From positions 38,828 to 102,827 of the forward strand of contig CALXVH010000001.1 in the NCBI GenBank assembly GCA_944391965.1: a DNA stretch of 64,000 bases. The letters are read 5' to 3'. The DNA comes from an uncultured Clostridia bacterium (lineage in GTDB: Bacteria; Bacillota; Clostridia; TANB77; CAG-508). A program made the translations under genes and the position numbers. This document shows positions 1 through 64,000 of this stretch, one piece after another. Position 1 is the first letter of the stretch; each line of letters begins with the position of its first letter. The notes under the pieces were generated by a model that did not search any database, was not told where the DNA came from, and was given only the letters and a program-made list of their open reading frames with translations.

Positions 1-10
1 GAGTTAATAA

Positions 11-43
11 AACAGAGCATTATTTCATTTTGCTCTGTTTTTA
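11..43. terminator. Stem-loop with T-run; probable bidirectional terminator
   Basis: AACAGAGCA (11-19) pairs with TGCTCTGTT (31-39), a 9-bp stem, followed by TTTTT on the + strand. It lies 6 nt from the stop of the 49..912 minus-strand gene. Confidence 0.5.
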
Positions 44-48
44 TTAAA

Positions 49-912
49 TCATTTTAAGATGTCATATATATTTTCGAATACATATCCCTTGTCTTTTAAT
101 ACTTGTATTAATTGTGGTAATAATTCATACGTACTTTTTTTAGTTCCTATATCATGCATTAATATAACCACACTATTTTTATTTCCAATTGTACTTTCTA
201 CATAGCTCATCATATCATTTACATTATCTAACCCGGCTGCATCAGCAGTTAAAGCATTCCAATCTAGATGTGCCACATTTTTTTGATTTAATAAATTAAC
301 AGCTTCTGTCTTAATATTTGCATATTTTCCTCCGGTTGTCCCTCCTGGGAACCTAAATACCCTAGAATTATAAGTTTGATCTCCTATTGCATTTTTTATA
401 GCCACTTCTGTTCTATTGTATTCATCTAACACTGCCTGTGGTGAGGAATATATATTAGAATAAACATGTGTAAAACTATGGTTTGCTATATAATGACCTT
501 CTTGATATGCTCTTTTTACTATTTCTGGATATCTTTCGGCATTACTTCCCAACACAAAAAATGTTGCCTTAACATTATTCTGTTTTAATATATCCAAAAT
601 TGGAATAGTAACAGATTTCGAAGGACCATCATCAAATGTTAGAAAAACTCTTTTATAATCTGAATTATAAATATGTGACACTCTATCTACTATTTTGTTT
701 TTCTTTGCATTATCTGAAAAAAACAGTTCATGAGTTGGTTTATTTTTAGCTAATATCTCACTTTCTATTATACTTAAATTCTTATTATAATGACGCACAC
801 CAAAAAATATCGCTGTAGACATAAGCGATATGATTAATATCAAAACTATTGTAATTATTATTACTTTTTTTACATTTAAACGTGGTTTTACCTCTATTAA
901 ATCTAATGTCAT
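49..912 (-). CDS. Membrane-anchored polysaccharide deacetylase (NodB/CE4 family)
   Basis: 287-aa ORF with an N-terminal TM helix. NodB-homology motifs FLTFDDGP and HSFTH are present. Confidence 0.85.
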   Translation of the reverse strand: MTLDLIEVKPRLNVKKVIIITIVLILIISLMSTAIFFGVRHYNKNLSIIESEILAKNKPTHELFFSDNAKKNKIVDRVSHIYNSDYKRVFLTFDDGPSKSVTIPILDILKQNNVKATFFVLGSNAERYPEIVKRAYQEGHYIANHSFTHVYSNIYSSPQAVLDEYNRTEVAIKNAIGDQTYNSRVFRFPGGTTGGKYANIKTEAVNLLNQKNVAHLDWNALTADAAGLDNVNDMMSYVESTIGNKNSVVILMHDIGTKKSTYELLPQLIQVLKDKGYVFENIYDILK

Positions 913-1023
913 TTTTGCTCACCTAGCACTTGTTTTTTCGCATATATTATATATCAAGCATATTTAAAATTCAATACAAAATATATTTTGGTTGTTGACT
1001 TCGTAGTATTTTACATAAATTTT

Positions 1024-1101
1024 GAACTTTAAGCCCGTCCCTAAAGTTCAAAAAAGGGATTTAAGGAACGTCCCCAAATCCCTAGGAACGTTCTAAATCC
1101 C
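1024..1101. repeat. Family-1 hairpin repeat, three stacked units
   Basis: Unit 1 is TGAACTTTA-AGCCCGTCCC-TAAAGTTCA (1023-1050). Unit 2 is GGGATTT-AAGGAACGTCCCC-AAATCCC (1056-1082). Unit 3 is TAGGAACGTTCT-AAATCCC (1083-1101). The array ends 7 nt before the ATPase stop codon. Confidence 0.85.
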
Positions 1102-1108
1102 TTTTGAT

Positions 1109-3901
1109 TTATGCTTCGTCTTTTGTTGTATTTATTTTTGATAGTTTGAATATTTCTACAATTACTAATGGTGCTATTATTAATAAAATTGTTTCTATTA
1201 AGTTGCCCATTGGTAAAATTGGTATACTGAATATATGTCTTAATGCTGGTACTAACAATATTATAAGCATTAATGCTGCTGATGCTCCTATTGCTAGCAA
1301 TAACATTTTGTTGTTAAATGGATGTGTTTTAAATACAGATTTTTTGTTATTCCTAATGTTAAATACATGTACTAATTCTGAAAATGCTAATACCATAAAG
1401 GCCATTGTTTGACCAATTTCTACTTTTACTTCTTGATTTTCTACATATTCTGCACCATTTGCTAATGCTTCATCTAAGTTTTCTACTTCTTCAACACCAT
1501 ATAAAGTTCCATCTATTTTTACCATAGTTGGTAAATTCTCTTCTGGTGTTGCAATACCAATTATAAATGCTGCAAGTGTAAGTAAACCAATCATTATTCC
1601 TTGATATACAACTCTAAAACTCATACCTTTTGTAAAAATACCTTTTTGTTTCTTTGGTTTTCGTTTCATTACATCGTCTTCTGCAGGGTCTACTGCTAAT
1701 GCTAATGCTGGAAGTGAATCTGTTACTAAATTAATCCATAATATATGAATTGGAAGTAATACTTCGATTAATCCAATATCTATATTAAATGTGCTTCCAA
1801 GCCAAGGTGTAATTAGAATTGCTAAAAATAGTACTATAATTTCACCAACATTACTAGAAAGTAAGAATTGAATAGCTTTTAATATATTGTCATAAATACG
1901 TCTTCCTTCTTCTACTGATGATACTATTGTTGCAAAATTATCATCAGTTAATATTACATCTGCTGCTTCCTTAGAAACGTCTGTACCTACAATTCCCATT
2001 GCACAACCAATATCTGCTGTTTTTAATGCTGGAGCATCATTTACACCATCACCTGTCATAGCAACAATTTCCCCATTTGCTTGCCATGCTTTTACTATTC
2101 TAACTTTGTGTTCTGGTGATACCCTTGCATAAACTGAATATTTTCTAATATTCTTTGTTAAATCTTCATCTGACATTTCTTCTAGTTCACTACCAGTTAT
2201 AGCTTCATCTTCATTTTCTAATATTCCAAGAGCTTTTGCTATTGCAACAGCTGTAATCTTATGATCACCTGTAATCATTACAGTTTTAATTCCTGCTGTT
2301 TTACATTTTTCTACTGCTACTTTAACTTCTTCTCTTGGTGGATCTATCATTCCAACCATTCCAACAAATATTAAATCATTTTCTATATTTTTCATTTCTT
2401 CATCTGTTGGTTCATGATCTAACTCTTTATATGCCATAGCTAATACTCTTAGAGCATCCTTTGCCATTCCCACATTATATTTATCTATTTCTGCTTTATA
2501 ATTTGCTAAATCATTTTTTATTTCACCATTTAATATATATGAATTACATCTTGCAAGTAATTCATCAATTCCACCTTTTGTATATACAAAATATTTTTCT
2601 CCTACTTTGTTTACTGTAGTCATTAATTTTCTGTCAGAATCAAATGGAATCTCTTTTACTCTTTTTAATTCTAAAACTTCTTTTACGTCAAAATTGATTT
2701 TAAATCCTAAATCTATTAATGCTGTTTCTGTTGGATCTCCTGTTAATTGATTCTCTGCACCAATTTTTGTATCGTTACATAGTGTACAAACTTGCATTAA
2801 TCTATCTAATTCATTGCTGATATCTTTAATATCTGCAACTTCTACTACTTCATTATTTACAAATACTTTTTGAACAGTCATTTTGTTTTGTGTAAGTGTT
2901 CCTGTTTTATCTGAACAAATAACTGTTGCACTTCCTAAAGTTTCTACTGCTGGTAATTTCTTTATGATGGCATTTTTCTTTACCATTCTTTGAACACCTA
3001 TAGCTAAAACTATTGTAGAAACTGCTGCTAAACCTTCTGGAATCGCTGCAACAGCTAAACTAACAGCTGTCATAAACATATCTATTACATCTTTACCATA
3101 CGCAATCCCTATTATAAATATTACTATACATATTGCAAGAGCTGCTATTCCTAATGTTTTTCCTAATTTATTTAACTTTGTTTGAAGTGGTGTTTCTGTT
3201 CCTTCTGTATCACTAATAATTTTAGCAATTTTACCAACTTCTGTATTCATTCCTGTTTCTACTACAATACCTTTTCCTCTTCCATATGTTATAAGTGAAG
3301 AAGAGAAAAGCATATTTGTTCTATCACCAAGACTCACTTTTTCGTCATCTATAGTTTCTGTATTTTTATCTACTGGTACAGACTCACCTGTTAATGATGC
3401 TTCTTGTGACTTTAAGTTCGCACTCTCTACTATTCTTAAGTCTGCTGGTACATAGTCACCTGTATCTAAAACTACAACATCTCCTGGTACTAATTCTCTA
3501 GATTGTACTACTGTTACTTTGCCATTACGCATAACTTTTGATGCATGTGCACTTAATTTTTGAAGTGCTTCTAATGATTTCTCTGCTTTACTTTCTTGTA
3601 CTACTCCAATTATTGCATTAAGTACTACAACTATTAAAATTATAATTGTATCTGTTATTCCTTCGCCTTCTGCAATTCCTACAGCTCCAGATACTATGGC
3701 TGCAATAATTAAAACGATAATCATAAAATCTTTAAATTGTTCTAAAAATTTTACAAATAAAGATTTTTTCTTTTTTTGCTTTAATTCGTTCATGCCATAC
3801 TTTTCATAATTTGCCTTTACTTGTTCTTCTGTTAAGCCTTCCTTAATATTGGTTTGTAATTCTTTTTCTACTTGACTTATTCCTTTGTTAAACCAATTCA
3901 C
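1109..3901 (-). CDS. P2-type cation-transporting ATPase (Ca2+/Mn2+ exporter type, PacL/SERCA-like)
   Basis: 930-aa ORF with a GTG start preceded by AAGGAGAG. Motifs TGES, DKTGTLT and TGDGVNDAPAL are present, with multiple TM helices. Confidence 0.9.
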   Translation of the reverse strand: MNWFNKGISQVEKELQTNIKEGLTEEQVKANYEKYGMNELKQKKKKSLFVKFLEQFKDFMIIVLIIAAIVSGAVGIAEGEGITDTIIILIVVVLNAIIGVVQESKAEKSLEALQKLSAHASKVMRNGKVTVVQSRELVPGDVVVLDTGDYVPADLRIVESANLKSQEASLTGESVPVDKNTETIDDEKVSLGDRTNMLFSSSLITYGRGKGIVVETGMNTEVGKIAKIISDTEGTETPLQTKLNKLGKTLGIAALAICIVIFIIGIAYGKDVIDMFMTAVSLAVAAIPEGLAAVSTIVLAIGVQRMVKKNAIIKKLPAVETLGSATVICSDKTGTLTQNKMTVQKVFVNNEVVEVADIKDISNELDRLMQVCTLCNDTKIGAENQLTGDPTETALIDLGFKINFDVKEVLELKRVKEIPFDSDRKLMTTVNKVGEKYFVYTKGGIDELLARCNSYILNGEIKNDLANYKAEIDKYNVGMAKDALRVLAMAYKELDHEPTDEEMKNIENDLIFVGMVGMIDPPREEVKVAVEKCKTAGIKTVMITGDHKITAVAIAKALGILENEDEAITGSELEEMSDEDLTKNIRKYSVYARVSPEHKVRIVKAWQANGEIVAMTGDGVNDAPALKTADIGCAMGIVGTDVSKEAADVILTDDNFATIVSSVEEGRRIYDNILKAIQFLLSSNVGEIIVLFLAILITPWLGSTFNIDIGLIEVLLPIHILWINLVTDSLPALALAVDPAEDDVMKRKPKKQKGIFTKGMSFRVVYQGIMIGLLTLAAFIIGIATPEENLPTMVKIDGTLYGVEEVENLDEALANGAEYVENQEVKVEIGQTMAFMVLAFSELVHVFNIRNNKKSVFKTHPFNNKMLLLAIGASAALMLIILLVPALRHIFSIPILPMGNLIETILLIIAPLVIVEIFKLSKINTTKDEA

Positions 3902-3928
3902 TATTCATCTCTCCTTTTTTAGTATTAT

Positions 3929-4054
3929 ACACAAAAAGCAAGACTTTAAAAAACTTTTTGTGTTTTTTAAAAGTCTTGCTTACCTAAATTAGGTTACTAA
4001 CCAGAATATTTCGCGACTGTTGATTAGTAGTTCACAAGCTACTCCCTTTTAAAG
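3929..4054 (-). promoter_or_regulatory. Putative yybP-ykoY (Mn2+) riboswitch with intrinsic terminator expression platform
   Basis: The minus-strand RNA reads UUUAAAAG-GGAGUAGC...ACCUAAUUUAGGU-AAGCAAGAC-CUUUUAAA. This matches the conserved GGGGAGUAG and AGCAAGAC blocks and the P1 pairing of the yybP-ykoY class. The 3' P1 strand plus GCAAGAC is also the 5' arm of a 17-18 bp terminator (3938-3979) followed by UUUUUG. It lies directly upstream of a P-type ATPase, a known genomic context for this class. Confidence 0.6.
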
Positions 4055-4061
4055 TAGTTGT

Positions 4062-4090
4062 ATTTTATCACTTAGTAAAAATTTTTTCAA
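4062..4090 (-). promoter_or_regulatory. Sigma-A type promoter for the riboswitch/ATPase transcript
   Basis: On the minus strand: TTGAAA (4085-4090), a 17-nt spacer, then TAAAAT (4062-4067). Confidence 0.5.
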
Positions 4091-4100
4091 TATTTTTTTA

Positions 4101-4787
4101 TTATTTTGCATATAAAATTAATCTTGCTGATCCATTTTGTGAACATGTAGCAAGTGTTATTTCTGGTATTCCACCAGTATCTCTAAACATATAGCTTGTA
4201 TCCTGTTGAGATGTTTCGAACTTATTATATATTGTATATTCTACAGTTACACCATACAAGTCTGTAATATACACTTTATCTCCTATATTTAAATTTTTAT
4301 TTTTTGAAAAAAATAGTCTATTTAAGTAATTATGTCCTGCAATTACTGTATTTCCTGGTTCGTTTGGACCTGGTCCATATTCTACACATACACCTTTTTC
4401 TAAGGCTTGTTTTGATAATGTAGCTATTATTGGATATTTTATACCTGTTTTTGGAATTCTTATATATCCACACACATCATAATTATAATATTTTCCTACA
4501 GATTTTTTTGTTTTTGAACTTCTTGCTGATTTTATTTTATTAGATTTATTATTAGCTTCACTATTAGCTTGATTTGAAGTTACTTCCCCATTGTCACTTA
4601 TTATATTTCCATCAATATCTCCAATTTCATTTGTAAATTCTGCTATATATTCATCTGAATCATCATTTATGATTTTAGCAGAAATAAATCTATACGCTAC
4701 ATATCCTGCTATACATAGTAATATTATTAATAAAATTATAAAAAATACATTTAGAACTTTTTTATAAGCTTCTTCTGCGGTAGACAT
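4101..4787 (-). CDS. Sortase family transpeptidase (paralog 1)
   Basis: 228 aa with an N-terminal TM anchor. It has the catalytic His context VIAGHNY, the TLATC active-site motif and a C-terminal Arg. Confidence 0.85.
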   Translation of the reverse strand: MSTAEEAYKKVLNVFFIILLIILLCIAGYVAYRFISAKIINDDSDEYIAEFTNEIGDIDGNIISDNGEVTSNQANSEANNKSNKIKSARSSKTKKSVGKYYNYDVCGYIRIPKTGIKYPIIATLSKQALEKGVCVEYGPGPNEPGNTVIAGHNYLNRLFFSKNKNLNIGDKVYITDLYGVTVEYTIYNKFETSQQDTSYMFRDTGGIPEITLATCSQNGSARLILYAK

Positions 4788-4848
4788 TTATACCTCCTAT
4801 TAATTAGTTTTAATATTTATATAAAACTTTACATACAATAACAAAAAA

Positions 4849-4877
4849 GGGATTTTAAGGAACGTCCCCAAAATCCC
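4849..4877 (+). repeat. Family-1 hairpin repeat, single canonical unit
   Basis: GGGATTTT-AAGGAACGTCCCC-AAAATCCC. It lies 7 nt from the sortase stop at 4885, and the minus-strand RNA follows with a U-run. Confidence 0.85.
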
Positions 4878-4884
4878 TTTTAGA

Positions 4885-5553
4885 TTATTCTGCAAGTCTT
4901 GCCCAAATTATAATTCTTGCTCTACTGTCATCTGTACAAGTTGTTAAAGATATTTCTGGTTTTCCTTTAGTATCTCTTTGCATATAATCTGCATCTTCTG
5001 GAGTTGTTTCATATTTATTATATACTTCATATCTTAATCTTGTTCCAGAATTATCTGTAATATAAATTGTATCTCCATTTTCTAATTTATAATTATTTGA
5101 AAAAAATTGTCCGTTTCTGTAATTATGTCCTGCAATTACTGTGTTTCCAATTTGGTTTGGTCCTGGTCCATATTGCATTACTACGGCTGTGTTCATTGCT
5201 CTTGTACCCATTTGTTTTAATATTGGAAGATCTACATTAGTTTTTGGTATTTCTATTGCACCTACAACATCAAATCCTTTAAATTTTTTTGTTTCTTGAG
5301 CACCATCTCCGCTTGCGTTTGTAACTGCATTAACATCCAATAAAGAATTAAAGTCTCCAGTAATATTATTTCCTTCTAATGGTTGTATTCCTAATGAATT
5401 AGTATATTCATCCATAAAAGCTTGTGTATCTGCATCTAAGAAATATTTCGTGTACATACTATATCCTAAAAATGCTAATAAGCCAACAATTCCAATTATT
5501 ACAATAATTAATAAAACAGTTAATACTTTACTATATTTACTATCAACAAACAT
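4885..5553 (-). CDS. Sortase family transpeptidase (paralog 2)
   Basis: 222 aa with a TM anchor, VIAGHNY and an SLTTC motif. The architecture matches the neighbouring sortase. Confidence 0.85.
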   Translation of the reverse strand: MFVDSKYSKVLTVLLIIVIIGIVGLLAFLGYSMYTKYFLDADTQAFMDEYTNSLGIQPLEGNNITGDFNSLLDVNAVTNASGDGAQETKKFKGFDVVGAIEIPKTNVDLPILKQMGTRAMNTAVVMQYGPGPNQIGNTVIAGHNYRNGQFFSNNYKLENGDTIYITDNSGTRLRYEVYNKYETTPEDADYMQRDTKGKPEISLTTCTDDSRARIIIWARLAE

Positions 5554-5641
5554 AATTTTACCTCCAATTACTTCTCTAAAGTATATTATAACATATTTTA
5601 AATTGTTTTCATATACTTTATGTAAATTTTTTCTTTTGTTT

Positions 5642-5986
5642 TTAACACATTTTTGTTCCTAATTTTTTACCACCTATTAAGTGAAAATGTAAATGTTTTA
5701 CCTCTTGTCCTCCATCTTCTTTGCAATTATTTATAATTCTATAACCTGTTTCTGCAATACCTTGCTCTTTTGCAATTTTATTTATTACTAGATGTATTTT
5801 AGCAATAATATTTGCATCAGCTTCTGTTACTTCACTTATATCATTATAATGTTTTTTTGGAATTACTAAAATATGAACTGGTGCCATTGGATTAATATCT
5901 TTAAATGCTAATATTTCCTCATCTTCATAAACTTTTGTAGATGGTACCTCTCCTTTTACTATTTTACAAAATAAACAATCTTCCAT
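5642..5986 (-). CDS. HIT family (histidine triad) protein
   Basis: HLHFHLIGG triad motif. I place the start at the internal ATG (MEDCLFCK) because it has a GGAGG SD. The 16-codon upstream extension in the ORF track runs through a repeat element. Confidence 0.85.
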   Translation of the reverse strand: MEDCLFCKIVKGEVPSTKVYEDEEILAFKDINPMAPVHILVIPKKHYNDISEVTEADANIIAKIHLVINKIAKEQGIAETGYRIINNCKEDGGQEVKHLHFHLIGGKKLGTKMC

Positions 5987-6001
5987 TTTATTACCTCCAT
6001 A

Positions 6002-6074
6002 GGGAATTGGGGACGGTGCTTTTTTCCCTTTCATTTTTTATAAAGTAGGGATTTAAGGAACGTCCCCGAATCCC
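6002..6074. repeat. Family-1 hairpin repeats, inverted pair
   Basis: GGGAATT-GGGGACGGTGC-TTTTTTCCC (6002-6028) has an inverted, degenerate core. GGGATTT-AAGGAACGTCCCC-GAATCCC (6048-6074) is canonical. The pair lies between the alaS-like stop and the HIT gene start. Confidence 0.75.
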
Positions 6075-6082
6075 TTTTTGAA

Positions 6083-7834
6083 TTATTTTATTAAAACTGC
6101 TTTTATTCTTCTAATTCCAGATGAGCTAGATTCTTCTTTTTTTATTTTAAATGTACCAAGTTCTCCTGTATGTTTTACATGAGGACCTCCACAAATTTCC
6201 TTGCTAAAGTCTCCTATTGTATATACTTTTACCCTATCACCATATTTACTTGTAAATAAGCCTATTGCTCCAGAGTTCTTTGCTTCATCATAGCTCATTT
6301 CTTCACAAGTTACTGGTAAATCTTCTTTTATTTTTTCATTTACTAAATCCTCTACTTTTTGTAGTTCTTCTTTTGTCATTTTTTGAGGATGTGTAAAGTC
6401 AAATCTTAGTCTTTCTGTTGTAATATTTGAACCACTTTGTTTTACATGTTCACCTAATACTTCTCTTAAAGCTTCATGTAATAAATGTGTTGCTGTATGG
6501 TAAGCTATAGTTTGTTCATTTTGTTCTGCCAAGCCGCCTTTAAATTTTTGCTCACTACCTTGTCGTGATTTTTCTTGATGCTCTTTAAATAATTTATTGA
6601 AACCTTCCATATCTACTTTTATGTTATTTTCTTTTGCCAATTCCTCTGTTACTTCTGGTGGAAAACCATAAGTATCATATAATCTAAATACTGTTTCTGA
6701 ATCTATAATATCTTTTCCTTGTTCTTTTGCTTTAGTGGTAGCTTTTATAAACTCTCTTTCCCCATGTTCTAGAGTTTTTACAAATTTGTTTTGTTCTTCT
6801 AGTATAACTTGTTTGATTGTTTCTTTATTTGCTACTAGATCTGGATACATTTCTTTTAATGTTTCTATATTTAAATTTATTAAATTCTCTGTTTCTTTTA
6901 AATCAATTTGTAGTTTATTTAAATGTCTTATCATTCTTCTAATTAATCTTCTTAAAATGTATCCTCTATCTATATTACTTGGTCTACCACCATCTGCTAT
7001 TATCATCATAGATGCTCTTAAATGTTCTGCAACTATTCTTCTACTATTAATATTATCTACTTTTTGCAATTCTTCTAGCTTGTCCATTACTGGGGCAAAA
7101 AGTTCTGTTTCGAATGGCGTTTGTTTACCTTGTAATAACATTGTCATTCTTTCTAAGCCAAGCCCTGTATCTACATTATGTTGTTTTAGCTCTGTTAATG
7201 TGCCATCTTTATGTTTAAAATATTTCATAAATACATTATTCCATATTTCTACATATTTTCCACAGTCACAATCTGGGTTACATCCTTCTGAACATTTTGG
7301 TTTTCCTGTATCATAAAACATTTCTGTATCTGGTCCACAAGGTCCTTCTTCTCCTGCAATCCACCAATTTTCTTTTAAAAAGTATATTCTTTCTTTTGGT
7401 ATTCCTGCTTCTTCCCAATATTTAGCTGCTTCTTCGTCTTTTGGAGCATCCTCATTTCCTGCAAAACAAGTAACAGATAATTTTTCTACTGGTATGTTTA
7501 ATTCTTTGGTTAGGAATTCAAAACTCATTTTTATAGCTTCTTCTTTAAAATAAGCTCCTAATGACCAGTTCCCTAACATTTCGAAATATGTTAAGTGCCT
7601 GTTATCTCCAACTTCATCTATATCGTTTGTTCTTAAACATTTTTGGTAATCTGTTAATTTATTACCTTCTGGATGTTTCTCACCTAATAAATATGGAACC
7701 AATGGTTGCATGCCAGCTGTTGTGAATAAAACAGATGGATCATTAATTGGTATTAATGGTGCACTTGGTATTATTTTGTGATCATGTTCTTCAAAAAATT
7801 TTAAAAATTTATTTCTTATTTCTATTGCTTTCAT
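6083..7834 (-). CDS. alaS: Alanine--tRNA ligase, short form lacking the C-Ala domain
   Basis: About 583 aa. It has class II AlaRS catalytic-core motifs (FTTAGMQ, YFEMLGNWSLGAYFK) and the editing-domain motifs HTATHLLH and CGGPHV. It ends right after the editing domain. The start is set at the ATG following GAGGGAG; the ORF track begins 6 codons earlier. Confidence 0.75.
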   Translation of the reverse strand: MKAIEIRNKFLKFFEEHDHKIIPSAPLIPINDPSVLFTTAGMQPLVPYLLGEKHPEGNKLTDYQKCLRTNDIDEVGDNRHLTYFEMLGNWSLGAYFKEEAIKMSFEFLTKELNIPVEKLSVTCFAGNEDAPKDEEAAKYWEEAGIPKERIYFLKENWWIAGEEGPCGPDTEMFYDTGKPKCSEGCNPDCDCGKYVEIWNNVFMKYFKHKDGTLTELKQHNVDTGLGLERMTMLLQGKQTPFETELFAPVMDKLEELQKVDNINSRRIVAEHLRASMMIIADGGRPSNIDRGYILRRLIRRMIRHLNKLQIDLKETENLINLNIETLKEMYPDLVANKETIKQVILEEQNKFVKTLEHGEREFIKATTKAKEQGKDIIDSETVFRLYDTYGFPPEVTEELAKENNIKVDMEGFNKLFKEHQEKSRQGSEQKFKGGLAEQNEQTIAYHTATHLLHEALREVLGEHVKQSGSNITTERLRFDFTHPQKMTKEELQKVEDLVNEKIKEDLPVTCEEMSYDEAKNSGAIGLFTSKYGDRVKVYTIGDFSKEICGGPHVKHTGELGTFKIKKEESSSSGIRRIKAVLIK

Positions 7835-7989
7835 TTTCATTCTCCCTCTCATTTGCGCTTATTTTACGCATTTAGATTATATTATATTATGGTATAAATT
7901 GCAAGATTTATCATATTTTTATCTTTTAGTGTATAATTTAATTTTTTCTAGAAATACTAATTTTAGACAAAATTAAAAGGAGGAAAATT

Positions 7990-8545
7990 ATGAAAGCAAC
8001 AGGAGTAGTAAGAAGAATTGATGATCTAGGTAGAGTTGTTATTCCAAAAGAAATAAGAAAAACTTTAAGAATAAAAGAACGGTGACCCTTTAGAAATTTT
8101 TACAGATAAAGAAGGAGAAGTTATATTAAAAAAATATTCTCCTATCGGTGAATTGTCTGAATTTGCTTTAGGTTATGCAGAAACTTTGGCAAAAACAACA
8201 GGACACATTGCTTGCATAACAGATAAAGATACTGTAATTGCGGTTGCTGGCGGTTCAAAAAAAGATTACTTAGAACAAAATTTAAGCAAAGAAATTGAAC
8301 AAATTATGGAAGATAAAGAAGTCTATAAAAGTGATAAAAATAACAATTTATCTGTTCCTATTGTAAAAAATGATAAAAAAGATAAAATATATAATTCACA
8401 AATTGTATATCCAATTATTTCTAATGGCGATTCTATTGGAACTGTTATTTTACTTTCTAAAGAACCATCTACGAAAATGACTGATGTAGAAGCAAAAGTA
8501 GCTCAATCTGCTGCTAGCTTTTTAGGAAGTCAAATGGAAATATAA
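7990..8545 (+). pseudogene. spoVT: SpoVT/AbrB-family sporulation regulator interrupted by a 1-nt insertion
   Basis: MKATGVVRRIDDLGRVVIPKEIRKTLRIKE reads from 7990, then hits TGA at 8083. Dropping the C at 8080 gives GDPLEIF... continuous with the 8153..8545 ORF, which encodes the GAF-like C-domain. Total length is 556 nt, that is 3n+1. Confidence 0.8.
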
Positions 8546-8584
8546 GTTTAAAGCATCTAGCATTCTTAGTTAGATGCTTATTTT

Positions 8585-9244
8585 TTAGTCCTTCGCAATT
8601 GTTAATACTCCAATTTTTTTAGCACCATTTTCTTTAAGTATCCTACTACATTCATTTGTGGTACTGCCTGTTGTAAACACATCATCAAATAATAGTATTT
8701 TCTTATTTTTTACTTCTATGCTGTTTATTACACTATATGCATTTCTAATATTATCTTTTCTATCTACCTTATTTAAAGTACTTTGTGGTTTGATATTTTT
8801 TTGCTTTTGTAAAATATTTATCTTAACTTTTATTGTATTATCCTTTTTTTGTAGATCTTTTAATATTAAATATGCTTGATTGTATCCTCTTTCTCTATAT
8901 CTATATTTATGTAGTGGAATAGGAATTATATAATCATAACATCTTATGTATTTCATAACTTTTGAATTCGAATAGATAATCTCTCCAAACAATCTGTACA
9001 AATATGCTTTATCTTTAAATTTATATTGCCTAATTTTTTGTTTTATTATTCCATCATATTTAAAAATATGCATATGTTCATCATAATATATTCCTGATAT
9101 CTCTAGGAAACATTTTCTATGTGGAAATATTATTTTTTCTAACTTCTTTTTGCATCGGCAACATATTACTTCATTGCAAATTTTCTCACATATACAACAA
9201 GTTTGTGGGAAAAATAAATTGAGAGCTATATCAATAAGATTCAT
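8585..9244 (-). CDS. comFC: ComF family protein (amidophosphoribosyltransferase-like, ComFC)
   Basis: 219 aa with an N-terminal Cys-rich zinc-finger (CCICE...CCRC) and a PRTase motif LLFDDVFTTGST. Confidence 0.8.
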   Translation of the reverse strand: MNLIDIALNLFFPQTCCICEKICNEVICCRCKKKLEKIIFPHRKCFLEISGIYYDEHMHIFKYDGIIKQKIRQYKFKDKAYLYRLFGEIIYSNSKVMKYIRCYDYIIPIPLHKYRYRERGYNQAYLILKDLQKKDNTIKVKINILQKQKNIKPQSTLNKVDRKDNIRNAYSVINSIEVKNKKILLFDDVFTTGSTTNECSRILKENGAKKIGVLTIAKD

Positions 9245-9275
9245 ATTTCTCCTTATTTAGCCCCCAATTATAGTT

Positions 9276-11498
9276 CTAAGATATCATTTTTAATTTATAT
9301 TCTAAACCTGTATTACGAACTTTAGTATCCGCATTTTGTATCATAAATTTTACTACATTGTCATTTCCAATTAATATTAATAATTTTTTAGCTCTAGTTA
9401 AACCTGTATATAACAGATTTCTTGTAAGCAGCATTGCTGATGATTGTGTAACTACCATTATTACTACATCAAATTCGCTCCCCTGAGCTTTATGTACAGT
9501 TATTGCATAGGCATGTTCTATCTGATCCATATCAGAAAAAGCGTACCATGCTTCTTTTTCATCATCAAATAATATTTTTATTTGTTTATTTAAAAAATCT
9601 ATTTTTTCTATTTTTCCAAGTTCGCCATTGAATATTCCTGTTCCATCTTCATAAGTTAAACTTAATGTATTTCCTTTTTGCCAATATATATCATAATTAT
9701 TTTTAATCTGCATAACTCTATCACCTTCTCTAAAGATGACCTCCCCAATTTTCTTTTCTTTCTTTTGGTCATCTGAAGGATTTAATTCTTCCTGTAGTCT
9801 TTTATTAAGCTCTTTAGTTCCTAATAAGCCCTTTTTAGTTGGTGACAAAATTTGTGTATTTTCAAAAAAATCATAATCTCCAAAATTTTTTAATCGACCT
9901 TTACATAGTGAAATTACTTGTTCTAACATTATATCTTGACTTTTTTCTTTAATATAAAAGAAATCATCTTTTAATCCCTCTTGTTCTTCTTTATCTAAGA
10001 AATATTCCCCGTCATTTACCCTATGTGAATTAACAATTATTTTACTTTGCGCAGCTTGTCTAAAAATTTCATCTAAAAATATTGTTTTTATTCTTTCAGA
10101 ATTAATTATGTCTTTTAGCACACTTCCTGGTCCAACAGAAGGCAATTGGTCTGTATCTCCTACTAATATAAGTTTTGTTCCTTGATATATTCCGTTTAAT
10201 AAATAATTCATTAAATAGATATCCACCATTGATGCTTCATCAACTATAATAACATCTGCATCTATCGGTGCCACTTCATAATTCATAATTGTAAATTCAT
10301 TATCTTTCTCTATTTTTCCTATCTCTAATAATCTATGTAAAGTTTTTGCCTCTTCTCCTGTCATTTCTGTCATTCTTTTTGCAGCTCGTCCAGTAGGTGC
10401 ACACAAAACTACTTTCTTGCCATGTGATTTATAAATATCTATAACATTTTTTATGATAGTAGTTTTTCCTGTACCAGGTCCACCTGTTATAATAACTACA
10501 TTATTTGAATTTATAGCCTGTATAGCCTCTTTTTGTTTTTCAGAAAGGCTTATATTACTTGCCTTTTCTATTTTTTCTAATTCTTTATTAAAACCATCAA
10601 TCTTTTTTATATTTCTTGCTGAATCCAATAAAATCAACTTACTGGCAATATTTGCTTCTGCATCATATAATTCTTTACTATAAACCCAATTTTCTTCTTC
10701 TCTCTTTTCTATTACAATTTCTTCTTTTACATTTAAATCTATTAAACAATGTTCTATATCATCATCTTCTACTTTTAATAAATCTTTAACATATTTTATT
10801 AAATTAGCTTCTAATGTACAACAATGCCCATTATATGTAATTTTTACTAAACTATATTTTATTCCACATTTAATTCGTTTATAATTATTTATTTCAAAAC
10901 CGTTTTCTAACGCATATTTATCTAATTTTGTAAAATCTACATCTTTTACTAAATCTATTAATATATATGGATTCGCTTCTATTTCATCAATTGTTTGCGG
11001 ACCCAATTTTTTATAAATATTTTTTGCATTTGCTGGGCTTATTCCAAAATTATCTAAATATCCTACAATCTGCCAAAGGTCCCAATTTTCTACAAAGCAT
11101 TGTGCCATCTCTATTGCTTTTTCTTTAGTAATTCCTTTTATTTGTGTTAATTTTTCTGGTTCAAATTTAAATACATTAATAGTATCTTCACCAAAAGTTT
11201 TTACTATTTTTTTTGCTGTTGCAGGACCGATTCCTTTTATTGTTCCATTTGATAAATATTTTTCTAATGAATCCAATGTTTTAGGCATTATTTTTTCGAA
11301 AGTTTCTACTTTAAATTGTTTACCATATTCCCTATGAGTAACAAAATTTCCTATAACCTTTATATAATCTCCTTCCACTAAAAAAGGCATATATCCTACT
11401 ATGGTAATTGAATCTTCTTCATTTTCTAAAATTCCTATTAAATAGCTATTAACTTCGTTCTGATATATTATTTCTGTTAGTTGTCCTAAAAGTTCCAC
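9276..11498 (-). CDS. recD2: ATP-dependent RecD-like DNA helicase (RecD2)
   Basis: 740 aa with Walker A GGPGTGKTT, VDEASMV and SF1 helicase C-terminal motifs. The N-terminal region is HhH-like. Confidence 0.9.
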   Translation of the reverse strand: MELLGQLTEIIYQNEVNSYLIGILENEEDSITIVGYMPFLVEGDYIKVIGNFVTHREYGKQFKVETFEKIMPKTLDSLEKYLSNGTIKGIGPATAKKIVKTFGEDTINVFKFEPEKLTQIKGITKEKAIEMAQCFVENWDLWQIVGYLDNFGISPANAKNIYKKLGPQTIDEIEANPYILIDLVKDVDFTKLDKYALENGFEINNYKRIKCGIKYSLVKITYNGHCCTLEANLIKYVKDLLKVEDDDIEHCLIDLNVKEEIVIEKREEENWVYSKELYDAEANIASKLILLDSARNIKKIDGFNKELEKIEKASNISLSEKQKEAIQAINSNNVVIITGGPGTGKTTIIKNVIDIYKSHGKKVVLCAPTGRAAKRMTEMTGEEAKTLHRLLEIGKIEKDNEFTIMNYEVAPIDADVIIVDEASMVDIYLMNYLLNGIYQGTKLILVGDTDQLPSVGPGSVLKDIINSERIKTIFLDEIFRQAAQSKIIVNSHRVNDGEYFLDKEEQEGLKDDFFYIKEKSQDIMLEQVISLCKGRLKNFGDYDFFENTQILSPTKKGLLGTKELNKRLQEELNPSDDQKKEKKIGEVIFREGDRVMQIKNNYDIYWQKGNTLSLTYEDGTGIFNGELGKIEKIDFLNKQIKILFDDEKEAWYAFSDMDQIEHAYAITVHKAQGSEFDVVIMVVTQSSAMLLTRNLLYTGLTRAKKLLILIGNDNVVKFMIQNADTKVRNTGLEYKLKMIS

Positions 11499-11568
11499 TT
11501 TTTACCTCTTTTCTACAGTATACCTGCTAATGCAACAATTTTATCATATTAGTTAAATATTAACAAAT

Positions 11569-11919
11569 CTATTTTGAAATTTCATCCATTATTTCTTTAC
11601 ATTCATTCCAATCTGATGCTTTTATAAAATTATAATCTTTTGATAGTTTTGAGATTATCTCGTATGTATCATCAGTCGAGTCCAAGTCTACCATTATAAT
11701 TCCCTTTGTTAGTTCTTCTTTTCCATATAACAGCTTACAAATTATATTTCTTGTAAAACATTCTATTTTATCTTCTTGATTTTTGGCAGCTATTATTACA
11801 TATATTCCATCTTGCTTAAATTTGGTACAAGCAAAATAATATCTGATAGTTTTTGCAATTTCTATTAAACCATATAATGCAAATGTCCATATTATAGCAT
11901 TTGGTATAAAATCCTGCAT
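11569..11919 (-). CDS. Small membrane protein with truncated GT2-like segment (hypothetical)
   Basis: 116 aa with an N-terminal TM. VIIAAKNQED...MVDLDSTDDT resembles the N-terminal part of family-2 glycosyltransferases, but the ORF is too short for a catalytic domain. Confidence 0.5.
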   Translation of the reverse strand: MQDFIPNAIIWTFALYGLIEIAKTIRYYFACTKFKQDGIYVIIAAKNQEDKIECFTRNIICKLLYGKEELTKGIIMVDLDSTDDTYEIISKLSKDYNFIKASDWNECKEIMDEISK

Positions 11920-12061
11920 ATAATCACCTTCTTATATAGTATATGTTTTTGGCTATAAAATGTTAAAAGCACTTTGTTTTTTACAAAGTGCTGATATATA
12001 TAAACGAAGAGGGCTAATTCTTCTAATTTATAACTATTATTTTAGAATAATTAATAACTTG

Positions 12062-13066
12062 TTATTTTCTTTTTTTGCCATCTAAAGCATCAAGATTATC
12101 TAAAGCTTTTCCTGTTCCTAATGCCACACAAGAAATCGCATCTTCTGCAATCATTACATTTATACCTGTTTTTTCTTGTAATAATTTATCTAAACCATCT
12201 ACTAGGCAGCCTCCGCCTGTCATGTATATTCCTCTATCACTTATATCTGCTGCAAGTTCTGGTGGAGTTTTTTCTAAAACTGAATGAACAGAGTCCACAA
12301 TCATCATTGCTGGCTCTATCAGAGCTTCTAGCATTTCACTAGAATATACTGTAATTGTTTTTGGTAAACCTGTTGATAAATCTCTTCCTCTTATATCCAT
12401 CTCTACATCTTGTATTTTTGGATAAACACAGCCTATATTTATTTTTAAATCTTCTGCTGTTCTTTCACCTATCATTATATTGTGTTTTCTCTTAATATAT
12501 TTTACTATTGCTTCATCTAATTTATCTCCTGCAACTTTTAAAGAAGTACTTACAACAGAACCGCCTAAAGAAATTACAGCAATATCTGTAGTTCCTCCTC
12601 CAATATCTACTATCATATTTCCACATGGTTTAGAGATATCTATTCCAGCACCTATTGCTGCTGCTATTGGTTCTTCTATTAAATATACTTTACGAGCACC
12701 TGCTTGTGATGCTGCATCTATTACTGCTCTTTTCTCTACTTCTGTTACTTGAGAAGGTATACATATCATTATTCTTGGTGCGAATATAAATTTACCACAC
12801 ACTTTATTTATAAAATATTTTAACATTTTTTCTGTTACTGTATAATCTGATATTACCCCATCTCTTAGTGGTCTAGTGGCTACGATATTTCCCGGTGTTC
12901 TTCCTAGCATTCTTCTTGCTTCCTGACCTACTGCAAGAACATCTCCAGAATTTTTATCTACAGCAACAACAGAAGGTTCTCTTAAAACAATACCTTTGCC
13001 TTTTACATATGCAATTACTGTTGCTGTACCTAAATCTATTCCTATATCTTGACCAAAACCAAACAT
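12062..13066 (-). CDS. mreB: Rod shape-determining protein MreB/Mbl
   Basis: 334 aa, actin-like ATPase motifs DLGTATV and DIGGGTTD. Confidence 0.95.
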   Translation of the reverse strand: MFGFGQDIGIDLGTATVIAYVKGKGIVLREPSVVAVDKNSGDVLAVGQEARRMLGRTPGNIVATRPLRDGVISDYTVTEKMLKYFINKVCGKFIFAPRIMICIPSQVTEVEKRAVIDAASQAGARKVYLIEEPIAAAIGAGIDISKPCGNMIVDIGGGTTDIAVISLGGSVVSTSLKVAGDKLDEAIVKYIKRKHNIMIGERTAEDLKINIGCVYPKIQDVEMDIRGRDLSTGLPKTITVYSSEMLEALIEPAMMIVDSVHSVLEKTPPELAADISDRGIYMTGGGCLVDGLDKLLQEKTGINVMIAEDAISCVALGTGKALDNLDALDGKKRK

Positions 13067-13229
13067 TGATACTCTCCTTTTCTATTATTATTACAAGTCT
13101 GTTACAATTATATTACAAAAAATTTAAAATAGCAATAAAAATATTTATATAATTTATAATATTTTTATTGCTATCAATTATATTACAATGTAATTAATAA
13201 AATTTCAAGTATTTTTATAAGTTTATTTA

Positions 13230-13742
13230 TTAAAATGGGAAAAGTCCAAATAAATATCCAACTGGCATATAATAAATTACAATTAATCCTCCTGCTACAA
13301 GAGCCATCTTTTGAGTTTGAGTAAGTTTAATATCAATAGGATTTAATAAGTAATCTGGTGCTGTATCTGACATTGAAATTTCTACTCTCTCTGTTCCTTG
13401 ACATTTATATTTTATAGTAAAGTATTGGCTTTCATCTGGTTCTAATTTAAATATTTGCGCATATCCAGTATTTATATTATTATCATACTCTGAATAGCAG
13501 TCTAATTTAATAAATTTATTTTCTATAGTACTTCCTGTAGTATTTGTTATACATCCATAAATATAACCATTTGCATTTGTTGCTTTTGAATCTATTATTT
13601 CTATTTTTGGATTTTCAAATAACACTGTACATTCTTTTGGCTTATACATTGATATTATTATTAATTTTGACATTATTGAGACAAATATAAATAATAATAC
13701 TAATAGTAGTGCATATTTAAGATATTTCTTAAATTTATCCAT
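13230..13742 (-). CDS. Hypothetical membrane protein (N- and C-terminal TM, beta-rich middle)
   Basis: 170-aa ORF with TM helices at both ends. No family is recognised with confidence; it may be FxLYD-like. Confidence 0.55.
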   Translation of the reverse strand: MDKFKKYLKYALLLVLLFIFVSIMSKLIIISMYKPKECTVLFENPKIEIIDSKATNANGYIYGCITNTTGSTIENKFIKLDCYSEYDNNINTGYAQIFKLEPDESQYFTIKYKCQGTERVEISMSDTAPDYLLNPIDIKLTQTQKMALVAGGLIVIYYMPVGYLFGLFPF

Positions 13743-13804
13743 TTTTTACTCCTTTTTCCTTCATTTTTCCCCTATATTATATAACAGTCTACATAATTTG
13801 TAAA

Positions 13805-13870
13805 TAGAATTTAGGGACGTTCCTTTTTTTCTACCTAAATTATGGATTCGAAGAACGCCCCCAAATTCTA
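13805..13870. repeat. Family-1 repeat, degenerate composite with different outer arms
   Basis: TAGAATTT-AGGGACGTTCC...GAAGAACGCCCCC-AAATTCTA. It has one inverted and one forward degenerate core, enclosed by TAGAATTT/AAATTCTA arms. It lies 4 nt from the stop at 13875. Confidence 0.65.
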
Positions 13871-13874
13871 TAGC

Positions 13875-14246
13875 TTATATAAATTCTCCTGTACTTTCTA
13901 CCATATATTTATATATTGAATCTACTAAACTTGCTAAATATTCTACGTCATCAATCGTTACATCATTTGTATCTACTTGATTATATTCTGCATTTATATT
14001 TAACATTTCTTTAAATAATTTTTCGTCTTTATCTTCATATGTATTTACTATATTCATTACAGTTGAATTTGGCATATCCATATTGAATTTATGTTTTATA
14101 TATTTAATATTTATATACTCTAAAATTGCTGCTAATTTAAAATATGCTTCTTTATAATCTTGCTCTTTTATTAATTTATCAATTATTGCTAATTTTTCTT
14201 TTAAGTAATTATTCTTTTCTAAATTTTCTACCATTTCTTTATCCAT
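13875..14246 (-). CDS. Hypothetical acidic all-helical protein (orphan cassette gene 3)
   Basis: 123-aa ORF. Its start overlaps the upstream stop (TAATG at 14244-14248), implying translational coupling. It contains no Arg residues, and I recognise no family. Confidence 0.6.
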   Translation of the reverse strand: MDKEMVENLEKNNYLKEKLAIIDKLIKEQDYKEAYFKLAAILEYINIKYIKHKFNMDMPNSTVMNIVNTYEDKDEKLFKEMLNINAEYNQVDTNDVTIDDVEYLASLVDSIYKYMVESTGEFI

Positions 14247-15271
14247 TATCTTTCATCTCCTTCATCATTTGTTTTGTATAACATTTCAAGTTCATCTTTT
14301 TGTAGTCCTGCTTTTACAGCGATTTCATGAGCTTCTCTACGAGATTTTAGTTTTCTTAAAGATTCTATTAATTCCGGTGTATCTTGTAACATAAAACTTT
14401 CTTGATATTCAGATGTTTTATCAATTAGCAAAACATTATCTGCATTACAAATTGGATATCTATATTCATTATCTGATAATAAAGTAATTAGTTTTTCATC
14501 ATATATGTGTACAGACATCTGTCCAAAACAAGGTACATCTATAACAAAAACATTTTCTTCCCTTTTGCCATTTTTTACTTTTGCTAGTCCGAAAGATTGC
14601 GTTTTATCTTCTTTAAGTATTTTTATACTTTCAGCTATTGCTTCATCTTTTATTGCCATACAATCTACATATCCTTTAGCTAATGCATCATATCCTCTTT
14701 TTCTCAAGATTTCTATTTCATCTATAGTTATTCCATTTTTTGCTAATTGTCTTTGAGCGATATTAGCAGCCTTAGTATTCATATTGCTTTCTGCAATAAA
14801 ATATCTATGTGCTGATTTTGCTATCTGATCTATTTCTTTCCCATCAAAGTGATATATTAAACTTTTATAACCTGCGTTTTCTCTGTTTTTTTCAGTAAAC
14901 ATATCACTTAACATTTGTTTCTGTACATCCCTACAAGTATGTGCTATACGATTTGAGTAAAATATTTCTAATGCCTTTTCTGTTGATGGTATTCCTTCTG
15001 CAGATTCCATAATCTCATGTAAATCAAAATCATAATCTAATTCTATTTGTTTAGCTTCAGGCTTCTTCTCTTCAAATTTTCTAAAATCAATTCTATATCC
15101 AGGAAAAATTCTTTCAAGTGTACCTGCTATAAGATTTAACCTATCCATATTATCTAACATCTTATAGTTTTTTAGTTCAAATTTATATCCTTGTTTTCTA
15201 AAAAAATCAACAGCTCGACTTGTTTTTTCCATTCTCATTTCTCTATTTATTTTTTTATAATTTATTCTCAT
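14246..15271 (-). CDS. Hypothetical protein (orphan cassette gene 2)
   Basis: 341 aa from the ATG at 15271, which follows AAAGGTG. The ORF track uses a GTG 3 codons earlier. It has no TM and no recognisable catalytic motif. Confidence 0.6.
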   Translation of the reverse strand: MRINYKKINREMRMEKTSRAVDFFRKQGYKFELKNYKMLDNMDRLNLIAGTLERIFPGYRIDFRKFEEKKPEAKQIELDYDFDLHEIMESAEGIPSTEKALEIFYSNRIAHTCRDVQKQMLSDMFTEKNRENAGYKSLIYHFDGKEIDQIAKSAHRYFIAESNMNTKAANIAQRQLAKNGITIDEIEILRKRGYDALAKGYVDCMAIKDEAIAESIKILKEDKTQSFGLAKVKNGKREENVFVIDVPCFGQMSVHIYDEKLITLLSDNEYRYPICNADNVLLIDKTSEYQESFMLQDTPELIESLRKLKSRREAHEIAVKAGLQKDELEMLYKTNDEGDER

Positions 15272-15299
15272 TAATATCACCTTTTCAAATATATGGGTA

Positions 15300-15320
15300 G
15301 GACAGGCGTTACGCCTGTCC
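15300..15320 (-). other. Perfect GC-rich hairpin overlapping the stop codon of the 79-aa gene
   Basis: GGACAGGCG-TTA-CGCCTGTCC, a 9-bp stem. No clear U-tract follows on the minus strand. It sits between cassette genes 1 and 2. Confidence 0.7.
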
Positions 15321-15548
15321 CTGTGTCAATTCTTTAACTTGGTCGAGATATGCTTTCAGCATATCTTGAACCTCCGGTGATTCCTCGTCTTCCATCAAAT
15401 CTTTGACTGCGATTTCAATATCCGCAAGTTTCATTTCGATGGCTAATCTTTCGTTAGAATTGACACTTTGTGGAGTTTTCTTTCTGAACGCTTCAATCTT
15501 TGCATTCACTTCAGAAACATATGATGTTATCTCATGTTGCTTTGCCAT
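15309..15548 (-). CDS. Hypothetical small helical protein, G+C-elevated (orphan cassette gene 1)
   Basis: 79 aa from the ATG preceded by AGGAGGA; the ORF track starts 8 codons earlier. My hand count is 94 G+C in 240 nt (about 39%), against roughly 28% in the flanks. Confidence 0.6.
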   Translation of the reverse strand: MAKQHEITSYVSEVNAKIEAFRKKTPQSVNSNERLAIEMKLADIEIAVKDLMEDEESPEVQDMLKAYLDQVKELTQGQA

Positions 15549-15672
15549 TATGTATCCTCCTATTTTTGTCAACTGTTTACGTTACACCATATATTATAGC
15601 ATATTTTTCTAGTTATGTAAATTATTAGACAAATTTATTGTAATGTCCTCCTATAAAAAACAGACAAAAATA

Positions 15673-15699
15673 GGGATTTGAGGAACGTCCCCAAATCCC
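15673..15699 (+). repeat. Family-1 hairpin repeat, canonical unit
   Basis: GGGATTT-GAGGAACGTCCCC-AAATCCC, 11 nt from the pyk stop. The minus-strand RNA follows with UAUUUUUG. Confidence 0.85.
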
Positions 15700-15710
15700 T
15701 TTTATCGTTA

Positions 15711-17165
15711 TTATATTTTTAAGATACCTCCAACTGTTTTATTAACAGCATATTTTGATTTTTCTTTGCTCATTATTTGTGGTCCTCCACATAAAACAGC
15801 TGTATCTCCTTCTTCTAAGTTTCCTAATTCTATTAATTTTTCTACACCTTTTTCAATTGTGTCATCAATATCTGTTCCATTTTTGATTAAGATTGGGTAT
15901 ACATTCCAAATTGGTCCTAATTGATTGTATACTTTTTCTGAATCTGTAATAGCAAATATTGGACATGCTGCTCCATATCCTGCTAATCTTCTTGCAGAAT
16001 TTCCTGTATGTGTGTAGTCTATTATAGCATCAGCTTTAATATCTCTTGCTGTTACACATGTTGTATATGCTGCATGTGATTCGATATCTGCTTCTTCTAT
16101 TTTCCAATCTTTCTTTGTAAATCTCTTCCAGTAATTAATTGTTGGTTCTACACTTTTAGCAACTTTTACCATTGTGTTAACACATTCTAATGGATAATCT
16201 CCCATTGCTGTTTCTCCAGAAAGCATTATACATCCTGTTCTATCGTAAATAGCATTTGCAACGTCACTTACTTCAGCTCTTGTTGGTAATGGGTTGTTTG
16301 TCATGCTTTCTAACATTTGTGTAGCTGTTATTACTAATTTTCCTTCTTCGTTACATCTTTTAATAAATCTTTTTTGTACAACTGGTACTTCTTCGAATGG
16401 AACTTCTACAGCCATGTCACCACGAGCTACCATTATACCATCACAAGCTGCTAAAATTTCTTCGAAGTTGTCTATTCCTTCTTGATTTTCGATTTTAGCT
16501 AAGATTTTAACATCTTTTCCGCCATTATCATCTAATACTTTACGCATTTGGGCTACATCTTCTTTATTTCTTACAAATGATGCAGAAACATAATCAAATC
16601 CAACTCTTGCTCCATTTGATAAGTCGTTTATATCTTTTGGGCTTAAGAATGGTATTTTTATAGAAACACCTGGTACATTTATACTTTTTCTTGATCCTGC
16701 ACCACCATCATTTAATACAGTTCCTACTATATCCTTATCTTTAATTTCATCTACTCTTACTTGAATTTTTCCATCATCAATTAAAATTAAGTTTCCTGGT
16801 TTTACATCTTTATATAAATCTTTATAAGATAATGATGTACCTTCTTCATCTCCTAATCTATCTTCATAGAAGAATGTGAATTTTTGTCCTTCTTTTAATT
16901 GTACTTTTACATCTCTTCCGGCTTTATTTAATGCTGTTCTTATTTCTGGTCCTTTTGTGTCTAGCATAATAGCAACAGGTAGACCTAATTCTTTTCTTAT
17001 TTCAAAAAATCTTTCTATTTTGTCTTTTTGTTCCTCAAAATCTCCATGAGAAAAATTAATTCTTGCAATAGACATTCCAGCTTTCATTAATTCATCCATT
17101 CTATTTTCTACTGCTGGTCCTATTGTACATACAATATTTGTTTTTCTTAAATTTCTTTCTTTCAC
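15711..17165 (-). CDS. pyk: Pyruvate kinase
   Basis: 484 aa with motifs NIVCTIGP and MVARGDMAVE. GTG start with an AGGAGG SD. Confidence 0.95.
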   Translation of the reverse strand: MKERNLRKTNIVCTIGPAVENRMDELMKAGMSIARINFSHGDFEEQKDKIERFFEIRKELGLPVAIMLDTKGPEIRTALNKAGRDVKVQLKEGQKFTFFYEDRLGDEEGTSLSYKDLYKDVKPGNLILIDDGKIQVRVDEIKDKDIVGTVLNDGGAGSRKSINVPGVSIKIPFLSPKDINDLSNGARVGFDYVSASFVRNKEDVAQMRKVLDDNGGKDVKILAKIENQEGIDNFEEILAACDGIMVARGDMAVEVPFEEVPVVQKRFIKRCNEEGKLVITATQMLESMTNNPLPTRAEVSDVANAIYDRTGCIMLSGETAMGDYPLECVNTMVKVAKSVEPTINYWKRFTKKDWKIEEADIESHAAYTTCVTARDIKADAIIDYTHTGNSARRLAGYGAACPIFAITDSEKVYNQLGPIWNVYPILIKNGTDIDDTIEKGVEKLIELGNLEEGDTAVLCGGPQIMSKEKSKYAVNKTVGGILKI

Positions 17166-17310
17166 AATAATTACCTCCTAGAATTTGACACTAGATGGTA
17201 TTATATCATAAAAAATTTTGCTTAACAATACATTTTTCAACATTTTTTATGATAAAAAATTTTTTCGTTACTGGTGTAATTGCAAGCTAAAACATATATG
17301 TAACAAAATT

Positions 17311-18420
17311 TTATTTATTTAAAGCTTCATCCATTACTTTACTTAGATATTTCATACTATTTAAACATTGGTCCATTGTATTTCCAGTTGCTCCTATTTC
17401 CATTATTGTAGCAGCTTTTGCAACATGTTGATTATATCTTGAATTTCTTACCATTATTGGTTTGAATAACCCTGGGTATAGTTCATTACCCTTTTCTACA
17501 ATTTTTATCGCATATTTTAAATTTTGTACCCATTGGCTATGTGTAAGCCCTCCTCCATCTGTTCCTATTACAAACATTATTTGTGCTACATAGTCATCAC
17601 CAATCTTAACTGTAGGTGCATATGTGCCAGCTTCTCCCACTGCATCTCTATGCAAATCTATAACAATTTGAGTATTAGGATTTGCTGCTAAGTCATTTTT
17701 TATACTAGTAAGAGATCTATTATATGATCCACTATATGCAGGATAATCATGATATGTTTCATCATGTATTACATTAAATCCATAATTTGTTAACCTGTCT
17801 TTTAACTCTCTTCCTACTCTCACAACAGAGAAATTTAAATCTGTTGTTCTAAAATTACCACTTGGTGTATATTCAAAACCTCTACTTTGTGTGTAGCTTT
17901 CACAAGTATGTGTATGATAGATAATAATATCTTTTTTATTCTCTAATTCTATGTCTGGAATTAACATTTCTTGTGTTAATTCATATTTTGATTCATTTTT
18001 TATTTGTACACCATTATACTCATTTGTATATTTAGCATTAATATTTCCTCCAGATACTACTTCTGTTTGTAGCCCTGTCTGAGCTTCTTCTGTACTTATC
18101 GCCGCCACTTGTGTTTGATTTTGAATCTGAATTGTATTTTCATTTGCTATTTGTTCTGTTTCATTAGATTTTATATATTTACTCATTTGCAATTCTGAAC
18201 TTAATATTTGTTCTGTATTATCTCTATCTATACTTTTAAATTCTTTTAGCGAATTTCCACTAGTAGAAATTATTGTATCTTCTATAACTGGAATTAATGA
18301 TAAATTTTTTATTTTATCTTTTCCAAGCAAAAATATTTTTATTATAAGCATTATTAAAAAAGCCATTATAACTAAAGTCATAATAGCATTTTTTGCTTTT
18401 ATTACTCTCATATTTATCAT
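17311..18420 (-). CDS. spoIIP: Stage II sporulation protein P
   Basis: IIIYHTHTCESY signature and an N-terminal TM. The start is set at the ATG after AAGGGTGA; the ORF track starts at a GTG 7 codons upstream. Confidence 0.8.
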   Translation of the reverse strand: MINMRVIKAKNAIMTLVIMAFLIMLIIKIFLLGKDKIKNLSLIPVIEDTIISTSGNSLKEFKSIDRDNTEQILSSELQMSKYIKSNETEQIANENTIQIQNQTQVAAISTEEAQTGLQTEVVSGGNINAKYTNEYNGVQIKNESKYELTQEMLIPDIELENKKDIIIYHTHTCESYTQSRGFEYTPSGNFRTTDLNFSVVRVGRELKDRLTNYGFNVIHDETYHDYPAYSGSYNRSLTSIKNDLAANPNTQIVIDLHRDAVGEAGTYAPTVKIGDDYVAQIMFVIGTDGGGLTHSQWVQNLKYAIKIVEKGNELYPGLFKPIMVRNSRYNQHVAKAATIMEIGATGNTMDQCLNSMKYLSKVMDEALNK

Positions 18421-18492
18421 AAAATTTTCACCCTTGTACACATATACTTAAAATATATATATTCAGATCTCATAAAAATATGACAAGTATTT

Positions 18493-18566
18493 CGGGATTT
18501 GGGGACGTTCCTAAAATCCCGAAAAGGGAAAAAAGGAACGTCCCCAAATCACAGGAACGTCCCAAA
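18493..18566. repeat. Family-1 repeats, three cores (one inverted, two forward)
   Basis: CGGGATTT-GGGGACGTTCC-TAAAATCCCG (18493-18521), GGGAAAAAAGGAACGTCCCCAAATC (18526-18550) and AGGAACGTCCC (18553-18563). The locus lies 19 nt from the hisS stop. Confidence 0.85.
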
Positions 18567-18585
18567 AAATTCATATATATCTTTG

Positions 18586-19911
18586 TTAGTTTCTTATATT
18601 AGCAGCAATTTCTGCTGCTTCCATATTAATTTCTTTTTCTTCTCCAGTTTTCATATTCTTTAACTTAATTTTATTTGAATTTATCTCATCATCACCAATA
18701 ACTATTACATATGGTATTTCTAACTTATCTGCATATTTAAATTTAGCTTTTAATTTTTTATCATTCAAATAAATCTCTGTATTTATTCCTAGTTTTCTTA
18801 TTTCTGTAGCTAATTTTATAGGTTCTTCTAAATTTTCTGTAATTGGAATAATTAAAATATCAGAAATTGATTTTTTCTCTGCTTTTATTATATTTAATTC
18901 ATTTAATTTGTAGAATAATCTAGTAAGTCCGATTGAAATTCCAACTCCTGGTAAACTTTTATCTGTATAATATTCTGCTAAATTTTCATATCTTCCTCCA
19001 GAACATACACTTCCTAGTTCTCTATAATTATTCAAAAATGTTTCATATACTGTTCCAGTATAATAATCTAGTCCTCTTGCAATTGTTAAATCTACTTTAA
19101 AGTTAGCCTCTGGTACACCAAATAATCTTACATTTTTTATAACTGCTTTTAATTCCTCTACGCCCTTTTTATAAGTTTCGTTGTTTATTCCTAGATTTTC
19201 TAGTTTTTCTAACTTTTCATCAGAAATTCCCTCTATTTCTATAAAATTCATAATAGAATTTATTTGTTCTTCTTTTACATCTAATTTTCTTAATTCTTCT
19301 ATTACTGCTTCTTTTCCTATTTTTTCTATTTTATCAATTATTCTTAAAATTTCTGTAGCATTTTCTTTTTGATTTACTCCTTCAAATAAACCATTTAAGA
19401 TTTTTCTATTATTAATTTTTATAGTAAAGTCTTCAAAACCTAATTCTCTAAAAAGTGTATAAATAATACTTGGGATTTCTGCATCATTTATTAAATCCAA
19501 TTCTCCATCACCAATTATATCTATATCACATTGATAAAATTCTCTATATCTTCCTTTTTGTGCACGTTCTCCTCTATACACTTTTCCTATTTGATATCTT
19601 CTAAAAGGAAAACTTAAACTACCATAATTTTTTGCTACATATTTAGCAAGTGGCACTGTTAAATCAAATCTTAAAGCTAAATCACTGTCTCCTTTTTGAA
19701 ATCTATATATTTGTTTTTCTGTCTCTCCACCTGCTTTTGCAAGTAATACTTCTGCTGATTCAATTATTGGTGTATCTAATGGTAAAAATCCAAATTTCTC
19801 ATATGTTTTTTGTATCTTTTCTTTCATTTGATTAAATAATATCTGTTCATTTGGTAATAATTCCATAAATCCAGATAAAGTTCTTGGTTCTATTCTTTCC
19901 ATATTTTCCAC
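18586..19911 (-). CDS. hisS: Histidine--tRNA ligase
   Basis: 441 aa with class II aaRS motifs including GRYREFYQCD. Confidence 0.9.
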   Translation of the reverse strand: MENMERIEPRTLSGFMELLPNEQILFNQMKEKIQKTYEKFGFLPLDTPIIESAEVLLAKAGGETEKQIYRFQKGDSDLALRFDLTVPLAKYVAKNYGSLSFPFRRYQIGKVYRGERAQKGRYREFYQCDIDIIGDGELDLINDAEIPSIIYTLFRELGFEDFTIKINNRKILNGLFEGVNQKENATEILRIIDKIEKIGKEAVIEELRKLDVKEEQINSIMNFIEIEGISDEKLEKLENLGINNETYKKGVEELKAVIKNVRLFGVPEANFKVDLTIARGLDYYTGTVYETFLNNYRELGSVCSGGRYENLAEYYTDKSLPGVGISIGLTRLFYKLNELNIIKAEKKSISDILIIPITENLEEPIKLATEIRKLGINTEIYLNDKKLKAKFKYADKLEIPYVIVIGDDEINSNKIKLKNMKTGEEKEINMEAAEIAANIRN

Positions 19912-19917
19912 TCCTTG

Positions 19918-20565
19918 TTAATCTATATTTGGTTTAGCTTCCAAATAAATTGGTTTTTCGTCCCCTATTCTAGTTGGCTTTCCATGTCCTGGATATACTA
20001 TTGTATTTTCAGGTAATATTAATAATTTTTTTATTATTGAATTCATAATAGAATCAAAATCACTTGTAGGTAAGTCTACTCTTCCCCAGGCACCTTTAAA
20101 TAGTGTATCTCCTGAAAATAACATTTCTTCTTTTTCACAATATAAAGATGTTCCATCATTAGTATGTCCTGGAGTATAAATAACCCTTAATTCTATATCT
20201 CCAACATGTAAAATATCCTCATCATCTACAATGCTGTCTTCTTTTACATATATTTGAGGAAGCCCAATATATTCTGCAAGTACAGGAACTCTATTTTCTA
20301 AGTTTTCTCTCCCTTTTCTATGAATAAGGACTTTTCCTCCTCTTTCTTTTTTTAAATCATTTACACCATTTATATGATCGGCATGGCAATGAGTTAAATA
20401 GATATATTCTAATTTTGCTCCTAAATTATCTAGGATTGTTATTATTTTATCTACATTTCCTGCAGGATCTATTACCATTGCCTTTTTTTGCGTTTCATCT
20501 ACTAATATATAGCAATTAGTTTCACCTACAAAATTCATTTGTACTTTTATTCTTTTTAGTATCAT
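19918..20565 (-). CDS. MBL-fold metallo-hydrolase
   Basis: 215 aa with HCHADH (HxHxDH) and downstream His/Asp ligands. Confidence 0.85.
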   Translation of the reverse strand: MILKRIKVQMNFVGETNCYILVDETQKKAMVIDPAGNVDKIITILDNLGAKLEYIYLTHCHADHINGVNDLKKERGGKVLIHRKGRENLENRVPVLAEYIGLPQIYVKEDSIVDDEDILHVGDIELRVIYTPGHTNDGTSLYCEKEEMLFSGDTLFKGAWGRVDLPTSDFDSIMNSIIKKLLILPENTIVYPGHGKPTRIGDEKPIYLEAKPNID

Positions 20566-20575
20566 AAAAACTCCT

Positions 20576-22774
20576 TTATTTCTTTCTTGTTACCTCATAT
20601 ACACTATCTACTTTTCTTAGTTCTTTTAATACTTTATTTAATTCCTCTACATTTTCTACTTCTATTGTTATTTCTATTGTAGCAATATGTTCTTTTGTTG
20701 CTTTAGAATTTAATCCCATTAGTTTTGTTTTTAAATTACTTAAAACTTGAATTACGTCTGCAAGTAGTCCTGATCTATCATTTGCAAATACAGTAATATC
20801 TACATTGTATGATGCAGAATCCTCTGTATACCAGTAAACATCTATAATTCTGTCTTCTTCTTTTAATAAGTCTTTTACATTTACACAATCTGTTCTATGT
20901 ACAGAAACTCCTCTTCCTTTTGTAATATAGCCAATTATATTATCTCCAGGAACTGGATTACAACATTTTGAAAGTTTTACTAAGCAATTATCTATTCCTT
21001 TTACTACAACACCTGTACTAGATGGTTTTACATTTTTCCTTTTACTTGTTAATTCTTCTATTTTTTGCTCTATATTTTCTTCTTTATGGCTCTTTCTGTA
21101 TTCTTCTAACATTCTAGATATAATTTTTACTTGTGATATTGCACCAAATCCAACGCTTGCATACATATCTTCTAAGCTTTTAAATTTATATCTATCTAAT
21201 GCTGCATTTATGTAATCTTGTTTAAATAATTCATCATGACTTATACCAATTCTCTTTATTTCTTTATCGATTAAATCTTTTCCTTTTTCTATATTTTCTG
21301 ACCTTTGCTCTTTCTTAAACCATGATTGTATTTTACTTTTTGCTTTTGTAGTTTTTATAAATTTAAGCCAGTCTCTACTAGGTCCTTTTTGAGAATCTGA
21401 TGTCATAATTTCTACAATGTCACCACTTTGTAATTTTGTAATTATTGGCATCATTTTGCTGTTTATTTTACAACCAACCATGTGGTTTCCAATTTCTTCA
21501 TGAATACTATATGCAAAGTCTATAGGTGTTGCATCTCTTGGCAATACTAGTATTTTCCCCTTTGGAGTAAATACATATACTTCATCCTCAAATAGTTCTG
21601 TTTTCAATGTGTTTAAAAACTCTTGTGGATCTTTCATATCTTGTTGCCACTCTAATGTTTCTCTAAGCCATGCAAGCTTATCTTTAGTAACTGTAACAAC
21701 TTGTTTTCCTTTTTTACCATAATTTGCTTCTTTATATGCCCAGTGTGCAGCTATACCATATTCTGCAATTCTATGCATTTCCCATGTACGAATTTGAACT
21801 TCAAATGGTGTTCCTTTTTCTCCTAACAAAGTTGTATGAATAGATTGGTACATATTAGGTTTTGGAACTGCTATATAATCTTTAAATCTTCCTGGCATCG
21901 GACTATACATTTCATGTACAACACCTAAAGCAGCATAACAATCTTTTACAGAATTTACTAAAATTCTTAAGGCAAATAAATCATAAATTTGATCTAAAGT
22001 TTTGTTGTCTCTTTTCATTTTTCTATATATTGAATATAAATGTTTTGCTCTTCCTGTAACTTCTGCTTCTATTCTCTGTTTCTTTAATTGTCCCCTAATA
22101 TCATCCATTATCTTTTCTATAAATTGAAGTCTTTCTTCTCTCTTTTTATCTATTCCTGCAACTAATTCTCTATATTCTTCTGGATATAGATATTTAAAAG
22201 CTAAATCTTCTAGTTCCCATTTTAATGAATAAATACCTAAACGGTTTGCAAGTGGAGCATATAATTCCATAGTTTCTTTAGCATTAGCAATTTGTCTATC
22301 TCTTCTTAAATATTTTAAAGTACGTAAATTATGCAATCTATCTGCTAACTTTATTATTATTACTCTAATATCTTTTCCCATAGCAAGGAACATTTTTCTA
22401 TAATTTTCTACTTGGCGCTCTTCTGTACTTGCTTGATACCTTAATTCTCCAAGTTTAGTAACACCTGCCACCATAGTTGCAATTTCTTCTCCAAAATCTC
22501 TTACTAAATCTTCATGAGTAACTTCAGTATCTTCAACAACATCATGTAATAATGCAGCACAAATTGTAGCCTCATCCAATCCAATCTCTGCTAAAATATA
22601 TGCTACTTGAACAGGGTGAATTATATATGGCTCTCCCGATTTTCTACATTGAGTTCCATGTTTTTCTTTTGCATAATTATATGCTTTTATTATAAGCTTT
22701 GTATCTGCCCATCTCTTTTTTTGTTTTACTAAACTAATTATATCTTCTATTGATTTATTTTGTACTTCTGACAT
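20576..22774 (-). CDS. relA: Bifunctional (p)ppGpp synthetase/hydrolase RelA/SpoT
   Basis: 732 aa with an HD hydrolase domain (HDVVEDT), a synthetase domain, and TGS and ACT C-terminal regions. Confidence 0.95.
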   Translation of the reverse strand: MSEVQNKSIEDIISLVKQKKRWADTKLIIKAYNYAKEKHGTQCRKSGEPYIIHPVQVAYILAEIGLDEATICAALLHDVVEDTEVTHEDLVRDFGEEIATMVAGVTKLGELRYQASTEERQVENYRKMFLAMGKDIRVIIIKLADRLHNLRTLKYLRRDRQIANAKETMELYAPLANRLGIYSLKWELEDLAFKYLYPEEYRELVAGIDKKREERLQFIEKIMDDIRGQLKKQRIEAEVTGRAKHLYSIYRKMKRDNKTLDQIYDLFALRILVNSVKDCYAALGVVHEMYSPMPGRFKDYIAVPKPNMYQSIHTTLLGEKGTPFEVQIRTWEMHRIAEYGIAAHWAYKEANYGKKGKQVVTVTKDKLAWLRETLEWQQDMKDPQEFLNTLKTELFEDEVYVFTPKGKILVLPRDATPIDFAYSIHEEIGNHMVGCKINSKMMPIITKLQSGDIVEIMTSDSQKGPSRDWLKFIKTTKAKSKIQSWFKKEQRSENIEKGKDLIDKEIKRIGISHDELFKQDYINAALDRYKFKSLEDMYASVGFGAISQVKIISRMLEEYRKSHKEENIEQKIEELTSKRKNVKPSSTGVVVKGIDNCLVKLSKCCNPVPGDNIIGYITKGRGVSVHRTDCVNVKDLLKEEDRIIDVYWYTEDSASYNVDITVFANDRSGLLADVIQVLSNLKTKLMGLNSKATKEHIATIEITIEVENVEELNKVLKELRKVDSVYEVTRKK

Positions 22775-22790
22775 AAGCTTTCCCCCTTAT

Positions 22791-24479
22791 CTAATAGCTT
22801 TTTCTAATGTCTTTCATATTTATTTGTATAGAACTAAATCCATTAAAACTATTAATCTCTAAAGTTCCAACAACATCTATTCTATCTCCAATCCTATACT
22901 CCTCTGCTAAATATCCTAGTTCAAATCCTATTGCGTTAATTACAAAATTTTCATCTCTTAATGTAAGTTTTAAATGTCTTCCTTCTGAAAGAGCCCTTAT
23001 AGAATCTATTTTTAAATTTTTTATTAAAAATAATGGAACTTTATTGGCTTCACCAAATGGTTCTAAAATACTAATGCTTTTTACCAAGTCCATATTAATA
23101 TCTTTTAATTTTAATTCATCATCAATATAAATTATTGGTACTAATTCTTTAATATTTTTCTCTTTAGCAATTTGCTCAAATCTCTCTTTAAATTTTTCAA
23201 GATTTTCCTTTTTTAGAGTAAGACCAACTGCCATAGAATGTCCACCATATTTTTCTAGCAAATCTTCACATTTCGTTAGACCCTCATACAAATCAAATCC
23301 TGGTACACTTCTTCCTGAACCTTTAGCAATATCGTCCTCAAAACTTAATAATATACTTGGTTTATAATACTTATCTGTTACTTTGGAAGATACAATTCCA
23401 ATAACACCATGATGCCAGCCTTTTCCACCTAAAACTATTGAATTATTTTCATCCAAATGATTTTTCTCGATTTGTTGTACAGCATCTTCATATATTGCTT
23501 TTTCTGTACTTTGTCTTAGTGTATTATATTCGTTTAATTCTTTAGTAATTTTTGTTGCACTTTCTAAATCTTCTGCTAAAAATAATTTTAATGCTTCTTC
23601 TTCGTGTCCCATTCTTCCACAAGCATTTATTCTAGGTGCAACACCAAATGAAATTGTGTTAGAATCTATTTCCTTATAGCCTGAGCTTTTTATTAATTCT
23701 CTTAATCCTAGATTTCTAGTAACTTTTATAAGCATTAATCCAAGTTTAGCTATAGTTCTATTTTCACCTTCTAATGGAACTATGTCTGATATTGTACCAA
23801 CACATACTAAATCTAAATATTTTAAATATTCTTCTGGCTTAATTTCTAATTTTATAGAAAGGGCTTGAATTAATTTAAATACAACTCCTACTCCTGCTAA
23901 AGATCTAAAAGGATATGTATTATCTTTTCTTTTAGCATCGATTACAGCAAGTGCATTTGGAAGTTTTTCTCCTACTTCGTGGTGATCTGTAACAATTACA
24001 TCCATTCCTAAATTTATTGAATAATTAACTTCTTCTATTGCAGAAATTCCACAATCTACTGTAATTATTAAATCTATATTTCTTTCTTTTATTGTATCTA
24101 TAGCATTTTTATTTAAGCCATATCCCTCATGTAATCTGTTTGGTATATATGTATCTACTGTTATTCCTCTATCCATTAGATATTTTTTAAGAACAGTTGT
24201 ACTTGTTATACCATCTACATCATAATCACCATATATTAGAATTTTTTCTTTATTATTAATGGCTTTTATTATTCTATCTACTGCAATATCCATTCCTTTA
24301 AATAAAAAAGGATCATGAAAATCATCTCTTGTAGGTGTTATAAATATTCTTACATCTTCATCATTTACAACATGTCTATTAACAATAATTTTTCCTATTA
24401 CTTTATTTAAATTATATTTTTCACATATATCATCTACTAACTTTTCATCTGAATTATAAAATTCCCATTTTTTTATCAT
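22791..24479 (-). CDS. recJ: Single-stranded-DNA-specific exonuclease RecJ
   Basis: 562 aa with DHH motifs DYDVDGITS and VTDHH, plus a DHHA1 region. Confidence 0.9.
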   Translation of the reverse strand: MIKKWEFYNSDEKLVDDICEKYNLNKVIGKIIVNRHVVNDEDVRIFITPTRDDFHDPFLFKGMDIAVDRIIKAINNKEKILIYGDYDVDGITSTTVLKKYLMDRGITVDTYIPNRLHEGYGLNKNAIDTIKERNIDLIITVDCGISAIEEVNYSINLGMDVIVTDHHEVGEKLPNALAVIDAKRKDNTYPFRSLAGVGVVFKLIQALSIKLEIKPEEYLKYLDLVCVGTISDIVPLEGENRTIAKLGLMLIKVTRNLGLRELIKSSGYKEIDSNTISFGVAPRINACGRMGHEEEALKLFLAEDLESATKITKELNEYNTLRQSTEKAIYEDAVQQIEKNHLDENNSIVLGGKGWHHGVIGIVSSKVTDKYYKPSILLSFEDDIAKGSGRSVPGFDLYEGLTKCEDLLEKYGGHSMAVGLTLKKENLEKFKERFEQIAKEKNIKELVPIIYIDDELKLKDINMDLVKSISILEPFGEANKVPLFLIKNLKIDSIRALSEGRHLKLTLRDENFVINAIGFELGYLAEEYRIGDRIDVVGTLEINSFNGFSSIQINMKDIRKSY

Positions 24480-24556
24480 TCACTTTCTCCTCATATTATA
24501 CAATTTGTACAATATTGTATAACATTTTCAGCTTTTTTAAAAGAGGTTTACAATAA

Positions 24557-25246
24557 TTATCTAACAAAATTTAATATAATTCCAATTCCTGTATAAATTA
24601 GTAGTAAATATAATTTTGATATTATTAACTTATAGCAAGTATATTTTATTCCTACATCATTCAATTTTTCATATTCTTCTACTATTTCTTTTGTTTCTTT
24701 TACTTTGTTTTCTTCTAAATATTCTTTTGCAATATATTTGGCTTTAGTCATTGCTTCTATTTCTAGATAACTTCTTATAACGTAAAATATAATTATACTA
24801 ATTAAAATAATTGTACTAAATAAAGCATATTGAGTTATTACTCCTGTAATGGTTAATATAGTTATTGCTAACCAAAATATATTTAACAAATTTGCAAAAA
24901 TATAATTAAACCACAATATTTTTTTATCTTGAGTTGAATGAATACATTCGTGAGCAATTGTTTGTATTCTTGTAAAATATTTTTTATCTTTATTCAAAAT
25001 AATTTTATCTGTTGCTATAAAATAAAAACAATTTGTATTTTCTTGCTCTTCTATTTTTACTTTTTCATTTTTTAATTTTTTTAGAATATCTTTACATATA
25101 TTTATATTATCTGGAAGTTTTTGTACTATATTATTTAGTTTTTCATTATTTGCTATTTGCATTATTATTTTCTTATTACTTCCTAAAATAAGCTTTAAGA
25201 TAATTATTGTAATTACTACTAATATAAAAATAATTAAACTTTCCAT
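24557..25246 (-). CDS. Membrane protein with HExxH zinc-metallopeptidase-like motif
   Basis: 229 aa with several TM helices and an HECIH motif. Confidence 0.55.
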   Translation of the reverse strand: MESLIIFILVVITIIILKLILGSNKKIIMQIANNEKLNNIVQKLPDNINICKDILKKLKNEKVKIEEQENTNCFYFIATDKIILNKDKKYFTRIQTIAHECIHSTQDKKILWFNYIFANLLNIFWLAITILTITGVITQYALFSTIILISIIIFYVIRSYLEIEAMTKAKYIAKEYLEENKVKETKEIVEEYEKLNDVGIKYTCYKLIISKLYLLLIYTGIGIILNFVR

Positions 25247-25293
25247 AAAACAAAATAGGGATATATCTAAAATATATCCCTTCCCCCTTATCT

Positions 25294-25629
25294 TTATCCT
25301 ATAACATCTTTTATTGCTTCACTTATTATTTTATTTATATCTGTTACCATTACACTAAATCTCATTTCTGCCTCTAAATAATTTTTAGCAACTTCATTTT
25401 GATATAGTTCTGTATATAGATTTTGTAGTTTTACACTTAACTCATTTGAATTTGCTTCACCTTTTAGCATTGCTTTTTGTGTTTCTATTCTAAGTTTATC
25501 AAATTCTTCTATTTTACTTTTTACTTCTGCATTAGATTCTATTTGCTGTTTCGAAATCTTATATGCTTTATATTCATCTGTTTGCTTTATTTCTGCTGCT
25601 AATTTGTTTGCTGTATCATAAATATTCAT
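25294..25629 (-). CDS. YlbF/YmcA family protein
   Basis: 111-aa helical protein. N-terminal MNIYDTANKLAAEIKQTDEYKAYK is typical of the YlbF/YheA family. Confidence 0.7.
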   Translation of the reverse strand: MNIYDTANKLAAEIKQTDEYKAYKISKQQIESNAEVKSKIEEFDKLRIETQKAMLKGEANSNELSVKLQNLYTELYQNEVAKNYLEAEMRFSVMVTDINKIISEAIKDVIG

Positions 25630-25646
25630 TTTTTAGCCTCCTATTT

Positions 25647-26939
25647 TTAAGCATATGCATGTCTTTTTTTGAAGCTTAATAAATTCGTAATTTCTCCTTG
25701 TGTATTTTTTGCTTTCTTTGTTTTCTTTGCTTTTTCTTGCTCCAATTCTCTTCTTTGTTTTTCTGCCATTGTTTGACATATTGCTTTTTGATATATAAAA
25801 TGTGTATCTTGTGCTATTTTTGTCCAATTGTATTGTGATTTTACTTTTGCTTTTGCAGCTCTTGATACCTCTGCACATAATCCTGGATTATATAATAGTT
25901 CTAATATTGAATCTGCAATTGAATTTGGATTACCTGCATAGCTTTTCATTCCATTTTCTCTGTGTTGTACGATTTCATTTAATCCGCCTACATCTGAAAC
26001 AACTACTGGTGTTCCGGATAACATTCCTTCTAAAGCAACTACACCAAATGGTTCATATGTACTTGGGAATACTGCTACATCTGCACATTTATACATTTTA
26101 GTTACTTGAGCTAAGTTTAAATAGCCTGTAAAGTATACTTTATTTTCTATACCTAATCTTCTAACTTCATCTCTTAATTCGTCTATCATTCCGCCTTTTC
26201 CAGCAATTATTAGTTTTGAATCGTGATAACCATTTAATACTTTTGGCATTGCAGCTATTAAATTTTGAATTCCTTTTTCGTAAACTAATCTACCTACATA
26301 AAGAATTATTTTTTCATTATCTGCTGCATACTGTCGTCTGAAATCATAATCTCTTTCTACTCCATTATATAAGTTTAGGTTAACTCCGTTTGGTACTACA
26401 TTTATTTTTTCATATGGAAGACCGAATAATCTTTGTAACTCATTTTTCATATAATTACTATTTACTATTACTTCTGTTGATTCATATGTTAACATCCATT
26501 CTGTATCATTAATATATCTTTGTACTTCGTCATGTATTCCAGAATTTCTTCCTGATTCTGTTGCATGTATTGTTGCTATAATTGGTATTTTAAATGAATC
26601 CTTTAATGTTTTTGCAGCATATGCTACTAACCAATCATGAGCATGTATTACATCAAATGGGCCCTCTTTGTTTATTAATTCTGTTGCTTTTGATATTAAG
26701 TTAAAGTTTAATTGCATAATCCAGTCTATGAAATTATTTGGATTAATCATATAGTTATTTACTCTATATACTTTAACACCATTATCATCTTCAAAGTCTT
26801 CTACATTTCCTTCCTTATATGTAACTACAGTTACCTCGTGACCATCTTTTATTAGTCTATGAGATAAATCATGCACTACTCTTGCGATTCCCCCTACTAC
26901 TCTTGGTGGATATTCCCATGTTAGCATTAAAATTTTCAT
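25647..26939 (-). CDS. Glycosyltransferase family 4 (GT-B, group 1)
   Basis: 430 aa with EPFGVVALEGMLSGTPVV (the EX7E region) and a Lys-rich C-terminal tail. Confidence 0.85.
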   Translation of the reverse strand: MKILMLTWEYPPRVVGGIARVVHDLSHRLIKDGHEVTVVTYKEGNVEDFEDDNGVKVYRVNNYMINPNNFIDWIMQLNFNLISKATELINKEGPFDVIHAHDWLVAYAAKTLKDSFKIPIIATIHATESGRNSGIHDEVQRYINDTEWMLTYESTEVIVNSNYMKNELQRLFGLPYEKINVVPNGVNLNLYNGVERDYDFRRQYAADNEKIILYVGRLVYEKGIQNLIAAMPKVLNGYHDSKLIIAGKGGMIDELRDEVRRLGIENKVYFTGYLNLAQVTKMYKCADVAVFPSTYEPFGVVALEGMLSGTPVVVSDVGGLNEIVQHRENGMKSYAGNPNSIADSILELLYNPGLCAEVSRAAKAKVKSQYNWTKIAQDTHFIYQKAICQTMAEKQRRELEQEKAKKTKKAKNTQGEITNLLSFKKRHAYA

Positions 26940-27196
26940 TTACATAAGCCCCTTTCGATATACATTTTCTTTAGTAATTTATTTCTCCGCATACTAGTTT
27001 ATATTGTATATAAAATTTCGACAATTGTAAATAACTTTTTTGTAAAATATTGAATTTTTTTGTAGTTTTTTTATAACTATTTTTTTCACTTTTTTATTTT
27101 GATTTTAATATAATTTACAAGACAATATTTTAGTGTAAAAGTACTTTATACACATAAAGTTACTTTTGGTATTTATGTAAATTTGGAGGTGTTTTT

Positions 27197-29044
27197 ATGT
27201 GTGGAATTGTTGGATTTGTAAATTACAAAAAAGATGTAAAAAATCCCATTTCTATTCTTAATAAAATGAACAATTCTCTTACTAATAGAGGGCCTGATGA
27301 AGAAGGAAAATATATTTCTTCCCCTGCTTATTTAGCTCATAAAAGATTAATTGTTATTGATCCTGTAGGTGGAAAACAGCCTATGATTACTACATATGAT
27401 GAAAATGAATATTCTATCGTTTATAATGGGCAAATATATAACACTAAAGAATTAAAAAATACTCTTATTCAAAAAGGATTCGAATTTAACACAACTTCTG
27501 ATACAGAAGTCTTACTAAAAGCATTTATCTTTTACGGATATGATGTTGTAAAACATCTTAATGGAATTTTTGCTTTTGCAATATGGAATAAGAAAAAAGA
27601 AGAACTATTTTTGGCAAGAGATCATTTTGGAATAAAGCCTTTGTTTTATACTTTAAATAATGATAATTTAGTTTTCGCTTCTGAAATAAAGGCATTGTTT
27701 GAATTTCCTGGCGTAGAAAAAATTGTTGACCAGAATGGAATTTGTGAACTTTTTGGAGTTGGTCCTGCTCATACCGCTGGTACTACTGTATTTAAAGATA
27801 TATATGAATTAAAGCCTGCTAATTTTGCAATATTTAATAAGTATGGATTATTTGTTCATAGATATTGGAAATTTATAAGTAAACCACATGTAGATTCTTT
27901 TGAAGAGACTTGTATGAAAGTTAAATATTTATTAGAAGATAGTATAAAAAGACAGTTAGTATCTGATGTACCACTTTGCACATTTTTATCTGGTGGTTTA
28001 GATTCTAGCATAATTACTGCATATGCTAGTGACTATTGTAATAAAAATGGGTTACCTCCCCTTAATACATTTTCGGTAGATTATGTAGATAATGATAAAA
28101 ATTTTGTTAAGAGTGATTTCCAGCCTAATTCTGATAATTATTATATAAATTTAATGGTTGAGAAATATAAAACTAACCACACAAATATTGTGTTAGATAC
28201 ACCAGATTTAGCAAAATATTTAGAAGATGCTATGATTGCACGAGACACTCCAGGTATGGCAGATGTTGACTCTTCTTTACTACTATTCTGTAAAAATGTT
28301 AAACCATATGCTACTGTTTCTTTAAGTGGTGAATGTGCTGATGAAATATTTGGTGGATACCCTTGGTTCTTTAGAGAAGATGCATTAAATAGTGGAACTT
28401 TCCCTTGGTCTATTGCACTTTCTGAAAGACAGCATCTTTTGAATACTAATATAGCTTCTAAAATTAATTTAAAAGATTATATTGATTTTAGATATAATGA
28501 AAGTTTGGCTGATGTAGAAATTTTAGATATTGATTCTAAAGAAACTGCCGAGAAAAGAAAAATCTCACATTTGACATTAAACTGGTTTATGCAAACTTTA
28601 TTAGACAGATCTGATAGATGTTCTATGTATAATGGTTTTGAACTTCGTGTTCCTTTCTGCGATTATAGATTAGCAGAATATGTTTGGAATATTCCTTGGG
28701 AAATAAAAGCATATAAAGGTCGTGAAAAAGGATTATTAAGATATATAATGAAAGATGTATTGCCTGCAGAAATTGTAGATAGGAAAAAATCTCCTTATCC
28801 TAAAACACATAATCCAACATATTTAAAAGCTGTAAAAGATATGCTTACAGATATTATGAATGATAAAAATGCTCCTATTAATAATTTATTAAATAGAGAT
28901 TATATATTAGAAATTTTGGAAACTAATGGTTCTGCTTTTACAAGGCCTTGGTTTGGCCAATTGATGACAGGTCCACAATTAATGGCGTATTTATGTCAAG
29001 TTGACATGTGGCTTGAGAAGTATGAGCCTAGGATTGAAATATAA
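27197..29044 (+). CDS. asnB: Asparagine synthase (glutamine-hydrolysing)
   Basis: 615 aa with an N-terminal MCGI nucleophile and the PP-loop SGGLDSS. Confidence 0.9.
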   Translation: MCGIVGFVNYKKDVKNPISILNKMNNSLTNRGPDEEGKYISSPAYLAHKRLIVIDPVGGKQPMITTYDENEYSIVYNGQIYNTKELKNTLIQKGFEFNTTSDTEVLLKAFIFYGYDVVKHLNGIFAFAIWNKKKEELFLARDHFGIKPLFYTLNNDNLVFASEIKALFEFPGVEKIVDQNGICELFGVGPAHTAGTTVFKDIYELKPANFAIFNKYGLFVHRYWKFISKPHVDSFEETCMKVKYLLEDSIKRQLVSDVPLCTFLSGGLDSSIITAYASDYCNKNGLPPLNTFSVDYVDNDKNFVKSDFQPNSDNYYINLMVEKYKTNHTNIVLDTPDLAKYLEDAMIARDTPGMADVDSSLLLFCKNVKPYATVSLSGECADEIFGGYPWFFREDALNSGTFPWSIALSERQHLLNTNIASKINLKDYIDFRYNESLADVEILDIDSKETAEKRKISHLTLNWFMQTLLDRSDRCSMYNGFELRVPFCDYRLAEYVWNIPWEIKAYKGREKGLLRYIMKDVLPAEIVDRKKSPYPKTHNPTYLKAVKDMLTDIMNDKNAPINNLLNRDYILEILETNGSAFTRPWFGQLMTGPQLMAYLCQVDMWLEKYEPRIEI

Positions 29045-29055
29045 TTTTTAGCTTG

Positions 29056-29074
29056 AGGTCACAATTTGTGACCT
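29056..29074. terminator. Perfect hairpin downstream of asnB
   Basis: AGGTCACAA-T-TTGTGACCT, 12 nt after the asnB stop. Confidence 0.55.
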
Positions 29075-29092
29075 TAACGTTGTTTAAATATT

Positions 29093-29166
29093 ATCATTTT
29101 GCTAAGTTTAGCAAAATGATCGTTCATTTTTATATGTAATCATTTTCGTAACCTCACGAAAATGAT
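29093..29166. repeat. Two hairpins sharing identical outer arms (ATCATTTT...AAAATGAT)
   Basis: ATCATTTTGCTAA-GT-TTAGCAAAATGAT (29093-29120) and ATCATTTTCGT-AACCTC-ACGAAAATGAT (29139-29166). They lie between the convergent asnB and ORF6N genes. Confidence 0.7.
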
Positions 29167-29203
29167 ATTTGTTTTATTTTATTATTGATACAATATTTTT
29201 TCT

Positions 29204-30133
29204 CTAATTATAATTACTTATTCTTTTTAAATATTCTTTATCTTCAATTTTAGAAATTGCAAAACATTTCTTTCCTAAATCTTTTAAAGATGCTCCTACA
29301 TGATACAATTCTTTATTATCTATTACGATAAATCTATCATGGAATTTATTGGTATATGCTAATTTTAATACCGGATACTGCTTATTAAATTTTGTAATAT
29401 CTAGTTTATTTAGCTTACTATTTTGTAACGTTAAAATTACAACTTCTACCTTTTGGTTTTTCTTTGATAACATTTTTAAAATGCTATCATCTATGTAATT
29501 GTCTATAATTAATATTTTTTGTTTCGCTTTTTTTATAATATCTATAATTAAACTATAAGCATCATAAATTTGCCCATCAAAAAATATTTTTTGTTTGAAT
29601 TCCATTTTCTCATCTTTTTGTAATTCGTTAAACACTATATCAAATTTTTTATCATGTTCTAATATTTTACATTCTACGTTTGTTAATCTCTTAAATAATT
29701 TTCCATTTAGTGATATAAATTTTCTCATTTCTATAAAAGCTCTTATAATATTAATACTAACTTGTACTGCTATTTCGTTTTTTAGAACTCCTGCTAGCAT
29801 AGATATTCCTTGTTCTGTATAAACATATGGTAAATATCTTCTTCCACCATAATTTTCTTTTTTTAAACTTGAGGTTCCAAATTGGAACCTCAAGTTTTCC
29901 ACTTCTTTTTCTGTTAATTGAAAACAAAAATCCTCTGGAAATCTATTAATATTTCTTTTCATCGCTTTATTTATACTTTTAGTTGTATACTGATATAACA
30001 TTGCAACATCACTATCTAACATTACTTGTTTTCCTCTAATTGTATAAATTAAATTTTTAATATTTTCTGTTTCGTATTTTATTGCATTTAAATCTTCATT
30101 TACTGGTACGATATTATTGTTTTTTTCTTCCAT
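29204..30133 (-). CDS. ORF6N (KilA-N/Rha-like DNA-binding) domain protein
   Basis: 309 aa. N-terminal IRGKQVMLDSDVAMLYQ...RFPEDFCFQLT is typical of the ORF6N domain. The C-terminal domain (FHDRFIVID) has no assigned function. Confidence 0.75.
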   Translation of the reverse strand: MEEKNNNIVPVNEDLNAIKYETENIKNLIYTIRGKQVMLDSDVAMLYQYTTKSINKAMKRNINRFPEDFCFQLTEKEVENLRFQFGTSSLKKENYGGRRYLPYVYTEQGISMLAGVLKNEIAVQVSINIIRAFIEMRKFISLNGKLFKRLTNVECKILEHDKKFDIVFNELQKDEKMEFKQKIFFDGQIYDAYSLIIDIIKKAKQKILIIDNYIDDSILKMLSKKNQKVEVVILTLQNSKLNKLDITKFNKQYPVLKLAYTNKFHDRFIVIDNKELYHVGASLKDLGKKCFAISKIEDKEYLKRISNYN

Positions 30134-30134
30134 T

Positions 30135-31041
30135 TTATTTATAAACTATAGATGAAATTTCTGACCAAATCATATTTTGTGGTGCAATAATAAAATCTTT
30201 ATTTCCGGCTAAAGTATTAGCCTTAATCAAAGTATAATCTTGATACCTATATTCTATTGTTCCACCATCTGAATAAAATCCTCTTCTGTATACACCATAT
30301 TTACTATCAACCTCTGCCTGTTTCAAAATTTCATCTATAGATATATATTTTGCCTCTATTGCTTCTGAAAAATCTTTTGCTTCTTCATTGTTCTTTGCAA
30401 TAGTTACATTGCCACCAATCACATAAATATCGAAATCTTCTTCTGAATTTATTTTATCTACTCCCATATCTTTTCTTTGTGCATAATATATATGGTTGTT
30501 TTCTGCATAATCTGTATCTTGTAATTCGTATTCAAATAATCTCACTTCATCTTCTACGTTACTTGAGCTATTAGATTTTTTTAATATTATTTGTATTATT
30601 TTTCCATCTTTTACAAATTTTCTTTCCAACTTATATGGTTGCATTAAATATTCTTCATTTACAATTCCTTGTGATGAAAATCTATCATTACTATAATCTG
30701 TCTTTACAAGTAATTTCCTATTTTTATAATTTTCCTCATAATTTCCTTGTATAGGCACATATGTTAGTTCTTTTGTAATAATATTACCTTCTATAGTATA
30801 TAAATTAACTTTTAATGATATTTCATTCTCATATAAAACATTATTTACATTTTCAATAAATTCATCTAATTTTTCCAAGTTATATACTTTATCATTTGAA
30901 ATTGTTATAGAATCGTCTTCTACCACATTTCCGCGTTACATTAGATATTTTGTTTACATCAACCTCTTCTTTTTGTATAATAGAAACCCATGCTAACAAT
31001 AATAAAATAATTAATATTAGTACTAAAATTACTTTTTTCAT
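30135..31041 (-). pseudogene. DUF4362-like exported protein with apparent +1 frameshift near codon 38
   Basis: The ATG at 31041 (SD AAAGGTG) encodes the signal/anchor MKKVILVLILIILLLLAWVSII..., then runs out of frame. The 263-aa ORF (30135..30926) continues in the next frame and has no SD of its own. Total length is 907 nt, that is 3n+1. YNLEKLDEFIENV resembles DUF4362. Confidence 0.6.
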
Positions 31042-31062
31042 AATATCACCTTTTCTCTTTTA

Positions 31063-31947
31063 TTATTTAGACAATTTCTTTTTTAATTTTATTTGTCTTT
31101 TTATTAATAAAATCGAAAAGATTACAACAAGTAAAATAGTTGTTACAATAATCCCAAATGATACTATATTATTTGTTGAACTTTCTGCTGCTCCTGTAGC
31201 TTGAGCTGTAATTTCTATAGTGTCATTTTTTCCTGTATAACTGTCTGCCCTGTTATGTTCTTCTTGCAATTCTGTACTTTGGTTTATTGATTTATTATCA
31301 GCTGTGTTTTTTTCATCTATTGCTACCTCATCTTTTTCCTTAACAGAAGCATTTTCTTCTGGTTCAGCTTCATTTCTCTCTGTTAATCCTCTTGTTTTAA
31401 TATATAAAAATGCTCCTACAAAAATAGTTAGCACATTACCCAATAATAATTTTATAGTATTTAATGATTTATAATAATGCCATTGAACTGCTGGAATTTT
31501 CATGTTCAATATATTAGCTATTTCTTTAAAAGATAAATTACTAACTATTTTTAACGATAATATTTCCTGTTGTTTTTGCGGTAAATTCTTTATTAAATTA
31601 TTAAAATATTCTTTATCTAAAACTTTTTCTATTTCTGTATCATTATCTGAGATTTCATATAAATTTTCAAAATTTTTCTCTTTTGAATTTCTCTTTATGT
31701 AATTAATAGTTTCGTTTTTTGCAACCGAATATAACCAACTTAAATGTGATTTAGTCGGTAATTTTTCGTTATCTAATTTAAATATCTTAATAAATACATT
31801 TTGCAATACGTCTTCTGTTTCATCTGTATTTTTTAATATGCTATATATAACACCAAATACTAGTTTTGAATAATTTTTATATAATTCTTCTATTCCTAAT
31901 TTTCTATTTGTTTTTAATAGTTCAAAAATTTCCTCTTCTTTTTTCAT
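31063..31947 (-). CDS. ECF-type sigma-70 family factor fused to two TM segments and an acidic linker
   Basis: 294 aa. Sigma region 2 and region 4 (LSFKEIANILNMKIPAVQWHYYKSL) are followed by a TM, an acidic linker of about 70 aa, then AQATGAAESSTNN, a hydrophobic helix and a KRQIKLKKK tail. Confidence 0.75.
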   Translation of the reverse strand: MKKEEEIFELLKTNRKLGIEELYKNYSKLVFGVIYSILKNTDETEDVLQNVFIKIFKLDNEKLPTKSHLSWLYSVAKNETINYIKRNSKEKNFENLYEISDNDTEIEKVLDKEYFNNLIKNLPQKQQEILSLKIVSNLSFKEIANILNMKIPAVQWHYYKSLNTIKLLLGNVLTIFVGAFLYIKTRGLTERNEAEPEENASVKEKDEVAIDEKNTADNKSINQSTELQEEHNRADSYTGKNDTIEITAQATGAAESSTNNIVSFGIIVTTILLVVIFSILLIKRQIKLKKKLSK

Positions 31948-32010
31948 AATTCCTCCTGTCTTTTAGACAGTTAATATTAATAATTTTGTTAGTATTTTAT
32001 AAATTTTCTA

Positions 32011-32526
32011 TCATTTTTTTATTTGTATATCATCTTTTGCTGGAATATTATTTGTATTTAATGAATATATATAATCTTTTTTACTATCAAAATCTGCATT
32101 TAAAAATTTAAAGATTAGATTTGCTGTATCTAATGCGTGCTTAGGTTCTCCACTACCTCCACCTGTTAATACCAAAATTCCTCTTTTTTTCTTAAATGTA
32201 TGAGTTATATCTAAAAAGTATTTATTACTCCAAATGTAATTTAGTCTTGTTAATAAAGAAAACATTGGTGGAGTTACATTATACATATACACAGGTGATG
32301 CTACTACTAATGTATCATAATCGTCTTTATATATTTTCTCCATATCATCTTTAATAGCACATCCTTTGTTTTTCCAACAATATCTACAGTCTACACATGG
32401 ACTAATTTTAGCATCATATAAAAATATCTCTTCTATTTCTCCCTCTAGTTTTTTCTTTAATTCATTTACTATATATGCTGTATCACCATTTTTATGTGGT
32501 GAACCATTTAAAATTAATGTTTTCAT
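32011..32526 (-). CDS. Flavodoxin-like NAD(P)H-dependent oxidoreductase / iron-sulfur flavoprotein
   Basis: 171 aa with LNGSPHKNGDT and the Cys cluster CVDCRYCWKNKGC. Confidence 0.75.
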   Translation of the reverse strand: MKTLILNGSPHKNGDTAYIVNELKKKLEGEIEEIFLYDAKISPCVDCRYCWKNKGCAIKDDMEKIYKDDYDTLVVASPVYMYNVTPPMFSLLTRLNYIWSNKYFLDITHTFKKKRGILVLTGGGSGEPKHALDTANLIFKFLNADFDSKKDYIYSLNTNNIPAKDDIQIKK

Positions 32527-33209
32527 ACTATAACCTCATTTAATTCTTTTAAATTTGTTATTCTGCTGTATTTATTAAATTGCCTATAATTATTATCCCT
32601 ATCCATTAAAATTGGGCTTAACTTCTTTTTTACTGCAACAACTAATAAATCAGGATTATCATCAACAAATATAGCTTCATTTTCTTTTATATTAAATTCA
32701 TTTATTGGTCTATCAAAAAATTTTCCGTCCTTTTTTAATTCACAATATTCAGAAGAAATATATATCTTAGTAAAGAAATCATATATATTCCACCTTTTTA
32801 AAATATTATAAACACATGGCCAATTGTCTGATAATAATATTAATGTATGCTCTTTACTTGCATCACTTAAAAAATCATATACATCATCATACATAACATA
32901 TTTATCTTCGTTATATACAAAATCTCGTGATAATTTTTCAGCTTGCTCTTTAGGATTTCCATCTATATGTAATTCATTTATTATATTATAATAAAACTCT
33001 TTAAATGCTTCATATTCTTCTTCTCTAGTTGTCAGCTTTACAGATATAAGCGCATTATATTTATTAAATAGAAATTTTAATTTTTTTAAATCTATTTTTT
33101 CTGTTTCTAATATTTCAAAAAAATTTTGTGTTATAAACCATTCTCCTGTTTTTGGTTTTCCTAATACTAATCCAAAGTCCAAAATTATATACTTTTGTTG
33201 CTTAACCAT
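32523..33209 (-). CDS. HAD-superfamily hydrolase (putative)
   Basis: 228 aa with an ILDFGLVL N-terminal motif and VDDNPD near the C-terminus. It overlaps the downstream gene by 4 nt. Confidence 0.55.
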   Translation of the reverse strand: MVKQQKYIILDFGLVLGKPKTGEWFITQNFFEILETEKIDLKKLKFLFNKYNALISVKLTTREEEYEAFKEFYYNIINELHIDGNPKEQAEKLSRDFVYNEDKYVMYDDVYDFLSDASKEHTLILLSDNWPCVYNILKRWNIYDFFTKIYISSEYCELKKDGKFFDRPINEFNIKENEAIFVDDNPDLLVVAVKKKLSPILMDRDNNYRQFNKYSRITNLKELNEVIV

Positions 33210-33223
33210 TATTCCTCCATAAT

Positions 33224-34012
33224 CTATTTATTCAATTTATCATACATTAAATATGAATAACCTTTTAAGTTTCTTCTTGTTATATCTAAGTTTAATTCTT
33301 TTACAAAATTTAATAATAATTGATTTGCTTCATTTATAGGTATATTTTTATCATATACTTCTATTTCCACAAAATATCCCAAATCTTTAACATTATCTAA
33401 TGATATTTCAAATAAGTTCTTATATATGAAGCTATCTCTTTCTTTTATTAAATCACATACTTTGTTTATGCGTACACCTTTTAATATATTAATTGTAGCA
33501 TCTAAATTAGATACTTCTGTCTCATATTCTACAATATGAATATCTTCTTCATCATTTCCCATATATATTTTTTTATAGCATAAAATATATTTGTCTTTTT
33601 GTATTCTTATTCTAATACATTCATCATCAATATCTCCACCAAAAAACGCTGGATTTTCTGGCGAGAAATATATGTCATGTTGTTTTTTATTTGTGTGTTT
33701 ATTATTTTCTTGTTTAAAATAATAAAATAATTTTTTATATTGTTCTTCTTCAATTTCTAATTTTATCTCTATTTCTATACTTGAACTGTTTTTCTTTTTT
33801 ATTAACCTTTCGCCTTGTAAGAGTTCATTAATGGTAACACCTAATATTTGTGATATATCTGTAAACAATGATAAATCAGGCATATATTTTCCTGTTTCCC
33901 ATCTAGATACAGTTTTACTTGTTACTCCTAATTTTTCTGCGAGTTCTGCTTGTTTTAACTTTTTTTCCTTTCTTAGTTCACCTATAAATTTTCCTATTTT
34001 TGCTTGATCCAT
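33224..34012 (-). CDS. XRE-family HTH fused to CYTH (triphosphate tunnel metalloenzyme) domain
   Basis: 262 aa. The N-terminal HTH_3 is LKQAELAEKLGVTSKTVSRWETG. The C-terminal part has the CYTH signature EIEIKLE (ExExK), then RIRI, EYETEV and VEIEV strands. Confidence 0.75.
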   Translation of the reverse strand: MDQAKIGKFIGELRKEKKLKQAELAEKLGVTSKTVSRWETGKYMPDLSLFTDISQILGVTINELLQGERLIKKKNSSSIEIEIKLEIEEEQYKKLFYYFKQENNKHTNKKQHDIYFSPENPAFFGGDIDDECIRIRIQKDKYILCYKKIYMGNDEEDIHIVEYETEVSNLDATINILKGVRINKVCDLIKERDSFIYKNLFEISLDNVKDLGYFVEIEVYDKNIPINEANQLLLNFVKELNLDITRRNLKGYSYLMYDKLNK

Positions 34013-34088
34013 ATTTTCACTCCTTTTGGGTTTATTTCATATATTGTATTAGCTAACTTTAAGTATAGTAAACCCCATAAATAGCGAT

Positions 34089-34661
34089 TTATTTATTAAT
34101 ATCTTGTTCTAATTTTTTTAGTGCTATTTTTCTACTAGTAATATTGTTTTTTTCTTCTGTTTCTAATTCTGCTAATGTTCTACCGTCTTCTAATTCAAAT
34201 ATTTCGTCAAACCCAAATCCGTTATTTCCTCTCGGAGCTTCTGCTATATATCCATTTAGTATTCCATTATATATCTTTTCATTTCCTTGTGAATCTATAT
34301 ATGCAATACATGTTATGAATTGAACTGTTCGTTTAGCTTTTGGAATACCTTCTAATCTTTTTATTAAATAATTATTTCTATCTTCTTGTGTTGCATTTTC
34401 GCCTAAAAATCTTGCAGTTTTAACACCTGGGAATCCATCCAATTCTTCAATGCAAATTCCACTATCATCTGCAATACATGCAGTATTAGTTAAGCTATAA
34501 ATTTTTCTTGCTTTTATTAATGCATTATCTTCGAATGTTTCCCCAGTTTCTTCTATTTCTATATTTATATTCATTTCTTTTAGTGTTTTTATATCTTCAT
34601 TTTTAAGTATCTCTTTAATTTCTTTTGCTTTTCCTTTATTATTTGTCGCTAAAATAATCAT
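34089..34661 (-). CDS. rdgB: Non-canonical purine NTP pyrophosphatase (RdgB/HAM1)
   Basis: 190 aa with the ATNNKGK and GFGFDEIF motifs. Confidence 0.9.
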   Translation of the reverse strand: MIILATNNKGKAKEIKEILKNEDIKTLKEMNINIEIEETGETFEDNALIKARKIYSLTNTACIADDSGICIEELDGFPGVKTARFLGENATQEDRNNYLIKRLEGIPKAKRTVQFITCIAYIDSQGNEKIYNGILNGYIAEAPRGNNGFGFDEIFELEDGRTLAELETEEKNNITSRKIALKKLEQDINK

Positions 34662-34676
34662 CTTACTTCTCCTATC

Positions 34677-34703
34677 GGGATTTTAGGAACGTCCCCAAAT
34701 CCC
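34677..34703 (+). repeat. Family-1 hairpin repeat, canonical unit, operon-internal
   Basis: GGGATTTT-AGGAACGTCCCC-AAATCCC. It lies 8 nt after the ybaK-like stop and immediately upstream of the rdgB SD (AGGAGAAG). No U-tract follows. Confidence 0.85.
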
Positions 34704-34711
34704 TCCCATTG

Positions 34712-35176
34712 TTAAATTTCTATATACTCATTTCCACAATGTTTTATAAATTTTATTAAATCATCATATTTTATAGATACTGTTGCAGTGTTTCTATTTG
34801 GATGAATTAGTACTTTATTATTTTTTAATTCTTTATCTAGTACAACTGTTACTTTTTGTTCTTTATCATTTATTATTCCAAGTGGTGTTACTGATCCTGG
34901 AGTTAGACCTAAATATTCTTGTAAATCGTTTTCATTTGCAAAAGATAATCTTTTACTATTAATTTTTTCTGGTAAAGTTTTTAAATCAGCTCTTTTATTG
35001 TCTGGTAGTGTATACAAAAATAACTTTTTCTTTGCATCTTTTAAAAAGAGATTCTTGCAGCCTATTCCTTCCATTTCTAAACAAACATCTTGTAAATCCT
35101 CTACTGTATAGACAGCTTTATGCTCTTGCAACTTATATTCTATATTTAATTCTTTTAAAACTCCCAAGATATCCAT
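34712..35176 (-). CDS. YbaK/ProX-type aminoacyl-tRNA deacylase domain protein
   Basis: 154 aa with the GSVTPLG motif and YbaK/EbsC-like length. Confidence 0.75.
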   Translation of the reverse strand: MDILGVLKELNIEYKLQEHKAVYTVEDLQDVCLEMEGIGCKNLFLKDAKKKLFLYTLPDNKRADLKTLPEKINSKRLSFANENDLQEYLGLTPGSVTPLGIINDKEQKVTVVLDKELKNNKVLIHPNRNTATVSIKYDDLIKFIKHCGNEYIEI

Positions 35177-35236
35177 AAATTCAACTCCTTTTGTTTAAGC
35201 TAAAATATCACAAAAAACAAAAAAAATCTAGTATAA

Positions 35237-35731
35237 CTAGATTTCTTTTACATCATCTTCAATTAAATAACACATTTCCTCATGTACATCTATATTTTCA
35301 TTAATTTTATTCGTGTCCAATTTTATGTATTTAATAGTTCCATTTGCAAGTACATTTCCTTGTAAATCTAAGATTTTAGAATCTACAACAAAAAATTTAC
35401 TATTTTCTTTTATAAGTATTCCTTTTCCTATTAATTCGGTTTCATATGGTACTGGTTTTCTATATTTTGTATCTAATGACATTGTAACACCAAAATTTTC
35501 TTCATTCCCATCTTTTGCCCATAAAGCTCTTAGTCCCATTTCATCAAGCATTGCAGTAATTAACCCACCATGTACTCTTCCTGGATAGCTTTGATGTTCT
35601 TCTCTATATTTAAATTTTGTCATTACACTTCCATCTTCCATATTATAAAATTGTGCATGTACACCATATTTATTATCCATTCCACATATTGCACACATTT
35701 TACTATTTCTTTGTTTACTTACTACTTTCAT
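35237..35731 (-). CDS. PaaI-family hotdog-fold thioesterase
   Basis: 164 aa with GRVHGGLITAMLDE and an N-terminal CAICG motif. Confidence 0.8.
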   Translation of the reverse strand: MKVVSKQRNSKMCAICGMDNKYGVHAQFYNMEDGSVMTKFKYREEHQSYPGRVHGGLITAMLDEMGLRALWAKDGNEENFGVTMSLDTKYRKPVPYETELIGKGILIKENSKFFVVDSKILDLQGNVLANGTIKYIKLDTNKINENIDVHEEMCYLIEDDVKEI

Positions 35732-35747
35732 TTTTCTACCTCCTAAA

Positions 35748-35820
35748 GGGGATTTAGGGACGTTCCTAAAATCCCTCTTTATATAATTTAAACAAGTAAA
35801 AAAGAACGTCCCCTAAGCCC
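35748..35820. repeat. Family-1 repeats: inverted canonical unit plus forward partial core
   Basis: GGGGATTT-AGGGACGTTCC-TAAAATCCC (35748-35775) directly abuts the thioesterase SD (TAGGAGG). AGAACGTCCCCTAAGCCC (35802-35820) touches the NUDIX stop codon. Confidence 0.8.
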
Positions 35821-36254
35821 TATCCATTATAAAATTCTTTACTTAAATATTTTTCTATTATTCTTCTAGTTGGTATACAGGTATTTTCTGGCATATCTTT
35901 TACAGCAAACCAATCATATTTTACAAGTTCATCTGTTTTTGGCAATTTTATATTTCCACTGTATTCTTCTGCAATTAAACCAAATGTTGCAAATTGTGCA
36001 TAGCTATTTACATCATTTTGTACACAAATTACTTTTATTTTGCTTACATCTAAATTACATTCTTGTTTTGTTTTTCTAATTCCAGCCGCTTCTATTGTTT
36101 CTCCAAATTTTACCTTGCCACTTGGAAGAGTCCACGTGCCTTCTAATCTCATGTCCGAATCTGCCTTTTTTGCATCATCATTCCTAAGTAACATTAATAT
36201 TTTGTTTTCGTTATTTTTAATTATTATTCCTACTCCAATACCTATTTTTTCCAT
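35820..36254 (-). CDS. NUDIX hydrolase
   Basis: 144 aa with the Nudix box GKVKFGETIEAAGIRKTKQECNL. Confidence 0.85.
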   Translation of the reverse strand: MEKIGIGVGIIIKNNENKILMLLRNDDAKKADSDMRLEGTWTLPSGKVKFGETIEAAGIRKTKQECNLDVSKIKVICVQNDVNSYAQFATFGLIAEEYSGNIKLPKTDELVKYDWFAVKDMPENTCIPTRRIIEKYLSKEFYNG

Positions 36255-36312
36255 CTTTTATCCTTTCTTGTATATTTATATCATATTTCATATAAAAAAT
36301 CTATTAATTTAC

Positions 36313-36351
36313 AAAAGTTTTGCGACGTACAATGTACGCCACAAAACTTTT
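36313..36351 (-). terminator. Long GC-containing hairpin overlapping the stop of the 166-aa orphan gene
   Basis: Outer arms AAAAGTTTTG/CAAAACTTTT enclose inner arms CGTACA/TGTACG. On the minus strand a U-rich stretch follows. Confidence 0.65.
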
Positions 36352-36850
36352 ACATAAGATAAACTTTGTCCACTCCTTTTAAGAGTGTTTTGTTAGAAAG
36401 TTGCTTTGCAAGCTCGTCATTCTTTTTCAGCTCCTGTTTAGAGACAATCAAAATTGTCTGATAAGCTAGTTCTTTTTCCATAGCTACTTCAAGGAAGCCT
36501 AACCGAGCATCCAGACTATAAAAATAGCGTTCAACAAGAGCTGTCCCTAGCTTTAAAGCCTTTTTTACTCTTGTATAAAATTCGTTATTGACTTTCTGTT
36601 GGAAGTCATTCATATCTGTAACCGTTTCTTGCAATTCATCTCGGATTACTGAATAAGTAATTCTTCTCACCTTATCTTTTTCTGCAAATTTTCTGATTTT
36701 TTTATTATCAGATAATCCGATAAGCAGAATTAACGTCCGATGTTTAGCAAGTTTTTTAAAATCCGGCTTTTTATTACAAAGCTTTCCCTCCTTTACTGAT
36801 ACTGGAAACATGTTCGCATACCCAGTTTGGGTAAATTGTTTATTTCCCAT
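36350..36850 (-). CDS. Hypothetical protein, modestly G+C-elevated orphan
   Basis: 166 aa with a strong SD (GGAGG). My hand count is 166 G+C in 480 nt (about 35%). I recognise no family. Confidence 0.6.
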   Translation of the reverse strand: MGNKQFTQTGYANMFPVSVKEGKLCNKKPDFKKLAKHRTLILLIGLSDNKKIRKFAEKDKVRRITYSVIRDELQETVTDMNDFQQKVNNEFYTRVKKALKLGTALVERYFYSLDARLGFLEVAMEKELAYQTILIVSKQELKKNDELAKQLSNKTLLKGVDKVYLM

Positions 36851-36909
36851 TTTTTTCTACCTCCTTGAAATTTATTCACTTTTTATTATACCATTTTACT
36901 CAAATTGCC

Positions 36910-37596
36910 TCAACCATTTATAACATCTTTTATAACTTCTCCAGCTATAATTAGACCTGCTACAGAAGGTACAAAAGATATACTTGCAGGTGTTTTATAG
37001 TCACCATCATTTGGTTTTATTGGTTCTTCTTTTGAATATACTACTTTTAATTTTTGTATACCTCTTGAACGTAATTCTTTTCTCATTACTTTTGCAAGAG
37101 GACATACAGAAGTTTTATAAATATCTGCCACTTCAAACTTAGTTGGATCCAATTTATTTCCTGTTCCCATTGCAGAAATTATAGGAATATTAAGTTCATT
37201 AGCTCTGCATACTAATTCTATTTTTCCAGTTACTGTATCTATTGCATCTACTATATAATCTAACGAATTATCTACTAGCTTACTTCCTGGCATAAAGAAC
37301 TCTGTAGATATATCTACTTCTGCTTGTGGATTTATGTTTAATATTCTTTCTTTCATAACATCTACTTTATTTTTTCCTATAGTAGTTATATTGGCATGTA
37401 TTTGTCTATTTATATTAGTAATATCTACTGTATCATTGTCAACTAATAAAAATTTTCCTATTCCTGCTCTTGCCAAGCCTTCTACAACAAAAGAACCTAC
37501 TCCACCAATTCCGAATACTGCGACTTTTGATTTATTTAATTTTTCTACATTTTCTTTTCCTATTAATCTTTCCTCTCTACTAAAACCTTCGTACAT
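36910..37596 (-). CDS. tcdA: tRNA threonylcarbamoyladenosine dehydratase (ThiF/TcdA family)
   Basis: 228 aa with the Rossmann motif GIGGVGS and E1-like ThiF family features. Confidence 0.8.
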   Translation of the reverse strand: MYEGFSREERLIGKENVEKLNKSKVAVFGIGGVGSFVVEGLARAGIGKFLLVDNDTVDITNINRQIHANITTIGKNKVDVMKERILNINPQAEVDISTEFFMPGSKLVDNSLDYIVDAIDTVTGKIELVCRANELNIPIISAMGTGNKLDPTKFEVADIYKTSVCPLAKVMRKELRSRGIQKLKVVYSKEEPIKPNDGDYKTPASISFVPSVAGLIIAGEVIKDVING

Positions 37597-37690
37597 TTTT
37601 CCTCCTATAAATATAAACTAAAATAATTATATCTCTTAATATAATTTATTAAAAGATGCACTTAAACTTTCGTGCATCTTTTATAATAAA

Positions 37691-40303
37691 CTATTTCATC
37701 TTTTCTTTTATTTTCATTAAAGTATTTAGTGCATCTATAGGCGTTAATGTATTTAAATCAATCTTATCAAGTTCTTGTGCTATTTCTGCTAATTTGTAAT
37801 TATATAAATCTAGTTGACCTGCTTGAACTTGTTTATTTTCTTTTTCCATTTTCTTACTACCTAAAATACTTTTTCTTTCTAAGCTTCTTAATATTTCATT
37901 TGCTCTTTTTAATACTTCTTTTGGAACTCCTGCAAGCCTTGCAACATGAACACCATAACTTTCATCTGTTCCGCCTCTTACAATCTTTCTTAAAAAGATT
38001 ACATCTTCACCTTTTTCCTTAACTGCTATAGAATAATTTTTTACACCTTCTAGTTTATCTTCTAATTCTATAAGTTCATGGTAATGTGTTGCAAATAATG
38101 TTTTAGCTCCACATTTTGTTTTATCAGAAATATATTCAGCAACTGCCCATGCAATTGATAATCCATCATATGTTGATGTTCCTCTTCCAATTTCATCTAA
38201 TATTACTAGACTGTTTTTAGTAGCTTCTTTTAAGATATCTGCAACTTCCATCATTTCAACCATGAATGTACTTTGCCCCATACTTAGATCATCTGATGCA
38301 CCAACTCTTGTAAATATTTTATCTACAACACCTATATGTGCTTCTGATGCTGGAACAAAACTTCCTATTTGAGCCATTAAAGTAATTAGTGCAACTTGTC
38401 TCATATATGTAGATTTACCAGCCATATTAGGGCCAGTTATAATTGATAATCTGTTTTCATCATTATCCATATATGTATCATTATCTATAAAACTTCCTGT
38501 TGGAAGCATTTTTTCGATTACTGGATGTCTTCCTTCTTTTATTTCTATTTTTCCAGCATTGTCAACTATTGGCATACAGTAATTCATATCTTCTGCAACA
38601 GTTGCAAATGAAGCTAACACATCTAGCGTTGCAATTATCATTGCAGATTTTTGAAGTCTTTTTACATTTTTAGCAATTTCTTGTCTTATCTCTGTAAATG
38701 CTTCATATTCCAAATTGATAACTTTGTCTTCGGCTCCTAAAATTTGATTTTCTAATTCTTTTAACTCTTCTGTTATATATCTCTCACAATTTGTTAATGT
38801 TTGTTTTCTTATATATCTATCTGGAACTTGTGGTAAATTTGATTTTGTTACTTCTATATAATAACCAAATACTTTATTAAATCCAACTTTTAAATTTTTA
38901 ATTCCTGTTTTTTCTTTTTCTTTTTCTTCTTATTTAATTAACCAATTCTTACCTTCTGTTGTAGCAGTTTTTAATTTATCAATTTCTTCATTATATCCTA
39001 GTTTTATTAGTCCACCTTCTTTTACTGTCATTGGTGGATCTTCTACTATTGATTTTTCAATTAGCTCATAAATATCTTTTAGTTCATCTAAGTTATTATA
39101 AAGTTCTTGTAACATAGTTGAACTTGTATTTTGTAATACAGCTTTTACTTCTGGCAATTTTGATAAAGAATTTTTTAAAGATATCATATCCCTACCATTT
39201 GCATTACCATATGATATTTTTCCTGCTAGTCTTTCAATATCATAAACCTTTTTTAGGCTTTCTATAATATCTCCTCTAAGCATTACATTTTCTTTTAGTT
39301 CTTTTACTGCATTTAATCTCTTATTTATTTCGTTAACATCTATTAATGGATCATTTATCCATCTTCTTAAATGTCTTCCTCCCATTGATGTTGATGTTTT
39401 ATCTAACACCCACAAAAGAGTACCTTTTTTGCTTTTATCTCTCATTTTCTCTGTAAGTTCTAGGTTTCTTCTTGCATTAATATCTAAAGACATATATCTA
39501 GTTGTGTTATACATAATTATTTTGTTAATATGTTCTAAGCTTGTTTTTTGTGTTTGTTTTAGATACTCTACTAATGCATTTATACTTGCAACAGAAAAAA
39601 GTCTTTTATCTATATCTTTTATAGGATTGTCATCATTATCAACTAAATTGTAGTTTTCTACTATTGTATTTATGTCTTCTGAAAAGAATTTATCATTAAA
39701 TCTTGTAAAATATATTTCAAATCTTTCTTTTATTTTGCTTATCTCTTCTGTGCTATCATACATCATGCTATTTACAACTAATTCCGCTGGTGAATATCTT
39801 GCAATTTCATCTAATACTAAAGGAAAATTATTGTTTTCTTTTATTTCTGTACTATAAAAATCTCCTGTAGTTACATCACATACAGCAATTCCATAATAGA
39901 TTCCTTTTTTTACAATTGACATGATATAATTGTTTTTCTTTTCTTCTAACATATTAGATTCTATTACTGTACCTGGTGTAACAACACGAATAACCCCTCT
40001 TTTTACAATTCCTTTTGCTGTTTTTGGATCTTCTAATTGTTCACATATTGCAACTTTATACCCTTTAGCAATTAGTTTTGAAATATAAATTTCTGCTGCA
40101 TGATGTGGCACACCACACATTGGTGCTCTTTCTGCCTGTCCACAATCTTTGCCAGTTAAAGTTAGTTCTAGTTCTCTTGATACTGTTATAGCATCATCAA
40201 AGAACATTTCGTAAAAATCTCCTAATCTATAAAAAAGTATACAGTCTTTATATTCTTCTTTTGTTTCAAGATACCTTTGCATCATTGGTGAATATTCTGC
40301 CAT
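37691..40303 (-). pseudogene. mutS: DNA mismatch repair protein MutS with a single in-frame TAA at codon 458
   Basis: The 457-aa N-terminal ORF (GDFYEMF) ends ...NWLIK-TAA at 38930-38932. The same frame continues [28 protein letters not shown]... into the 340-aa C-terminal ORF, which has [21 protein letters not shown] and ATHYHEL. The total is 871 codons, the length of a normal MutS. Confidence 0.85.
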
Positions 40304-40426
40304 TTGTATATTCCTTACCTTTCTATTTTAGTCCTAATTCTTCTAACTTGTCTTCTGTTAATTTCTCTATTTTGTATTTTTTCCGTTAAGGTTATAATAT
40401 GCTTCTAATTTCATAATTTACCTTTT

Positions 40427-41323
40427 CTATTTTCTTGAATCATCATCTTGTTCTTCTCTTCCTGTAAGTTTTTCATATGCCTCCACAGTCTTTCCAGCTC
40501 TTCTTATTGTACTAATAGACACTTTTAATTTCTCTGCAGCCTCTTTTTGAGTAGTTCCTAATTCTTTTACCTCTGCTAGTAAACTTTTTGCTTTTTCATA
40601 TTTTTTCTCAGCTTCTGTTTTTTGACTACTTATTATTACAGGTCCTTCATCATAATTTTCTAGTGTACTTTGGATTAATATCCTTTCTAATTGTTCAAAT
40701 ACAGATGCTTTATCTTGTGAATTTCCTTTTTGCATTTTTCTTCTTGACAATTCTTTTGCTATTTCAAATATTGTTTTATATTCTTCATTCTTTTCAAGTT
40801 TAGCTAATTCTCTACTTATTGTTCTAGGTGGTATACCATACTTTCCAGCCATATCTGTTTGGCTTGCTTCTTCTGCAATCATTTCTATAAATAGAGCTTT
40901 AAAATTTATATGTGAATAGTCGGGATGCTTTCTAGCTTCATATTCTATATATGATCTTTTTAATTCATCATCATTTGAATCATTAACATAAGCCACAATA
41001 TTTTCTTTAAATGTTTGTTGATCTATGTCTTCACCAGTTCTTAAATATAATTCTCTTGCATCATTTAAAGTTTTTAGTTCTCCAGCTAAAAGTCTCTCTA
41101 CTATTTTCCCTAACCTTGTCTCATCAATATCTTTCTTTTGTAACTCACTCTTGTTTTTGGCTAATATTTTTTCTAATTTTTCTCTTTGTTCTGAATTTTC
41201 TGGAAATCTTTCTTCACACATTTCTCTAAACTTTTTTCTATCGATTCTATAAATTTTTTCGCATTCTCTTACTGATTTTCCATCTAGAACTGCAAGAAAC
41301 ATTTTTTCAAAATTATCTTCCAT
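40427..41323 (-). CDS. Hypothetical protein with three HTH-like segments
   Basis: 298 aa from the ATG at 41323 (GGAGG SD, 1 nt after the miaB stop). Three HTH-like stretches are present: SVRECEKIYRIDRKKF, SQTDMAGKYGIPPRTISREL and TQKEAAEKLKVSISTIRRA. Confidence 0.6.
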   Translation of the reverse strand: MEDNFEKMFLAVLDGKSVRECEKIYRIDRKKFREMCEERFPENSEQREKLEKILAKNKSELQKKDIDETRLGKIVERLLAGELKTLNDARELYLRTGEDIDQQTFKENIVAYVNDSNDDELKRSYIEYEARKHPDYSHINFKALFIEMIAEEASQTDMAGKYGIPPRTISRELAKLEKNEEYKTIFEIAKELSRRKMQKGNSQDKASVFEQLERILIQSTLENYDEGPVIISSQKTEAEKKYEKAKSLLAEVKELGTTQKEAAEKLKVSISTIRRAGKTVEAYEKLTGREEQDDDSRK

Positions 41324-41324
41324 T

Positions 41325-42740
41325 CTAACCTCCAATTAAACTTCCTTTCAAATACCACATATGTTCAGAAACAATTTTTAAATCTATTATTTCATTTATT
41401 AAATCTTTATCTCCTTCAAATATAACAACCTTATTGCTATCAGTTCTTCCTGTTAGCATATTTGGATTGTTTTTACTTGTTCCTTCTACTAAAACTTTTT
41501 GAATTGTTCCAACATATTTTTGGTTATTTTCTTCAATTTGACTTTCTACTAATTCTTTTAATCTGTCAAATCTTTTGTGTTTTATTTCTTCTGGAACTTG
41601 GTTTGGCATTTTATCTCCTGGAGTTCCAACTCTTCTTGAGTATATAAACATATATACTTGTTCGAATTTTACTTTTCTAACTACATCTAATGTATCTTCA
41701 AATTCTTCATCTGTTTCTCCTGGAAAACCTACTATAATATCTGTTGATAATGTTAAATTTGGTATTTTATTTTTCATTTTTTCTACTAAATTTAGATATT
41801 GCTCTTTAGTATATTTCCTATTCATCTCTTTTAAGACTTTAGAATTTCCAGATTGTAATGGTAAATGTATTAGTTTACATACTTTATCACAATCTGCTAT
41901 TGCTTCTATTACATCTTCTGTAAAATCTTTTGGATGTGGAGAAACAAATCTAATTCTTTCAATTCCATCAATTTTATTTATTGCACTTAATAATGTTGCA
42001 AAAGAGTTTACACCTTCATATGCTTCAAATTCTATATTTTTCTCTTTTTCTACTCTTAGATATGAATTAACATTTTGACCTAATAAAGTAATTTCTTTAT
42101 ATCCTTCTTTTGCAAGTTCTTTTACTTCATTAATAATATCTTTTGGCATTCTGCTTCTTTCTCTTCCACGTACATATGGCACTATACAATATGTACAAAA
42201 ATTGTTGCATCCATTCATTATTGTTACAGAAGCTTTTATATTGCTATCTCTTTTTATTGGTAAACCTTCGAAAATTTCACCATCTATATCTATAACATCT
42301 TTTACTTTCTCTCTTGTTTTTAGTGCTTTAAATAGATCTTCTGGAAATCTATATAATGTATGTGTTCCAAATACTACATCTACAAATGGATAGCTTTGTT
42401 TTATTTTATCTGTAATGTGTTTTTCTTGCATCATACAACCACCAATAGCTATAATTGTTCCATTAGCTTCTTTTATTCTTTTTAATTCTCCTAGTTTTCC
42501 AAAAAGTTTATCTTCTGCATTTTCTCTTACACAACATGTATTAAATAAAGCTATATCTGAATCTTCAAAATTCTCTGTTCTCGTATATCCCATTTCTTCT
42601 AACATTCCACATAACTTTTCAGAATCATTTTCGTTTAATTGACACCCCATTGTTAGAATGCAATATTTTAAGTTTTTATTATTTTTATTTATTTCTTTTA
42701 TTTCATCTATATATTTTCTTTGCTCTTCTACTTTTTCCAC
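41325..42740 (-). CDS. miaB: tRNA-i6A37 methylthiotransferase MiaB
   Basis: 471 aa with the radical-SAM motif CNNFCTYC, an N-terminal UPF0004 Cys triad and a C-terminal TRAM domain. GTG start with an AGGAGG SD. Confidence 0.9.
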   Translation of the reverse strand: MEKVEEQRKYIDEIKEINKNNKNLKYCILTMGCQLNENDSEKLCGMLEEMGYTRTENFEDSDIALFNTCCVRENAEDKLFGKLGELKRIKEANGTIIAIGGCMMQEKHITDKIKQSYPFVDVVFGTHTLYRFPEDLFKALKTREKVKDVIDIDGEIFEGLPIKRDSNIKASVTIMNGCNNFCTYCIVPYVRGRERSRMPKDIINEVKELAKEGYKEITLLGQNVNSYLRVEKEKNIEFEAYEGVNSFATLLSAINKIDGIERIRFVSPHPKDFTEDVIEAIADCDKVCKLIHLPLQSGNSKVLKEMNRKYTKEQYLNLVEKMKNKIPNLTLSTDIIVGFPGETDEEFEDTLDVVRKVKFEQVYMFIYSRRVGTPGDKMPNQVPEEIKHKRFDRLKELVESQIEENNQKYVGTIQKVLVEGTSKNNPNMLTGRTDSNKVVIFEGDKDLINEIIDLKIVSEHMWYLKGSLIGG

Positions 42741-42837
42741 GTTAAATCCTCCTATTGCCCCTATATTCTATATTATTTTCTAAGTTTTTTCAAGTGATTT
42801 TGTGTTCAAGTTTATCCATAAGTTAACCTTTCCATAT

Positions 42838-42881
42838 AAAAACAAACTGTGGGCTGAAAACCTTAATTTTTTCCCCCACAG
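42838..42881 (-). terminator. Orphan terminator-like hairpin about 130 nt downstream of the rpmE terminator
   Basis: On the minus strand, CTGTGGG...CCCACAG is followed by TTTGTTTTT. No ORF lies between it and the rpmE terminator. Confidence 0.5.
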
Positions 42882-43008
42882 TTATACATAATTTTTACTT
42901 ATTTATTTTTACCTAAAAATGAATTTACCACATTTGCAAATCACTTTACAATCGCAAAGATATATGTGCCTTAACTTATTATATAATTTCCTATATAATA
43001 TATAGTAA

Positions 43009-43041
43009 GAAAAAAGAAAATTATAACGCTTTATAATTTTC
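43009..43041 (-). terminator. rpmE intrinsic terminator
   Basis: On the minus strand, GAAAATTATAA-AGCG-TTATAATTTTC is followed by TTTTTTCT. It begins 10 nt after the rpmE stop. Confidence 0.75.
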
Positions 43042-43050
43042 TTATATATC

Positions 43051-43251
43051 TTATTGAATTCCATATTTCTTTTTAAATTTATCTGCTCTACCACCTGTTG
43101 TATCTTTTCTTAAATTACCTGTCCAGAATGGATGACATTTTGAGCAAACATCTACTTTTATAGATTCTTTTGTTGAGTTTGTTTCTATTACATTACCACA
43201 AGCACATGTAATTGTTGCAGCAGTATATTTTGGATGTATTCCTTCTTTCAT
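43051..43251 (-). CDS. rpmE: 50S ribosomal protein L31 (Zn-ribbon type A)
   Basis: 66 aa starting MKEGIHPKY, with CxC...CxxC cysteines. Confidence 0.95.
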
Positions 43252-43341
43252 TTATGTTCACCTCTTCCTTTTCTTCGTAAAATGCTGTATATTATCATAA
43301 CATATATTTCATTAATTTTCAAGCCCTAATTTCTTTTTTAT

Positions 43342-43503
43342 TTAATTTACTTCATTTGTTTGTTCATGATCTAGAATGTATTGTCCAGATGTTTCTAGCT
43401 CTTCTTTTAAAGATGTTTTATTTACTAGTTTAAAAGTTATATTAAACAAACAAGCTATTACTAATATTATTAAACCTATTCTTTTCCAATATTTAGCTAG
43501 CAT
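43342..43503 (-). CDS. Small hypothetical membrane protein (53 aa), not in the ORF track
   Basis: ATG at 43503 preceded by AAGGAGAGG. It encodes MLAKYWKRIGLIILVIACLFNITFKL... with one TM helix and a TAA stop at 43342-43344. Confidence 0.45.
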   Translation of the reverse strand: MLAKYWKRIGLIILVIACLFNITFKLVNKTSLKEELETSGQYILDHEQTNEVN

Positions 43504-43675
43504 TTGGACCTCTCCTTCTCTCTTAAACTCATATTTCTATTATACTATATTTTATTTTTTTGTCAATATTTTTAACGTTTATCATATGTTTTGGTATTTT
43601 TTTGCTCATTTCGTGTAAAAATATTATAAAATATTTTATTGTGCCTATTATTTTTATTTGAGAGGATTGAATTTT

Positions 43676-44362
43676 ATGAAAAAGAAAATGCTACTATTTT
43701 TTATTATTTTACTTACTACAATTTGTTTTTCTGGATGTAGTAAAGAAGAAAAAACTCAAACAGAAGTTAATACTGTCGAAGTTAATAGAACATCGATTGA
43801 TATTAGTGATGTTTCTTTAAATGAAATATCAAATAATACAATCTTTAATAATACTTCTTCTACTAGCACTACTTCTAATTCCACTAAATCAACAAATACT
43901 AATAAATCTGAAGAATTGCTAGCACAATTTTCTACTAGAATATACTCTACAGATTCTGCAAGACAAAATAATTTAGAAATAACATCTAACAAATTAAATG
44001 GAACTATTGTAAAACCTAATGAAACATTTTCTTTTACAAAAACAATTGGACCTTCTACCTCTGCTAAAGGATATGAGGAAGCAGATATATATGATTCAAA
44101 TGGAAATAAAATTAAAGGTTATGGTGGTGGAAACTGTCAGGTAAGTTCTACCTTATACAATGCTGTCCAAAAGGTTTCATCTCTTAAAGTTGTAGAAAGA
44201 CACGAACACAGTAACACTGTTCCATATGTAAAAGAAGGTCATGATGCTGCAGTAGCATATGGAAGTGTTGATTTTAAATTTAAAAACACCAATAATTATA
44301 GTATAAAAATTTTAGCTCAAGCCTCAAAAAAATACGTTGTAGTTAAATTAATTAAAATTTAA
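43676..44362 (+). CDS. VanW-family lipoprotein
   Basis: Lipobox FSGC after the signal peptide, and the VanW motif GGGNCQVSSTLYNAV. The start is set at the ATG after GAGAGGA; the ORF track starts at an upstream TTG. Confidence 0.8.
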   Translation: MKKKMLLFFIILLTTICFSGCSKEEKTQTEVNTVEVNRTSIDISDVSLNEISNNTIFNNTSSTSTTSNSTKSTNTNKSEELLAQFSTRIYSTDSARQNNLEITSNKLNGTIVKPNETFSFTKTIGPSTSAKGYEEADIYDSNGNKIKGYGGGNCQVSSTLYNAVQKVSSLKVVERHEHSNTVPYVKEGHDAAVAYGSVDFKFKNTNNYSIKILAQASKKYVVVKLIKI

Positions 44363-44413
44363 TTCATATATTTTCTCCTTTAGCATATATTTTAGGAAAA
44401 GGAGGGGATTAAA

Positions 44414-45637
44414 ATAAGAAAATTTATTTATAAACTTTTAATTTCTATAATTATTTTTAGTTTAATATTAACCCCAATTTCTTGTTTTGCATATACTGAT
44501 TCTTCATATGTTTGGTCTTCACCAGAAGTCTTAACTAGTGTTATTGCTGATGAACAATCACAATTAGCGGAAAATAGCTTAAATCTCACATGTGGAAGCG
44601 CTATATTAATTGAACAATCAACTGGAAAAATACTATATGAACATAATGTACATGAACAATTACGTCCTGCAAGTGTTACTAAAGTTATGACAATTCTTTT
44701 AATTATGGAAGCAATAGATTCTGGTAGATTAAGTTATACAGACCAAATACCCTGTAGTGAAAATGCAAGCTCAATGGGTGGTTCACAAATATGGCTTGAT
44801 ACAAAAGAAACTTTAAGTGTAGACGAAATGTTAAAAGCCATATGTGTTGTTTCTGCAAATGATTGTACTGTTGCAATGGCGGAATATTTGGCTGGTTCTG
44901 AAGAAAACTTTGTTGCACAAATGAATGCAAAAGCAAAGGAACTTGGAATGAATGATACTACTTTTAAAAATTGTCATGGTATAGATGAAGATGGTCATGT
45001 ATCTTCTAGTTATGATATTGCGCTTATGTCTCGCGAACTTTTAGAAAAACACCCTGATATAAAAAAATATACTACAATATACATGGATTCTTTACGTGAT
45101 GGAAAATCTGAATTAGTCAATACTAATAAATTAGTCAGAAATTATAGAGGAGCTACTGGATTAAAAACAGGTTCTACTTCTCTTGCACTATATAATCTAT
45201 CAGCATCTGCAACTCGTGATAGTTTATCCTTAATTGCTGTAATAATGAAGGCACCTACTACTAAAGATAGATTTGCTGAAGCAACTAAATTATTAGATTA
45301 TGGCTTTGCAAATTATTCTTATAAAACTTTTGCTCAGAAAGGTGATACTATTAAAGAAGTTCCATTATCTAAAGGGGTTTCTTCATCCGTTTGCGCAGTA
45401 CTTGCTAATGATGCAGGAATTCTTCTAAAAAAAGGTGAAGAAAGTAATATTGAGCAAAATATTAATCTTCCTGATGAAATATCTGCACCTATAAATGAAG
45501 GTGATAAACTAGGTGAAATTTCTTATTCATTAAATGGTGAAACAATTGCAACTATTGATATAGTCGCAAAAAACAGTGTAGATAAAATAGATTTACCTCA
45601 TATGTTACAATATGTATTTAAATCTTGGATTAATTAA
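44414..45637 (+). CDS. D-alanyl-D-alanine carboxypeptidase (PBP5/S11 family) with a non-canonical ATA (or ATT) start
   Basis: The frame is open from 44396. The signal peptide IRKFIYKLLISIIIFSLILTPISCFA and the catalytic SVTK (SxxK) lie upstream of the first ATG (44687). AAGGAGG sits 8 nt before the ATA at 44414. No ATG, GTG or TTG is available in that interval. Confidence 0.75.
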   Translation: MRKFIYKLLISIIIFSLILTPISCFAYTDSSYVWSSPEVLTSVIADEQSQLAENSLNLTCGSAILIEQSTGKILYEHNVHEQLRPASVTKVMTILLIMEAIDSGRLSYTDQIPCSENASSMGGSQIWLDTKETLSVDEMLKAICVVSANDCTVAMAEYLAGSEENFVAQMNAKAKELGMNDTTFKNCHGIDEDGHVSSSYDIALMSRELLEKHPDIKKYTTIYMDSLRDGKSELVNTNKLVRNYRGATGLKTGSTSLALYNLSASATRDSLSLIAVIMKAPTTKDRFAEATKLLDYGFANYSYKTFAQKGDTIKEVPLSKGVSSSVCAVLANDAGILLKKGEESNIEQNINLPDEISAPINEGDKLGEISYSLNGETIATIDIVAKNSVDKIDLPHMLQYVFKSWIN

Positions 45638-45697
45638 AATTTTATATAAGAAAATAGCCTTAAGTTATATATTTCAACTTGCCATATATTAAAGAAA

Positions 45698-45743
45698 GGG
45701 ATTTGAGGAACGTCCCCAAATCCCTAAGGAACACCCAAATCCC
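45698..45743 (+). repeat. Family-1 repeat: canonical unit plus degenerate half unit
   Basis: GGGATTT-GAGGAACGTCCCC-AAATCCC (45698-45724), then TAAGGAACACCC-AAATCCC (45725-45743). The last base is the first base of the fbp stop codon. Confidence 0.85.
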
Positions 45744-47695
45744 TATTCTTCTTGTTTTATTTTTCCCGTTTTGTATGCATCTAATAGCTTATTTAAATCT
45801 TGAATTTGCCCTTCTAATTTTTTACCTATATCTGTATCTGCAATCTTTTTGCGTTCAACCTTTTCTACAATTTGTTTTGTGGAATGTATATCTGTTTCAT
45901 TTATAATAGCATCTTCTGTAGATGTAAATGGCTCATGTGCAGTAAGCAGTAAGCCATATGAATTATAGATTAATGTATAACCAGCAATACCTGTAGTTTT
46001 TTGATAAGGTTTAGAAAGTCCTCCATCAATTATTAATAATTTTCCGTTTGCTTTTATAGGACTTTCACCATCTTTCAATTTAACCGGCATATGTCCTCCA
46101 ATAATTCTTCCTTCTTCTTCATTTATTCCAAATTCTCTTAATATATCCTTACATACATTTTCAGCTTGTGCAAATTCATAAAATGGGTTTTTTGTTTCCT
46201 TTCTTAAATTTTTATCTTCTAAAAAATATCTTTCAAATGTTTTCATTGCATTTTTACAAAATATTGGTGAATACTTTCCACACCATAAATACCACAGAAA
46301 ATCCATAGCATTTGTTTTTTCTTCACTTTCATCTAAATAAAATGCTTTACGTGCAATTTCATCTATATAATCTAAATATTCTTTACCTTTTAGCTTTTTA
46401 TTTTCAAACTTTATTTCTACTAACTCTCCTAAATCATTCATTGGAACACATCCATGAATTAGCAAATTTTGATTATATATTTTATAAATACTACCTTTAG
46501 TATATAAAAAGTTTATATGTTTTTGTAATTTTTCACTATTTTTAAAACTTTTAATTAATTTTTCTACAACCTCTTTTTCTTCTACTGATAATTCATATGG
46601 AGAGTCTTTATCTATTGTCGGAAAATCTGTATCTAGCAACTTATAAGTATATCCATTAATATTTATAGTTCCTTCTTCAAAATTTATTTTGTCTAGTAAT
46701 AGTCTATCTTCCATTTCATATTCTGGATGTCTCTTAATTATTTCTGCTTCTAACTTAAACTGCATAATTGCTGCTGCTTTTTCCATTTTACCCATAAGTT
46801 CTATATCTAGACCTTCTTCAAATTCTTCTGTATGTGAATGGAAAATACTTGGAACCCTATTAGTATATTGTTCTTTTGCAAACTCAGTCATTTTTCTAAT
46901 ATTTATTCCATATCCCTCTTCTAAAATTGATAAAGTTCCATATCTTGCACAAATTCTTATAACATTCATTATACATGCTGGATTTCCACATGCTGCTCCC
47001 ATCCAAACAATGTCATGATTTCCCCATTCTATATCTATTGAATGATATTTCATAAGCTTATCAATTATAATATCTGGTCCAGGTCCTCTATCATAAATAT
47101 CTCCTATAATATGAAGATGATCTATTGATAACTGCTGAATTAATTTTGATATTTCTATTATAAAAGCTTCTGCCCTACCCAATTTTATTATTGATTCTAT
47201 TATTTGCGCATAATAAGTTTCTTTATCTTGTGATTCCATACTTCCATGTAATAACTCATCAATAATGTATTCATATCCTTTTGGCATTGCCTTTCTTACT
47301 TTTGACCTACTATATTTTGATGCAACTACTTTGCATAGTTTTATTAATCTATATAAAGTTATTTTATAATATTCATTTAAATTATCTTTATTTTCTTCTT
47401 TTAATAGTTTTAACTTTTCCTCTGGATAATAAATTAATGTAGCAAATTTTCTTCTCTCACTATTTGTCATAGTATATTCAAAAACTTCATCAATTTTTGT
47501 TTTTATTACTCCAGAAGCATTCTTTAATATGTGTAAAAAAGATTCATATTCTCCATGCAAGTCGCTTAAGAAATGTTCTGTACTTTTTGGTAAATTTTGA
47601 ATTGCTTTTAAATTGATTATTTCTGTACATACCTCTTGTATGTTAGGAAATTTTTCCGATAGTAATTTTAAATATTTTAATTCTTGTTGTTCCAT
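45743..47695 (-). CDS. fbp: Fructose-1,6-bisphosphatase class 3
   Basis: 650 aa, Firmicute class III FBPase length, with metallophosphoesterase motifs LSDLHGE, GDIYDRG and GNHD. Confidence 0.9.
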   Translation of the reverse strand: MEQQELKYLKLLSEKFPNIQEVCTEIINLKAIQNLPKSTEHFLSDLHGEYESFLHILKNASGVIKTKIDEVFEYTMTNSERRKFATLIYYPEEKLKLLKEENKDNLNEYYKITLYRLIKLCKVVASKYSRSKVRKAMPKGYEYIIDELLHGSMESQDKETYYAQIIESIIKLGRAEAFIIEISKLIQQLSIDHLHIIGDIYDRGPGPDIIIDKLMKYHSIDIEWGNHDIVWMGAACGNPACIMNVIRICARYGTLSILEEGYGINIRKMTEFAKEQYTNRVPSIFHSHTEEFEEGLDIELMGKMEKAAAIMQFKLEAEIIKRHPEYEMEDRLLLDKINFEEGTININGYTYKLLDTDFPTIDKDSPYELSVEEKEVVEKLIKSFKNSEKLQKHINFLYTKGSIYKIYNQNLLIHGCVPMNDLGELVEIKFENKKLKGKEYLDYIDEIARKAFYLDESEEKTNAMDFLWYLWCGKYSPIFCKNAMKTFERYFLEDKNLRKETKNPFYEFAQAENVCKDILREFGINEEEGRIIGGHMPVKLKDGESPIKANGKLLIIDGGLSKPYQKTTGIAGYTLIYNSYGLLLTAHEPFTSTEDAIINETDIHSTKQIVEKVERKKIADTDIGKKLEGQIQDLNKLLDAYKTGKIKQEE

Positions 47696-47716
47696 TTTTA
47701 TTCACCTAATTCTTTT

Positions 47717-48499
47717 TTATATTGCTTTACTCAATTCTTTATCTAAATAATCTTTAGCAAAATTATATACATTACATAAGCTTTCTTGTGCTTTATCATT
47801 CGCTATATCAAATCGACTATATAATTTTGTCAGAAATTTATCTTCTTTTATCTTTTGTAAAGTGAATTTATAATTGAAATCATAAATATATGCAAAATGA
47901 GCTATAGCTAAATCTAATCCTGAGTTTATGTTTTTATAATTTATATATTTATCCTCAAAAAATTCTCTGTATACTTCCTTATTAATGTTCTGTTTTTCTA
48001 TGTTATTTCCATAAAGTACATTTATATTTTCCATATTCAAAAAATAGAATATATCTAATTTATCTGCATCTCTTATTAGTTTAGTATGTACTAATTCTTT
48101 TTTATTCAAATCTTTATCTATGTTTAAATAACCCCTATTATGGTTTAATATTGCTTTTTTTATTACATTGTCATAAGTATCTTCTTTTATAAATTTTCTA
48201 ATCAAACCATCTTCGAATAGTACTTTTACGCCATGTTCTGCATGATTGACACTATCTTTATCCATAAAGGTATTATATATTTTTATTTGTTCAAATCTTC
48301 CTATATCATGCAAAAGTCCAATTAATTCAGCAAGATTTATATCCTCTTCACTAAGTTTTAATGATATAGCTAATTCTTTTGCCTTTTGACTTACTCTTTT
48401 AATATGTGCAATTTTTAATGCTATTTTTGGATCTTGTGGATTATAATTTTTTATATAATTTTTAAATTCTATTCTTGCGTTTTTTATATTTATATTCAT
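47717..48499 (-). CDS. HD-domain phosphohydrolase
   Basis: 260 aa with LLHDIGR and a downstream DADKLD. Confidence 0.8.
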   Translation of the reverse strand: MNINIKNARIEFKNYIKNYNPQDPKIALKIAHIKRVSQKAKELAISLKLSEEDINLAELIGLLHDIGRFEQIKIYNTFMDKDSVNHAEHGVKVLFEDGLIRKFIKEDTYDNVIKKAILNHNRGYLNIDKDLNKKELVHTKLIRDADKLDIFYFLNMENINVLYGNNIEKQNINKEVYREFFEDKYINYKNINSGLDLAIAHFAYIYDFNYKFTLQKIKEDKFLTKLYSRFDIANDKAQESLCNVYNFAKDYLDKELSKAI

Positions 48500-48519
48500 T
48501 TGTATATCCCTCCGTCAAA

Positions 48520-48547
48520 ATTGTATCATATCCTCCTTTTTTGTCAA
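48520..48547 (-). promoter_or_regulatory. Near-consensus sigma-A promoter for the HD-domain gene
   Basis: On the minus strand: TTGACA (48542-48547), a 16-nt spacer, then TACAAT (48520-48525), followed by a GGAGGG SD. Confidence 0.6.
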
Positions 48548-48562
48548 TTGAGGCTTTATAAT

Positions 48563-48645
48563 AAAAGTGGCTTCGTCATATGTGCAGATTGCTTTGCAAT
48601 CGCACGGATATAGGTAACTTATCCTTGTTGTTATACAATAACAAA
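48563..48645 (-). repeat. Family-2 repeat, copy A
   Basis: The minus strand reads ACAAGGATAAGTTACCTATATCCGTGCGATTGCAAAGCAATCTGCACATATGACGAAGCCACTTTT, preceded by the hairpin TTGTTAT-TGT-ATAACAA. It is roughly 85% identical to copy B. Confidence 0.75.
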
Positions 48646-48647
48646 TT

Positions 48648-48670
48648 AAGCGAACTTATGCGGTTCGCTT
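48648..48670 (-). terminator. Hairpin at the ytfJ stop codon
   Basis: AAGCGAAC-TTATGCG-GTTCGCTT, overlapping the TAA of ytfJ. Confidence 0.55.
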
Positions 48671-49175
48671 AATCATCTTCCATTTCTTCAGAAGTAATTG
48701 TTGTTTCATACTCAAAAGGTCTTTTTACTTTTACTATTTTTTCTTTTTTAGTATTTACTTTTTCTTCTTTATTTGTACATTTATTAATTAAATTATTGGC
48801 CTTTTCCATTATATCTGGAACATAATCTAATAATTTATCCACTGATGAAGAATGTTCTATAGGTAATAATTTTACACTTTGATTTTGTACTACTAAAAAT
48901 GCTATCGGACTTATATTTACTGCAGCACCACTACCTCCTCCAAATGGTAATTTATATTCTATAGATTCTTCTTTTTCCTTCTTGTTGTAATTATCTATAG
49001 TCTCACTATTAAATTCACTACCTCCTGATGCAAATCCAAAAGTTACCTTTGATAAAGGGATAATTATTCCATTTTTCGTTTCTATTGGCTTGCCTACAAT
49101 AGTATTAACATCCACCATATCCTTAATACTATTCATGGTTGTATTCATAAGTCCTTCTATAGGATTTTCTTGCAT
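48669..49175 (-). CDS. ytfJ: Sporulation protein YtfJ/GerW family
   Basis: 168 aa. NPIEGLMNTTMNSIKDMVDVNTIVGKPIET and GFASGGSEF match the YtfJ family pattern. Confidence 0.8.
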   Translation of the reverse strand: MQENPIEGLMNTTMNSIKDMVDVNTIVGKPIETKNGIIIPLSKVTFGFASGGSEFNSETIDNYNKKEKEESIEYKLPFGGGSGAAVNISPIAFLVVQNQSVKLLPIEHSSSVDKLLDYVPDIMEKANNLINKCTNKEEKVNTKKEKIVKVKRPFEYETTITSEEMEDD

Positions 49176-49734
49176 TTTTATCAGCTCTCTTTCTTTTCAA
49201 AATTTCACACATTACACTTATAATATGTATAATTTTTATATTTATTATACTATTTAGATAAATTTCGTATGTTGTATTATTGGCATATTTCATGCTTATT
49301 CCATATTTTCCTTCATCTTTATCAATCATATTTTTAGCAAATATGATCGACAAAATAGTTGATAATACTACTGTTGCAAAAGTCATTAAAAATATATTTT
49401 CACTTTGTAAATTAATTTTTACATAGAGCTCTTCTACCTTTGTTATTCCAAGAATTTGCTTTAATTCAGTTTTATATATTTTAATTTTCGACTTATTCAT
49501 GTTCTTTTCTAAATTTTCTAGAGTCATTTTCTTTTTTATAAATTTACTATCTAGTAAATTCAACTCTAAATATGGTATTATATTTAGAAATTTTAGTACT
49601 ATTTTTATTTCTCCATCTTTTTTTTGATTGTTTTTTATATATAAATTATTTATTTGTAATTGAATTGTAGTGGCTGCTAGCAATACTATTAAACTACCTA
49701 ATATTATTAATACAATAAAAAAAAATACTAGCAT
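49129..49734 (-). CDS. Hypothetical membrane protein, probably YtfI-like (DUF2953)
   Basis: 201 aa with an N-terminal TM. It lies immediately upstream of ytfJ and overlaps it by 47 nt, as in the ytfI-ytfJ arrangement. The assignment rests on synteny only. Confidence 0.5.
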   Translation of the reverse strand: MLVFFFIVLIILGSLIVLLAATTIQLQINNLYIKNNQKKDGEIKIVLKFLNIIPYLELNLLDSKFIKKKMTLENLEKNMNKSKIKIYKTELKQILGITKVEELYVKINLQSENIFLMTFATVVLSTILSIIFAKNMIDKDEGKYGISMKYANNTTYEIYLNSIINIKIIHIISVMCEILKRKRADKNARKSYRRTYEYNHE

Positions 49735-49774
49735 ATTTCCACCTCTGCTAGTATTTTTTCCAAATTTTATTTAT

Positions 49775-50530
49775 TTATACTATTTTTTTCTTTTTCTCTA
49801 CGATTATATCTTCGAAAAGATCTTCTTGCTTTGTATTTACTTTATCTCTTTTTGACATTTCTAGTAACCCACTAAATGCTGTTACTACTTCTTGTTTATT
49901 ATGTTCTTTTAAAGAGAATAATTTATTAAATACAAATTTATTATTTTTGATTAATGCTTTAAACATTTCTTTTACTTTACTTGTTACTGTATAGTTATCT
50001 GTTATCGCAATTTTCTCTATGTTTTCTGCATTCTTATTTATTTTTTCTTCGTTTTTCTCTAAAAGAGATTTATATAAGTTTGGTATTAAGTCTTTATCAT
50101 ATTCTTTTTCGATTTCTTGTTTTGGCAAGTCTATATTCTCTTTAATTCCTAAATAAATCTTTGAGTTTTCCTCATAATTTACTTTTAATTTCTTTATAAT
50201 TTCCTTATATTTTTTATATTCGATAATTCTTTGTATAAGTTCCTCTTCTGTAAGTTCTTCTTCTGCTTCTTCTTGTTTTGGAAGTAAACTCTTAGATTTT
50301 AAATAGATTAATGTTGATGCCATTATTACAAATTCACTGGCTATATCTAGGTTCATTTCTTCCATATGATTTAAATAATCTATATATTGATCTGCTATTT
50401 CGTTTATTTTAATATCATAAATATCCATTTTATTTTTGTCTATTAAATGACATAATAAATCTAATGGTCCTTCGAAATTATCTATTTTTATTGCATATTT
50501 ATTTGTCTCTAACATCAACATATTTGCCAT
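49775..50530 (-). CDS. scpA: Segregation and condensation protein A (kleisin)
   Basis: 251 aa. FEGPLDLLCHLIDKNKMDIYDIKINEIADQY is typical of ScpA. Confidence 0.85.
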   Translation of the reverse strand: MANMLMLETNKYAIKIDNFEGPLDLLCHLIDKNKMDIYDIKINEIADQYIDYLNHMEEMNLDIASEFVIMASTLIYLKSKSLLPKQEEAEEELTEEELIQRIIEYKKYKEIIKKLKVNYEENSKIYLGIKENIDLPKQEIEKEYDKDLIPNLYKSLLEKNEEKINKNAENIEKIAITDNYTVTSKVKEMFKALIKNNKFVFNKLFSLKEHNKQEVVTAFSGLLEMSKRDKVNTKQEDLFEDIIVEKKKKIV

Positions 50531-50532
50531 AA

Positions 50533-50967
50533 TTACTCCTCTATTTTTATATTGTCTTTTTTATATCCTTTTCTTAATAAATAATTTATTATATCTTCTT
50601 TTTCTGTATTATGTATTTTTTTATTTATTATGTTTTGAGCAGATTGTTTTTCGTATTCTTCTAATTCGTCTATATGTTCACTTACATAATCTTCTAATAC
50701 ATCTCTTCTTATACCCTTTGAATATAATTTATATATTATCTCTTTTATAGACATATTTTTTAAATTTTTGAATTCAGTAACTGCTCTTTCTATATAATTT
50801 TTGTCATTTATATATCCTGCTTCTTTTAAATATTCTATACTATCTTCTAAAAGTTCTTCATCTATATCTTTAAATTTTGTTCTTATTTCATTTTCTGTTC
50901 TTTTTTTATACATAATGTATTTTAAAATTTTCGTTTTTGTTTTGTCAAATTCCTCTATACTATACAT
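50533..50967 (-). CDS. recX: Recombination regulator RecX
   Basis: 144-aa helical-repeat protein directly downstream of recA. Confidence 0.7.
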   Translation of the reverse strand: MYSIEEFDKTKTKILKYIMYKKRTENEIRTKFKDIDEELLEDSIEYLKEAGYINDKNYIERAVTEFKNLKNMSIKEIIYKLYSKGIRRDVLEDYVSEHIDELEEYEKQSAQNIINKKIHNTEKEDIINYLLRKGYKKDNIKIEE

Positions 50968-50983
50968 TTTTATTCCTTACTTT

Positions 50984-52075
50984 TTATTTTTTCTTTGGCT
51001 TTGCTTCTTCATCCTCTACTAATACTACTACATCATCATCATCATTATTTTCTTCTTCATCGCCTAAGCTTTTTTCAAAAGCTTTTTCGAAATTATCTCT
51101 TACTTTCTTTTCTACTTCTGCCATTATATCTGGATTTTCTGCTAGATATTTTTTAACATTTTCTCTTCCTTGTCCAATTCTATTTCCATCATAACTGAAC
51201 CAAGAACCACTCTTTTCGATTATGTCTAGATTTACTGCCATGTCTAGAATATTTCCTTCTTTAGAAATACCTTTACCATATACTATATCAAATTCTGCTT
51301 CTCTAAATGGTGGTGCAACTTTATTTTTTACAACTTTTACCCTTGCTCTACTTCCTGTTATTTCACCATCTTGTTTTATATTTTCTATTTTTCTAATATC
51401 CATTCTAACTGATGCATAGAATTTTAAAGCTCTACCACCAGTTGTTGTTTCTGGATTTCCAAACATAACACCTATTTTTTCTCTTAATTGATTTATAAAT
51501 ATTAATACTGTCTTTGATTTATTTATTGCTCCTGCTAATTTTCTTAATGCTTGTGACATTAATCTTGCTTGTAGACCCATATGAGAATCTCCCATATCTC
51601 CATCGATTTCTGCTTTTGGAACTAATGCTGCTACAGAGTCTACTACAACTACATCTAATGCTCCACTTCTTACTAAAGCCTCTGTTATTTCTAAGGCTTG
51701 TTCTCCTGTGTCTGGTTGTGATACTAGTAAATTATCTATATCTACACCTAAATGTTTTGCATATACTGGGTCTAATGCATGTTCTGCATCTATAAATGCT
51801 GCTTCACCATTCATTTTTTGTGCTTCTGCAATTATATGTAGTGCTAATGTTGTTTTACCAGATGATTCTGGTCCATATATTTCTATAATTCTTCCTCTTG
51901 GTACACCACCAATTCCCAATGCTATATCTAAACTTAAAGCTCCTGTTGGAATAGCTTCTACTTCCATTGCTTTAAATTCTCCTAATTTCATTACAGAACC
52001 TTTTCCAAATTGTTTTTCTATTTGACTCATTGCCATTTCTAACGCTTTTTTTCTTTCTATATTTTCTCCACTCAT
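50984..52075 (-). CDS. recA: Recombinase RecA
   Basis: 363 aa with Walker [10 protein letters not shown] and RecA L1/L2 regions, plus an acidic and Lys-rich C-terminal tail. Confidence 0.97.
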
Positions 52076-52143
52076 TATTTTTCCTCCTATGAACGCATGT
52101 TTGTTTTATTATATACTAATTTATTTTTTTGTCAATACTTTTT

Positions 52144-53751
52144 TTACCTTCTGTACCAATTTTCTATTCCATAAAAAATATTATATTGATTTGGCTTTAT
52201 ATCTCCTACTAAACTTGTACTATAAATTACATTTACTTTATTAAAATATAAACTAATATATGGTACATCATCTCTATATATTTGAATTAACTTATTTGTA
52301 TTTTCTTTTATCTTATTTTCATCTGTTACACTTAATAGTTCATTTAATAAATTATTAGCTTCCTCATTTTGATAATTAGCTAAATTTCCTGATCCAAAAT
52401 AAGTAACCAAACTAGGTGATAATGAGCTATTAGTTCCTGTAATTATCATTCCATAGCTTCTATTATTTAGTGCTGTATTAAATCTTTCTGTATTTAATTT
52501 AGATACATTTACATGGATTCCTATATTTTCTAAACTTGTTTTAATTAAATCTGCAACTGCAACTTGTGAGCTATTATCTGCATTTACAGTAAGATTTATA
52601 TTTAATCTTATTGTTCTATAATTTTCAGTTTTTTGCCAACTTCCATATTTATATGACCAACCACCATCAATCAACACTTGCTTAGCTTGATCTGGATTAT
52701 ATCCTGCACTAGTACTAGTCTGGTCAAATGTCCAATTACCATAATCTAATGGATTATCTGCTGTAAAATATTTTCCACCAAATACACTTGTTACTATACT
52801 ACTTTTATCTATAGCATATGATATTGCTTTTCTTACTTCCCATCTACTTAAGAAACTATCTGCAGTATTTAATGCAATAAAATCATGTCTTCTTCCGTAA
52901 TATTCTTTTTTGTTATAGCCAATAGTTCCGATATTATCTTCTATATTTATATTTTCAGTTGTTAATATATCTATATTTCCTAATTTAAATGCATTGTATG
53001 CTTCTCCCATAGATGAATATTTATTTACATTTATAGTTTCAACCTTTGCATTTTTTTCTGATATATTCCACCAACTAGTATTCTTTTTTAATACCAATGT
53101 ATTTTCTGAATTTGATTCTATTTTATACATCCCTGTGCCAATTGGAGTATTATTTTTATCTGTATTTTGTATATCTTGTCCTGAAAAATATGTGCTTGAA
53201 ACTATTGGAAATATTAAATTATATTCAAAAAATGGTATTATTGTGTCTAAATTTATTCTTACACTATAATTATCAATTATATCAACACTTGTAATATGTT
53301 GAACATTATAACTATATATTGAATTTATTTGTTTTAATGCTTCTATTGTATATTTTACATCTTGTGCTGTAAATGCTGTCCCATCTTGCCATTTTACATT
53401 ATTTCTTAATTTTATTATATAAGAAGTATCTCCAGATTTTGCCCATTCTGTAGCTAAACAAGCTTGTAATTTATAATTCTCATCTAATTGTATTAATGGT
53501 TCAAATATTAATTTAGTTATCTCTTGCACATTTCTATTGCTACTTATTAACGGATTTATTGTATCATAACTTACTATTTCCATTCTTAAATCTGTAATAG
53601 TTTGATTTGTTTGAGCTGTTGTCTGATTTTCTGTATTTTCTGAACTTGACTTATTGTCTCCATAAATCATATAAACAGCTATACCAATAATTATAATTAC
53701 AGCTATAAAAAATATATATTTCATAAAATTTGATTTCATTTTTCTCTCCAT
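52144..53751 (-). CDS. ABC transporter substrate-binding protein, family 5 (peptide/nickel type), orphan
   Basis: 535 aa with an N-terminal TM anchor. LATEWAKSGDTSYIIKLRNNVKWQDGTAFTAQDV is typical of SBP_bac_5. No permease or ATPase genes are adjacent. Confidence 0.8.
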   Translation of the reverse strand: MERKMKSNFMKYIFFIAVIIIIGIAVYMIYGDNKSSSENTENQTTAQTNQTITDLRMEIVSYDTINPLISSNRNVQEITKLIFEPLIQLDENYKLQACLATEWAKSGDTSYIIKLRNNVKWQDGTAFTAQDVKYTIEALKQINSIYSYNVQHITSVDIIDNYSVRINLDTIIPFFEYNLIFPIVSSTYFSGQDIQNTDKNNTPIGTGMYKIESNSENTLVLKKNTSWWNISEKNAKVETINVNKYSSMGEAYNAFKLGNIDILTTENINIEDNIGTIGYNKKEYYGRRHDFIALNTADSFLSRWEVRKAISYAIDKSSIVTSVFGGKYFTADNPLDYGNWTFDQTSTSAGYNPDQAKQVLIDGGWSYKYGSWQKTENYRTIRLNINLTVNADNSSQVAVADLIKTSLENIGIHVNVSKLNTERFNTALNNRSYGMIITGTNSSLSPSLVTYFGSGNLANYQNEEANNLLNELLSVTDENKIKENTNKLIQIYRDDVPYISLYFNKVNVIYSTSLVGDIKPNQYNIFYGIENWYRR

Positions 53752-53858
53752 TTACATTTGTATTTTACTTCTCTATAATATATTAATTTTGTTTTTTTTT
53801 CAAGATATTTTTATTTGTATATACAAAAATGGGGACTTAAATAAGCCCCCACTATAAT

Positions 53859-54122
53859 TTATTTTCTTGATTCTATTATTAACTTCATCCCAGTTCTATC
53901 TTCTCCTTCTACTTGAACTTCTGCAAATGCAGGTATACAAACTAAATCTACTCCTGATGGTGCTACAAATCCTCTTGCTATTGCTACTGCTTTTACAGCT
54001 TGATTTAATGCTCCAGCACCTATTGCTTGCATTTCTGCCTTGTTATTTTCCTTTACCAAACCTGCTATTGCTCCTGCAACAGAATTTGGATTTGATTTTG
54101 ATGAGATTTTTAAAACTTCCAT
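53859..54122 (-). CDS. spoVS: Stage V sporulation protein S
   Basis: 87 aa. MEVLKISSKSNPNSVAGAIAG...AIGAGALNQAVKAVAIARGF matches SpoVS closely. Confidence 0.95.
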   Translation of the reverse strand: MEVLKISSKSNPNSVAGAIAGLVKENNKAEMQAIGAGALNQAVKAVAIARGFVAPSGVDLVCIPAFAEVQVEGEDRTGMKLIIESRK

Positions 54123-54255
54123 TTTTTGCCTCCTATAATTTATTTTTTAGTTCATCTTGTGACTGATATATTTATATTATATTTGGAAAATAATGTAAAG
54201 ATATTTTTCCATTTTTTAGGAGGTTTGTATCGCATGTTTTAACACTTTTCGACAT

Positions 54256-55029
54256 TTATCTATCATTTATTCTAATTATCTCTTCTGTTCGATTGGTTTC
54301 ATCATTTATCTTAAAAACACATCCATTTACCATTGCTTCACTATCTGCTAATTTATATCTTTCTGGAAGTGAGGTTACAAATCTTTTAAAAGAAACTCCT
54401 ACATCCATTCCTATAACAGATTTTTTTGGTCCTGTCATTCCAATATCGGTCATATATGCTGTTCCCTTTTCTAATATTTGATCATCAGCAGTTTGAACAT
54501 GTGTATGTGTTCCATATACTATAGTAAATTTTCCATCCATATAATATCCCATGGCAATTTTTTCTGCTGTAGCTTCAGCATGAAAATCTAGTACAAATAT
54601 ATCTACTTGATTTTTTAATTTATTATATATATCATTTGCAACTATAAATGGATTTTCTGATAAACTCCCCATAGATGTTCTTCCTATTAAATTTATAACT
54701 GCTATTCTTTTATTGTTTTTGTTAATTATACTATAATCATTACCAGGTAAACCTTTTGTATAATTTGCAGGTCTTACAATTCTTTTATCATCTATAAATG
54801 AAAATATATCTTTCTTTCCCCAGGTATGGTTTCCCATTGTTATTACATCTGCTCCTGCATTTATTAAGGAATCAAAAATTTTCTTAGTTATTCCCATTCC
54901 TCCTGCTGAATTCTCACCATTTATTATGCAAAAATCTATATCATATTTTTCTTTTAGTTTTGGCAACTCTTTTACAATTTTCTTTACGCCAATTTCTCCT
55001 ACAATATCGCCTATTGCTAAAATATTCAT
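54256..55029 (-). CDS. ymdB: YmdB-family metallophosphoesterase (TIGR00282)
   Basis: 257 aa with the GDIVG, GNH and GTHTHV motifs. It shows the conserved rny-ymdB-spoVS synteny. Confidence 0.9.
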   Translation of the reverse strand: MNILAIGDIVGEIGVKKIVKELPKLKEKYDIDFCIINGENSAGGMGITKKIFDSLINAGADVITMGNHTWGKKDIFSFIDDKRIVRPANYTKGLPGNDYSIINKNNKRIAVINLIGRTSMGSLSENPFIVANDIYNKLKNQVDIFVLDFHAEATAEKIAMGYYMDGKFTIVYGTHTHVQTADDQILEKGTAYMTDIGMTGPKKSVIGMDVGVSFKRFVTSLPERYKLADSEAMVNGCVFKINDETNRTEEIIRINDR

Positions 55030-55148
55030 ATTCTACCTTCTTTCTAATTCTGTTATATTATATAGTAGGTTTATTAGTATTTCAAGTTTTATATTAATTA
55101 ATATAGAATGTAGAAAGTTCTACTGCAATTAAATTTTTCCTATACAAC

Positions 55149-55178
55149 AAAAAAAGTAGCATCTCTGCTACTTTTTTT
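55149..55178. terminator. Bidirectional terminator at the rny stop
   Basis: A7-GTAGCA-TCTC-TGCTAC-T7. The T-run overlaps the rny TAA. Confidence 0.7.
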
Positions 55179-56718
55179 ATTTTGCATAATCTATTACTCT
55201 TGTTTCTCTTACTAGGTTAACTTTTATTTGCCCTGGATAATCCATTTCTTTTTCTATTTTTTCTGAAATATTTCTTCCTAGTAATACCATTTGACTATCA
55301 GAAATTTTATCTGGCTTAACAATAATTCTTATCTCCCTACCAGCTTGGATTGCATAAGATTTATCTACACCATCGAATGAATCTGCAATTGATTCTAATT
55401 CCTGTAATCTCTTTATATATGCTTCTAAAGTTTCACGTCTTGCACCAGGTCTTGATGCAGATATTGCATCTGCTGCTTGTACTAAAACAGCCTCTATTGT
55501 TTGTGGTTCTACATCTCCATGGTGTGCTTCTACAGCATTAATTACTGCAGGATTCTCTTTGTATTTCTTTAATACTTCAACACCTATTTCAACATGAGTA
55601 CCTTCCATATCATGGTCTAATGCTTTTCCAATATCATGCAATAAACCAGCTCTTCTTGCAAGTTTTGGATCTAAGCCTAATTCTTCTGCCATGATTCGTG
55701 CTAAGTTTGAAACTTCTATAGAGTGATTTAAAACATTTTGACCATAACTTGTTCTATATTTTAGTTTTCCTATTAGTTTAACTAAATCTGGATGTAATCC
55801 CATAACTCCTGTTTCTAAAGTTGCTCTTTCTCCTTCTTCTTTAATTGTTTCTGCTAATTCTTCTTTAGCTTTTTCTACCATTTCTTCTATTTTTGAAGGA
55901 TGTATTCTTCCATCATCAATTAATTTTTCAAGAGCAATTCTAGCAACTTCTCTTCTTAATGGGTCAAAACCTGAAAGTACTACAGCCTCTGGAGTATCAT
56001 CAATAATTAAGTCTACACCAGTTAATGTTTCAATGGCTTTTATATTTCTTCCTTCTCTTCCGATAATTCTACCTTTCATATCATCATTAGGAAGTGAAAC
56101 TATTGAAACTGTAGTTTCTTGAGAATGATCTGCAGCACATTTTTGAATAGAATATCCTATAATTTCTTTAGCCATTTTATCTGCTTGTTCTTTAAATTGT
56201 TGCTCTTTTTCCTTTATTAAAATAGCTTTTTCATTAGTCAATTGTTCGTCAATCTCTTTTAATAATTGATTTTTTGCTTCTTCTGAAGTTAAATTAGATA
56301 TTCTTTCTAATTCTTCTCTTTGTTTAGAAATAAGTTTTTCCAAATTTAATTTTTCATTTTCTAAATCTTGTCTTTTTAATTCTAAATCTTTTTCTTTCTT
56401 TTCCAAATTATCTGATTTTTTATCTATGTTTTCTTCTCTTTGGAATAACCTTTTTTCTTGACTTTGTATTTCGCCTCTTCTTTCTTTAATCTCTTTATCC
56501 AATTCATTTCTTGCGTTCATAATTTCTTCTTTTGCTTTAAAAATTTCTTCTTTTTTCTTATTTTCAGCATCTTTATTAGCATTTTCTAATATTTTCTTTG
56601 CCTCTTCTTCAGCACTTTGAATTTTAGATTCTGCTATTTTCTTTCTATAAGCAACACCTATAAAAAAGAAGATAACAGCAGAGATTACAATAGAAGCGAT
56701 AATGATTCCTATATTCAT
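55177..56718 (-). CDS. rny: Ribonuclease Y
   Basis: 513 aa with an N-terminal TM, a coiled coil, a KH domain (GREGRNI) and an HD domain (LLHDIGK). Confidence 0.97.
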
Positions 56719-56883
56719 AACCCCTCTACCTCTTTCTATTAAATTTTCAATGTACAGTGTAAATATATATAAAACTTAAAAAAATATATTTTTACTCACA
56801 ATATAATTTTATCTTTAATATGCAATGCTGTCAAGGTTATTTATGTAAAATATTTTTTTAATTTGTTTTATAAAAATTAATAA

Positions 56884-56903
56884 CAGTCCTTTGCAAAGGA
56901 CTG
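56884..56903. terminator. Perfect palindromic hairpin downstream of the 84-aa gene
   Basis: CAGTCCTTTG/CAAAGGACTG, with T-rich flanks on both strands. Confidence 0.6.
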
Positions 56904-56925
56904 CTATTTTGTATTTTTTGATATT

Positions 56926-57180
56926 TTATTTTCTATTTTTCTCCCACTGCTTTCTAATAACTTTTAATGACATTCCTGATAAAATAAAACCTATTACTGG
57001 TACTAATGAACTTAACCATATATTTGATATAGTGTTTATAAGTGCTGAATATATAACTACTATTATATATGTTAATATGCAAATACATATTCTTCTCATA
57101 TTGCTTGTTTCCCATGCTTTGTCAAGCTCGACTATTTCATTTCTTTCTTTTATTTTTTCTATTTCCTGTTCAACATCCAT
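56926..57180 (-). CDS. Small hypothetical membrane protein (2 TM)
   Basis: 84-aa ORF located 12 nt downstream of thrS, with two hydrophobic helices. Confidence 0.55.
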   Translation of the reverse strand: MDVEQEIEKIKERNEIVELDKAWETSNMRRICICILTYIIVVIYSALINTISNIWLSSLVPVIGFILSGMSLKVIRKQWEKNRK

Positions 57181-57191
57181 GTTTATTTCCC

Positions 57192-59135
57192 CTATCTTAC
57201 TTTATTTTTTATCTCTTCTTTCATTTTTTCTAAGAATTCTGCCTGATTTACTTGTCCTAAATCTCCTTCTTTTCTAGATCTTACAGCAACTGCATTTGCT
57301 TCTATCTCTTTATCTCCTACAACTAACATATATGGTATTTTTTGTAATTGAGCCTCACGAATTTTATATCCGATTTTTTCATTTCTATCATCTACTTCAA
57401 TTCTAATTCCTGCTTTTCTATATTCTTCTTCTATTTTTCTAGCATATTCTAATTGTGCATCAGAAATTGGTAATATTTTTGCTTGTGTTGGCGCAATCCA
57501 TAATGGTAATGCTCCTTTTGTTTCTTCTAATAAGAATGAAATAAATCTATCAGAAGAACCTAAAATTGCTCTATGGATTACAACTGGTCTATGGGCTTTT
57601 CCATCTTCTCCTATATATTCCAAATTAAATCTTTCTGGTAATGCAAAATCTAATTGACATGTTGGAATTGTAACATCATGATTTAATGCTGTTCTTATTT
57701 GAATATCAATCTTTGGTCCATAGAATGCAGCTTCTCCCTCTGCCTCGTAAAAATCAATATTTAGTTCTGTTAATATTGCTCTTAATTGGCTTTCTGCTGT
57801 TTCCCACATTTCATCATTATCAATATATTTTTCTTTGTTATTTTTATCCCTTAAAGATAGTCTAAACTTAAATGCTGATGCAGGGAAACCAAAGTCTTTT
57901 TGATATACTTCAAATATTAGATTTATTACTTTTCCAACTTCTTCTTTTATTTGATCTGGTCTTACAAATAAATGAGCATCATTTTGGCACATTTCTCTAA
58001 CTCTTTCTAATCCACAAACACTTCCACTTGCTTCATATCTAAAGTCATGTGCAAGTTCACCAATTCTTATTGGTAAATCTCTATATGAATGTAATTTATT
58101 TTTATAAATTAACATATGATGTGGACAGTTCATTGGTCTTAATACCATTTCTTCATTATCCATTTTCATTACTGGGAACATATCCTCTTTATAGTGATCC
58201 CAATGCCCACTTGTTTTATATAATTCCACATTTGCAAGTGATGGTGTATATACATGTTTATATCCAAGTTCTATTTCTTTATCTTGAATATATCTTTCTA
58301 AAATTCTTCTTATTGTTGCACCATCTGGTAAATACATTGGAAGTCCTGAACCTACAAGTTCATGTGTCATAAATAAGTCTAATTCTTTACCTATTTTTCT
58401 ATGATCTCTTTCTTTAGCTTCTTGTAACAAATTTAAGTAATCTTCTAATTGTGATTTTTTAGGGAATGAAATTCCATATACTCTTTGAAGCATTTTATTT
58501 TTTTCATTACCTCTCCAATAAGCTCCTGAAGCTGATAATAATTTTACTACTTTTACTTTTCCTGTACTCATTAAATGTGGACCTGCACATAAATCTACAA
58601 ATTCACCTTGTTTATAAAAAGATATTTCTTCTCCTTCTGGTAATTCTTCTATTAATTCTACTTTATAGCTTTCTCCATTTTCTTCCATGAATTTTATTGC
58701 TTCTTCTCTTGGTAGTGAATATCTCTCGATTGGTAAATCTTCTTTTATTATTTTTTTCATTTCTTCTTCTATTTTTTCAAAATCTTCTTCTGAAAAATGT
58801 TTTTCTGTATCAAAATCATAATAGAATCCATTTTCTATAGCTGGTCCTATTGTTAATTTTACATCACCATATAATCTTTTTATTGCTTGTGCCATAATAT
58901 GTGATGTTGTATGCCAATAAGCTTTCTTTCCTTCTAAATCATCATCTTGAAATGTATGAATTACTAATTCACAATCTTCGTTTATTTCATGTCTTAAATC
59001 TTCTACTTTTCCATTAATTTCTCCACAAGTTGCGACTCTTGCTAATCCCTCACTTATTTTTTTTGCTACATCTATTATAGATGTTCCTTTTTCTACCTCC
59101 ATAATAGATCCATCTTTTAATTTTAATTTAACCAT
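57192..59135 (-). CDS. thrS: Threonine--tRNA ligase
   Basis: 647 aa with a TGS domain, a second-additional domain (HTTSHIMAQA) and a class II core (HRAILGS). It is preceded by a Thr T-box. Confidence 0.97.
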   Translation of the reverse strand: MVKLKLKDGSIMEVEKGTSIIDVAKKISEGLARVATCGEINGKVEDLRHEINEDCELVIHTFQDDDLEGKKAYWHTTSHIMAQAIKRLYGDVKLTIGPAIENGFYYDFDTEKHFSEEDFEKIEEEMKKIIKEDLPIERYSLPREEAIKFMEENGESYKVELIEELPEGEEISFYKQGEFVDLCAGPHLMSTGKVKVVKLLSASGAYWRGNEKNKMLQRVYGISFPKKSQLEDYLNLLQEAKERDHRKIGKELDLFMTHELVGSGLPMYLPDGATIRRILERYIQDKEIELGYKHVYTPSLANVELYKTSGHWDHYKEDMFPVMKMDNEEMVLRPMNCPHHMLIYKNKLHSYRDLPIRIGELAHDFRYEASGSVCGLERVREMCQNDAHLFVRPDQIKEEVGKVINLIFEVYQKDFGFPASAFKFRLSLRDKNNKEKYIDNDEMWETAESQLRAILTELNIDFYEAEGEAAFYGPKIDIQIRTALNHDVTIPTCQLDFALPERFNLEYIGEDGKAHRPVVIHRAILGSSDRFISFLLEETKGALPLWIAPTQAKILPISDAQLEYARKIEEEYRKAGIRIEVDDRNEKIGYKIREAQLQKIPYMLVVGDKEIEANAVAVRSRKEGDLGQVNQAEFLEKMKEEIKNKVR

Positions 59136-59176
59136 ATATATCCCTCCTATTTTATAATTACCTTATTTTTTATAAG

Positions 59177-59270
59177 AAAAGTGGCTTCGCCACATATACA
59201 GATTGCTTCGCAATCGCGCGAACATAGGTAACTTAACCTTGTTATATACGTAAAAATCTGTCGATTTTTC
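59177..59270 (-). repeat. Family-2 repeat, copy B, inside the thrS leader
   Basis: The minus strand reads AAAAATC-GACA-GATTTTT ... ACAAGGTTAAGTTACCTATGTTCGCGCGATTGCGAAGCAATCTGTATATGTGGCGAAGCCACTTTT. It contains two GCGAAGC hairpins (GATTGC-GAA-GCAATC and GTGGC-GAA-GCCAC). It lies between the T-box terminator and the thrS SD. Confidence 0.75.
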
Positions 59271-59278
59271 CTATATAA

Positions 59279-59470
59279 TAAAAAAAGCACCACTATAGAC
59301 TTTTTTGCCTATAGGAGTGCTTACACGGTTCCATCCTAATTTTTTACTTAATTTGATTATATCGTTATCAACGCCATAGGTTATTAGCCTAGGTGCTTAA
59401 AAAGGTAGTTTTTCGATTAGTTACATTTAAATTAGCTTTCAGCCTATGACTAATTCTCTCTAAAAATAAT
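59279..59470 (-). promoter_or_regulatory. T-box leader, threonine specifier (ACU)
   Basis: Minus-strand elements are an AGAGAG stem-I base (59456-59461), the specifier loop GAAAAACUAC with ACU at 59407-59409, the T-box sequence AATTAGGATGGAACCGTG (59324-59341), and a terminator GCACTCCTATAG...CTATAGTGGTGC plus T7 (59279-59320). Confidence 0.8.
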
Positions 59471-59507
59471 CACTAATTTACTTTGTCTTTTTATTGCATA
59501 TATATTT

Positions 59508-60761
59508 TTATACTTTTTCAAGTTCTGCATTCTCTTGAACTTCGTTAATTTTAATATCTCTAACGTGGTCAATTTTCTCCCATTTTGTATCTCTTTTAAA
59601 TAGTACTTTAAAGTTTATTAATAACCATGAACCTAGGAATAATGGATAGCATAATAATCCTTTAATCATAGGTCTTATTGGTCTTTTATCCAACTTTAAT
59701 ATTAAGATACCTGTTAATATTGGTAAGAAAAAAGTTGGTATAATATATCTTGCATAATTTAAAATTAAATCTGAAGTTGTCATACCATTATTTAAGTACA
59801 TAATTGCATTTATTAATAATAGAACAATTGCAATTATAAACATTGGTATACTTCCTAAAATATATAATAAACCATCAAAATTCATTAAAGTTTTGTATTC
59901 TTTAACTCCTTTTGCAAGTTCCTTAGTATATTTTTGAATACATTGAATATGACCAACACTCCATCTTGTTCTTTGTGACCAAGATTGTCTAAATCCTACT
60001 GGTTGTTCATCATATACTATTGCATCTGTTGCCCAACCTAGTCTTCTTCCTTTTATGATTCTCTTTAATGAAAATTCTATATCTTCTGTTAATGTTTGTG
60101 TATCCCAACCGTTTGGTTTTATTACATCAAATTTTACCATAAAACCTGTACCATTTAATAATGGTGATAGTCCTAAATTATATCTTGCTAAGTGGTAGAA
60201 ACGGTGCATTGTCCAATAAAATATTGCATATCCAGCTGTTACCCAACTGTCCGTAGGATTTTTTATATCTCTATATCCTTGAACTACATCTTCACCTTGA
60301 CATAGTTTTTTATTCATTGCTTTAATAAAACCTTTATCTACAATATTGTCTGCATCAAATACAAAGAAAGCATCATATGGAGCATTTTCTTGTATTTTTT
60401 GTTGTAAAAACCATTGCAAAGCATAACCTTTGGTTTTCTTTTCGCTATCGAATCTTTCGTATACGATAGCGCCTTTTTCCCTAGCTATTTTAGCGGTATT
60501 ATCTGTACAATTATCTGCTATAACGTAAATATCATATAACTCTTTTGGATAATCTTGTTTTTTTAAACTTTCTATTAAATTACCCACAACAGCTTCTTCA
60601 TTATGTGCAGGAATAATAGCCATAAATTTATGATTTTTATTTACTAATAAAGGTTTTTCTTTTAATTTAACAAGCGAACAAATACTAATCATTAATTGGT
60701 ATAACCAGAATATAGTAAGTATCCACACTAGTGCTTGTTGAACTATATATAAATATTCCAT
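59508..60761 (-). CDS. Family-2 glycosyltransferase, processive type with TM domains
   Basis: 417 aa with the motifs IIPAHNEE, FVFDADN, TEDIEFS and QRTRWSVG (QxxRW), plus N- and C-terminal TM helices. Confidence 0.85.
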   Translation of the reverse strand: MEYLYIVQQALVWILTIFWLYQLMISICSLVKLKEKPLLVNKNHKFMAIIPAHNEEAVVGNLIESLKKQDYPKELYDIYVIADNCTDNTAKIAREKGAIVYERFDSEKKTKGYALQWFLQQKIQENAPYDAFFVFDADNIVDKGFIKAMNKKLCQGEDVVQGYRDIKNPTDSWVTAGYAIFYWTMHRFYHLARYNLGLSPLLNGTGFMVKFDVIKPNGWDTQTLTEDIEFSLKRIIKGRRLGWATDAIVYDEQPVGFRQSWSQRTRWSVGHIQCIQKYTKELAKGVKEYKTLMNFDGLLYILGSIPMFIIAIVLLLINAIMYLNNGMTTSDLILNYARYIIPTFFLPILTGILILKLDKRPIRPMIKGLLCYPLFLGSWLLINFKVLFKRDTKWEKIDHVRDIKINEVQENAELEKV

Positions 60762-60874
60762 TTCTTCCCTCTCTTTTTATTATTTATTCTATAATATTCA
60801 CTACAATTACAATTATACTACCTTTATACTATTTTTGCAACTTTTGACAAAATTTAATAAATTCTTAATATTTT

Positions 60875-62995
60875 CTATTTTTCATTACTTTCATCTACAT
60901 CTTTCATAGATAAATTTATTCTATCTTGGTCATCTATTTCTATTACTTTTACATTTACTTTATCTCCTTCATGAAGTACATCTTCAATATTTTTTATTCT
61001 ATCATTTGATATTTTTGAAATATGAACTAATCCTTCTTTTCCAGCACCTAAATCTACAAAAGCTCCAAAATTCATTAATTTTATTACTGTTCCTTCATAA
61101 ACTTGACCCACTTCTATTTCTCTTACGATTTCTTCTATTATTTCTTTTGCTCTTTTAGCTTGGTTTTCATCTTCAGAATAAATAAATACTTGTCCATCTT
61201 CTTTAATATCTATTTTTACACCTGTTTCATCTATAATTTTATTTATTGTTTTTCCACCTGTTCCAATTACATCTTTAATTTTGTCTACTTTTATCTTCAT
61301 GTTAATAATTTTGGGTGCATATTCTGAAATTTCTGCTCTTGGCTTATCTAATTGTTTTAACATAACTTCTTCTAGGATATATTTACGAGCTTTTCTTGTT
61401 CTTTCAAAAGCTTCTTTTATTATTTCATAAGATAGTCCATCTACTTTTATATCTACTTGAATTGCTGTTATTCCTTTTTCTGTTCCACCAACTTTAAAGT
61501 CCATATCTCCAAAGAAATCTTCTATTCCTTGGATATCTGTTAACATTACATAATTATCTGAACCATCTGGTGCTGTTACAAGACCTGTTGAAATACCAGC
61601 AACTGGTCTTTTTATTGGAACACCTGCGTCCATTAATGCTAGTGTACTTGCACATATACTTGCTTGTGATGTAGAACCATTTGAAGATAAAACTTCTGAA
61701 ACAACTCTTATTGCATATGGAAATTCTTCTTCACTTGGAATTACTGGAACTAATGCTTTTTCAGCTAAAGCACCATGTCCAATTTCTCTTCTTCCTGGTC
61801 CTCTTGATGGTCTAGCCTCTCCAACACTATAGCTTGGGAAATTGTATTGATGCATATATCTTTTGCTTTCTTCTGTGTCTATACCATCTAATGATTGTTC
61901 TTCTGAAACCATTCCTAATGTTGCAACAGATAATACTTGTGTTTGTCCTCTTGTAAATAATGCACTTCCATGTACTCTTGGAAGTAGACCTACTTCACAT
62001 GATAATGGTCTTATTTCATCTATTTTTCTACCATCAGGTCTTTTATGTTCGTTATAAATCATTTCTCTTACACATTTCTTTTCTAAGTCATGTATGCTTG
62101 TTGCAATGTCTGGCATTATTTCTTCAGTTTTTTCTTCTCCAACTTTTTCTGTAAAATATGCTACTATTTCGTCTGTTAATTTATCTATATTTTCATCTCT
62201 TACTTCTTTGTCCACTGCTTGTACTGCTTCGTACATTTTATCCTTATAATTTGCTTCTACTTCGTTATAAATTTCTTCATCAACAGCAAATGATTTATAT
62301 TCGAATTTTGGTTTTCCTATTTCTTTTTGCATTTTACTTATAAAAGTACATAATTTTTTAATTTCTTTATGTGCTTTCTTTATTGCTTCTAGCATAATAT
62401 CGTCTGGTATTTCATCTGCTCCAGCTTCTATCATTGCTATTTTATCTTTAGTTCCAGCAACAGTAAGTGTTAATCTGCTATTTTTTCTTTGTTCTTCTGT
62501 TGGATTAATTACTGTTTCATCATTAACATATCCTACTGCAACTGCTGCTGTTGGACCACCAAATGGTATGTCAGATATAGATAATGCTGCTGAAGCACCG
62601 ATCATTGCACAAATTTCTGGTTGATTGTCTTGCTCTACAGATAAGACTGTTGCTACAACACATACATCATTTCTGAAATCTTTTGGAAATAATGGTCTTA
62701 ATGGTCTGTCTATTGCTCTTGATGTAAGAATTGCTTTATCACTTGGTTTTCCTTCTCTTTTAGTATAGCTTCCTGGTATTTTTCCTACCGCATATAATTT
62801 TTCTTCGTAATCTACTGATAATGGGAAGAAGTCTATTCCATCCCTTGGTTCTTTTGAAGCAGTAACATCTACTAATACAACTGTATCACCATATCTTACT
62901 AATACACTTCCATTTGCTAAACCTGCAAGTTTTCCTGTTTCTAATGTAAGTTTTCTTCCTGCTAATTCTGTTGAATAAGTTTTAAACATTTTCAT
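60875..62995 (-). CDS. pnp: Polyribonucleotide nucleotidyltransferase (PNPase)
   Basis: 706 aa with two RNase PH domains and KH and S1 domains (NFGAFVDLG). Confidence 0.97.
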   Translation of the reverse strand: MKMFKTYSTELAGRKLTLETGKLAGLANGSVLVRYGDTVVLVDVTASKEPRDGIDFFPLSVDYEEKLYAVGKIPGSYTKREGKPSDKAILTSRAIDRPLRPLFPKDFRNDVCVVATVLSVEQDNQPEICAMIGASAALSISDIPFGGPTAAVAVGYVNDETVINPTEEQRKNSRLTLTVAGTKDKIAMIEAGADEIPDDIMLEAIKKAHKEIKKLCTFISKMQKEIGKPKFEYKSFAVDEEIYNEVEANYKDKMYEAVQAVDKEVRDENIDKLTDEIVAYFTEKVGEEKTEEIMPDIATSIHDLEKKCVREMIYNEHKRPDGRKIDEIRPLSCEVGLLPRVHGSALFTRGQTQVLSVATLGMVSEEQSLDGIDTEESKRYMHQYNFPSYSVGEARPSRGPGRREIGHGALAEKALVPVIPSEEEFPYAIRVVSEVLSSNGSTSQASICASTLALMDAGVPIKRPVAGISTGLVTAPDGSDNYVMLTDIQGIEDFFGDMDFKVGGTEKGITAIQVDIKVDGLSYEIIKEAFERTRKARKYILEEVMLKQLDKPRAEISEYAPKIINMKIKVDKIKDVIGTGGKTINKIIDETGVKIDIKEDGQVFIYSEDENQAKRAKEIIEEIVREIEVGQVYEGTVIKLMNFGAFVDLGAGKEGLVHISKISNDRIKNIEDVLHEGDKVNVKVIEIDDQDRINLSMKDVDESNEK

Positions 62996-63174
62996 CTCTC
63001 CTCTAATAATTAATTTACTTATTTATTATTAGATGTAACCTCTATTCTAAATTATTATACATAGTTCAGAATACAAGCTACTTTCTAAAATAATAAATAA
63101 GTATTTATGTTAAACTGTAGGCAAAATATAAAATTTGTTTCCACAGTAATAACCAAAGTTTTCTTATATACCAT

Positions 63175-63200
63175 TTTAGGGCGTATGATAACGCCCTAAA
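63175..63200 (-). terminator. rpsO terminator / pnp leader hairpin
   Basis: TTTAGGGCG-TATGATAA-CGCCCTAAA, 9 nt after the rpsO stop. Confidence 0.65.
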
Positions 63201-63208
63201 GTTGTATA

Positions 63209-63472
63209 TTATTTTCTTAAACCTAATTTTGCTATAATGTCTCTATATCTTTGAACATCTTTTTTAGCTAAGTAGTTTAATAAGTTTCTTCTTTTACCAA
63301 CCATTTTTAAAAGACCTCTTCTTGAGTGGTTGTCTTTTTTGTGAACTTTTAAATGTTCTGTTAATTCATTAATTCTTTCTGTTAAAAGAGCTACTTGAAC
63401 CTCTGGTGAACCAGTATCTTTTTCATCTCTTTTATAAGTATTAATAATTTCTTGTTTTCTTTCCTTTGTCAT
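63209..63472 (-). CDS. rpsO: 30S ribosomal protein S15
   Basis: 87 aa with the [14 protein letters not shown] signature. Confidence 0.97.
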
Positions 63473-63634
63473 TATTGCACCTCCTATATTTCTTATTCCT
63501 TAAACTGAGCTAAAGTTAGGTGTCTTATATCCTATAGCTAAGTATAAGGTCACTTCAAGTATTTTACTATATTCTTAGTAAAAAATCAAGTAATTTCCTT
63601 ATGTTTGTTGCCATTATTTGATTATTTATTTATA

Positions 63635-63703
63635 ATATATGAAAAACTAAAGATTTTTCATATATTGCGGGAATAAGTTACCTATATACATTCATGATCT
63701 GCA
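63635..63703 (+). repeat. Family-2 repeat, partial copy C (opposite orientation on the chromosome)
   Basis: A 12-bp hairpin ATATATGAAAAA/TTTTTCATATAT is followed by ATAAGTTACCTATAT, identical over 15 nt to copy A, and then ATCTGCA. The GCGAAGC hairpins are missing. It lies upstream of the + strand pseudouridine synthase gene. Confidence 0.5.
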
Positions 63704-63729
63704 TTAATCTTATAATTGGTGGTGATATT

Positions 63730-64000
63730 ATGAATTTATCGTATCAACTAGATAAAAATGATTGTTACGATAATGTTCTTCATGTCTTAAAAGAACAGTT
63801 TTTATTATCAGATAGACTAATCACAAAATTAAAAAAAGCTAATAAAATTTACTTAAACGACCTTCCAACATATACAAAAAAGCCAGTAACTGTGGGCGAT
63901 ACAGTTTCTGTATTAATTGATTTTGAGGAAGATAATTCTAATATAGTTGCTACAAATATTCCTCTAGACATAATCTATGAAGATAAATATTTATTAGTAA
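63730..64000 (+). CDS. RluA-family pseudouridine synthase (RluD-like), 5' partial at the window edge
   Basis: ATG at 63730 after GGTGGTGA. An S4-like N-terminal region is followed by LDIIYEDKYLLV, which is typical of RluD/RluA family proteins. The ORF runs off the window. Confidence 0.7.
   Translation, partial: MNLSYQLDKNDCYDNVLHVLKEQFLLSDRLITKLKKANKIYLNDLPTYTKKPVTVGDTVSVLIDFEEDNSNIVATNIPLDIIYEDKYLLV

Follow-up and report, generated by a model that had tools for sequence, protein, structure and literature searches.

The window, by which we mean the whole 64,000-nucleotide stretch of DNA analysed here, contains nine loci that carry copies of the same short hairpin repeat. All nine are intergenic, and each ends 0–19 nt from the stop codon of a minus-strand gene. 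The unit is an imperfect palindrome of 27–31 nt with the consensus [A/C]GGGATTT-GGGGACGTTCC-T[T/A/C]AAATCCC[T/G]. Units occur in both orientations and form tandem and inverted arrays.

A hairpin repeat at the ends of minus-strand genes

The following copies are found in the window:

1024..1049, minus strand: hairpin GAACTTTAGGGACGGGCTTAAAGTTC with arms of a second type; the apical GGGACG is as in the other copies, the arms differ
1056..1082, minus strand: full unit GGGATTTGGGGACGTTCCTTAAATCCC with TTTTTT behind it, located 26 nt past the stop codon of a P-type ATPase gene (1109–3901)
1083..1101, minus strand: 5' half of a unit, GGGATTTAGAACGTTCCTA, tandemly arranged with that at 1056..1082
4849..4877, minus strand: full unit whose arms are extended by one pair (GGGATTTT...AAAATCCC), with a T-run, past a sortase gene (4885–5553)
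6002..6028, plus strand: degenerate inverted partner GGGAATTGGGGACGGTGCTTTTTTCCC of the unit at 6048..6074, missing in the JAHAKD ortholog
6048..6074, minus strand: full unit GGGATTCGGGGACGTTCCTTAAATCCC, 8 nt past the alaS stop codon (6083)
13805..13870: REPIN-like inverted doublet of the arm variant TAGAATTT/AAATTCTA, with cores at 13813–13823 (plus strand) and 13852–13862 (minus strand)
15673..15699, minus strand: full unit and U-run, 11 nt past the pyruvate kinase stop codon
18493..18521, plus strand: inverted full unit CGGGATTTGGGGACGTTCCTAAAATCCCG, the distal arm of a composite past hisS
18526..18550, minus strand: forward unit of variant B, with TTTTTTCCC in place of its 3' arm; by pairing with the unit at 18493..18521 it forms a long palindrome
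18553..18566, minus strand: truncated extra core TGGGACGTTCC, closest to the hisS stop codon (18586)
34677..34703, minus strand: full unit in a gap of 50 nt, with no U-run; the next gene's ribosome-binding site comes immediately afterwards
35748..35775, plus strand: inverted full unit GGGGATTTAGGGACGTTCCTAAAATCCC, adjoining the ribosome-binding site of the next gene
35798..35820, minus strand: degenerate forward half GGGCTTAGGGGACGTTCTTTTTT, abutting the stop codon of a NUDIX gene
45698..45724, minus strand: full unit past a fructose-1,6-bisphosphatase gene (45743–47695), in a convergent gap
45725..45743, minus strand: degenerate 5' half of a unit, GGGATTTGGGTGTTCCTTA, tandemly arranged with that at 45698..45724

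Allowing up to one mismatch, the core GGAACGTCCCC is found 12 times in the window, compared to 0.02 occurrences expected from shuffles. With up to two mismatches the number rises to 15, of which the match at 28394 looks like chance. Counting the half-units at 1083–1101 and 45725–45743 and the second-arm hairpin at 1024–1049 brings the total to about 17 cores, the figure given in an initial annotation of the window, whose nine loci and their proximity to minus-strand stop codons were also recovered. The scan for the core detects no copies beyond position 45743. That the last 18 kb are free of copies, as the annotation had noted, is therefore correct, but this is local variation in a stretch that uses ordinary terminators.

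The annotation had also proposed a search for enrichment of the core outside the window. A scan with an exact 25-base pattern identified at least 96 stretches in at least eight MAG species, which are siblings with 91–96% nucleotide identity to the window. Among the matches listed, sibling-species loci hold 191 cores in 738 kb, a density of approximately 2.5 cores per 10 kb. Cores are intergenic in 186 of 203 cases and lie at a median distance of 28 nt from the upstream stop codon on the same strand. In 800 kb of related sequence, the arms GGGATT...AATCCC were not found around any other core. The hosts form a clade of low-GC Clostridia from the gut that are uncultured and go by the names 'Clostridium sp. 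CAG:354' and relatives. As the annotation had anticipated, the consensus corresponds to no named family: it has no match in Rfam, and a literature string search returned nothing relevant.

Fold of the units and comparison of orthologous sites

On the transcribed (minus) strand the unit reads GGGAUUU-GG-GGA-CGU-UCC-UU-AAAUCCC, which forms a continuous stem of 12–13 bp that includes two G-U pairs and is closed by a CGU triloop. Thus, what had been described as an 11-nt loop, the best-conserved part of the repeat, is mostly upper stem with a loop of only 3 nt, although its apical GGGAC is indeed invariant across lineages (see below). On the opposite strand A/C mismatches open an internal loop, and 53-nt test windows fold at approximately -16 kcal/mol, compared to approximately -23 kcal/mol for the transcribed strand. 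This G-U asymmetry is kept in most copies. A clear U-run (at least 6 T within the next 9 nt) follows 64 of 145 distinct full units (~44%), and an A-run precedes only 25 of the 145. Between 1 and 20 kb, the four highest-listed terminator-like sites are all family hairpins, three of them canonical units, and promoter-like sites are located just downstream of family hairpins; a strong one (15621–15593) comes after the unit at 15673..15699. Of 93 single units located in co-directional gaps, 67 have the forward orientation, a bias in which transcription and replication orientation are inseparable, with one informative case. Some units sit in tight operon gaps (34677, 35748), and that at 34677..34703 is unlikely to be a strong terminator. 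In summary, the units look like genuine intrinsic terminators and may well terminate transcription. The annotation was right to see one repeat family, but not in setting it against terminators, since 'terminator' and 'REP' are not alternatives.

Comparison of orthologous intergenic regions, also suggested by the annotation, shows that units are present at the pyk, hisS and 13.8-kb sites in all six close species. Species whose pyruvate kinase is 95–62% identical have unrelated terminators at the same sites, AT-rich hairpins followed by T-runs, or nothing; in most sister species such ordinary terminators are found. The close species have 28 cores in 114 kb, compared to a single one in approximately 230 kb of the others. 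Copy number, half-unit arrays and doublet-versus-singlet state vary between orthologous sites. The unit at 1056..1082 is kept in three orthologous loci and the number of half-units at the adjacent 1083..1101 site varies between species, CAAEUE having one extra. Sister species lack all 66 nt of the 13805..13870 doublet and retain the downstream promoter alone, and the USBY ortholog of the 35748–35820 site has one canonical unit instead of a doublet. The second arm type seen at 1024..1049 recurs in loci L001/L060 and L153. Most copies are common to several species at orthologous sites, and there is therefore little sign of recent transposition. A target-site signature of the units was not found.

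Since the units occupy terminator slots, fold as terminators and are mostly found at orthologous sites across species, they might be ordinary intrinsic terminators, alike by descent and by selection for stable hairpins, of no mobile origin and only by coincidence next to a transposase gene. We consider this highly improbable, because the same 27 nt recur at approximately 190 non-orthologous sites, because sister species use unrelated terminators at the same sites and because inverted doublets, half-unit arrays and copies devoid of U-runs occur. Moreover, the ordinary terminator at 11920–12061 of the window varies freely in loop and stem among the same species. Finally, the same type of hairpin brackets a Y1 transposase gene in 51–60 of 73 loci, as described below. 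The repeat is a single dispersed family of REP/BIME type, as initially proposed, and not nine independent terminators.

A Y1 transposase gene bracketed by inverted units

The window itself contains no transposase gene, in line with the annotation, which had missed no RAYT partner there. Outside of it, however, such a gene exists: in the sibling genomes CAKNPW and CAMMLJ two inverted units bracket a gene for a Y1/HUH transposase of 256–261 aa. The ORF L017:273–1058 matches Pfam Y1_Tnp (E = 4.6e-10) and scores 66.7 bits with NCBIfam REP_Tyr_transpos, under the cutoff of 80, and 17 bits with NCBIfam IS200 (cutoff 55). The HUH motif (H61, H63) and Y121-x3-N-P are invariant across 47 homologs. The best PDB match of the transposase profile is 4ER8, E. 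coli TnpA-REP (E = 7.5e-6), and an AF2 model (pLDDT 83) has 4er8_A as its top Foldseek match (E = 6e-7, TM 0.72 normalised to target); the modelled fold is also like those of the IS608 and ISDra2 transposases. A C-terminal extension past the Y1 domain gives HTH-type matches in subsets of members. We conclude that the partner protein is RAYT-like and infer that it mobilises the units.

In 60 of 73 homologous loci, both gene flanks have a common inverted repeat, 12 nt or longer (control region: 3), and GGAC[GA] is part of this repeat in 51 of the 60. Arm sequences are specific to each lineage. All of the 25 lineage representatives, hand-picked from the flanking repeats for the covariation analysis, have GGGAC. 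Compensatory changes are seen in each of the seven arm pairs: 80% of cells can pair, compared to 46% in shuffles, and 0 of 500 shuffles reach the observed value. Copies of the lineage-specific type are also found far from the gene.

These results bear on the idea that selection on an interaction conserves the unit, either as the site at which a host factor that binds RNA or DNA, for example an RNase or a protein of 3' ends, binds or processes it, or as a DNA uptake sequence. The conservation of 96–100% at orthologous sites, next to 5' flanks of 50–65% identity, and the retained G-U asymmetry would fit, but the former is inflated by locus ascertainment, no candidate factor was identified, and across lineages the arms change freely while GGGAC alone is kept, always beside the Y1 gene. 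An uptake sequence, which the annotation had listed among possible roles, is expected within genes and free of arms, whereas copies of the repeat are essentially never coding and always have arms. We regard this explanation as unlikely, even though it is compatible with a REP origin.

The chromosomal context of the gene is unchanged in 10 assemblies, and across lineages with 40–60% gene identity it lies downstream of the same ferredoxin gene. A second gene copy was not seen in any locus examined. At the ferredoxin site, CAMMLJ and CAKNPW have a cassette of approximately 1.05 kb (unit, gene, unit) that JAHAKD and CATZPY lack, and the alleles of two sibling species are only 60% identical. A pattern-limited search found the gene in only two of eight repeat-rich species. 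JAHAKD has units, but at the ferredoxin site an ordinary terminator and no gene. In the sister species CALXPV the gene is present and flanked by units, but the 21 kb surrounding pyk contain no copies. Thus, presence of the gene and abundance of the repeat are not tightly coupled.

The indel-like cassette, its divergent alleles and the resemblance to the IS608 and ISDra2 folds could also indicate that the units are solo ends or miniature (PATE/MITE-like) derivatives of an autonomous IS200/IS605-type element, in which the Y1 gene and two hairpins move together and the transposase is neither domesticated nor dedicated to REPs. This seems unlikely to us, given the single chromosomal position behind the same ferredoxin despite the gene divergence, the lack of a second copy, the low IS200 score compared to the RAYT model (67 bits) and TnpA-REP as the best match in both sequence and structure. 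In addition, the flanking hairpins are mutually inverted, as in REPtrons, whereas the ends of IS608 are co-oriented. Unlike IS200/IS605 elements, the clostridial protein has the Y---NP class 2 signature, its gene is not multi-copy and the hairpins are dispersed without it. Shared with these elements are the HUH/Y1 fold and the recognition of an imperfect DNA hairpin (PMC6006769), which is putative here.

Relation to known systems and proposed origin

Like canonical REP/BIME/REPIN sequences of E. coli, Pseudomonas and Stenotrophomonas, the units are imperfect palindromes within the range of 20–40 nt that are extragenic, mostly downstream of genes, and arranged as singles, inverted doublets and clusters; as in REP/RAYT pairs, copies bracket a single-copy Y1 gene. 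Roles of canonical REPs reported in termination and mRNA stability agree with position and fold here. Differences are the lack of a 5' GT[AG]G foot, the apical location of the conserved motif and the host, a low-GC member of the Bacillota. In the alignment with 4ER8 (IWQPRFWEH versus VFrdRfksq), the Trp-Gln that recognises GTAG according to the literature appears to be lost from the clostridial protein. Pairs of Neisseria DUS or Haemophilus USS in terminators and MITEs of the Correia/BOX/RUP type are likewise short and conserved, and are found repeatedly in hairpins between genes, close to gene ends. In contrast to DUS/USS, copies are essentially absent from coding regions and never arm-free, and in contrast to the MITEs, the units lack a TIR+TSD structure and are far smaller.

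The closest parallel is offered by TIRYTs, RAYT-like genes with flanking inverted repeats that share GGGGWSAS and in some cases form moderately abundant families (Di Nocera et al., 2013, PMC3733652). TIRYT/TIRtron repeats correspond to TnpA-Y1 subclass 2.1 or RAYT Group 1 (PMC3733652; PMC6006769; Bertels et al., 2017, PMC5581495). Subclass 2.1 proteins have HTH C-termini, and no REP-like secondary structures were found next to their genes (Quentin et al., 2018, PMC6006769). Here too, a RAYT-like Y1 gene lies between inverted repeats that lack GTAG and have a common G-rich motif, and some flanking repeats belong to moderately abundant dispersed families, as single, dimeric or clustered copies. 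The protein is likewise long with a C-terminal HTH. The motif is GGGGAC[G/A]N instead of the published GGGGWSAS, with G and not A at position 7 in the window family. Moreover, unlike in subclass 2.1 as described by Quentin et al., the flanking repeat is a compact hairpin of 27 nt whose apex contains the motif, and unlike TIRYT repeats the window family is dense and found in terminator slots. Neither Clostridium nor Firmicutes is named among the published TIRYT examples searched.

We favour, with a probability of roughly three in four, a REP/RAYT system that is of the TIRYT / subclass 2.1 type, lacks the GTAG foot and has copies that would serve as terminators. The family would have been spread, and would still be rearranged, by the single-copy RAYT-like HUH/Y1 transposase, a putative enzyme of the TIRYT / TnpA-Y1 subclass 2.1 type with a C-terminal HTH. 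Its substrate would be the hairpin in single-stranded DNA, which it would recognise by the apical GGGAC[G/A] motif and the stem instead of a GTAG foot. Copies inserted just past stop codons would then exert their effect as RNA: transcripts of the more frequent orientation are predicted to form the G-U-containing hairpin of 12–13 bp, often followed by a U-run, which would behave as an intrinsic terminator or a 3'-end stabiliser. In this way, units may have taken over approximately half of the terminator slots in the window. Among elements of the REP type, which is a known kind, the repeat of these uncultured gut Clostridia is a non-canonical and previously undescribed member.

Repeat units in the window and their terminator-like properties

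The dispersed hairpin repeat family proposed by the initial annotation is real and previously undescribed. The window has about 28% G+C, its GC skew is negative throughout and its minus strand carries 54 of the 61 called genes. Allowing at most one mismatch, the core GGAACGTCCCC occurs 12 times, compared to 0.02 occurrences expected, and all nine loci are intergenic. The earlier estimate of about 17 cores is reached when cores with two mismatches, two degenerate half-units (the 5' part of the unit only) and one hairpin with different arms are added. The placement at gene 3' ends was also right, as nine of nine loci lie 0-19 nt from the stop codon of a minus-strand gene. Literature searches with the core string returned unrelated papers only.

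The unit is 27-31 nt long and reads [A/C]GGGATTT-GGGGACGTTCC-T[T/A/C]AAATCCC[T/G] on the minus, transcribed strand. It had been described as carrying an 11-nt loop; folding, however, puts these bases in the upper half of an unbroken stem of 12-13 bp, which contains two G-U pairs and is closed by a CGU triloop. On the opposite strand A/C mismatches replace the two G-U pairs, and the folding energy in 53-nt test windows is about -16 kcal/mol, compared to about -23 kcal/mol on the transcribed strand. This makes the hairpin directional as RNA. Units recur as singles, as a variant B followed by an inverted unit, and as tandem arrays of half-units. Variant B is a forward unit (forward being the commoner orientation relative to transcription) with the 3' arm TTTTTTCCC, and together with the inverted unit it forms a long, REPIN/BIME-like palindrome. 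The arrays consist of 5' half-units, (GGGATTTGGGGACGTTCCT)n, with a single 3' arm at their close. Attachment (attC) sites and CRISPR repeats were dismissed on anatomy alone.

Composite and variant copies in the window
13805-13870, inverted doublet
18493-18566, inverted doublet
35748-35820, inverted doublet
1056-1101, half-unit array
45698-45743, half-unit array
1024-1049, hairpin sharing the apex but with a second type of arm, GAACTTTAGGGACGGGCTTAAAGTTC

In a terminator scan of the minus strand between 1 and 20 kb, the four highest-listed sites are family hairpins, three of them canonical units. Counted by eye, about nine terminator slots of the window are occupied by the family and about ten by ordinary hairpins. 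Strong promoter-like sites (TTTACA-17-TATAAT) lie just 3' of two family loci. A stable stem-loop with a U-run after the stop codon is found in part of the family only; of 145 distinct full units, 64 are followed by six or more T within 9 nt and only 25 are preceded by an A-run. Some units cannot be strong terminators, for example the one at 34677-34703, which is placed in a gap of 50 nt and has no U-run, and the inverted unit at 35748-35775, which abuts the next ribosome-binding site. In co-directional gaps, 67 single units are forward and 26 inverted. Single units show an 87:35 excess with GGGGACG on the G-rich strand. This excess is consistent with a preference for the template of the lagging strand, though it is confounded with transcription; only one single unit lies between co-directional genes of the lagging strand, so that orientation linked to transcription and orientation linked to replication are inseparable.

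Rfam gave no match in the window at gathering thresholds and, at E ≤ 0.05, one T-box only and none at the units; a search for tRNA genes in the window found none. The T-box (RF00230, 59.7 bits against a gathering score of 93, E = 1.8e-10) lies 5' of the gene for threonyl-tRNA synthetase (57192-59135). A second dispersed element of about 75-120 nt is found in 5' leaders.

Leader elements in the window
59310-59503, minus strand, T-box leader
59162-59287, minus strand, second element, between the T-box and the thrS start
48545-48640, minus strand, second element, upstream of an HD-domain gene

This second element has two GCGAAGC-type hairpins (…GATTGCGAAGCAATC…TGGCGAAGCCAC…) and no Rfam match, and compensatory changes are seen in 5 of 26 predicted pairs. 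It also occurs in the fetched loci L003, L010 (twice), L031, L059, L066, L081 and L111 of related metagenome-assembled genomes (MAGs) and in Ca. Merdicola, with non-orthologous copies being 84-93% identical for the better matches and 76% for the weakest. Two further observations concern the genes of the window. The gene at 36350-36850 (166 aa, no Pfam match) adjoins the repeat locus 35748-35820 and lies in a gap (36288-36850) of the alignments with the orthologous regions in two siblings (L033 and L084), which marks it as variable. The gaps 38714-38929 and 40304-40426 are nominally intergenic, without a called ORF, but read as coding-like, possibly as mutS-like segments that were frameshifted or pseudogenised.

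Distribution and turnover of the units

Scanning one genome per species for an exact pattern returned at least 96 stretches, and the matches listed all come from eight gut MAG species (Clostridium sp. CAG:354, UMGS1570, HGM13682 and similar), which are 91-96% identical to the window where they overlap it. These stretches contain 191 cores in 738 kb. Intergenic positions account for 186 of 203 cores; 120 follow the end of a same-strand gene, compared to 57 in the other configuration, and the median distance between core and stop codon is 28 nt. The unit arms never enclose any other core. This, together with the finding that 17 'in-gene' matches are full or variant units in crude ORF calls, led us to reject a DNA uptake sequence (DUS/USS). 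Loci fetched by their pyruvate kinase gene, a sample independent of repeat content, contain 28 cores in 114 kb for six close species and 1 core in about 230 kb for twelve further relatives. A pyruvate kinase identical to that of the window is encoded on the 1.33-Mb contig CAXVQW010004566.1 (GCA_964261755.1), and identical proteins recur in many assemblies. The distribution is not strictly clade-limited, since a GGTCC variant of the unit lies 3' of alaS in a species at greater distance (L109). At the alaS 3' end of another locus (L110), the hairpin GGGATTATATAAAATCC stands in place of the full unit of other species and looks like a unit minus its core.

The pyk 3' site carries a unit in six of six close species, in one of which both arms are longer by one compensatory pair. 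Relatives whose pyruvate kinase is 95-62% identical have unrelated AT-rich terminators, consisting of a hairpin and a T-run, at this site. At the hisS 3' site, arrays of 2-4 units, variable in number and layout, are found in the close species. Their sisters mostly have ordinary terminators, five different ones, and two show none. The downstream promoter region is conserved in close species and sisters alike. The 66-nt doublet at 13805-13870 is missing altogether in sisters. We reject the alternative that the units are independent terminators, because the same sites hold unrelated terminators in sisters and because the ordinary terminator at 11920-12061, which is ordinary in all species compared, varies freely in both stem and loop.

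Over 133 orthologous comparisons, presence of the unit is mostly common to both sites and copy number frequently differs; a few sites show clean presence/absence or replacement. A MITE, which would measure 70-300 bp, end in inverted repeats and duplicate its target site, was rejected as well, since the units measure 27 nt and the presence/absence junctions examined show no duplication. In 49 pairs of single units the unit is 96-100% identical and the 5' flank 50-65%, a contrast overstated by the retrieval of these loci through exact matches. Array rearrangement is ongoing and amplification is lineage-restricted. In the hisS 3' region of L098 and at L021:1180-1215, arm pieces are expanded in a microsatellite-like manner (CCCGAATCCCGAATTCCGAATTCCGAATCACG and three copies of GGGATTC), so units evolve by slippage too.

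A RAYT-like gene bracketed by the repeat

We searched for a transposase gene by tblastn, using approximate sequences of IS608, IS200 and the E. coli RAYT as queries. The IS200 and IS608 queries gave no match; the RAYT query gave one weak match (E = 0.11), which pointed to a gene in the sibling species CAKNPW (L017:273-1058). Its product matches Pfam Y1_Tnp above cutoff (E = 4.6e-10). The best NCBIfam match is REP_Tyr_transpos (NF047646), with 66.7 bits below the cutoff of 80, compared to 17.4 bits against a cutoff of 55 for IS200. PF01797 is matched by 47 of 47 homologs, in all of which AYCIMDNHxH and Y-I-H-x-N-P are invariant (H61, H63, Y121, N125 and P126); the latter motif is the class 2 'Y---NP' signature of Quentin et al. 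(PMC6006769). A PDB search with the single sequence found nothing, and a profile of the 47 homologs gave 4er8_A (TnpA-REP) as the sole significant match (E = 7.5e-6). Foldseek, run with the AlphaFold model of a database protein (pLDDT 83), also ranks 4er8_A first (E = 6e-7, target-normalised TM 0.72), ahead of the ISDra2, IS608 and IS200 transposases. Past the Y1 domain there is an extension of about 110 residues, helical in the model, with a weak profile match to sigma-28 region 4; HTH_23, HTH_28 and Sigma70_r4 are matched in subsets of the 47 members. The species collection contains 313 relatives of the protein and the protein collection 561, nearly all of them from uncultured Clostridia.

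In CAKNPW (loci L017/L115) a forward unit lies about 155 nt before the start of the gene and an inverted unit 13 nt past its stop, and the gene is likewise bracketed by units at the orthologous site of CAMMLJ (L117). The gene context, holB-PSP1-fdx-gene-108 aa ORF-PFOR, is identical in 10 assemblies. Synteny with fdx was found at 11 loci and is kept in lineages in which the gene is only 40-60% identical. The matches listed in a ferredoxin scan cover a minority of the clade species, with USBY, MNRL and CAAEUE not among them. The unit-gene-unit cassette (about 1.05 kb, L117:3804-4851) is an indel, as the sibling JAHAKD and the sister species CATZPY are without it at the same ferredoxin site. JAHAKD has units, yet its ferredoxin site holds an ordinary hairpin terminator and no gene (L195:3160-3270). 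The sister CALXPV, conversely, has the gene and flanking units, yet no copies around pyk. The RAYT-like proteins encoded at the same site in two siblings (L115:273-1055 and L117:4001-4768) are only 60% identical. For the DNA on the flanks, a comparison in a third sibling gave about 88% identity, which suggests allele replacement or very fast evolution.

Across the wider gene family, the two flanks of the gene have an inverted repeat of 12 nt or more in common in 60 of 73 loci for which both flanks were available, and 51 of these repeats contain GGAC[GA]; a control region gave 3. This test was adopted because the control of an earlier one, a hairpin around GGAC (66%, compared to 36% in the control), was too lax and was contaminated by true dispersed copies. 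The arms are lineage-specific (GGGATTT/AAATCCC, TGCCA/TGGCA, AAACTATT/AATAGTTT, GAGACAA/TTGTCTC and CTGTTTTTT/AAAAAACAG, among others), whereas the apex (T/A)GGGGAC(G/A) is retained across all arm types. In 25 lineage representatives, picked by hand from the flanking repeats, GGGAC is invariant and compensatory changes occur in seven of seven arm pairs; the share of paired cells is 80%, compared to 46% after shuffling and 38-56% with the partner slid. For the superfamily, this bears out the remark that conservation is highest at the apex; in the window family, however, the apex happens to be self-complementary. In many homolog loci, copies with the lineage's own arms are also found kilobases away from the gene.

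Relation to REP/RAYT systems

A directional hairpin family occupies terminator slots, and a cognate-looking Y1/HUH gene is bracketed by the repeat, an arrangement whose logic recurs in dozens of lineages. Like canonical REPs, the units are short, extragenic, imperfect palindromes (27-31 nt) in high copy (12 per 64 kb and 191 per 738 kb), and as in BIMEs and REPINs there are singles, inverted doublets and clusters. The defining feature of canonical REPs is a GT[AG]G foot, which the RAYT reads (PMC6006769, PMC3733652). The window family, in contrast, has neither GTAG nor GTGG at either foot, the sequence 5' of the stem being T-[A/C]-GGGATTT, and in the alignment with 4ER8 the Trp-Gln associated with reading of GTAG appears to be missing. 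We therefore do not count the family among the canonical REPs. As in a REPtron, the Y1 gene is bracketed by the genome's own repeat in CAKNPW and CAMMLJ, and in kind at 51-60 of 73 homolog loci; the window holds none.

The closest description is that of TIRYTs or TIRtrons, RAYT-like genes with flanking inverted repeats containing GGGGWSAS, some of which are moderately abundant dispersed families (Di Nocera 2013, PMC3733652). Quentin et al. (PMC6006769) equated TIRYTs with subclass 2.1, which is Group 1 of Bertels, and found no REP-like hairpins for this subclass in their 2018 survey. Flanking 16-mers of Group 1, which was noted in Clostridia, number only about 12 per replicon (Bertels et al., PMC5581495). 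The window family (GGGGACGT) agrees with GGGGWSAS at 6 of 8 positions, and GGGGACAG and GGGGACAC of its relatives match it fully. A C-terminal HTH extension (of HTH_23/HTH_28 type, in subsets of members) is shared with TIRYTs, for whose subclass 2.1 the types Bac_DnaA_C, HTH_23 and HTH_28 are described. Unlike them, the window family is a dense, compact hairpin with an apical motif in a Bacillota lineage. The published accounts of TIRYTs and Group 1 (Di Nocera, Quentin, Bertels) do not describe this lineage, and a search for literature on RAYTs in Clostridium or Bacillota gave nothing beyond these three (2013, 2018 and 2017, respectively).

The family is best understood as a non-canonical REP/RAYT system of TIRYT type whose copies double as intrinsic terminators. 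By analogy with TnpA-REP and IS608 (PMC6006769), the RAYT-like enzyme would bind the unit hairpin in single-stranded DNA, cleave and rejoin it, and so seed copies and doublets. Judging from structure and position, forward copies may terminate or stabilise transcripts, a benefit that could have retained units where ancestral terminators stood. We put at roughly one in two the probability of the following joint reading: that HTH-bearing TIRYT/subclass 2.1 transposases have cognate REP families in many uncultured Clostridia, that recognition proceeds via the invariant apical GGGAC[G/A] and freely covarying arms instead of a GTAG foot, and that in one gut clade with small genomes the copies, by extrapolation a few hundred, have replaced about half of the ancestral intrinsic terminators and can persist after loss of the transposase gene.

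To our knowledge, REP/RAYT systems have been studied nearly only in Proteobacteria, and we know of no convincing REP partner so far for the largest RAYT group, Group 1 or subclass 2.1. The family would supply this group with a clear and abundant REP partner in Bacillota, and with a candidate recognition element, the apical GGGAC[G/A], which is possibly read by the extra HTH domain. The units offer a ready metagenome marker for the clade, and probably also cause breaks in contigs and breakpoints where its MAGs are aligned. For the organism, the family would represent a selfish or domesticated repeat that takes over terminator function in a streamlined gut bacterium.

Follow-up and report, generated by a model that had tools for sequence, protein, structure and literature searches.

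On the minus strand of the 64,000-nt stretch of DNA analyzed here (the window), between pyk and a gene for a membrane protein, lies a three-gene cassette (g1, g2, and g3) that encodes a module of an apparently undescribed family, confined to one order of small-genome gut Clostridia. The reading we favor, which we hold as plausible at somewhat under an even chance, is that the trio is an intracellular effector-partner module of the tripartite toxin-antitoxin or abortive-infection type. The features of the locus are as follows.

15672 to 15700, minus strand: repeat-family hairpin that ends pyk, with ATTTTTGTCT after a 13-bp stem; marks the upstream edge of the module
15593 to 15621, minus strand: operon promoter, TTTACA, a 17-nt spacer, and a TG-extended TATAAT (11 of 12 matches)
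15309 to 15548, minus strand: g1, an ORF of 79 aa from ATG, or 87 aa from an alternative upstream TTG
15262 to 15600, minus strand: structured g1 mRNA, from RNAalifold on 10 orthologues and a covariation test
15300 to 15320, minus strand: terminal GC hairpin of g1, 9-bp stem GGACAGGCG-TTA-CGCCTGTCC, with the g1 stop TAA (15311 to 15309) in the loop
14246 to 15271, minus strand: g2, an ORF of 341 aa, with the ATG at 15271, 7 nt after an AAGGTGA ribosome-binding site
13875 to 14246, minus strand: g3, an ORF of 123 aa whose start overlaps the g2 stop
13805 to 13870, minus strand: long repeat-family hairpin directly after g3 (fold, -33 kcal/mol; z = -5.6); downstream boundary
13776 to 13804, minus strand: promoter of the next gene, outside the module, where conserved flank sequence restarts

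The initial annotation had described three orphan ORFs on one strand bracketed by members of a repeat family, and both points held. The minus strand carries all three ORFs, none of which matches a family above threshold, and both flanking repeats are true family members: the motif GGGGACGTTCC (at most 2 mismatches) occurs 15 times in the window versus 0.71 expected, a count reached in 0 of 100 shuffles, and matches to it lie inside the downstream hairpin at 13813 to 13823 and 13852 to 13862. The upstream hairpin was terminator-like in a terminator scan and folds at -23.3 kcal/mol (z = -5.0); the downstream hairpin is likely the 3' end of the operon. The sequence at 13776 to 13804 is common to the empty-site genomes G023 and G005, and the gene that follows the module (13230 to 13742) encodes a 170-aa membrane protein. 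The operon promoter is a near-consensus vegetative promoter of the sigma-70/sigma-A type (TTTACA-17-TGnTATAAT). An alternative GTG start would extend g2 to 14246 to 15280 (344 aa). Translational coupling of g2 and g3 had been proposed, and the overlap of the g2 stop with the g3 start can be read directly as TAATG at 14248 to 14244 of the minus strand; the 1-nt overlap is conserved in 9 genus orthologues, and the proposal is strengthened by the strongly predicted g2-g3 complex described below. As in toxin-antitoxin loci, a large and a small gene are thus adjacent and co-transcribed, with one promoter, hairpins at both ends, and the TAATG overlap.

Contigs from chicken-gut metatranscriptomes map to g1, g2, and g3, and one spans g1 into g2 (15238 to 15563). 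These RNA-library contigs are compatible with transcription of the trio, with DNA carry-over another possible source. Their depths differ among the three genes; contigs cannot rank genes, so these depths carry no evidence value. In one further RNA-library contig, 13829 is connected to 15666 through 36 other letters, and the short side is just 21 letters long; it may come from an empty-site relative or be a repeat artifact, and we did not use it as evidence.

Pfam, PHROGs, NCBIfam, and PADLOC gave no family at threshold for g1, g2, or g3, and sequence-profile searches of the PDB with each of them found nothing beyond designed repeats, coiled coils, and a lectin neck. The best matches in PADLOC-DB 2.0 (0.0093 for g1, 0.0065 for g2, and 2e-4 for g3) were all single, weak, and partial, and none of the known anti-phage defense components in that database was found among the trio. 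Pfam detected no DNA-binding domain in g1 or g3, both of which are acidic. All three proteins are soluble (GRAVY, -0.5 to -0.7) and by inspection have no signal peptide or membrane segment. The 50,697 phage and 72,556 plasmid records searched by tblastn contained no match to g2; a scan of viral contigs gave 5 pattern matches with no relative of the trio among them, and two distant g2 relatives searched against phages gave a sigma-region match only. A literature look-up, which covered the sources in part, returned no description of the trio family, a result that does not establish its absence from print.

Of the 26 genus genomes, 11 have the trio in the gap that separates pyk from the membrane gene; besides the genome studied here, g2 was found in 10 of the 25 others, always at this site. 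In 10 genus genomes pyk and the membrane gene are directly adjacent, leaving a cleanly empty site. The trio is accessory and dispensable, in line with the suggestion of an accessory module; the genes are neither universally conserved at this position nor annotated as housekeeping genes, and their presence is patchy. Two genomes have deletion scars, one (G024, locus L051) keeping only the cassette promoter and the other (G010, locus L053) the promoter and the last 100 codons of g3, and these differing remnants indicate independent losses. In the samples, matches turned up in 24 of the 401 genomes from the order (9 of 50 genera) and in 1 of the 399 from the class. Related trios lie at other housekeeping loci (between engB and serS, between recR and an ABC-F gene, between rnhB and hrcA, and after ileS), where recognizable g1-, g2-, and g3-like genes co-occur in varied orders, with g1 on the opposite strand in 2 loci. 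The cassette is single-copy in the genome, and no integrases or known defense genes lie beside it in the window.

The synonymous divergence of the cassette (dS, 0.2 to 0.95) is similar to that of its flanks (0.1 to 1.1), which argues for long vertical residence at one site and not for frequent transfer. In 8 pairwise comparisons, dN/dS was 0.15 to 0.83 for g2 and 0.28 to 0.81 for g3 versus 0.00 to 0.20 for seven flanking genes. Protein evolution of the trio is relaxed or diversifying, and its descent is vertical.

The g1 product is an acidic (pI 4.7), helical protein whose ATG is preceded 7 nt upstream by GGAGGA. The early estimate that g1 is about 39% G+C in a background of about 28% was accurate (39.2% versus 27.6% for the window; g2 is 28.1% and g3 is 20.4%). 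With a GC3 of 0.38 it ranks near the 99th percentile of 1,522 genome ORFs (median, 0.139; 99th percentile, 0.377), and a high GC3 (0.25 to 0.46) is retained in all 10 other genus orthologues. The g1 dS is 0.5 to 1.3 to 6 of the 7 orthologues with a computable value (0.02 to G003), and dN/dS is 0.17 to 0.49 in the 5 comparisons, out of 6, that gave a usable value. All 11 genus loci keep the ORF intact, and a g1-like ORF is present in 9 more distant loci.

The structured g1 mRNA pairs the Shine-Dalgarno GGAG (15560 to 15557) with CTCC (15475 to 15472), forms hairpins at 15509 to 15502/15491 to 15484 and 15365 to 15358/15354 to 15347, and closes a long-range 11-bp helix (15466 to 15456/15333 to 15323). 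Compensatory double changes were found in 23 of 48 pairs versus 10.4 +/- 2.2 in shuffled alignments (0 of 500 reached 23), and slid controls gave 4 to 7 pairs. The perfect 9-bp GC hairpin without a U-tract that had been noted at the end of g1 is present (-18.5 kcal/mol; z = -2.9), about 20 nt ahead of the g2 ribosome-binding site. A hairpin with another stem sequence stands at the same place in 10 of 11 orthologous loci (it is weak in L019), and 6 of 8 of its pairs covary. Since it is conserved as a structure, a role between g1 and g2 is plausible; of the suggestion that it is a processing or attenuation site, this much is supported. The hairpin lacks the signature of an intrinsic (Rho-independent) terminator: its stem is followed by UACCCAUAUAUUUG instead of a U-tract, and the simple terminator scan did not list it. 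One RNA-library contig crosses it. RNA contigs from two studies end at 15314, within the hairpin; these ends were not used as evidence. The sole Rfam match, a Moco aptamer over the hairpin region (21.4 bits versus a gathering score of 36; E = 0.067), was sub-threshold and was treated as chance.

We consider it very improbable that g1 is foreign or is a noncoding RNA with an incidental ORF. Its extreme GC3, the strong covariation, and the sub-threshold Rfam match would fit such an origin, but the ORF has stayed intact across the genus and beside 9 distant trios, its dN/dS is that given above, and it has a strong Shine-Dalgarno sequence at the right spacing. The foreign origin that had been proposed was not borne out, since high GC3 is kept in diverged orthologues and overlaps covarying mRNA pairs; in addition, the composition of g2 and g3 is native. 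The persistence of high GC3 despite synonymous divergence, as judged from sequence comparison, argues for selection and against recent import.

The large protein, g2, was modeled confidently by AlphaFold2 (pLDDT, 91.2; pTM, 0.89). In the model, residues 1 to 222 are predicted to be all-helical and residues 225 to 335 to form a three-strand beta-meander with helices. Across the wider g2 family N107, K208, G228, Q251, H255, Y270, and G322 are invariant, and H111, D245, P247, V254, H315, and K320 are conserved in at least 90% of members. The core motif is hVxDxPxxGQxSVH, and the chain finishes with an acidic tail whose last residue is Arg. Among 30 relatives the C-terminal motif is invariant and the N terminus is poorly conserved. 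Despite the confident prediction, fold searches with the model gave no match; the ESM Atlas contained no usable match, and Pfam found nothing relevant on 19 distant relatives. Fused forms of 801 aa or more were also looked for without success, though this negative is weak evidence. The first description of g2 as having no recognizable family is borne out by profile and fold searches. By eye, we considered a pol-beta nucleotidyltransferase motif and rejected it (the G228...D245 spacing is wrong, the motif is DxP and not DxD, and there is no inter-strand helix); PD-(D/E)xK and HNH/beta-beta-alpha-Me motifs were also considered by eye and dropped.

That g3 is a small, acidic, arginine-free helical partner was confirmed in composition (pI 4.5; zero arginine), and modeling of the complex strengthened the idea of a partner. 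Three runs of the g2-g3 complex gave an ipSAE of 0.91 (0.90 to 0.92), whereas none of the 3 controls exceeded 0.00. These runs have at least 96% of their contacts in common and a partner pLDDT of at least 92. In benchmark sets, 116 of 157 solved complexes attained that mark, as did 2 of 215 mismatched pairs, counts that hold just roughly here because we supplied our own alignments. The two proteins are predicted to bind tightly, which is equally expected of any obligate heterodimer. The predicted interface contains the invariant g3 residues N85 and Y88, g2 H255, and neighbors of H111 and K208, and g3 touches both g2 domains in the model. By position, it sets g3 residues 60 to 110 opposite g2 residues 110/114, 149 to 175, 201 to 213, 236 to 239, and 255 to 261. 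Within the genus, conservation of the g3 interface is 0.68 versus 0.77 for the rest of g3, as expected for a co-evolving specific pair; the g2 interface is as conserved as the rest of g2 (0.70 versus 0.70).

In the effector-partner module that we favor, g2, with its two domains and unmatched fold, would be the active component, its invariant residues lying on the N107/H111 helix, the K208 helix, and the D245/Q251/H255 beta-meander. The TAATG overlap would let g3 be produced in step with g2, and g3 may hold g2 in check by binding the groove between these conserved elements. The small, acidic, helical g1 would be a third component, an adaptor or regulator, and its mRNA fold, which ends in the stop-codon hairpin, most likely makes the g1 part of the transcript more stable and determines how much g1 there is relative to g2 and g3, or their translation. 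We infer that g2 is harmful to or active on a cellular or phage target and that g3 neutralizes it, as we do the job of g1 and any role in conflict. Known toxin-antitoxin genes adjoin g2-like genes in two genomes, ParE toxin (E = 6.9e-10) in G647 and Fic (E = 7.2e-14) in G610. Weighing against the favored reading are the lack of any recognized toxin, antitoxin, or defense family, the single copy, the absence of matches in the phage and plasmid records searched, the vertical descent, and the sigma-factor links of distant g2-like proteins. With PADLOC and fold searches blank, any choice between toxin-immunity and defense is likewise one that we infer.

Tripartite type II toxin-antitoxin operons include omega-epsilon-zeta, paaR-paaA-parE, and toxin-antitoxin-chaperone systems. 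The trio would resemble these, as far as genes and models can tell, in being a small autonomous operon for three cytoplasmic proteins, with a large one coupled to a small acidic partner that it is predicted to bind; it is also patchy, often lost, and fast-evolving, with ParE and Fic as occasional neighbors. Unlike them, it has no sequence or fold relation to known toxins or antitoxins and no recognizable DNA-binding regulator, its small partner lies downstream of the large protein, and it exists as one copy that has long been inherited vertically at a single chromosomal site. Helical and about 120 aa long, g3 resembles HEPN/DUF4145 partners, but the leads are faint and below the trust levels of the tools: a PADLOC CARF-HEPN match at E = 2e-4, matches to that model at E <= 0.01 in 3 of 16 g3 relatives, and ESM Atlas clusters at 0.85 (HEPN) and 0.83 (DUF4145) against a trust level of 0.9. 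Pfam HEPN matched in none of 16 g3 family members. Having no arginine at all, g3 lacks the R-x4-6-H nuclease motif, and the motif position in the g3 alignment reads N-x-E-Y-N. At the RNA level, intercistronic stem-loops and REP-type elements stabilize the upstream part of polycistronic mRNAs. The GC-rich hairpin without a U-tract between g1 and g2 and the repeat hairpins at the operon ends resemble such elements; unlike them, the hairpin forms just the final helix of a larger covarying fold, one that extends over the whole g1 cistron and its ribosome-binding site.

The main rival is a role in transcription, since sigma factors are joined to, or encoded next to, distant relatives. The trio would then be a lineage-specific regulatory complex that targets transcription, for instance through binding to a sigma factor or RNA polymerase, with g2 as a scaffold that has an HTH-like C-terminal end, g1 and g3 as modulators, and no conflict system; we regard this as possible but unlikely. 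A same-strand sigma factor was present in 3 of 3 loci examined from a distant "large" branch of g2. In G695 a 725-aa ORF combines a g2-like region with Sigma70_r2 (E = 1.9e-8; 34.4 bits, cut-off 24), a single fusion that is possibly an assembly or frame artifact. G597 has a row of genes for a g1-like protein, a g2-like protein of 830 aa, a ResIII/DEAD helicase, and a protein of 535 aa that carries Sigma70_r4 (1e-16) and r2 (1.9e-4), and in G722 a 196-aa sigma factor lies downstream (r2, 4.6e-9; r4_2, 4.7e-7). The last helices of g2 gave faint HTH-type matches (PHROG 925, E = 0.077; TIGR04111, E = 0.12), and the vegetative-type promoter and long vertical residence are consistent with a regulator. 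However, the sigma link is limited to relatives that match part of g2 at E = 1e-12 to 1e-14, and no canonical trio locus has a sigma gene nearby. On g2 itself no Pfam sigma or HTH model was significant, with neither Sigma70 region 2 nor region 4 found on the g2 of the window, and repeated loss with dN/dS up to 0.83 is unusual for a core regulator.

Gene context gives some weight to a sporulation- or envelope-related accessory complex, since neighbors named by eye are spoIIP- and mreB-like, a membrane protein is adjacent, and the same gap in G014, G002, and G009 contains teichoic-acid genes (Glyphos_transf, CTP_transf_like, LytR_cpsA_psr, Acyl_transf_3, and ABC-2 transporter genes). Sporulation proteins specific to a lineage are also often without families. 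Yet all three proteins are soluble, trios in other genera lie beside unrelated housekeeping genes, RNA-library contigs from gut samples cover the trio, and the promoter is of the sigma-70/sigma-A type; we judge such a complex improbable, and the sporulation-specific function suggested in the initial annotation finds no support given the near-consensus vegetative promoter. The order of a small helical protein, a protein with a long helical N terminus and a compact C terminus, and a small acidic partner is also that of LXG polymorphic toxins of the T7SSb with their Lap helpers, in which g1 would be a Lap/WXG-like helper, g2 an export domain with a toxin, and g3 the immunity protein. Here, by contrast, g2 has no LXG domain (no PF04740 match at E <= 1, and no LXG match in G000), and the pattern of a conserved N terminus and a variable C-terminal toxin is reversed in g2 among its 30 relatives; g3 is also predicted to contact both g2 domains. 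Nor does the trio depend on EssC: an EssC-like ATPase is present in 4 of 26 genus genomes, and 8 of 11 trio carriers (completeness, 81 to 100%) have no match at E <= 1e-20. This co-occurrence test largely refutes a T7SSb toxin set, which we hold to be highly improbable.

A more far-reaching reading of the trio is distinctly doubtful: a new kind of three-component system with a g2 fold unseen in solved structures, an ancestral or large form that would act on the transcription machinery (as the sigma-factor fusion and neighbors suggest), and a g1 cistron that doubles as a conserved RNA controlling or joining the complex, making it a protein-RNA regulated effector module of an order of uncultured gut Clostridia. 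If the favored reading is true, the trio would be a new family of the toxin-antitoxin or abortive-infection kind, from gut bacteria with very small genomes and no cultured model; its protein fold is unmatched, and the covarying mRNA structure across all of g1 would be an uncommon form of control. Should the link to sigma factors hold instead, the trio would be a new transcription-associated module. In either case g2-g3 is a clean, testable protein pair for structural work, and one G+C-rich gene in an AT-rich genome can reflect selection on RNA structure and not necessarily horizontal transfer.

The gap between pyk and the gene for a 170-aa membrane protein holds three ORFs, g1, g2 and g3 (the trio), of the sizes that the initial annotation had proposed and all on the minus strand.

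15700-15672, minus: pyk end, a repeat-family hairpin with a T-rich tail (terminator scan)
15621-15593, minus: near-consensus cassette promoter, TTTACA-17-TGnTATAAT, between the pyk hairpin and g1
15309-15548, minus: g1, a 79-aa ORF, pI 4.7, 39.2% G+C
15300-15320, minus: 9-bp hairpin with the g1 stop codon within its loop and no U-tract
14246-15271, minus: g2, a 341-aa ORF from an ATG behind an AAGGTGA ribosome-binding site
13875-14246, minus: g3, a 123-aa ORF, pI 4.5, no arginine
13805-13870, minus: long repeat-family hairpin 3' of g3 (-33 kcal/mol, z = -5.6)
13804-13776, minus: promoter of the next gene, directly after the hairpin that trails g3

The g1 ATG is preceded at 7 nt by a GGAGGA ribosome-binding site, an alternative GTG start at 15280 gives a g2 of 344 aa, and the g2 stop overlaps the g3 start in TAATG. 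This translational coupling had been noted from the sequence, as had the G+C content of g1 (about 39% versus roughly 28%; we measured 39.2% versus 27.6% for the window), the perfect hairpin at its end and the small, acidic, arginine-free g3, and all four observations held. The cassette promoter belongs to the vegetative sigma-70 class. With this promoter, repeat-family hairpins upstream and downstream, and a next gene that has its own promoter, the cassette is a self-contained transcription unit. None of the three proteins reached threshold in Pfam, PHROGs, NCBIfam or PADLOC, in line with the earlier failure to recognize a family.

The repeats reported to bracket the cassette form a true family: GGGGACGTTCC with at most two mismatches has 15 copies in 64 kb versus 0.71 expected, and 0 of 100 shuffles reached 15. 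This palindromic intergenic core is about 20-fold overrepresented within the window, and its copies (e.g., at 1065, 4859, 6057, 13813, 15682, 18501, 18535, 34686 and 45707, of 15 sites) are terminator-like hairpins at the ends of genes, two of them flanking the cassette.

The window's genome (G000) is a 1.5-Mb assembly, 92% complete; related records are MAGs of uncultured Clostridia or Clostridium, and the window DNA is present in chicken-gut metagenome runs. Among the 25 other genomes of the genus, g2 occurred in 10, every time at the pyk-membrane gene gap and with g1 and g3. Ten genomes had pyk directly next to the membrane gene (spacing, 100 to 252 bp), one (G010) kept only the last 100 codons of g3, two (G014 and G002) held teichoic-acid-type genes in the gap, and two gave no call there (G001, contig end; G011, membrane gene not matched). 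The trio is thus not universally conserved at this locus, and its patchy occupancy and repeated loss bear out the proposed accessory module. The empty sites are not all ancestral, since G024 and G010 retain the cassette promoter sequence. G023 and G005 lack the cassette, though their flanks are 95 to 99% identical to the window, and it is present in both closer and more distant relatives than these two. The promoter scars and scattered absence show that the trio was present early in the clade and was then lost several times. The cassette lies between two repeat copies, and G023 and G005, whose sites are cleanly empty, retain one; recombination from repeat to repeat may therefore have excised it.

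The gap itself (13742-15711) is a variable spot in the genus. In G014 (L054), G002 (L052) and G009 (L019), teichoic-acid-type genes replace the trio or stand beside it (Glyphos_transf, CTP_transf_like, LytR_cpsA_psr, Acyl_transf_3 and an ABC-2 transporter pair). Two conserved small genes without a family flank mreB on the minus strand, one (11569-11919) encoding a 116-aa protein that has a hydrophobic segment at its N-terminus and the other (13230-13742) encoding the 170-aa membrane protein, found in 24 of the 25 other genus genomes; their best Pfam matches were subthreshold (E = 0.0032, Glycos_transf_2, and 0.0086, Sigma_reg_N).

Beyond the genus, the g2 profile matched in 24 of 401 genomes of the order sample (9 of 50 genera) and in only the window's own genome among 399 scored genomes of the class sample (2 were not scored); 1.84 billion representative proteins yielded only 68 matches at E ≤ 0.001. 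As in the genus, the three genes occurred together in other genera, at unrelated housekeeping sites (between engB and serS, recR and an ABC-F gene, or rnhB and hrcA, and after ileS), in the order g1-g2-g3 or g2-g3-g1 and with g1 on the opposite strand at two loci. In more distant versions, the g2-like protein is accompanied by a g1-like protein of 63 to 69 aa and by a different partner, of 148 to 162 aa. Inspection of the loci showed no integrase or transposase adjoining any trio or relative, and viral contigs, phage records and plasmid records contained no g2 match. Classical toxin-antitoxin neighbors were occasional (G647 has a ParE toxin gene at this position and G610 a Fic gene).

We estimated substitution rates in eight pairwise comparisons with genus genomes, using seven flanking genes as a reference. 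The dS values of g1 to g3 fell in the same range as those of the flanking genes, so the cassette has been inherited vertically along with the chromosome. Their dN values were 5 to 20 times higher, and dN/dS was 0.15 to 0.83 for g2, 0.28 to 0.81 for g3 and 0.17 to 0.49 for g1 versus 0.00 to 0.20 for the flanks. Selection on the proteins is thus much weaker, or in part diversifying, and dN/dS below 1 means that they remain functional. Against window positions 11500-17200, G003 (L014) showed mosaic divergence, with a dS of 0.00 to 0.05 for g1, g3, the membrane gene, mreB and the 116-aa gene and of 0.20 to 0.26 for g2, pyk and recD2, which suggests that recent recombination had breakpoints within the cassette.

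The GC3 of g1 (0.38) ranks at the 99th percentile among ORFs of the genome and is elevated in all 10 other genus orthologues (0.25 to 0.46); at 10 distant loci it ranged from 0.11 to 0.42, high in several but not all. The GC3 of g2 and g3 is native (0.12 to 0.13). RNAalifold predicted 48 pairs from 10 orthologous g1 regions, 23 of them with compensatory double changes versus 10.4 ± 2.2 in column shuffles (0 of 500 reached 23) and 4 to 7 in slid controls with partners shifted by 1 to 3 columns, counts to be read with the caveat that the same alignment yielded the structure and has only 10 sequences, some of them close kin. Three helices have the best support.

15509-15502/15491-15484, minus: hairpin, 5 of 8 pairs covary
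15466-15456/15333-15323, minus: long-range 11-bp helix, 9 of 11 pairs covary
15319-15312/15308-15301, minus: terminal hairpin, 6 of 8 pairs covary

The GGAG of the g1 ribosome-binding site can pair with CTCC in conserved-proline codons; both sides are invariant and so show no covariation. Judged from these alignments, selection on RNA structure fits the g1 composition better than the foreign origin first suggested. The 9-bp hairpin forms the final helix of this structure, and because it lacks a U-tract and one RNA-library contig passes through it, we infer that it is an mRNA stabilizer or ratio-setter and not a terminator. Four chicken-gut metatranscriptome libraries from two studies contained contigs on g1, g2 and g3 (90 to 99% identity), compatible with transcription in vivo, although these are contigs only, with possible DNA carry-over and uninformative depth and ends. 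A subthreshold Rfam Moco riboswitch aptamer match (15262-15391, minus; 21.4 bits versus a gathering score of 36; E = 0.067) overlaps the folded g1 mRNA in its 3' portion; although probably fortuitous, the match marks the region as RNA-like.

The AlphaFold2 model of g2 (alignment of 19 relatives; pLDDT 91.2, pTM 0.89) has an all-helical domain (residues 1 to 222), followed by a three-strand beta-meander with four short helices (residues 225 to 335). Over 30 relatives, with identity down to 20%, N107, K208, G228, Q251, H255, Y270 and G322 were invariant, and H111, D245, P247, V254, H315 and K320 were at least 90% conserved; the core motif is hVxDxPxxGQxSVH, and most members have an acidic tail ending in a C-terminal arginine. 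Foldseek returned nothing at E ≤ 0.001 among solved and viral predicted structures, so the predicted fold is unmatched in those sets and is not claimed as new. The g3 relatives formed 97 clusters, all of 67 to 148 aa without a Pfam domain or an informative name. The HEPN-type leads for g3 were faint, and g3 lacks the defining motif. The g1 relatives share solely a helix-F-x3-P-helix pattern.

The predicted g2-g3 complex scored 0.90 to 0.92 (ipSAE) over three runs versus 0.00 for all three controls, with at least 96% of contacts in common and a partner pLDDT of at least 92. In the predictor's calibration, 116 of 157 solved complexes and 2 of 215 mismatched pairs scored this high, counts that are only approximate for g2-g3 because we supplied our own alignments. 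In the model, g3 residues 60 to 110, including the invariant N85 and Y88, contact g2 residues 110/114, 149 to 175, 201 to 213, 236 to 239 and 255 to 261, in a groove between the H111- and K208-bearing helices and the strand ending in H255. Conservation within the genus was 0.70 at the g2 interface versus 0.70 elsewhere, and g3 was less conserved at its interface (0.68 versus 0.77). The modeling supports g2 and g3 as a specific, coevolving pair and is equally compatible with g3 inhibiting g2 or completing it.

A T7SS/LXG cassette was rejected as an identity for the trio, an EssC-like gene being present in only 4 of 26 genus genomes and absent from 8 of 11 trio carriers; G000 has, on a contig other than the trio's, genes for a WXG100-like protein and an EssC-like ATPase, and a search of this genome found neither LXG nor YukC. 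Separately, on contig C7 of G000 (18033-26674; L117), outside the window, a polysaccharide-deacetylase gene is split (N-part, 26207-26674; C-part, 18033-18419) by an insert of ~7.8 kb, which encodes a serine recombinase in two ORFs, a 248-aa WXG100-like protein, an 86-aa YukD-sized ORF and a 1529-aa FHA+FtsK EssC-like ATPase and adjoins yqfC/yqfD-like sporulation genes. G023 and G006 retain an uninterrupted deacetylase frame of 274 aa; in G012, G008 and G003 it is truncated to about 160 aa. The insert looks like a skin-type intervening element with a minimal type VII-like secretion set.

Our preferred reading, held tentatively, is an intracellular effector-partner module of the toxin-antitoxin or abortive-infection type. 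It fits better than the alternatives because of the autonomous operon with its coupling, the small acidic partner, the tight and specific predicted pair, the patchy occurrence with repeated loss, the fast protein evolution and the occasional toxin-antitoxin neighbors. Several points weigh against it: no family or PADLOC model matches, no DNA-binding regulator is recognizable, the cassette is single-copy and has long resided vertically at its site, and there is a sigma-factor lead. That lead underlies the main rival, a transcription-linked regulatory complex, which we consider less likely: a g2-like region is fused to Sigma70_r2 in G695 (L104:4780-6957), a g2-like gene in G597 (L105:67-6945) forms a row with genes for a ResIII/DEAD helicase and for a sigma-like protein of 535 aa, and one in G722 (L101:290-6423) precedes the genes for a sortase and for a sigma factor of 196 aa. 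The link is a real lead, but it is confined to remote, large relatives (725 to 830 aa). The sporulation-specific function first listed among the options has only the neighborhood in its favor, and the vegetative promoter type speaks against it.

The firm conclusions are narrower. The trio is a real three-gene module, dispensable and restricted to one order, and its family is undescribed; g2 is modeled with confidence but unmatched, g2 and g3 are predicted to form a complex, and the first cistron has a conserved RNA structure.

What the first reader, a model, noticed from the sequence alone, without database searches (positions are those of the whole stretch)
38930..38932. Single in-frame TAA splits an otherwise intact mutS
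The mutS reading frame is continuous from 40303 to 37691 (871 codons) except for one TAA at codon 458 (...[40 protein letters not shown]...). Every hallmark on both sides is intact: [28 protein letters not shown] and ATHYHEL. The lesion must therefore be very recent, or be a sequencing or assembly error. TAA is one substitution away from CAA, GAA, AAA, TTA or TAT. If real, the cell makes only a 457-aa fragment lacking the clamp, ATPase and dimerisation domains. That predicts a mismatch-repair-null mutator phenotype.
Basis: seen in the sequence. Interest (0 to 1): 0.65.

Follow-up and report, generated by a model that had tools for sequence, protein, structure and literature searches.

The report
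mutS stop codon, probably assembly error
The stop codon that splits the DNA-repair gene mutS is really in this sequence, but it is one of seven odd letters packed into 54 bases that no other sample of the same bacterium has, so it is most likely a local error of this metagenome assembly rather than a natural mutator strain.

Summary
The TAA at 38932..38930 (- strand) is there and is the only stop in an 871-codon mutS frame with all five MutS domains. It is not an isolated point mutation. It is one of seven substitutions within 54 nt (38882-38935). At all seven sites the window has A on the coding strand where every close relative has C, T, C, C, G, G, T (CAA TTA GAA GCA ACA..GAG..AAG..GGT).

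A chicken-gut run (X1) carries the same clone. It showed no other difference over about 45 kb laid and shares the window's rare SNP at 37621, yet it reads TTA (Leu). So do three other runs, 10 independent assemblies of the species and 118 of 120 homologues (2 have Val). The only other window-versus-X1 differences are two synonymous changes to A, 3 nt apart, in the conserved mreB DIGGGTTD motif.

No scattered SNPs or indels exist, so there is no mutator footprint. mutS is the only broken gene found. The patch lies where more abundant community members share near-identical sequence and carry window-type letters. No indexed public run holds the patch.

Best reading: a local consensus or assembly error in a low-coverage MAG (about 0.72). 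A real clustered mutation in one clone is not excluded (about 0.15-0.2). The source reads were not available.

The parts
37691..40303 (-). mutS reading frame, 871 codons including the internal TAA and the terminal stop. Its orthologue is a contiguous 870-aa protein in relatives.
38930..38932 (-). In-frame TAA at codon 458. All close relatives read TTA (Leu). Among 120 homologues, 118 have Leu and 2 have Val.
38882..38935 (-). 54-nt patch with 7 letters private to this sequence, at 38935, 38931, 38925, 38922, 38912, 38897 and 38882. The window has A on the coding strand at each; the species has C, T, C, C, G, G, T. The effects are Q457K, L458*, A460E, T461K and 3 synonymous changes. The result is a perfect GAA(GAAAAA)x3 tract with no indel.
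38933..40303 (-). The 457-aa N-terminal product that would be made if the stop is real (MutS domains I, II and most of III).
   Evidence: This exact product is not on record in any public assembly.
37694..38929 (-). Untranslated remainder of the frame: end of domain III, clamp domain IV, ATPase domain V and the C-terminal region. The first in-frame start codon after the stop is TTG at 38713.
12596..12599 (-). Second, smaller patch of the same kind in mreB: GGT GGT GGA becomes GGA GGA GGA (synonymous) in the DIGGGTTD motif. Apart from the mutS patch, these are the only places where the window differs from run X1 in the stretches laid.

Best explanation
The TAA is a local consensus or assembly error in a low-coverage metagenome-assembled contig of an uncultured, 27.6%-GC chicken-gut Clostridia bacterium. 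The organism's real mutS is intact and reads CAA TTA GAA GCA ACA at codons 457-461. The error sits where mutS is both low-complexity (a Glu/Lys-rich EKEKEK stretch) and next to a highly conserved motif ([21 protein letters not shown]). More abundant community members have near-identical sequence there. Their letters were mixed into the consensus by k-mer error correction, bubble collapse, or mismatch polishing with mis-recruited reads. This produced a mosaic that exists in no real molecule and happens to contain a stop. The same process changed two synonymous letters in the conserved mreB motif. Shown: the patch is private, clustered, one-directional and absent from the same clone elsewhere. 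Inferred: the exact software step that made it.
For: (1) Run X1 holds 0.97 of the window's 31-mers over 10 kb. Its contigs showed no other difference from the window over 36500-41500, 1-20000 and 40001-60000. The exceptions are 7 letters in 38882-38935 and 2 at 12596/12599. X1 also shares the window's A at 37621, which 19 other loci lack, so it is the same clone, and it reads TTA.
(2) X3 and X4 cover all 7 sites and X2 covers 2 of them, from two further studies; all agree with X1.
(3) Ten assemblies that encode the identical ThiF neighbour (Logan, NCBI GCA_964261755.1, ENA) all read CTCCGGT at the 7 sites. L092 and L094 differ from the window's mutS by only one other base.
(4) All 9 differences are to A on the - strand, with no indel. 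They fall in two tight clusters, and each makes the local sequence more repetitive: (GAAAAA)x3 and (GGA)x3. This is not a point-mutation or mismatch-repair-deficiency spectrum.
(5) No public run in the index holds the patch. At most 1 of 4 sampled words is held, and that word also occurs in sheep and bovine gut runs. The 457-aa product is on record nowhere. The patch with a free codon 458 is absent from the GTDB species representatives and JGI metagenomes.
(6) Foreign look-alikes exist. In X1 itself, window-type letters at 38882, 38897, 38912, 38922 and 38925 sit on other contigs with summed depth 18-76, against 8.4 for the clone. A 32-mer at 38891-38922 is exact in another organism's contig. 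An unrelated contig with unlike flanks matches 38908-38939 with 2 mismatches, and contigs of matching depth carry T at 38931 and 38935 in X11 and X3. The window-type mreB words occur in many other gut metagenomes.
(7) Logan contigs break around the patch in every run, which indicates a tangled assembly graph there.
(8) Local assembly errors unsupported by any read, including inside repeat-containing genes, are documented for MAGs (PMC7111523).
Against: The reads from which this contig was built were not available, so lack of read support is inferred, not shown. A pure de Bruijn chimera needs every k-mer to exist in some read. The k-mers that join the TAA to the clone-specific upstream flank were seen in no run, so a correction or polishing step must be assumed. 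No single foreign sequence carrying all seven letters was found. The strict one-directionality (9 of 9 to A) is only loosely explained by the A-richness of the shared low-complexity sequence.
Confidence: 0.72

Rival explanations
1. The patch is real. A single clustered multi-nucleotide mutation in one clone or sub-population hit 54 nt of mutS and one of the seven changes created a stop, giving a very young mismatch-repair-null mutator. Candidate mechanisms are error-prone bypass of several closely spaced abasic or damaged template bases with A inserted opposite them ('A-rule'), or a slippage or template-switch event in the imperfect GAAAAA repeat.
For: The sequence stands in the window without ambiguity. 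All changes are to A on one strand, as A-rule bypass would give, and 5 of the 7 template bases on the + strand are purines. The central changes convert GCAACA and GAGAAA to the neighbouring unit GAAAAA. A 10-nt quasi-palindrome (38873-38882 / 38932-38941) becomes more perfect through 2 of the 7 changes. No read-level data for the source contradict it.
Against: It needs a second, independent event of the same odd kind in mreB. There are no scattered mutations against X1 in about 45 kb. The allele is seen in no other run or assembly. Both patches lie exactly where foreign look-alike sequence is abundant. A mutational process has no reason to respect that, whereas an assembly process does.
Confidence: 0.13
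2. The patch is a short homologous-recombination import from an unsampled related lineage. That lineage's allele either already carried the stop or gained it afterwards.
For: Four of the seven window letters (38922, 38912, 38897, 38882) are the normal state in a 92%-identical sister lineage (L082-L084). Lys at codon 457 occurs in more distant homologues (P0041, P0043). Other lineages carry AAAGAAAAAGAAAAAACAGGAATTAAAAA exactly (L085-L087).
Against: No donor with AAA-NNN-GAA-GAA-AAA was found in the GTDB representatives or JGI metagenomes. 38935, 38931 and 38925 are private against all 22 aligned loci. L082 differs from the window at 38911, 38900, 38893 and 38891 inside the tract. A 54-nt tract at 13% divergence flanked by perfect identity is unusually short, and an extra nonsense event or a pseudogene donor is needed.
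Confidence: 0.05
3. The TAA is read through or recoded, or the two halves work as a split MutS, so the gene is functional as written.
For: Both halves are undecayed.
Against: TAA is the ordinary stop of 35 of 53 ORFs in the window. There is no tRNA, and hence no suppressor, in the window. All relatives encode one contiguous 868-875-aa protein with Leu or Val at this site. The first in-frame start after the stop is 72 codons downstream. Lack of decay is fully explained by the lesion being an artefact or very young.
Confidence: 0.01

Closest known systems
Local assembly errors in metagenome-assembled genomes (Chen et al. 2020, Genome Res, PMC7111523)
   Same: A short stretch of consensus disagrees with independent assemblies of the same population. 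It lies in repeat-like or shared sequence and corrupts a protein-coding gene. Coverage is low (about 8x in the closest run).
   Different: Those errors are defined by lack of support from even one read. That could not be tested here because the source reads are not at hand. This one is substitution-only and length-preserving, not a gap or collapse.
Natural mutS-defective mutator strains, known from E. coli, Salmonella and Pseudomonas aeruginosa isolates (my own knowledge of the literature; no paper was read for this)
   Same: A premature stop in mutS would leave a 457-aa fragment without the clamp, ATPase and dimerisation parts, which would be a null allele.
   Different: Real mutators carry an excess of transitions and homopolymer frameshifts genome-wide. 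Here there are no differences from the sister clone outside two tiny patches. The lesion itself is a 7-substitution cluster, not a typical point mutation, indel or IS insertion.
Clustered multi-nucleotide mutations from translesion synthesis or template switching, including quasi-palindrome and repeat-templated mutagenesis (my own knowledge)
   Same: Several substitutions occur within tens of nucleotides at once, in one direction, and some make a repeat more perfect.
   Different: No template copy exists in the window. The quasi-palindrome explains at most 2 of 7 changes. The co-location with foreign-shared sequence is not expected for a mutational process.

Membership tests
MutS (MutS1) mismatch-repair ATPase | Domains I (mismatch binding), II, III, IV (clamp) and V (ABC ATPase) in order | tested here: met
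   MutS_I 2e-46, MutS_II 9e-20, MutS_III 3e-48, MutS_IV 3e-25, MutS_V 1.5e-88; 98% identity to 870-aa proteins with the same five domains.
MutS (MutS1) mismatch-repair ATPase | Catalytic and recognition motifs (GDFYE Phe-X-Glu, Walker [10 protein letters not shown], Walker B DEIGRGT, ATHYHEL) | tested here: met
   Read directly in the translation.
MutS (MutS1) mismatch-repair ATPase | One uninterrupted reading frame | tested here: not met
   TAA at codon 458. The frame is uninterrupted in every relative.
Natural mutS-null mutator lineage | Inactivating lesion supported by the organism's own reads or resequencing | not testable with these tools
   The source reads were not identified. No indexed run holds the patch words. 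The raw-read runs tried do not contain the strain.
Natural mutS-null mutator lineage | Excess of private, scattered transitions and homopolymer indels relative to the closest wild-type relative | tested here: not met
   Against X1 there are 9 differences in about 45 kb. All are in two clusters, none is scattered, and there are no indels.
Natural mutS-null mutator lineage | Excess of pseudogenes | tested here: not met
   The other large ORFs in the window match the gene lengths of relatives. mutS is the only split gene found.
Local assembly error of a MAG | Consensus not supported by any read of the source library | not testable with these tools
   Only indirect evidence: the patch is absent from the Logan contigs of all indexed runs and from the assemblies searched.
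Local assembly error of a MAG | Independent assemblies of the same population disagree with it and agree with each other | tested here: met
   X1 (same clone), X2, X3, X4 and L088-L097 all read CTCCGGT (X2 at the 2 sites it covers).
Local assembly error of a MAG | Lies in repeated, low-complexity or inter-genome shared sequence where the assembly graph is tangled | tested here: met
   Depth spikes of up to 266 against 8-10 for the clone, with contig breaks at 38790-38940. Window-type letters sit on foreign contigs. The mreB patch words are common in other gut metagenomes.

The most novel reading that the evidence does not exclude
The 54-nt patch is a real, single-step clustered mutation: seven substitutions, all to A on one strand, as expected from A-rule bypass of clustered abasic sites or from a repeat-templated switch. 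It knocked out mutS in a wild clone of an uncultured chicken-gut Clostridia bacterium, caught so early that no secondary mutations have yet accumulated. A second, smaller event of the same kind occurred in mreB.
Probability: 0.13. Interest if true: 0.45.

Novelty: not a real feature. Interest (0 to 1): 0.1.

Why it matters
Taken at face value, this stop would label an uncultured gut bacterium as a natural mismatch-repair-null mutator. It would also enter databases as a mutS pseudogene. The evidence says the species, and even the same clone in another run, has an intact mutS.

The practical value is as a worked example. A stop in an otherwise perfect gene of a MAG should be checked against sister samples before it is interpreted. 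Substitution-only, length-preserving mosaic patches at conserved or low-complexity motifs are a recognisable signature of cross-organism consensus errors. If the patch were real, it would be a rare snapshot of a clustered multi-base mutation creating a mutator, but that is the less likely reading.

Tried and rejected
- Recoding or suppression: rejected. TAA ends 35 of 53 ORFs, there is no tRNA in the window, and relatives are contiguous.
- Search for a natural donor allele: the patch with a free codon 458 gave 0 hits in JGI metagenome contigs and GTDB representatives. A looser pattern found only lineages with ALEAKEKEK or AIETKEKEK, not K-L-E-E.
- Ectopic template inside the window: none within 3 mismatches.
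- Quasi-palindrome templating: one 10-nt inverted repeat accounts for at most 2 of the 7 changes.
- 6-nt slippage templating: fits 38925, 38922, 38912 and 38931 but not 38935, and in an A-rich tract almost any offset gives A, so it is not diagnostic.
- Finding the source run: no run holds all words. The best is X1 at 0.92 (900 nt) and 0.97 (10 kb). A query restricted to the patch gave at most 1 of 4 words.
- Raw reads of 2026 runs X59, X60 and X43: the strain is absent or nearly so, and only low-complexity look-alikes were laid.
- Retrieving the unrelated look-alike gene by its flanks: 0 hits.
- One search failed on length. As a result, 20001-36499 and 60001-64000 were never compared with X1.
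- Panel-based 'private site' counts for 21000-32000 are not meaningful because only 94-97% relatives cover that part.

Full report
**1. The observation**

On the - strand the frame 40303..37691 has 871 codons. Its single internal stop is TAA at 38932..38930, codon 458. The sequence upstream of the stop matches MutS domains I, II and III. The sequence downstream matches domains IV and V, with very strong scores.

**2. The organism**

- The window has 27.6% G+C.
- The closest public sequences are chicken-gut metagenome assemblies of an uncultured Clostridia lineage. Contigs of 1.3-1.9 Mb exist for it.
- In all relatives the gene order is miaB - HTH gene - mutS - thiF-like - ..., and the window follows it.
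- The 120 best homologues are contiguous proteins of 868-893 aa (one is truncated at 767 aa). At the position of the stop, 118 have Leu and 2 have Val.

**3. The stop is not a lone change**

Logan contigs of four runs were laid on the region. They differ from the window at 38882, 38897, 38912, 38922, 38925, 38931 and 38935. On the + strand the window has T at each of these sites.

On the coding strand the relatives read CAA TTA GAA GCA ACA GAA AAA GAG ... AAG ... GGT. The window reads AAA TAA GAA GAA AAA GAA AAA GAA ... AAA ... GGA. That is seven changes in 54 nt, all to A, with no indel. The effects are Q457K, L458*, A460E, T461K and three synonymous changes. The result is a perfect GAA(GAAAAA)x3 tract.

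**4. Polarity and privacy of the changes**

- Run X1 holds 0.97 of the window's sampled 31-mers over 10 kb.
- Its contigs showed no other difference from the window over 36500-41500 apart from the seven letters.
- Over 40001-60000 there is no difference at all.
- Over 1-20000 there are only two, at 12596 and 12599.
- X1 shares the window's A at 37621, which X2, X3, X4 and 19 aligned loci lack. X1 therefore carries the same clone, and it reads TTA.
- X3 and X4 (another study) agree with X1 at all seven patch sites. X2 (a third study) covers two of them and also agrees. These are slightly different strains.
- Ten independent assemblies encode the identical ThiF neighbour. They come from Logan, NCBI GCA_964261755.1 and several ENA assemblies. 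All read C, T, C, C, G, G, T at the seven sites. Two of them (L092, L094) differ from the window's mutS by one other base only.
- Against all 22 aligned loci, including lineages only 92-94% identical, 38925, 38931 and 38935 are private to the window.
- The exact 457-aa product is on record in no public assembly.
- The patch with codon 458 left free is absent from the GTDB species representatives and JGI metagenome contigs.
- No indexed sequencing run holds more than one of the four sampled patch words.

**5. The second patch**

The only other differences between the window and X1 are in mreB: GGT GGT GGA becomes GGA GGA GGA. Both changes are synonymous and lie in the DIGGGTTD motif. They are again to A on the - strand, and again they make a perfect short repeat. 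The window-type 31-mers of that spot are held by many unrelated gut metagenomes from cattle, sheep, rat and rabbit. They look like other organisms' mreB.

**6. Where the patch lies**

- Depth from look-alike contigs rises to 100-266 between about 38790 and 38935, against 8-10 for the clone.
- Logan contigs of every run break there.
- In X1 itself, window-type letters at 38882, 38897, 38912, 38922 and 38925 are carried by other, more abundant contigs with summed depth 18-76.
- A 32-mer at 38891-38922 is exact in another organism's contig.
- An unrelated contig with unlike flanks matches 38908-38939 with two mismatches. In X11 and X3, contigs of matching depth (12.7 and about 10.5) carry the window's T at 38931 and 38935.

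Every window-type letter can therefore be found on foreign look-alike DNA in chicken-gut samples, but never all together on one molecule.

**7. Tests of the mutator prediction**

A real mismatch-repair-null clone should differ from its sister by scattered transitions and homopolymer indels. There are none in about 45 kb. The other large ORFs of the window match the gene lengths of relatives. TAA is the ordinary stop codon here, used by 35 of 53 ORFs, and the window has no tRNA. Recoding is therefore not an option.

**8. Explanation**

The most economical reading is a local consensus error of a low-coverage metagenome assembly. Letters of more abundant look-alike sequences replaced the clone's own letters at two places where sequence is shared between organisms. 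One place is a low-complexity Glu/Lys stretch next to a conserved MutS motif. The other is the conserved MreB phosphate-binding motif.

Substitution-only, length-preserving mosaics of this kind would be expected from three steps: k-mer-based read correction, bubble collapse, or mismatch polishing with mis-recruited reads. Which step acted here is my inference. Local assembly errors unsupported by any read, including inside repeat-containing genes, are described for MAGs in PMC7111523. I give this reading about 0.72.

**9. Rivals**

- A real clustered multi-nucleotide mutation (A-rule bypass or repeat-templated switch) gets about 0.13. It fits the one-directional changes. It needs a second event of the same kind in mreB, and it does not explain why both patches coincide with foreign-shared sequence.
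- A short recombination import gets about 0.05. Four of the seven letters are normal in a sister lineage, but no donor was found, three letters are private, and a stop must still be explained.
- Read-through or a split functional MutS gets about 0.01.

**10. Limits**

- The reads behind this contig could not be identified, so lack of read support is inferred.
- The raw-read runs available did not contain the strain.
- The k-mers that join the TAA to the clone-specific upstream flank were seen nowhere. This fits a consensus-level artefact, but it is also what a truly private allele would show.

**11. Verdict**

The stop codon is in the sequence but most probably not in the organism. It should not be read as a natural mutator allele without read-level confirmation. 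Interest is low.

Noticed in passing
window 12596-12599 (mreB, ORF 12062..13066 -): Two synonymous letters (GGT GGT to GGA GGA in the DIGGGTTD motif) are private to the window against X1, X3, L098 and L099. They go in the same 'to A on the - strand' direction as the mutS patch. The window-type words are common in other animals' gut metagenomes.
   Followed up: partly
window 1065, 4859, 6057, 13813, 15682, 18501, 18535, 18554, 34686, 35756, 35803, 45707: The G+C-rich 11-mer GGAACGTCCCC occurs 12 times (up to 1 mismatch) in a 27.6%-GC window, against 0.02 expected. By position every copy is intergenic, mostly just after the stop of a - strand gene. At 18501-18545 two copies form an inverted repeat. 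Logan contigs break or jump between these sites. This looks like a REP-like or terminator-like dispersed element.
   Followed up: partly
window 29124-30134 (ORF6N-domain gene 29204..30133 -): This gene is 100% identical in nucleotides in strains that are only about 94% identical on both sides. Its exact protein is listed in 1638 blocks of the public collection. Other strains carry an extra Bro-N gene and a NUDIX gene next to it, which the window and L102 lack. It looks like a mobile or prophage-remnant island.
   Followed up: no
L091 (ENA scaffold XIEH16-1_SAMEA3449282_METAG-scaffold_2005), mutS at 1290-3906: Another public assembly of the same species also shows a split mutS (83 + 753 aa). 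That scaffold has 42 N and a non-matching 5' end in the gene, so the split is probably an independent assembly artefact rather than a second natural knock-out.
   Followed up: partly
window 36910-42740 and L082-L107: In this lineage mutS is followed by a ThiF-family gene and small housekeeping genes. No MutL-family gene is annotated next to it in any relative. From my own knowledge, many Firmicutes have a miaB-mutS-mutL arrangement. mutL, if present, must lie elsewhere in the genome.
   Followed up: no
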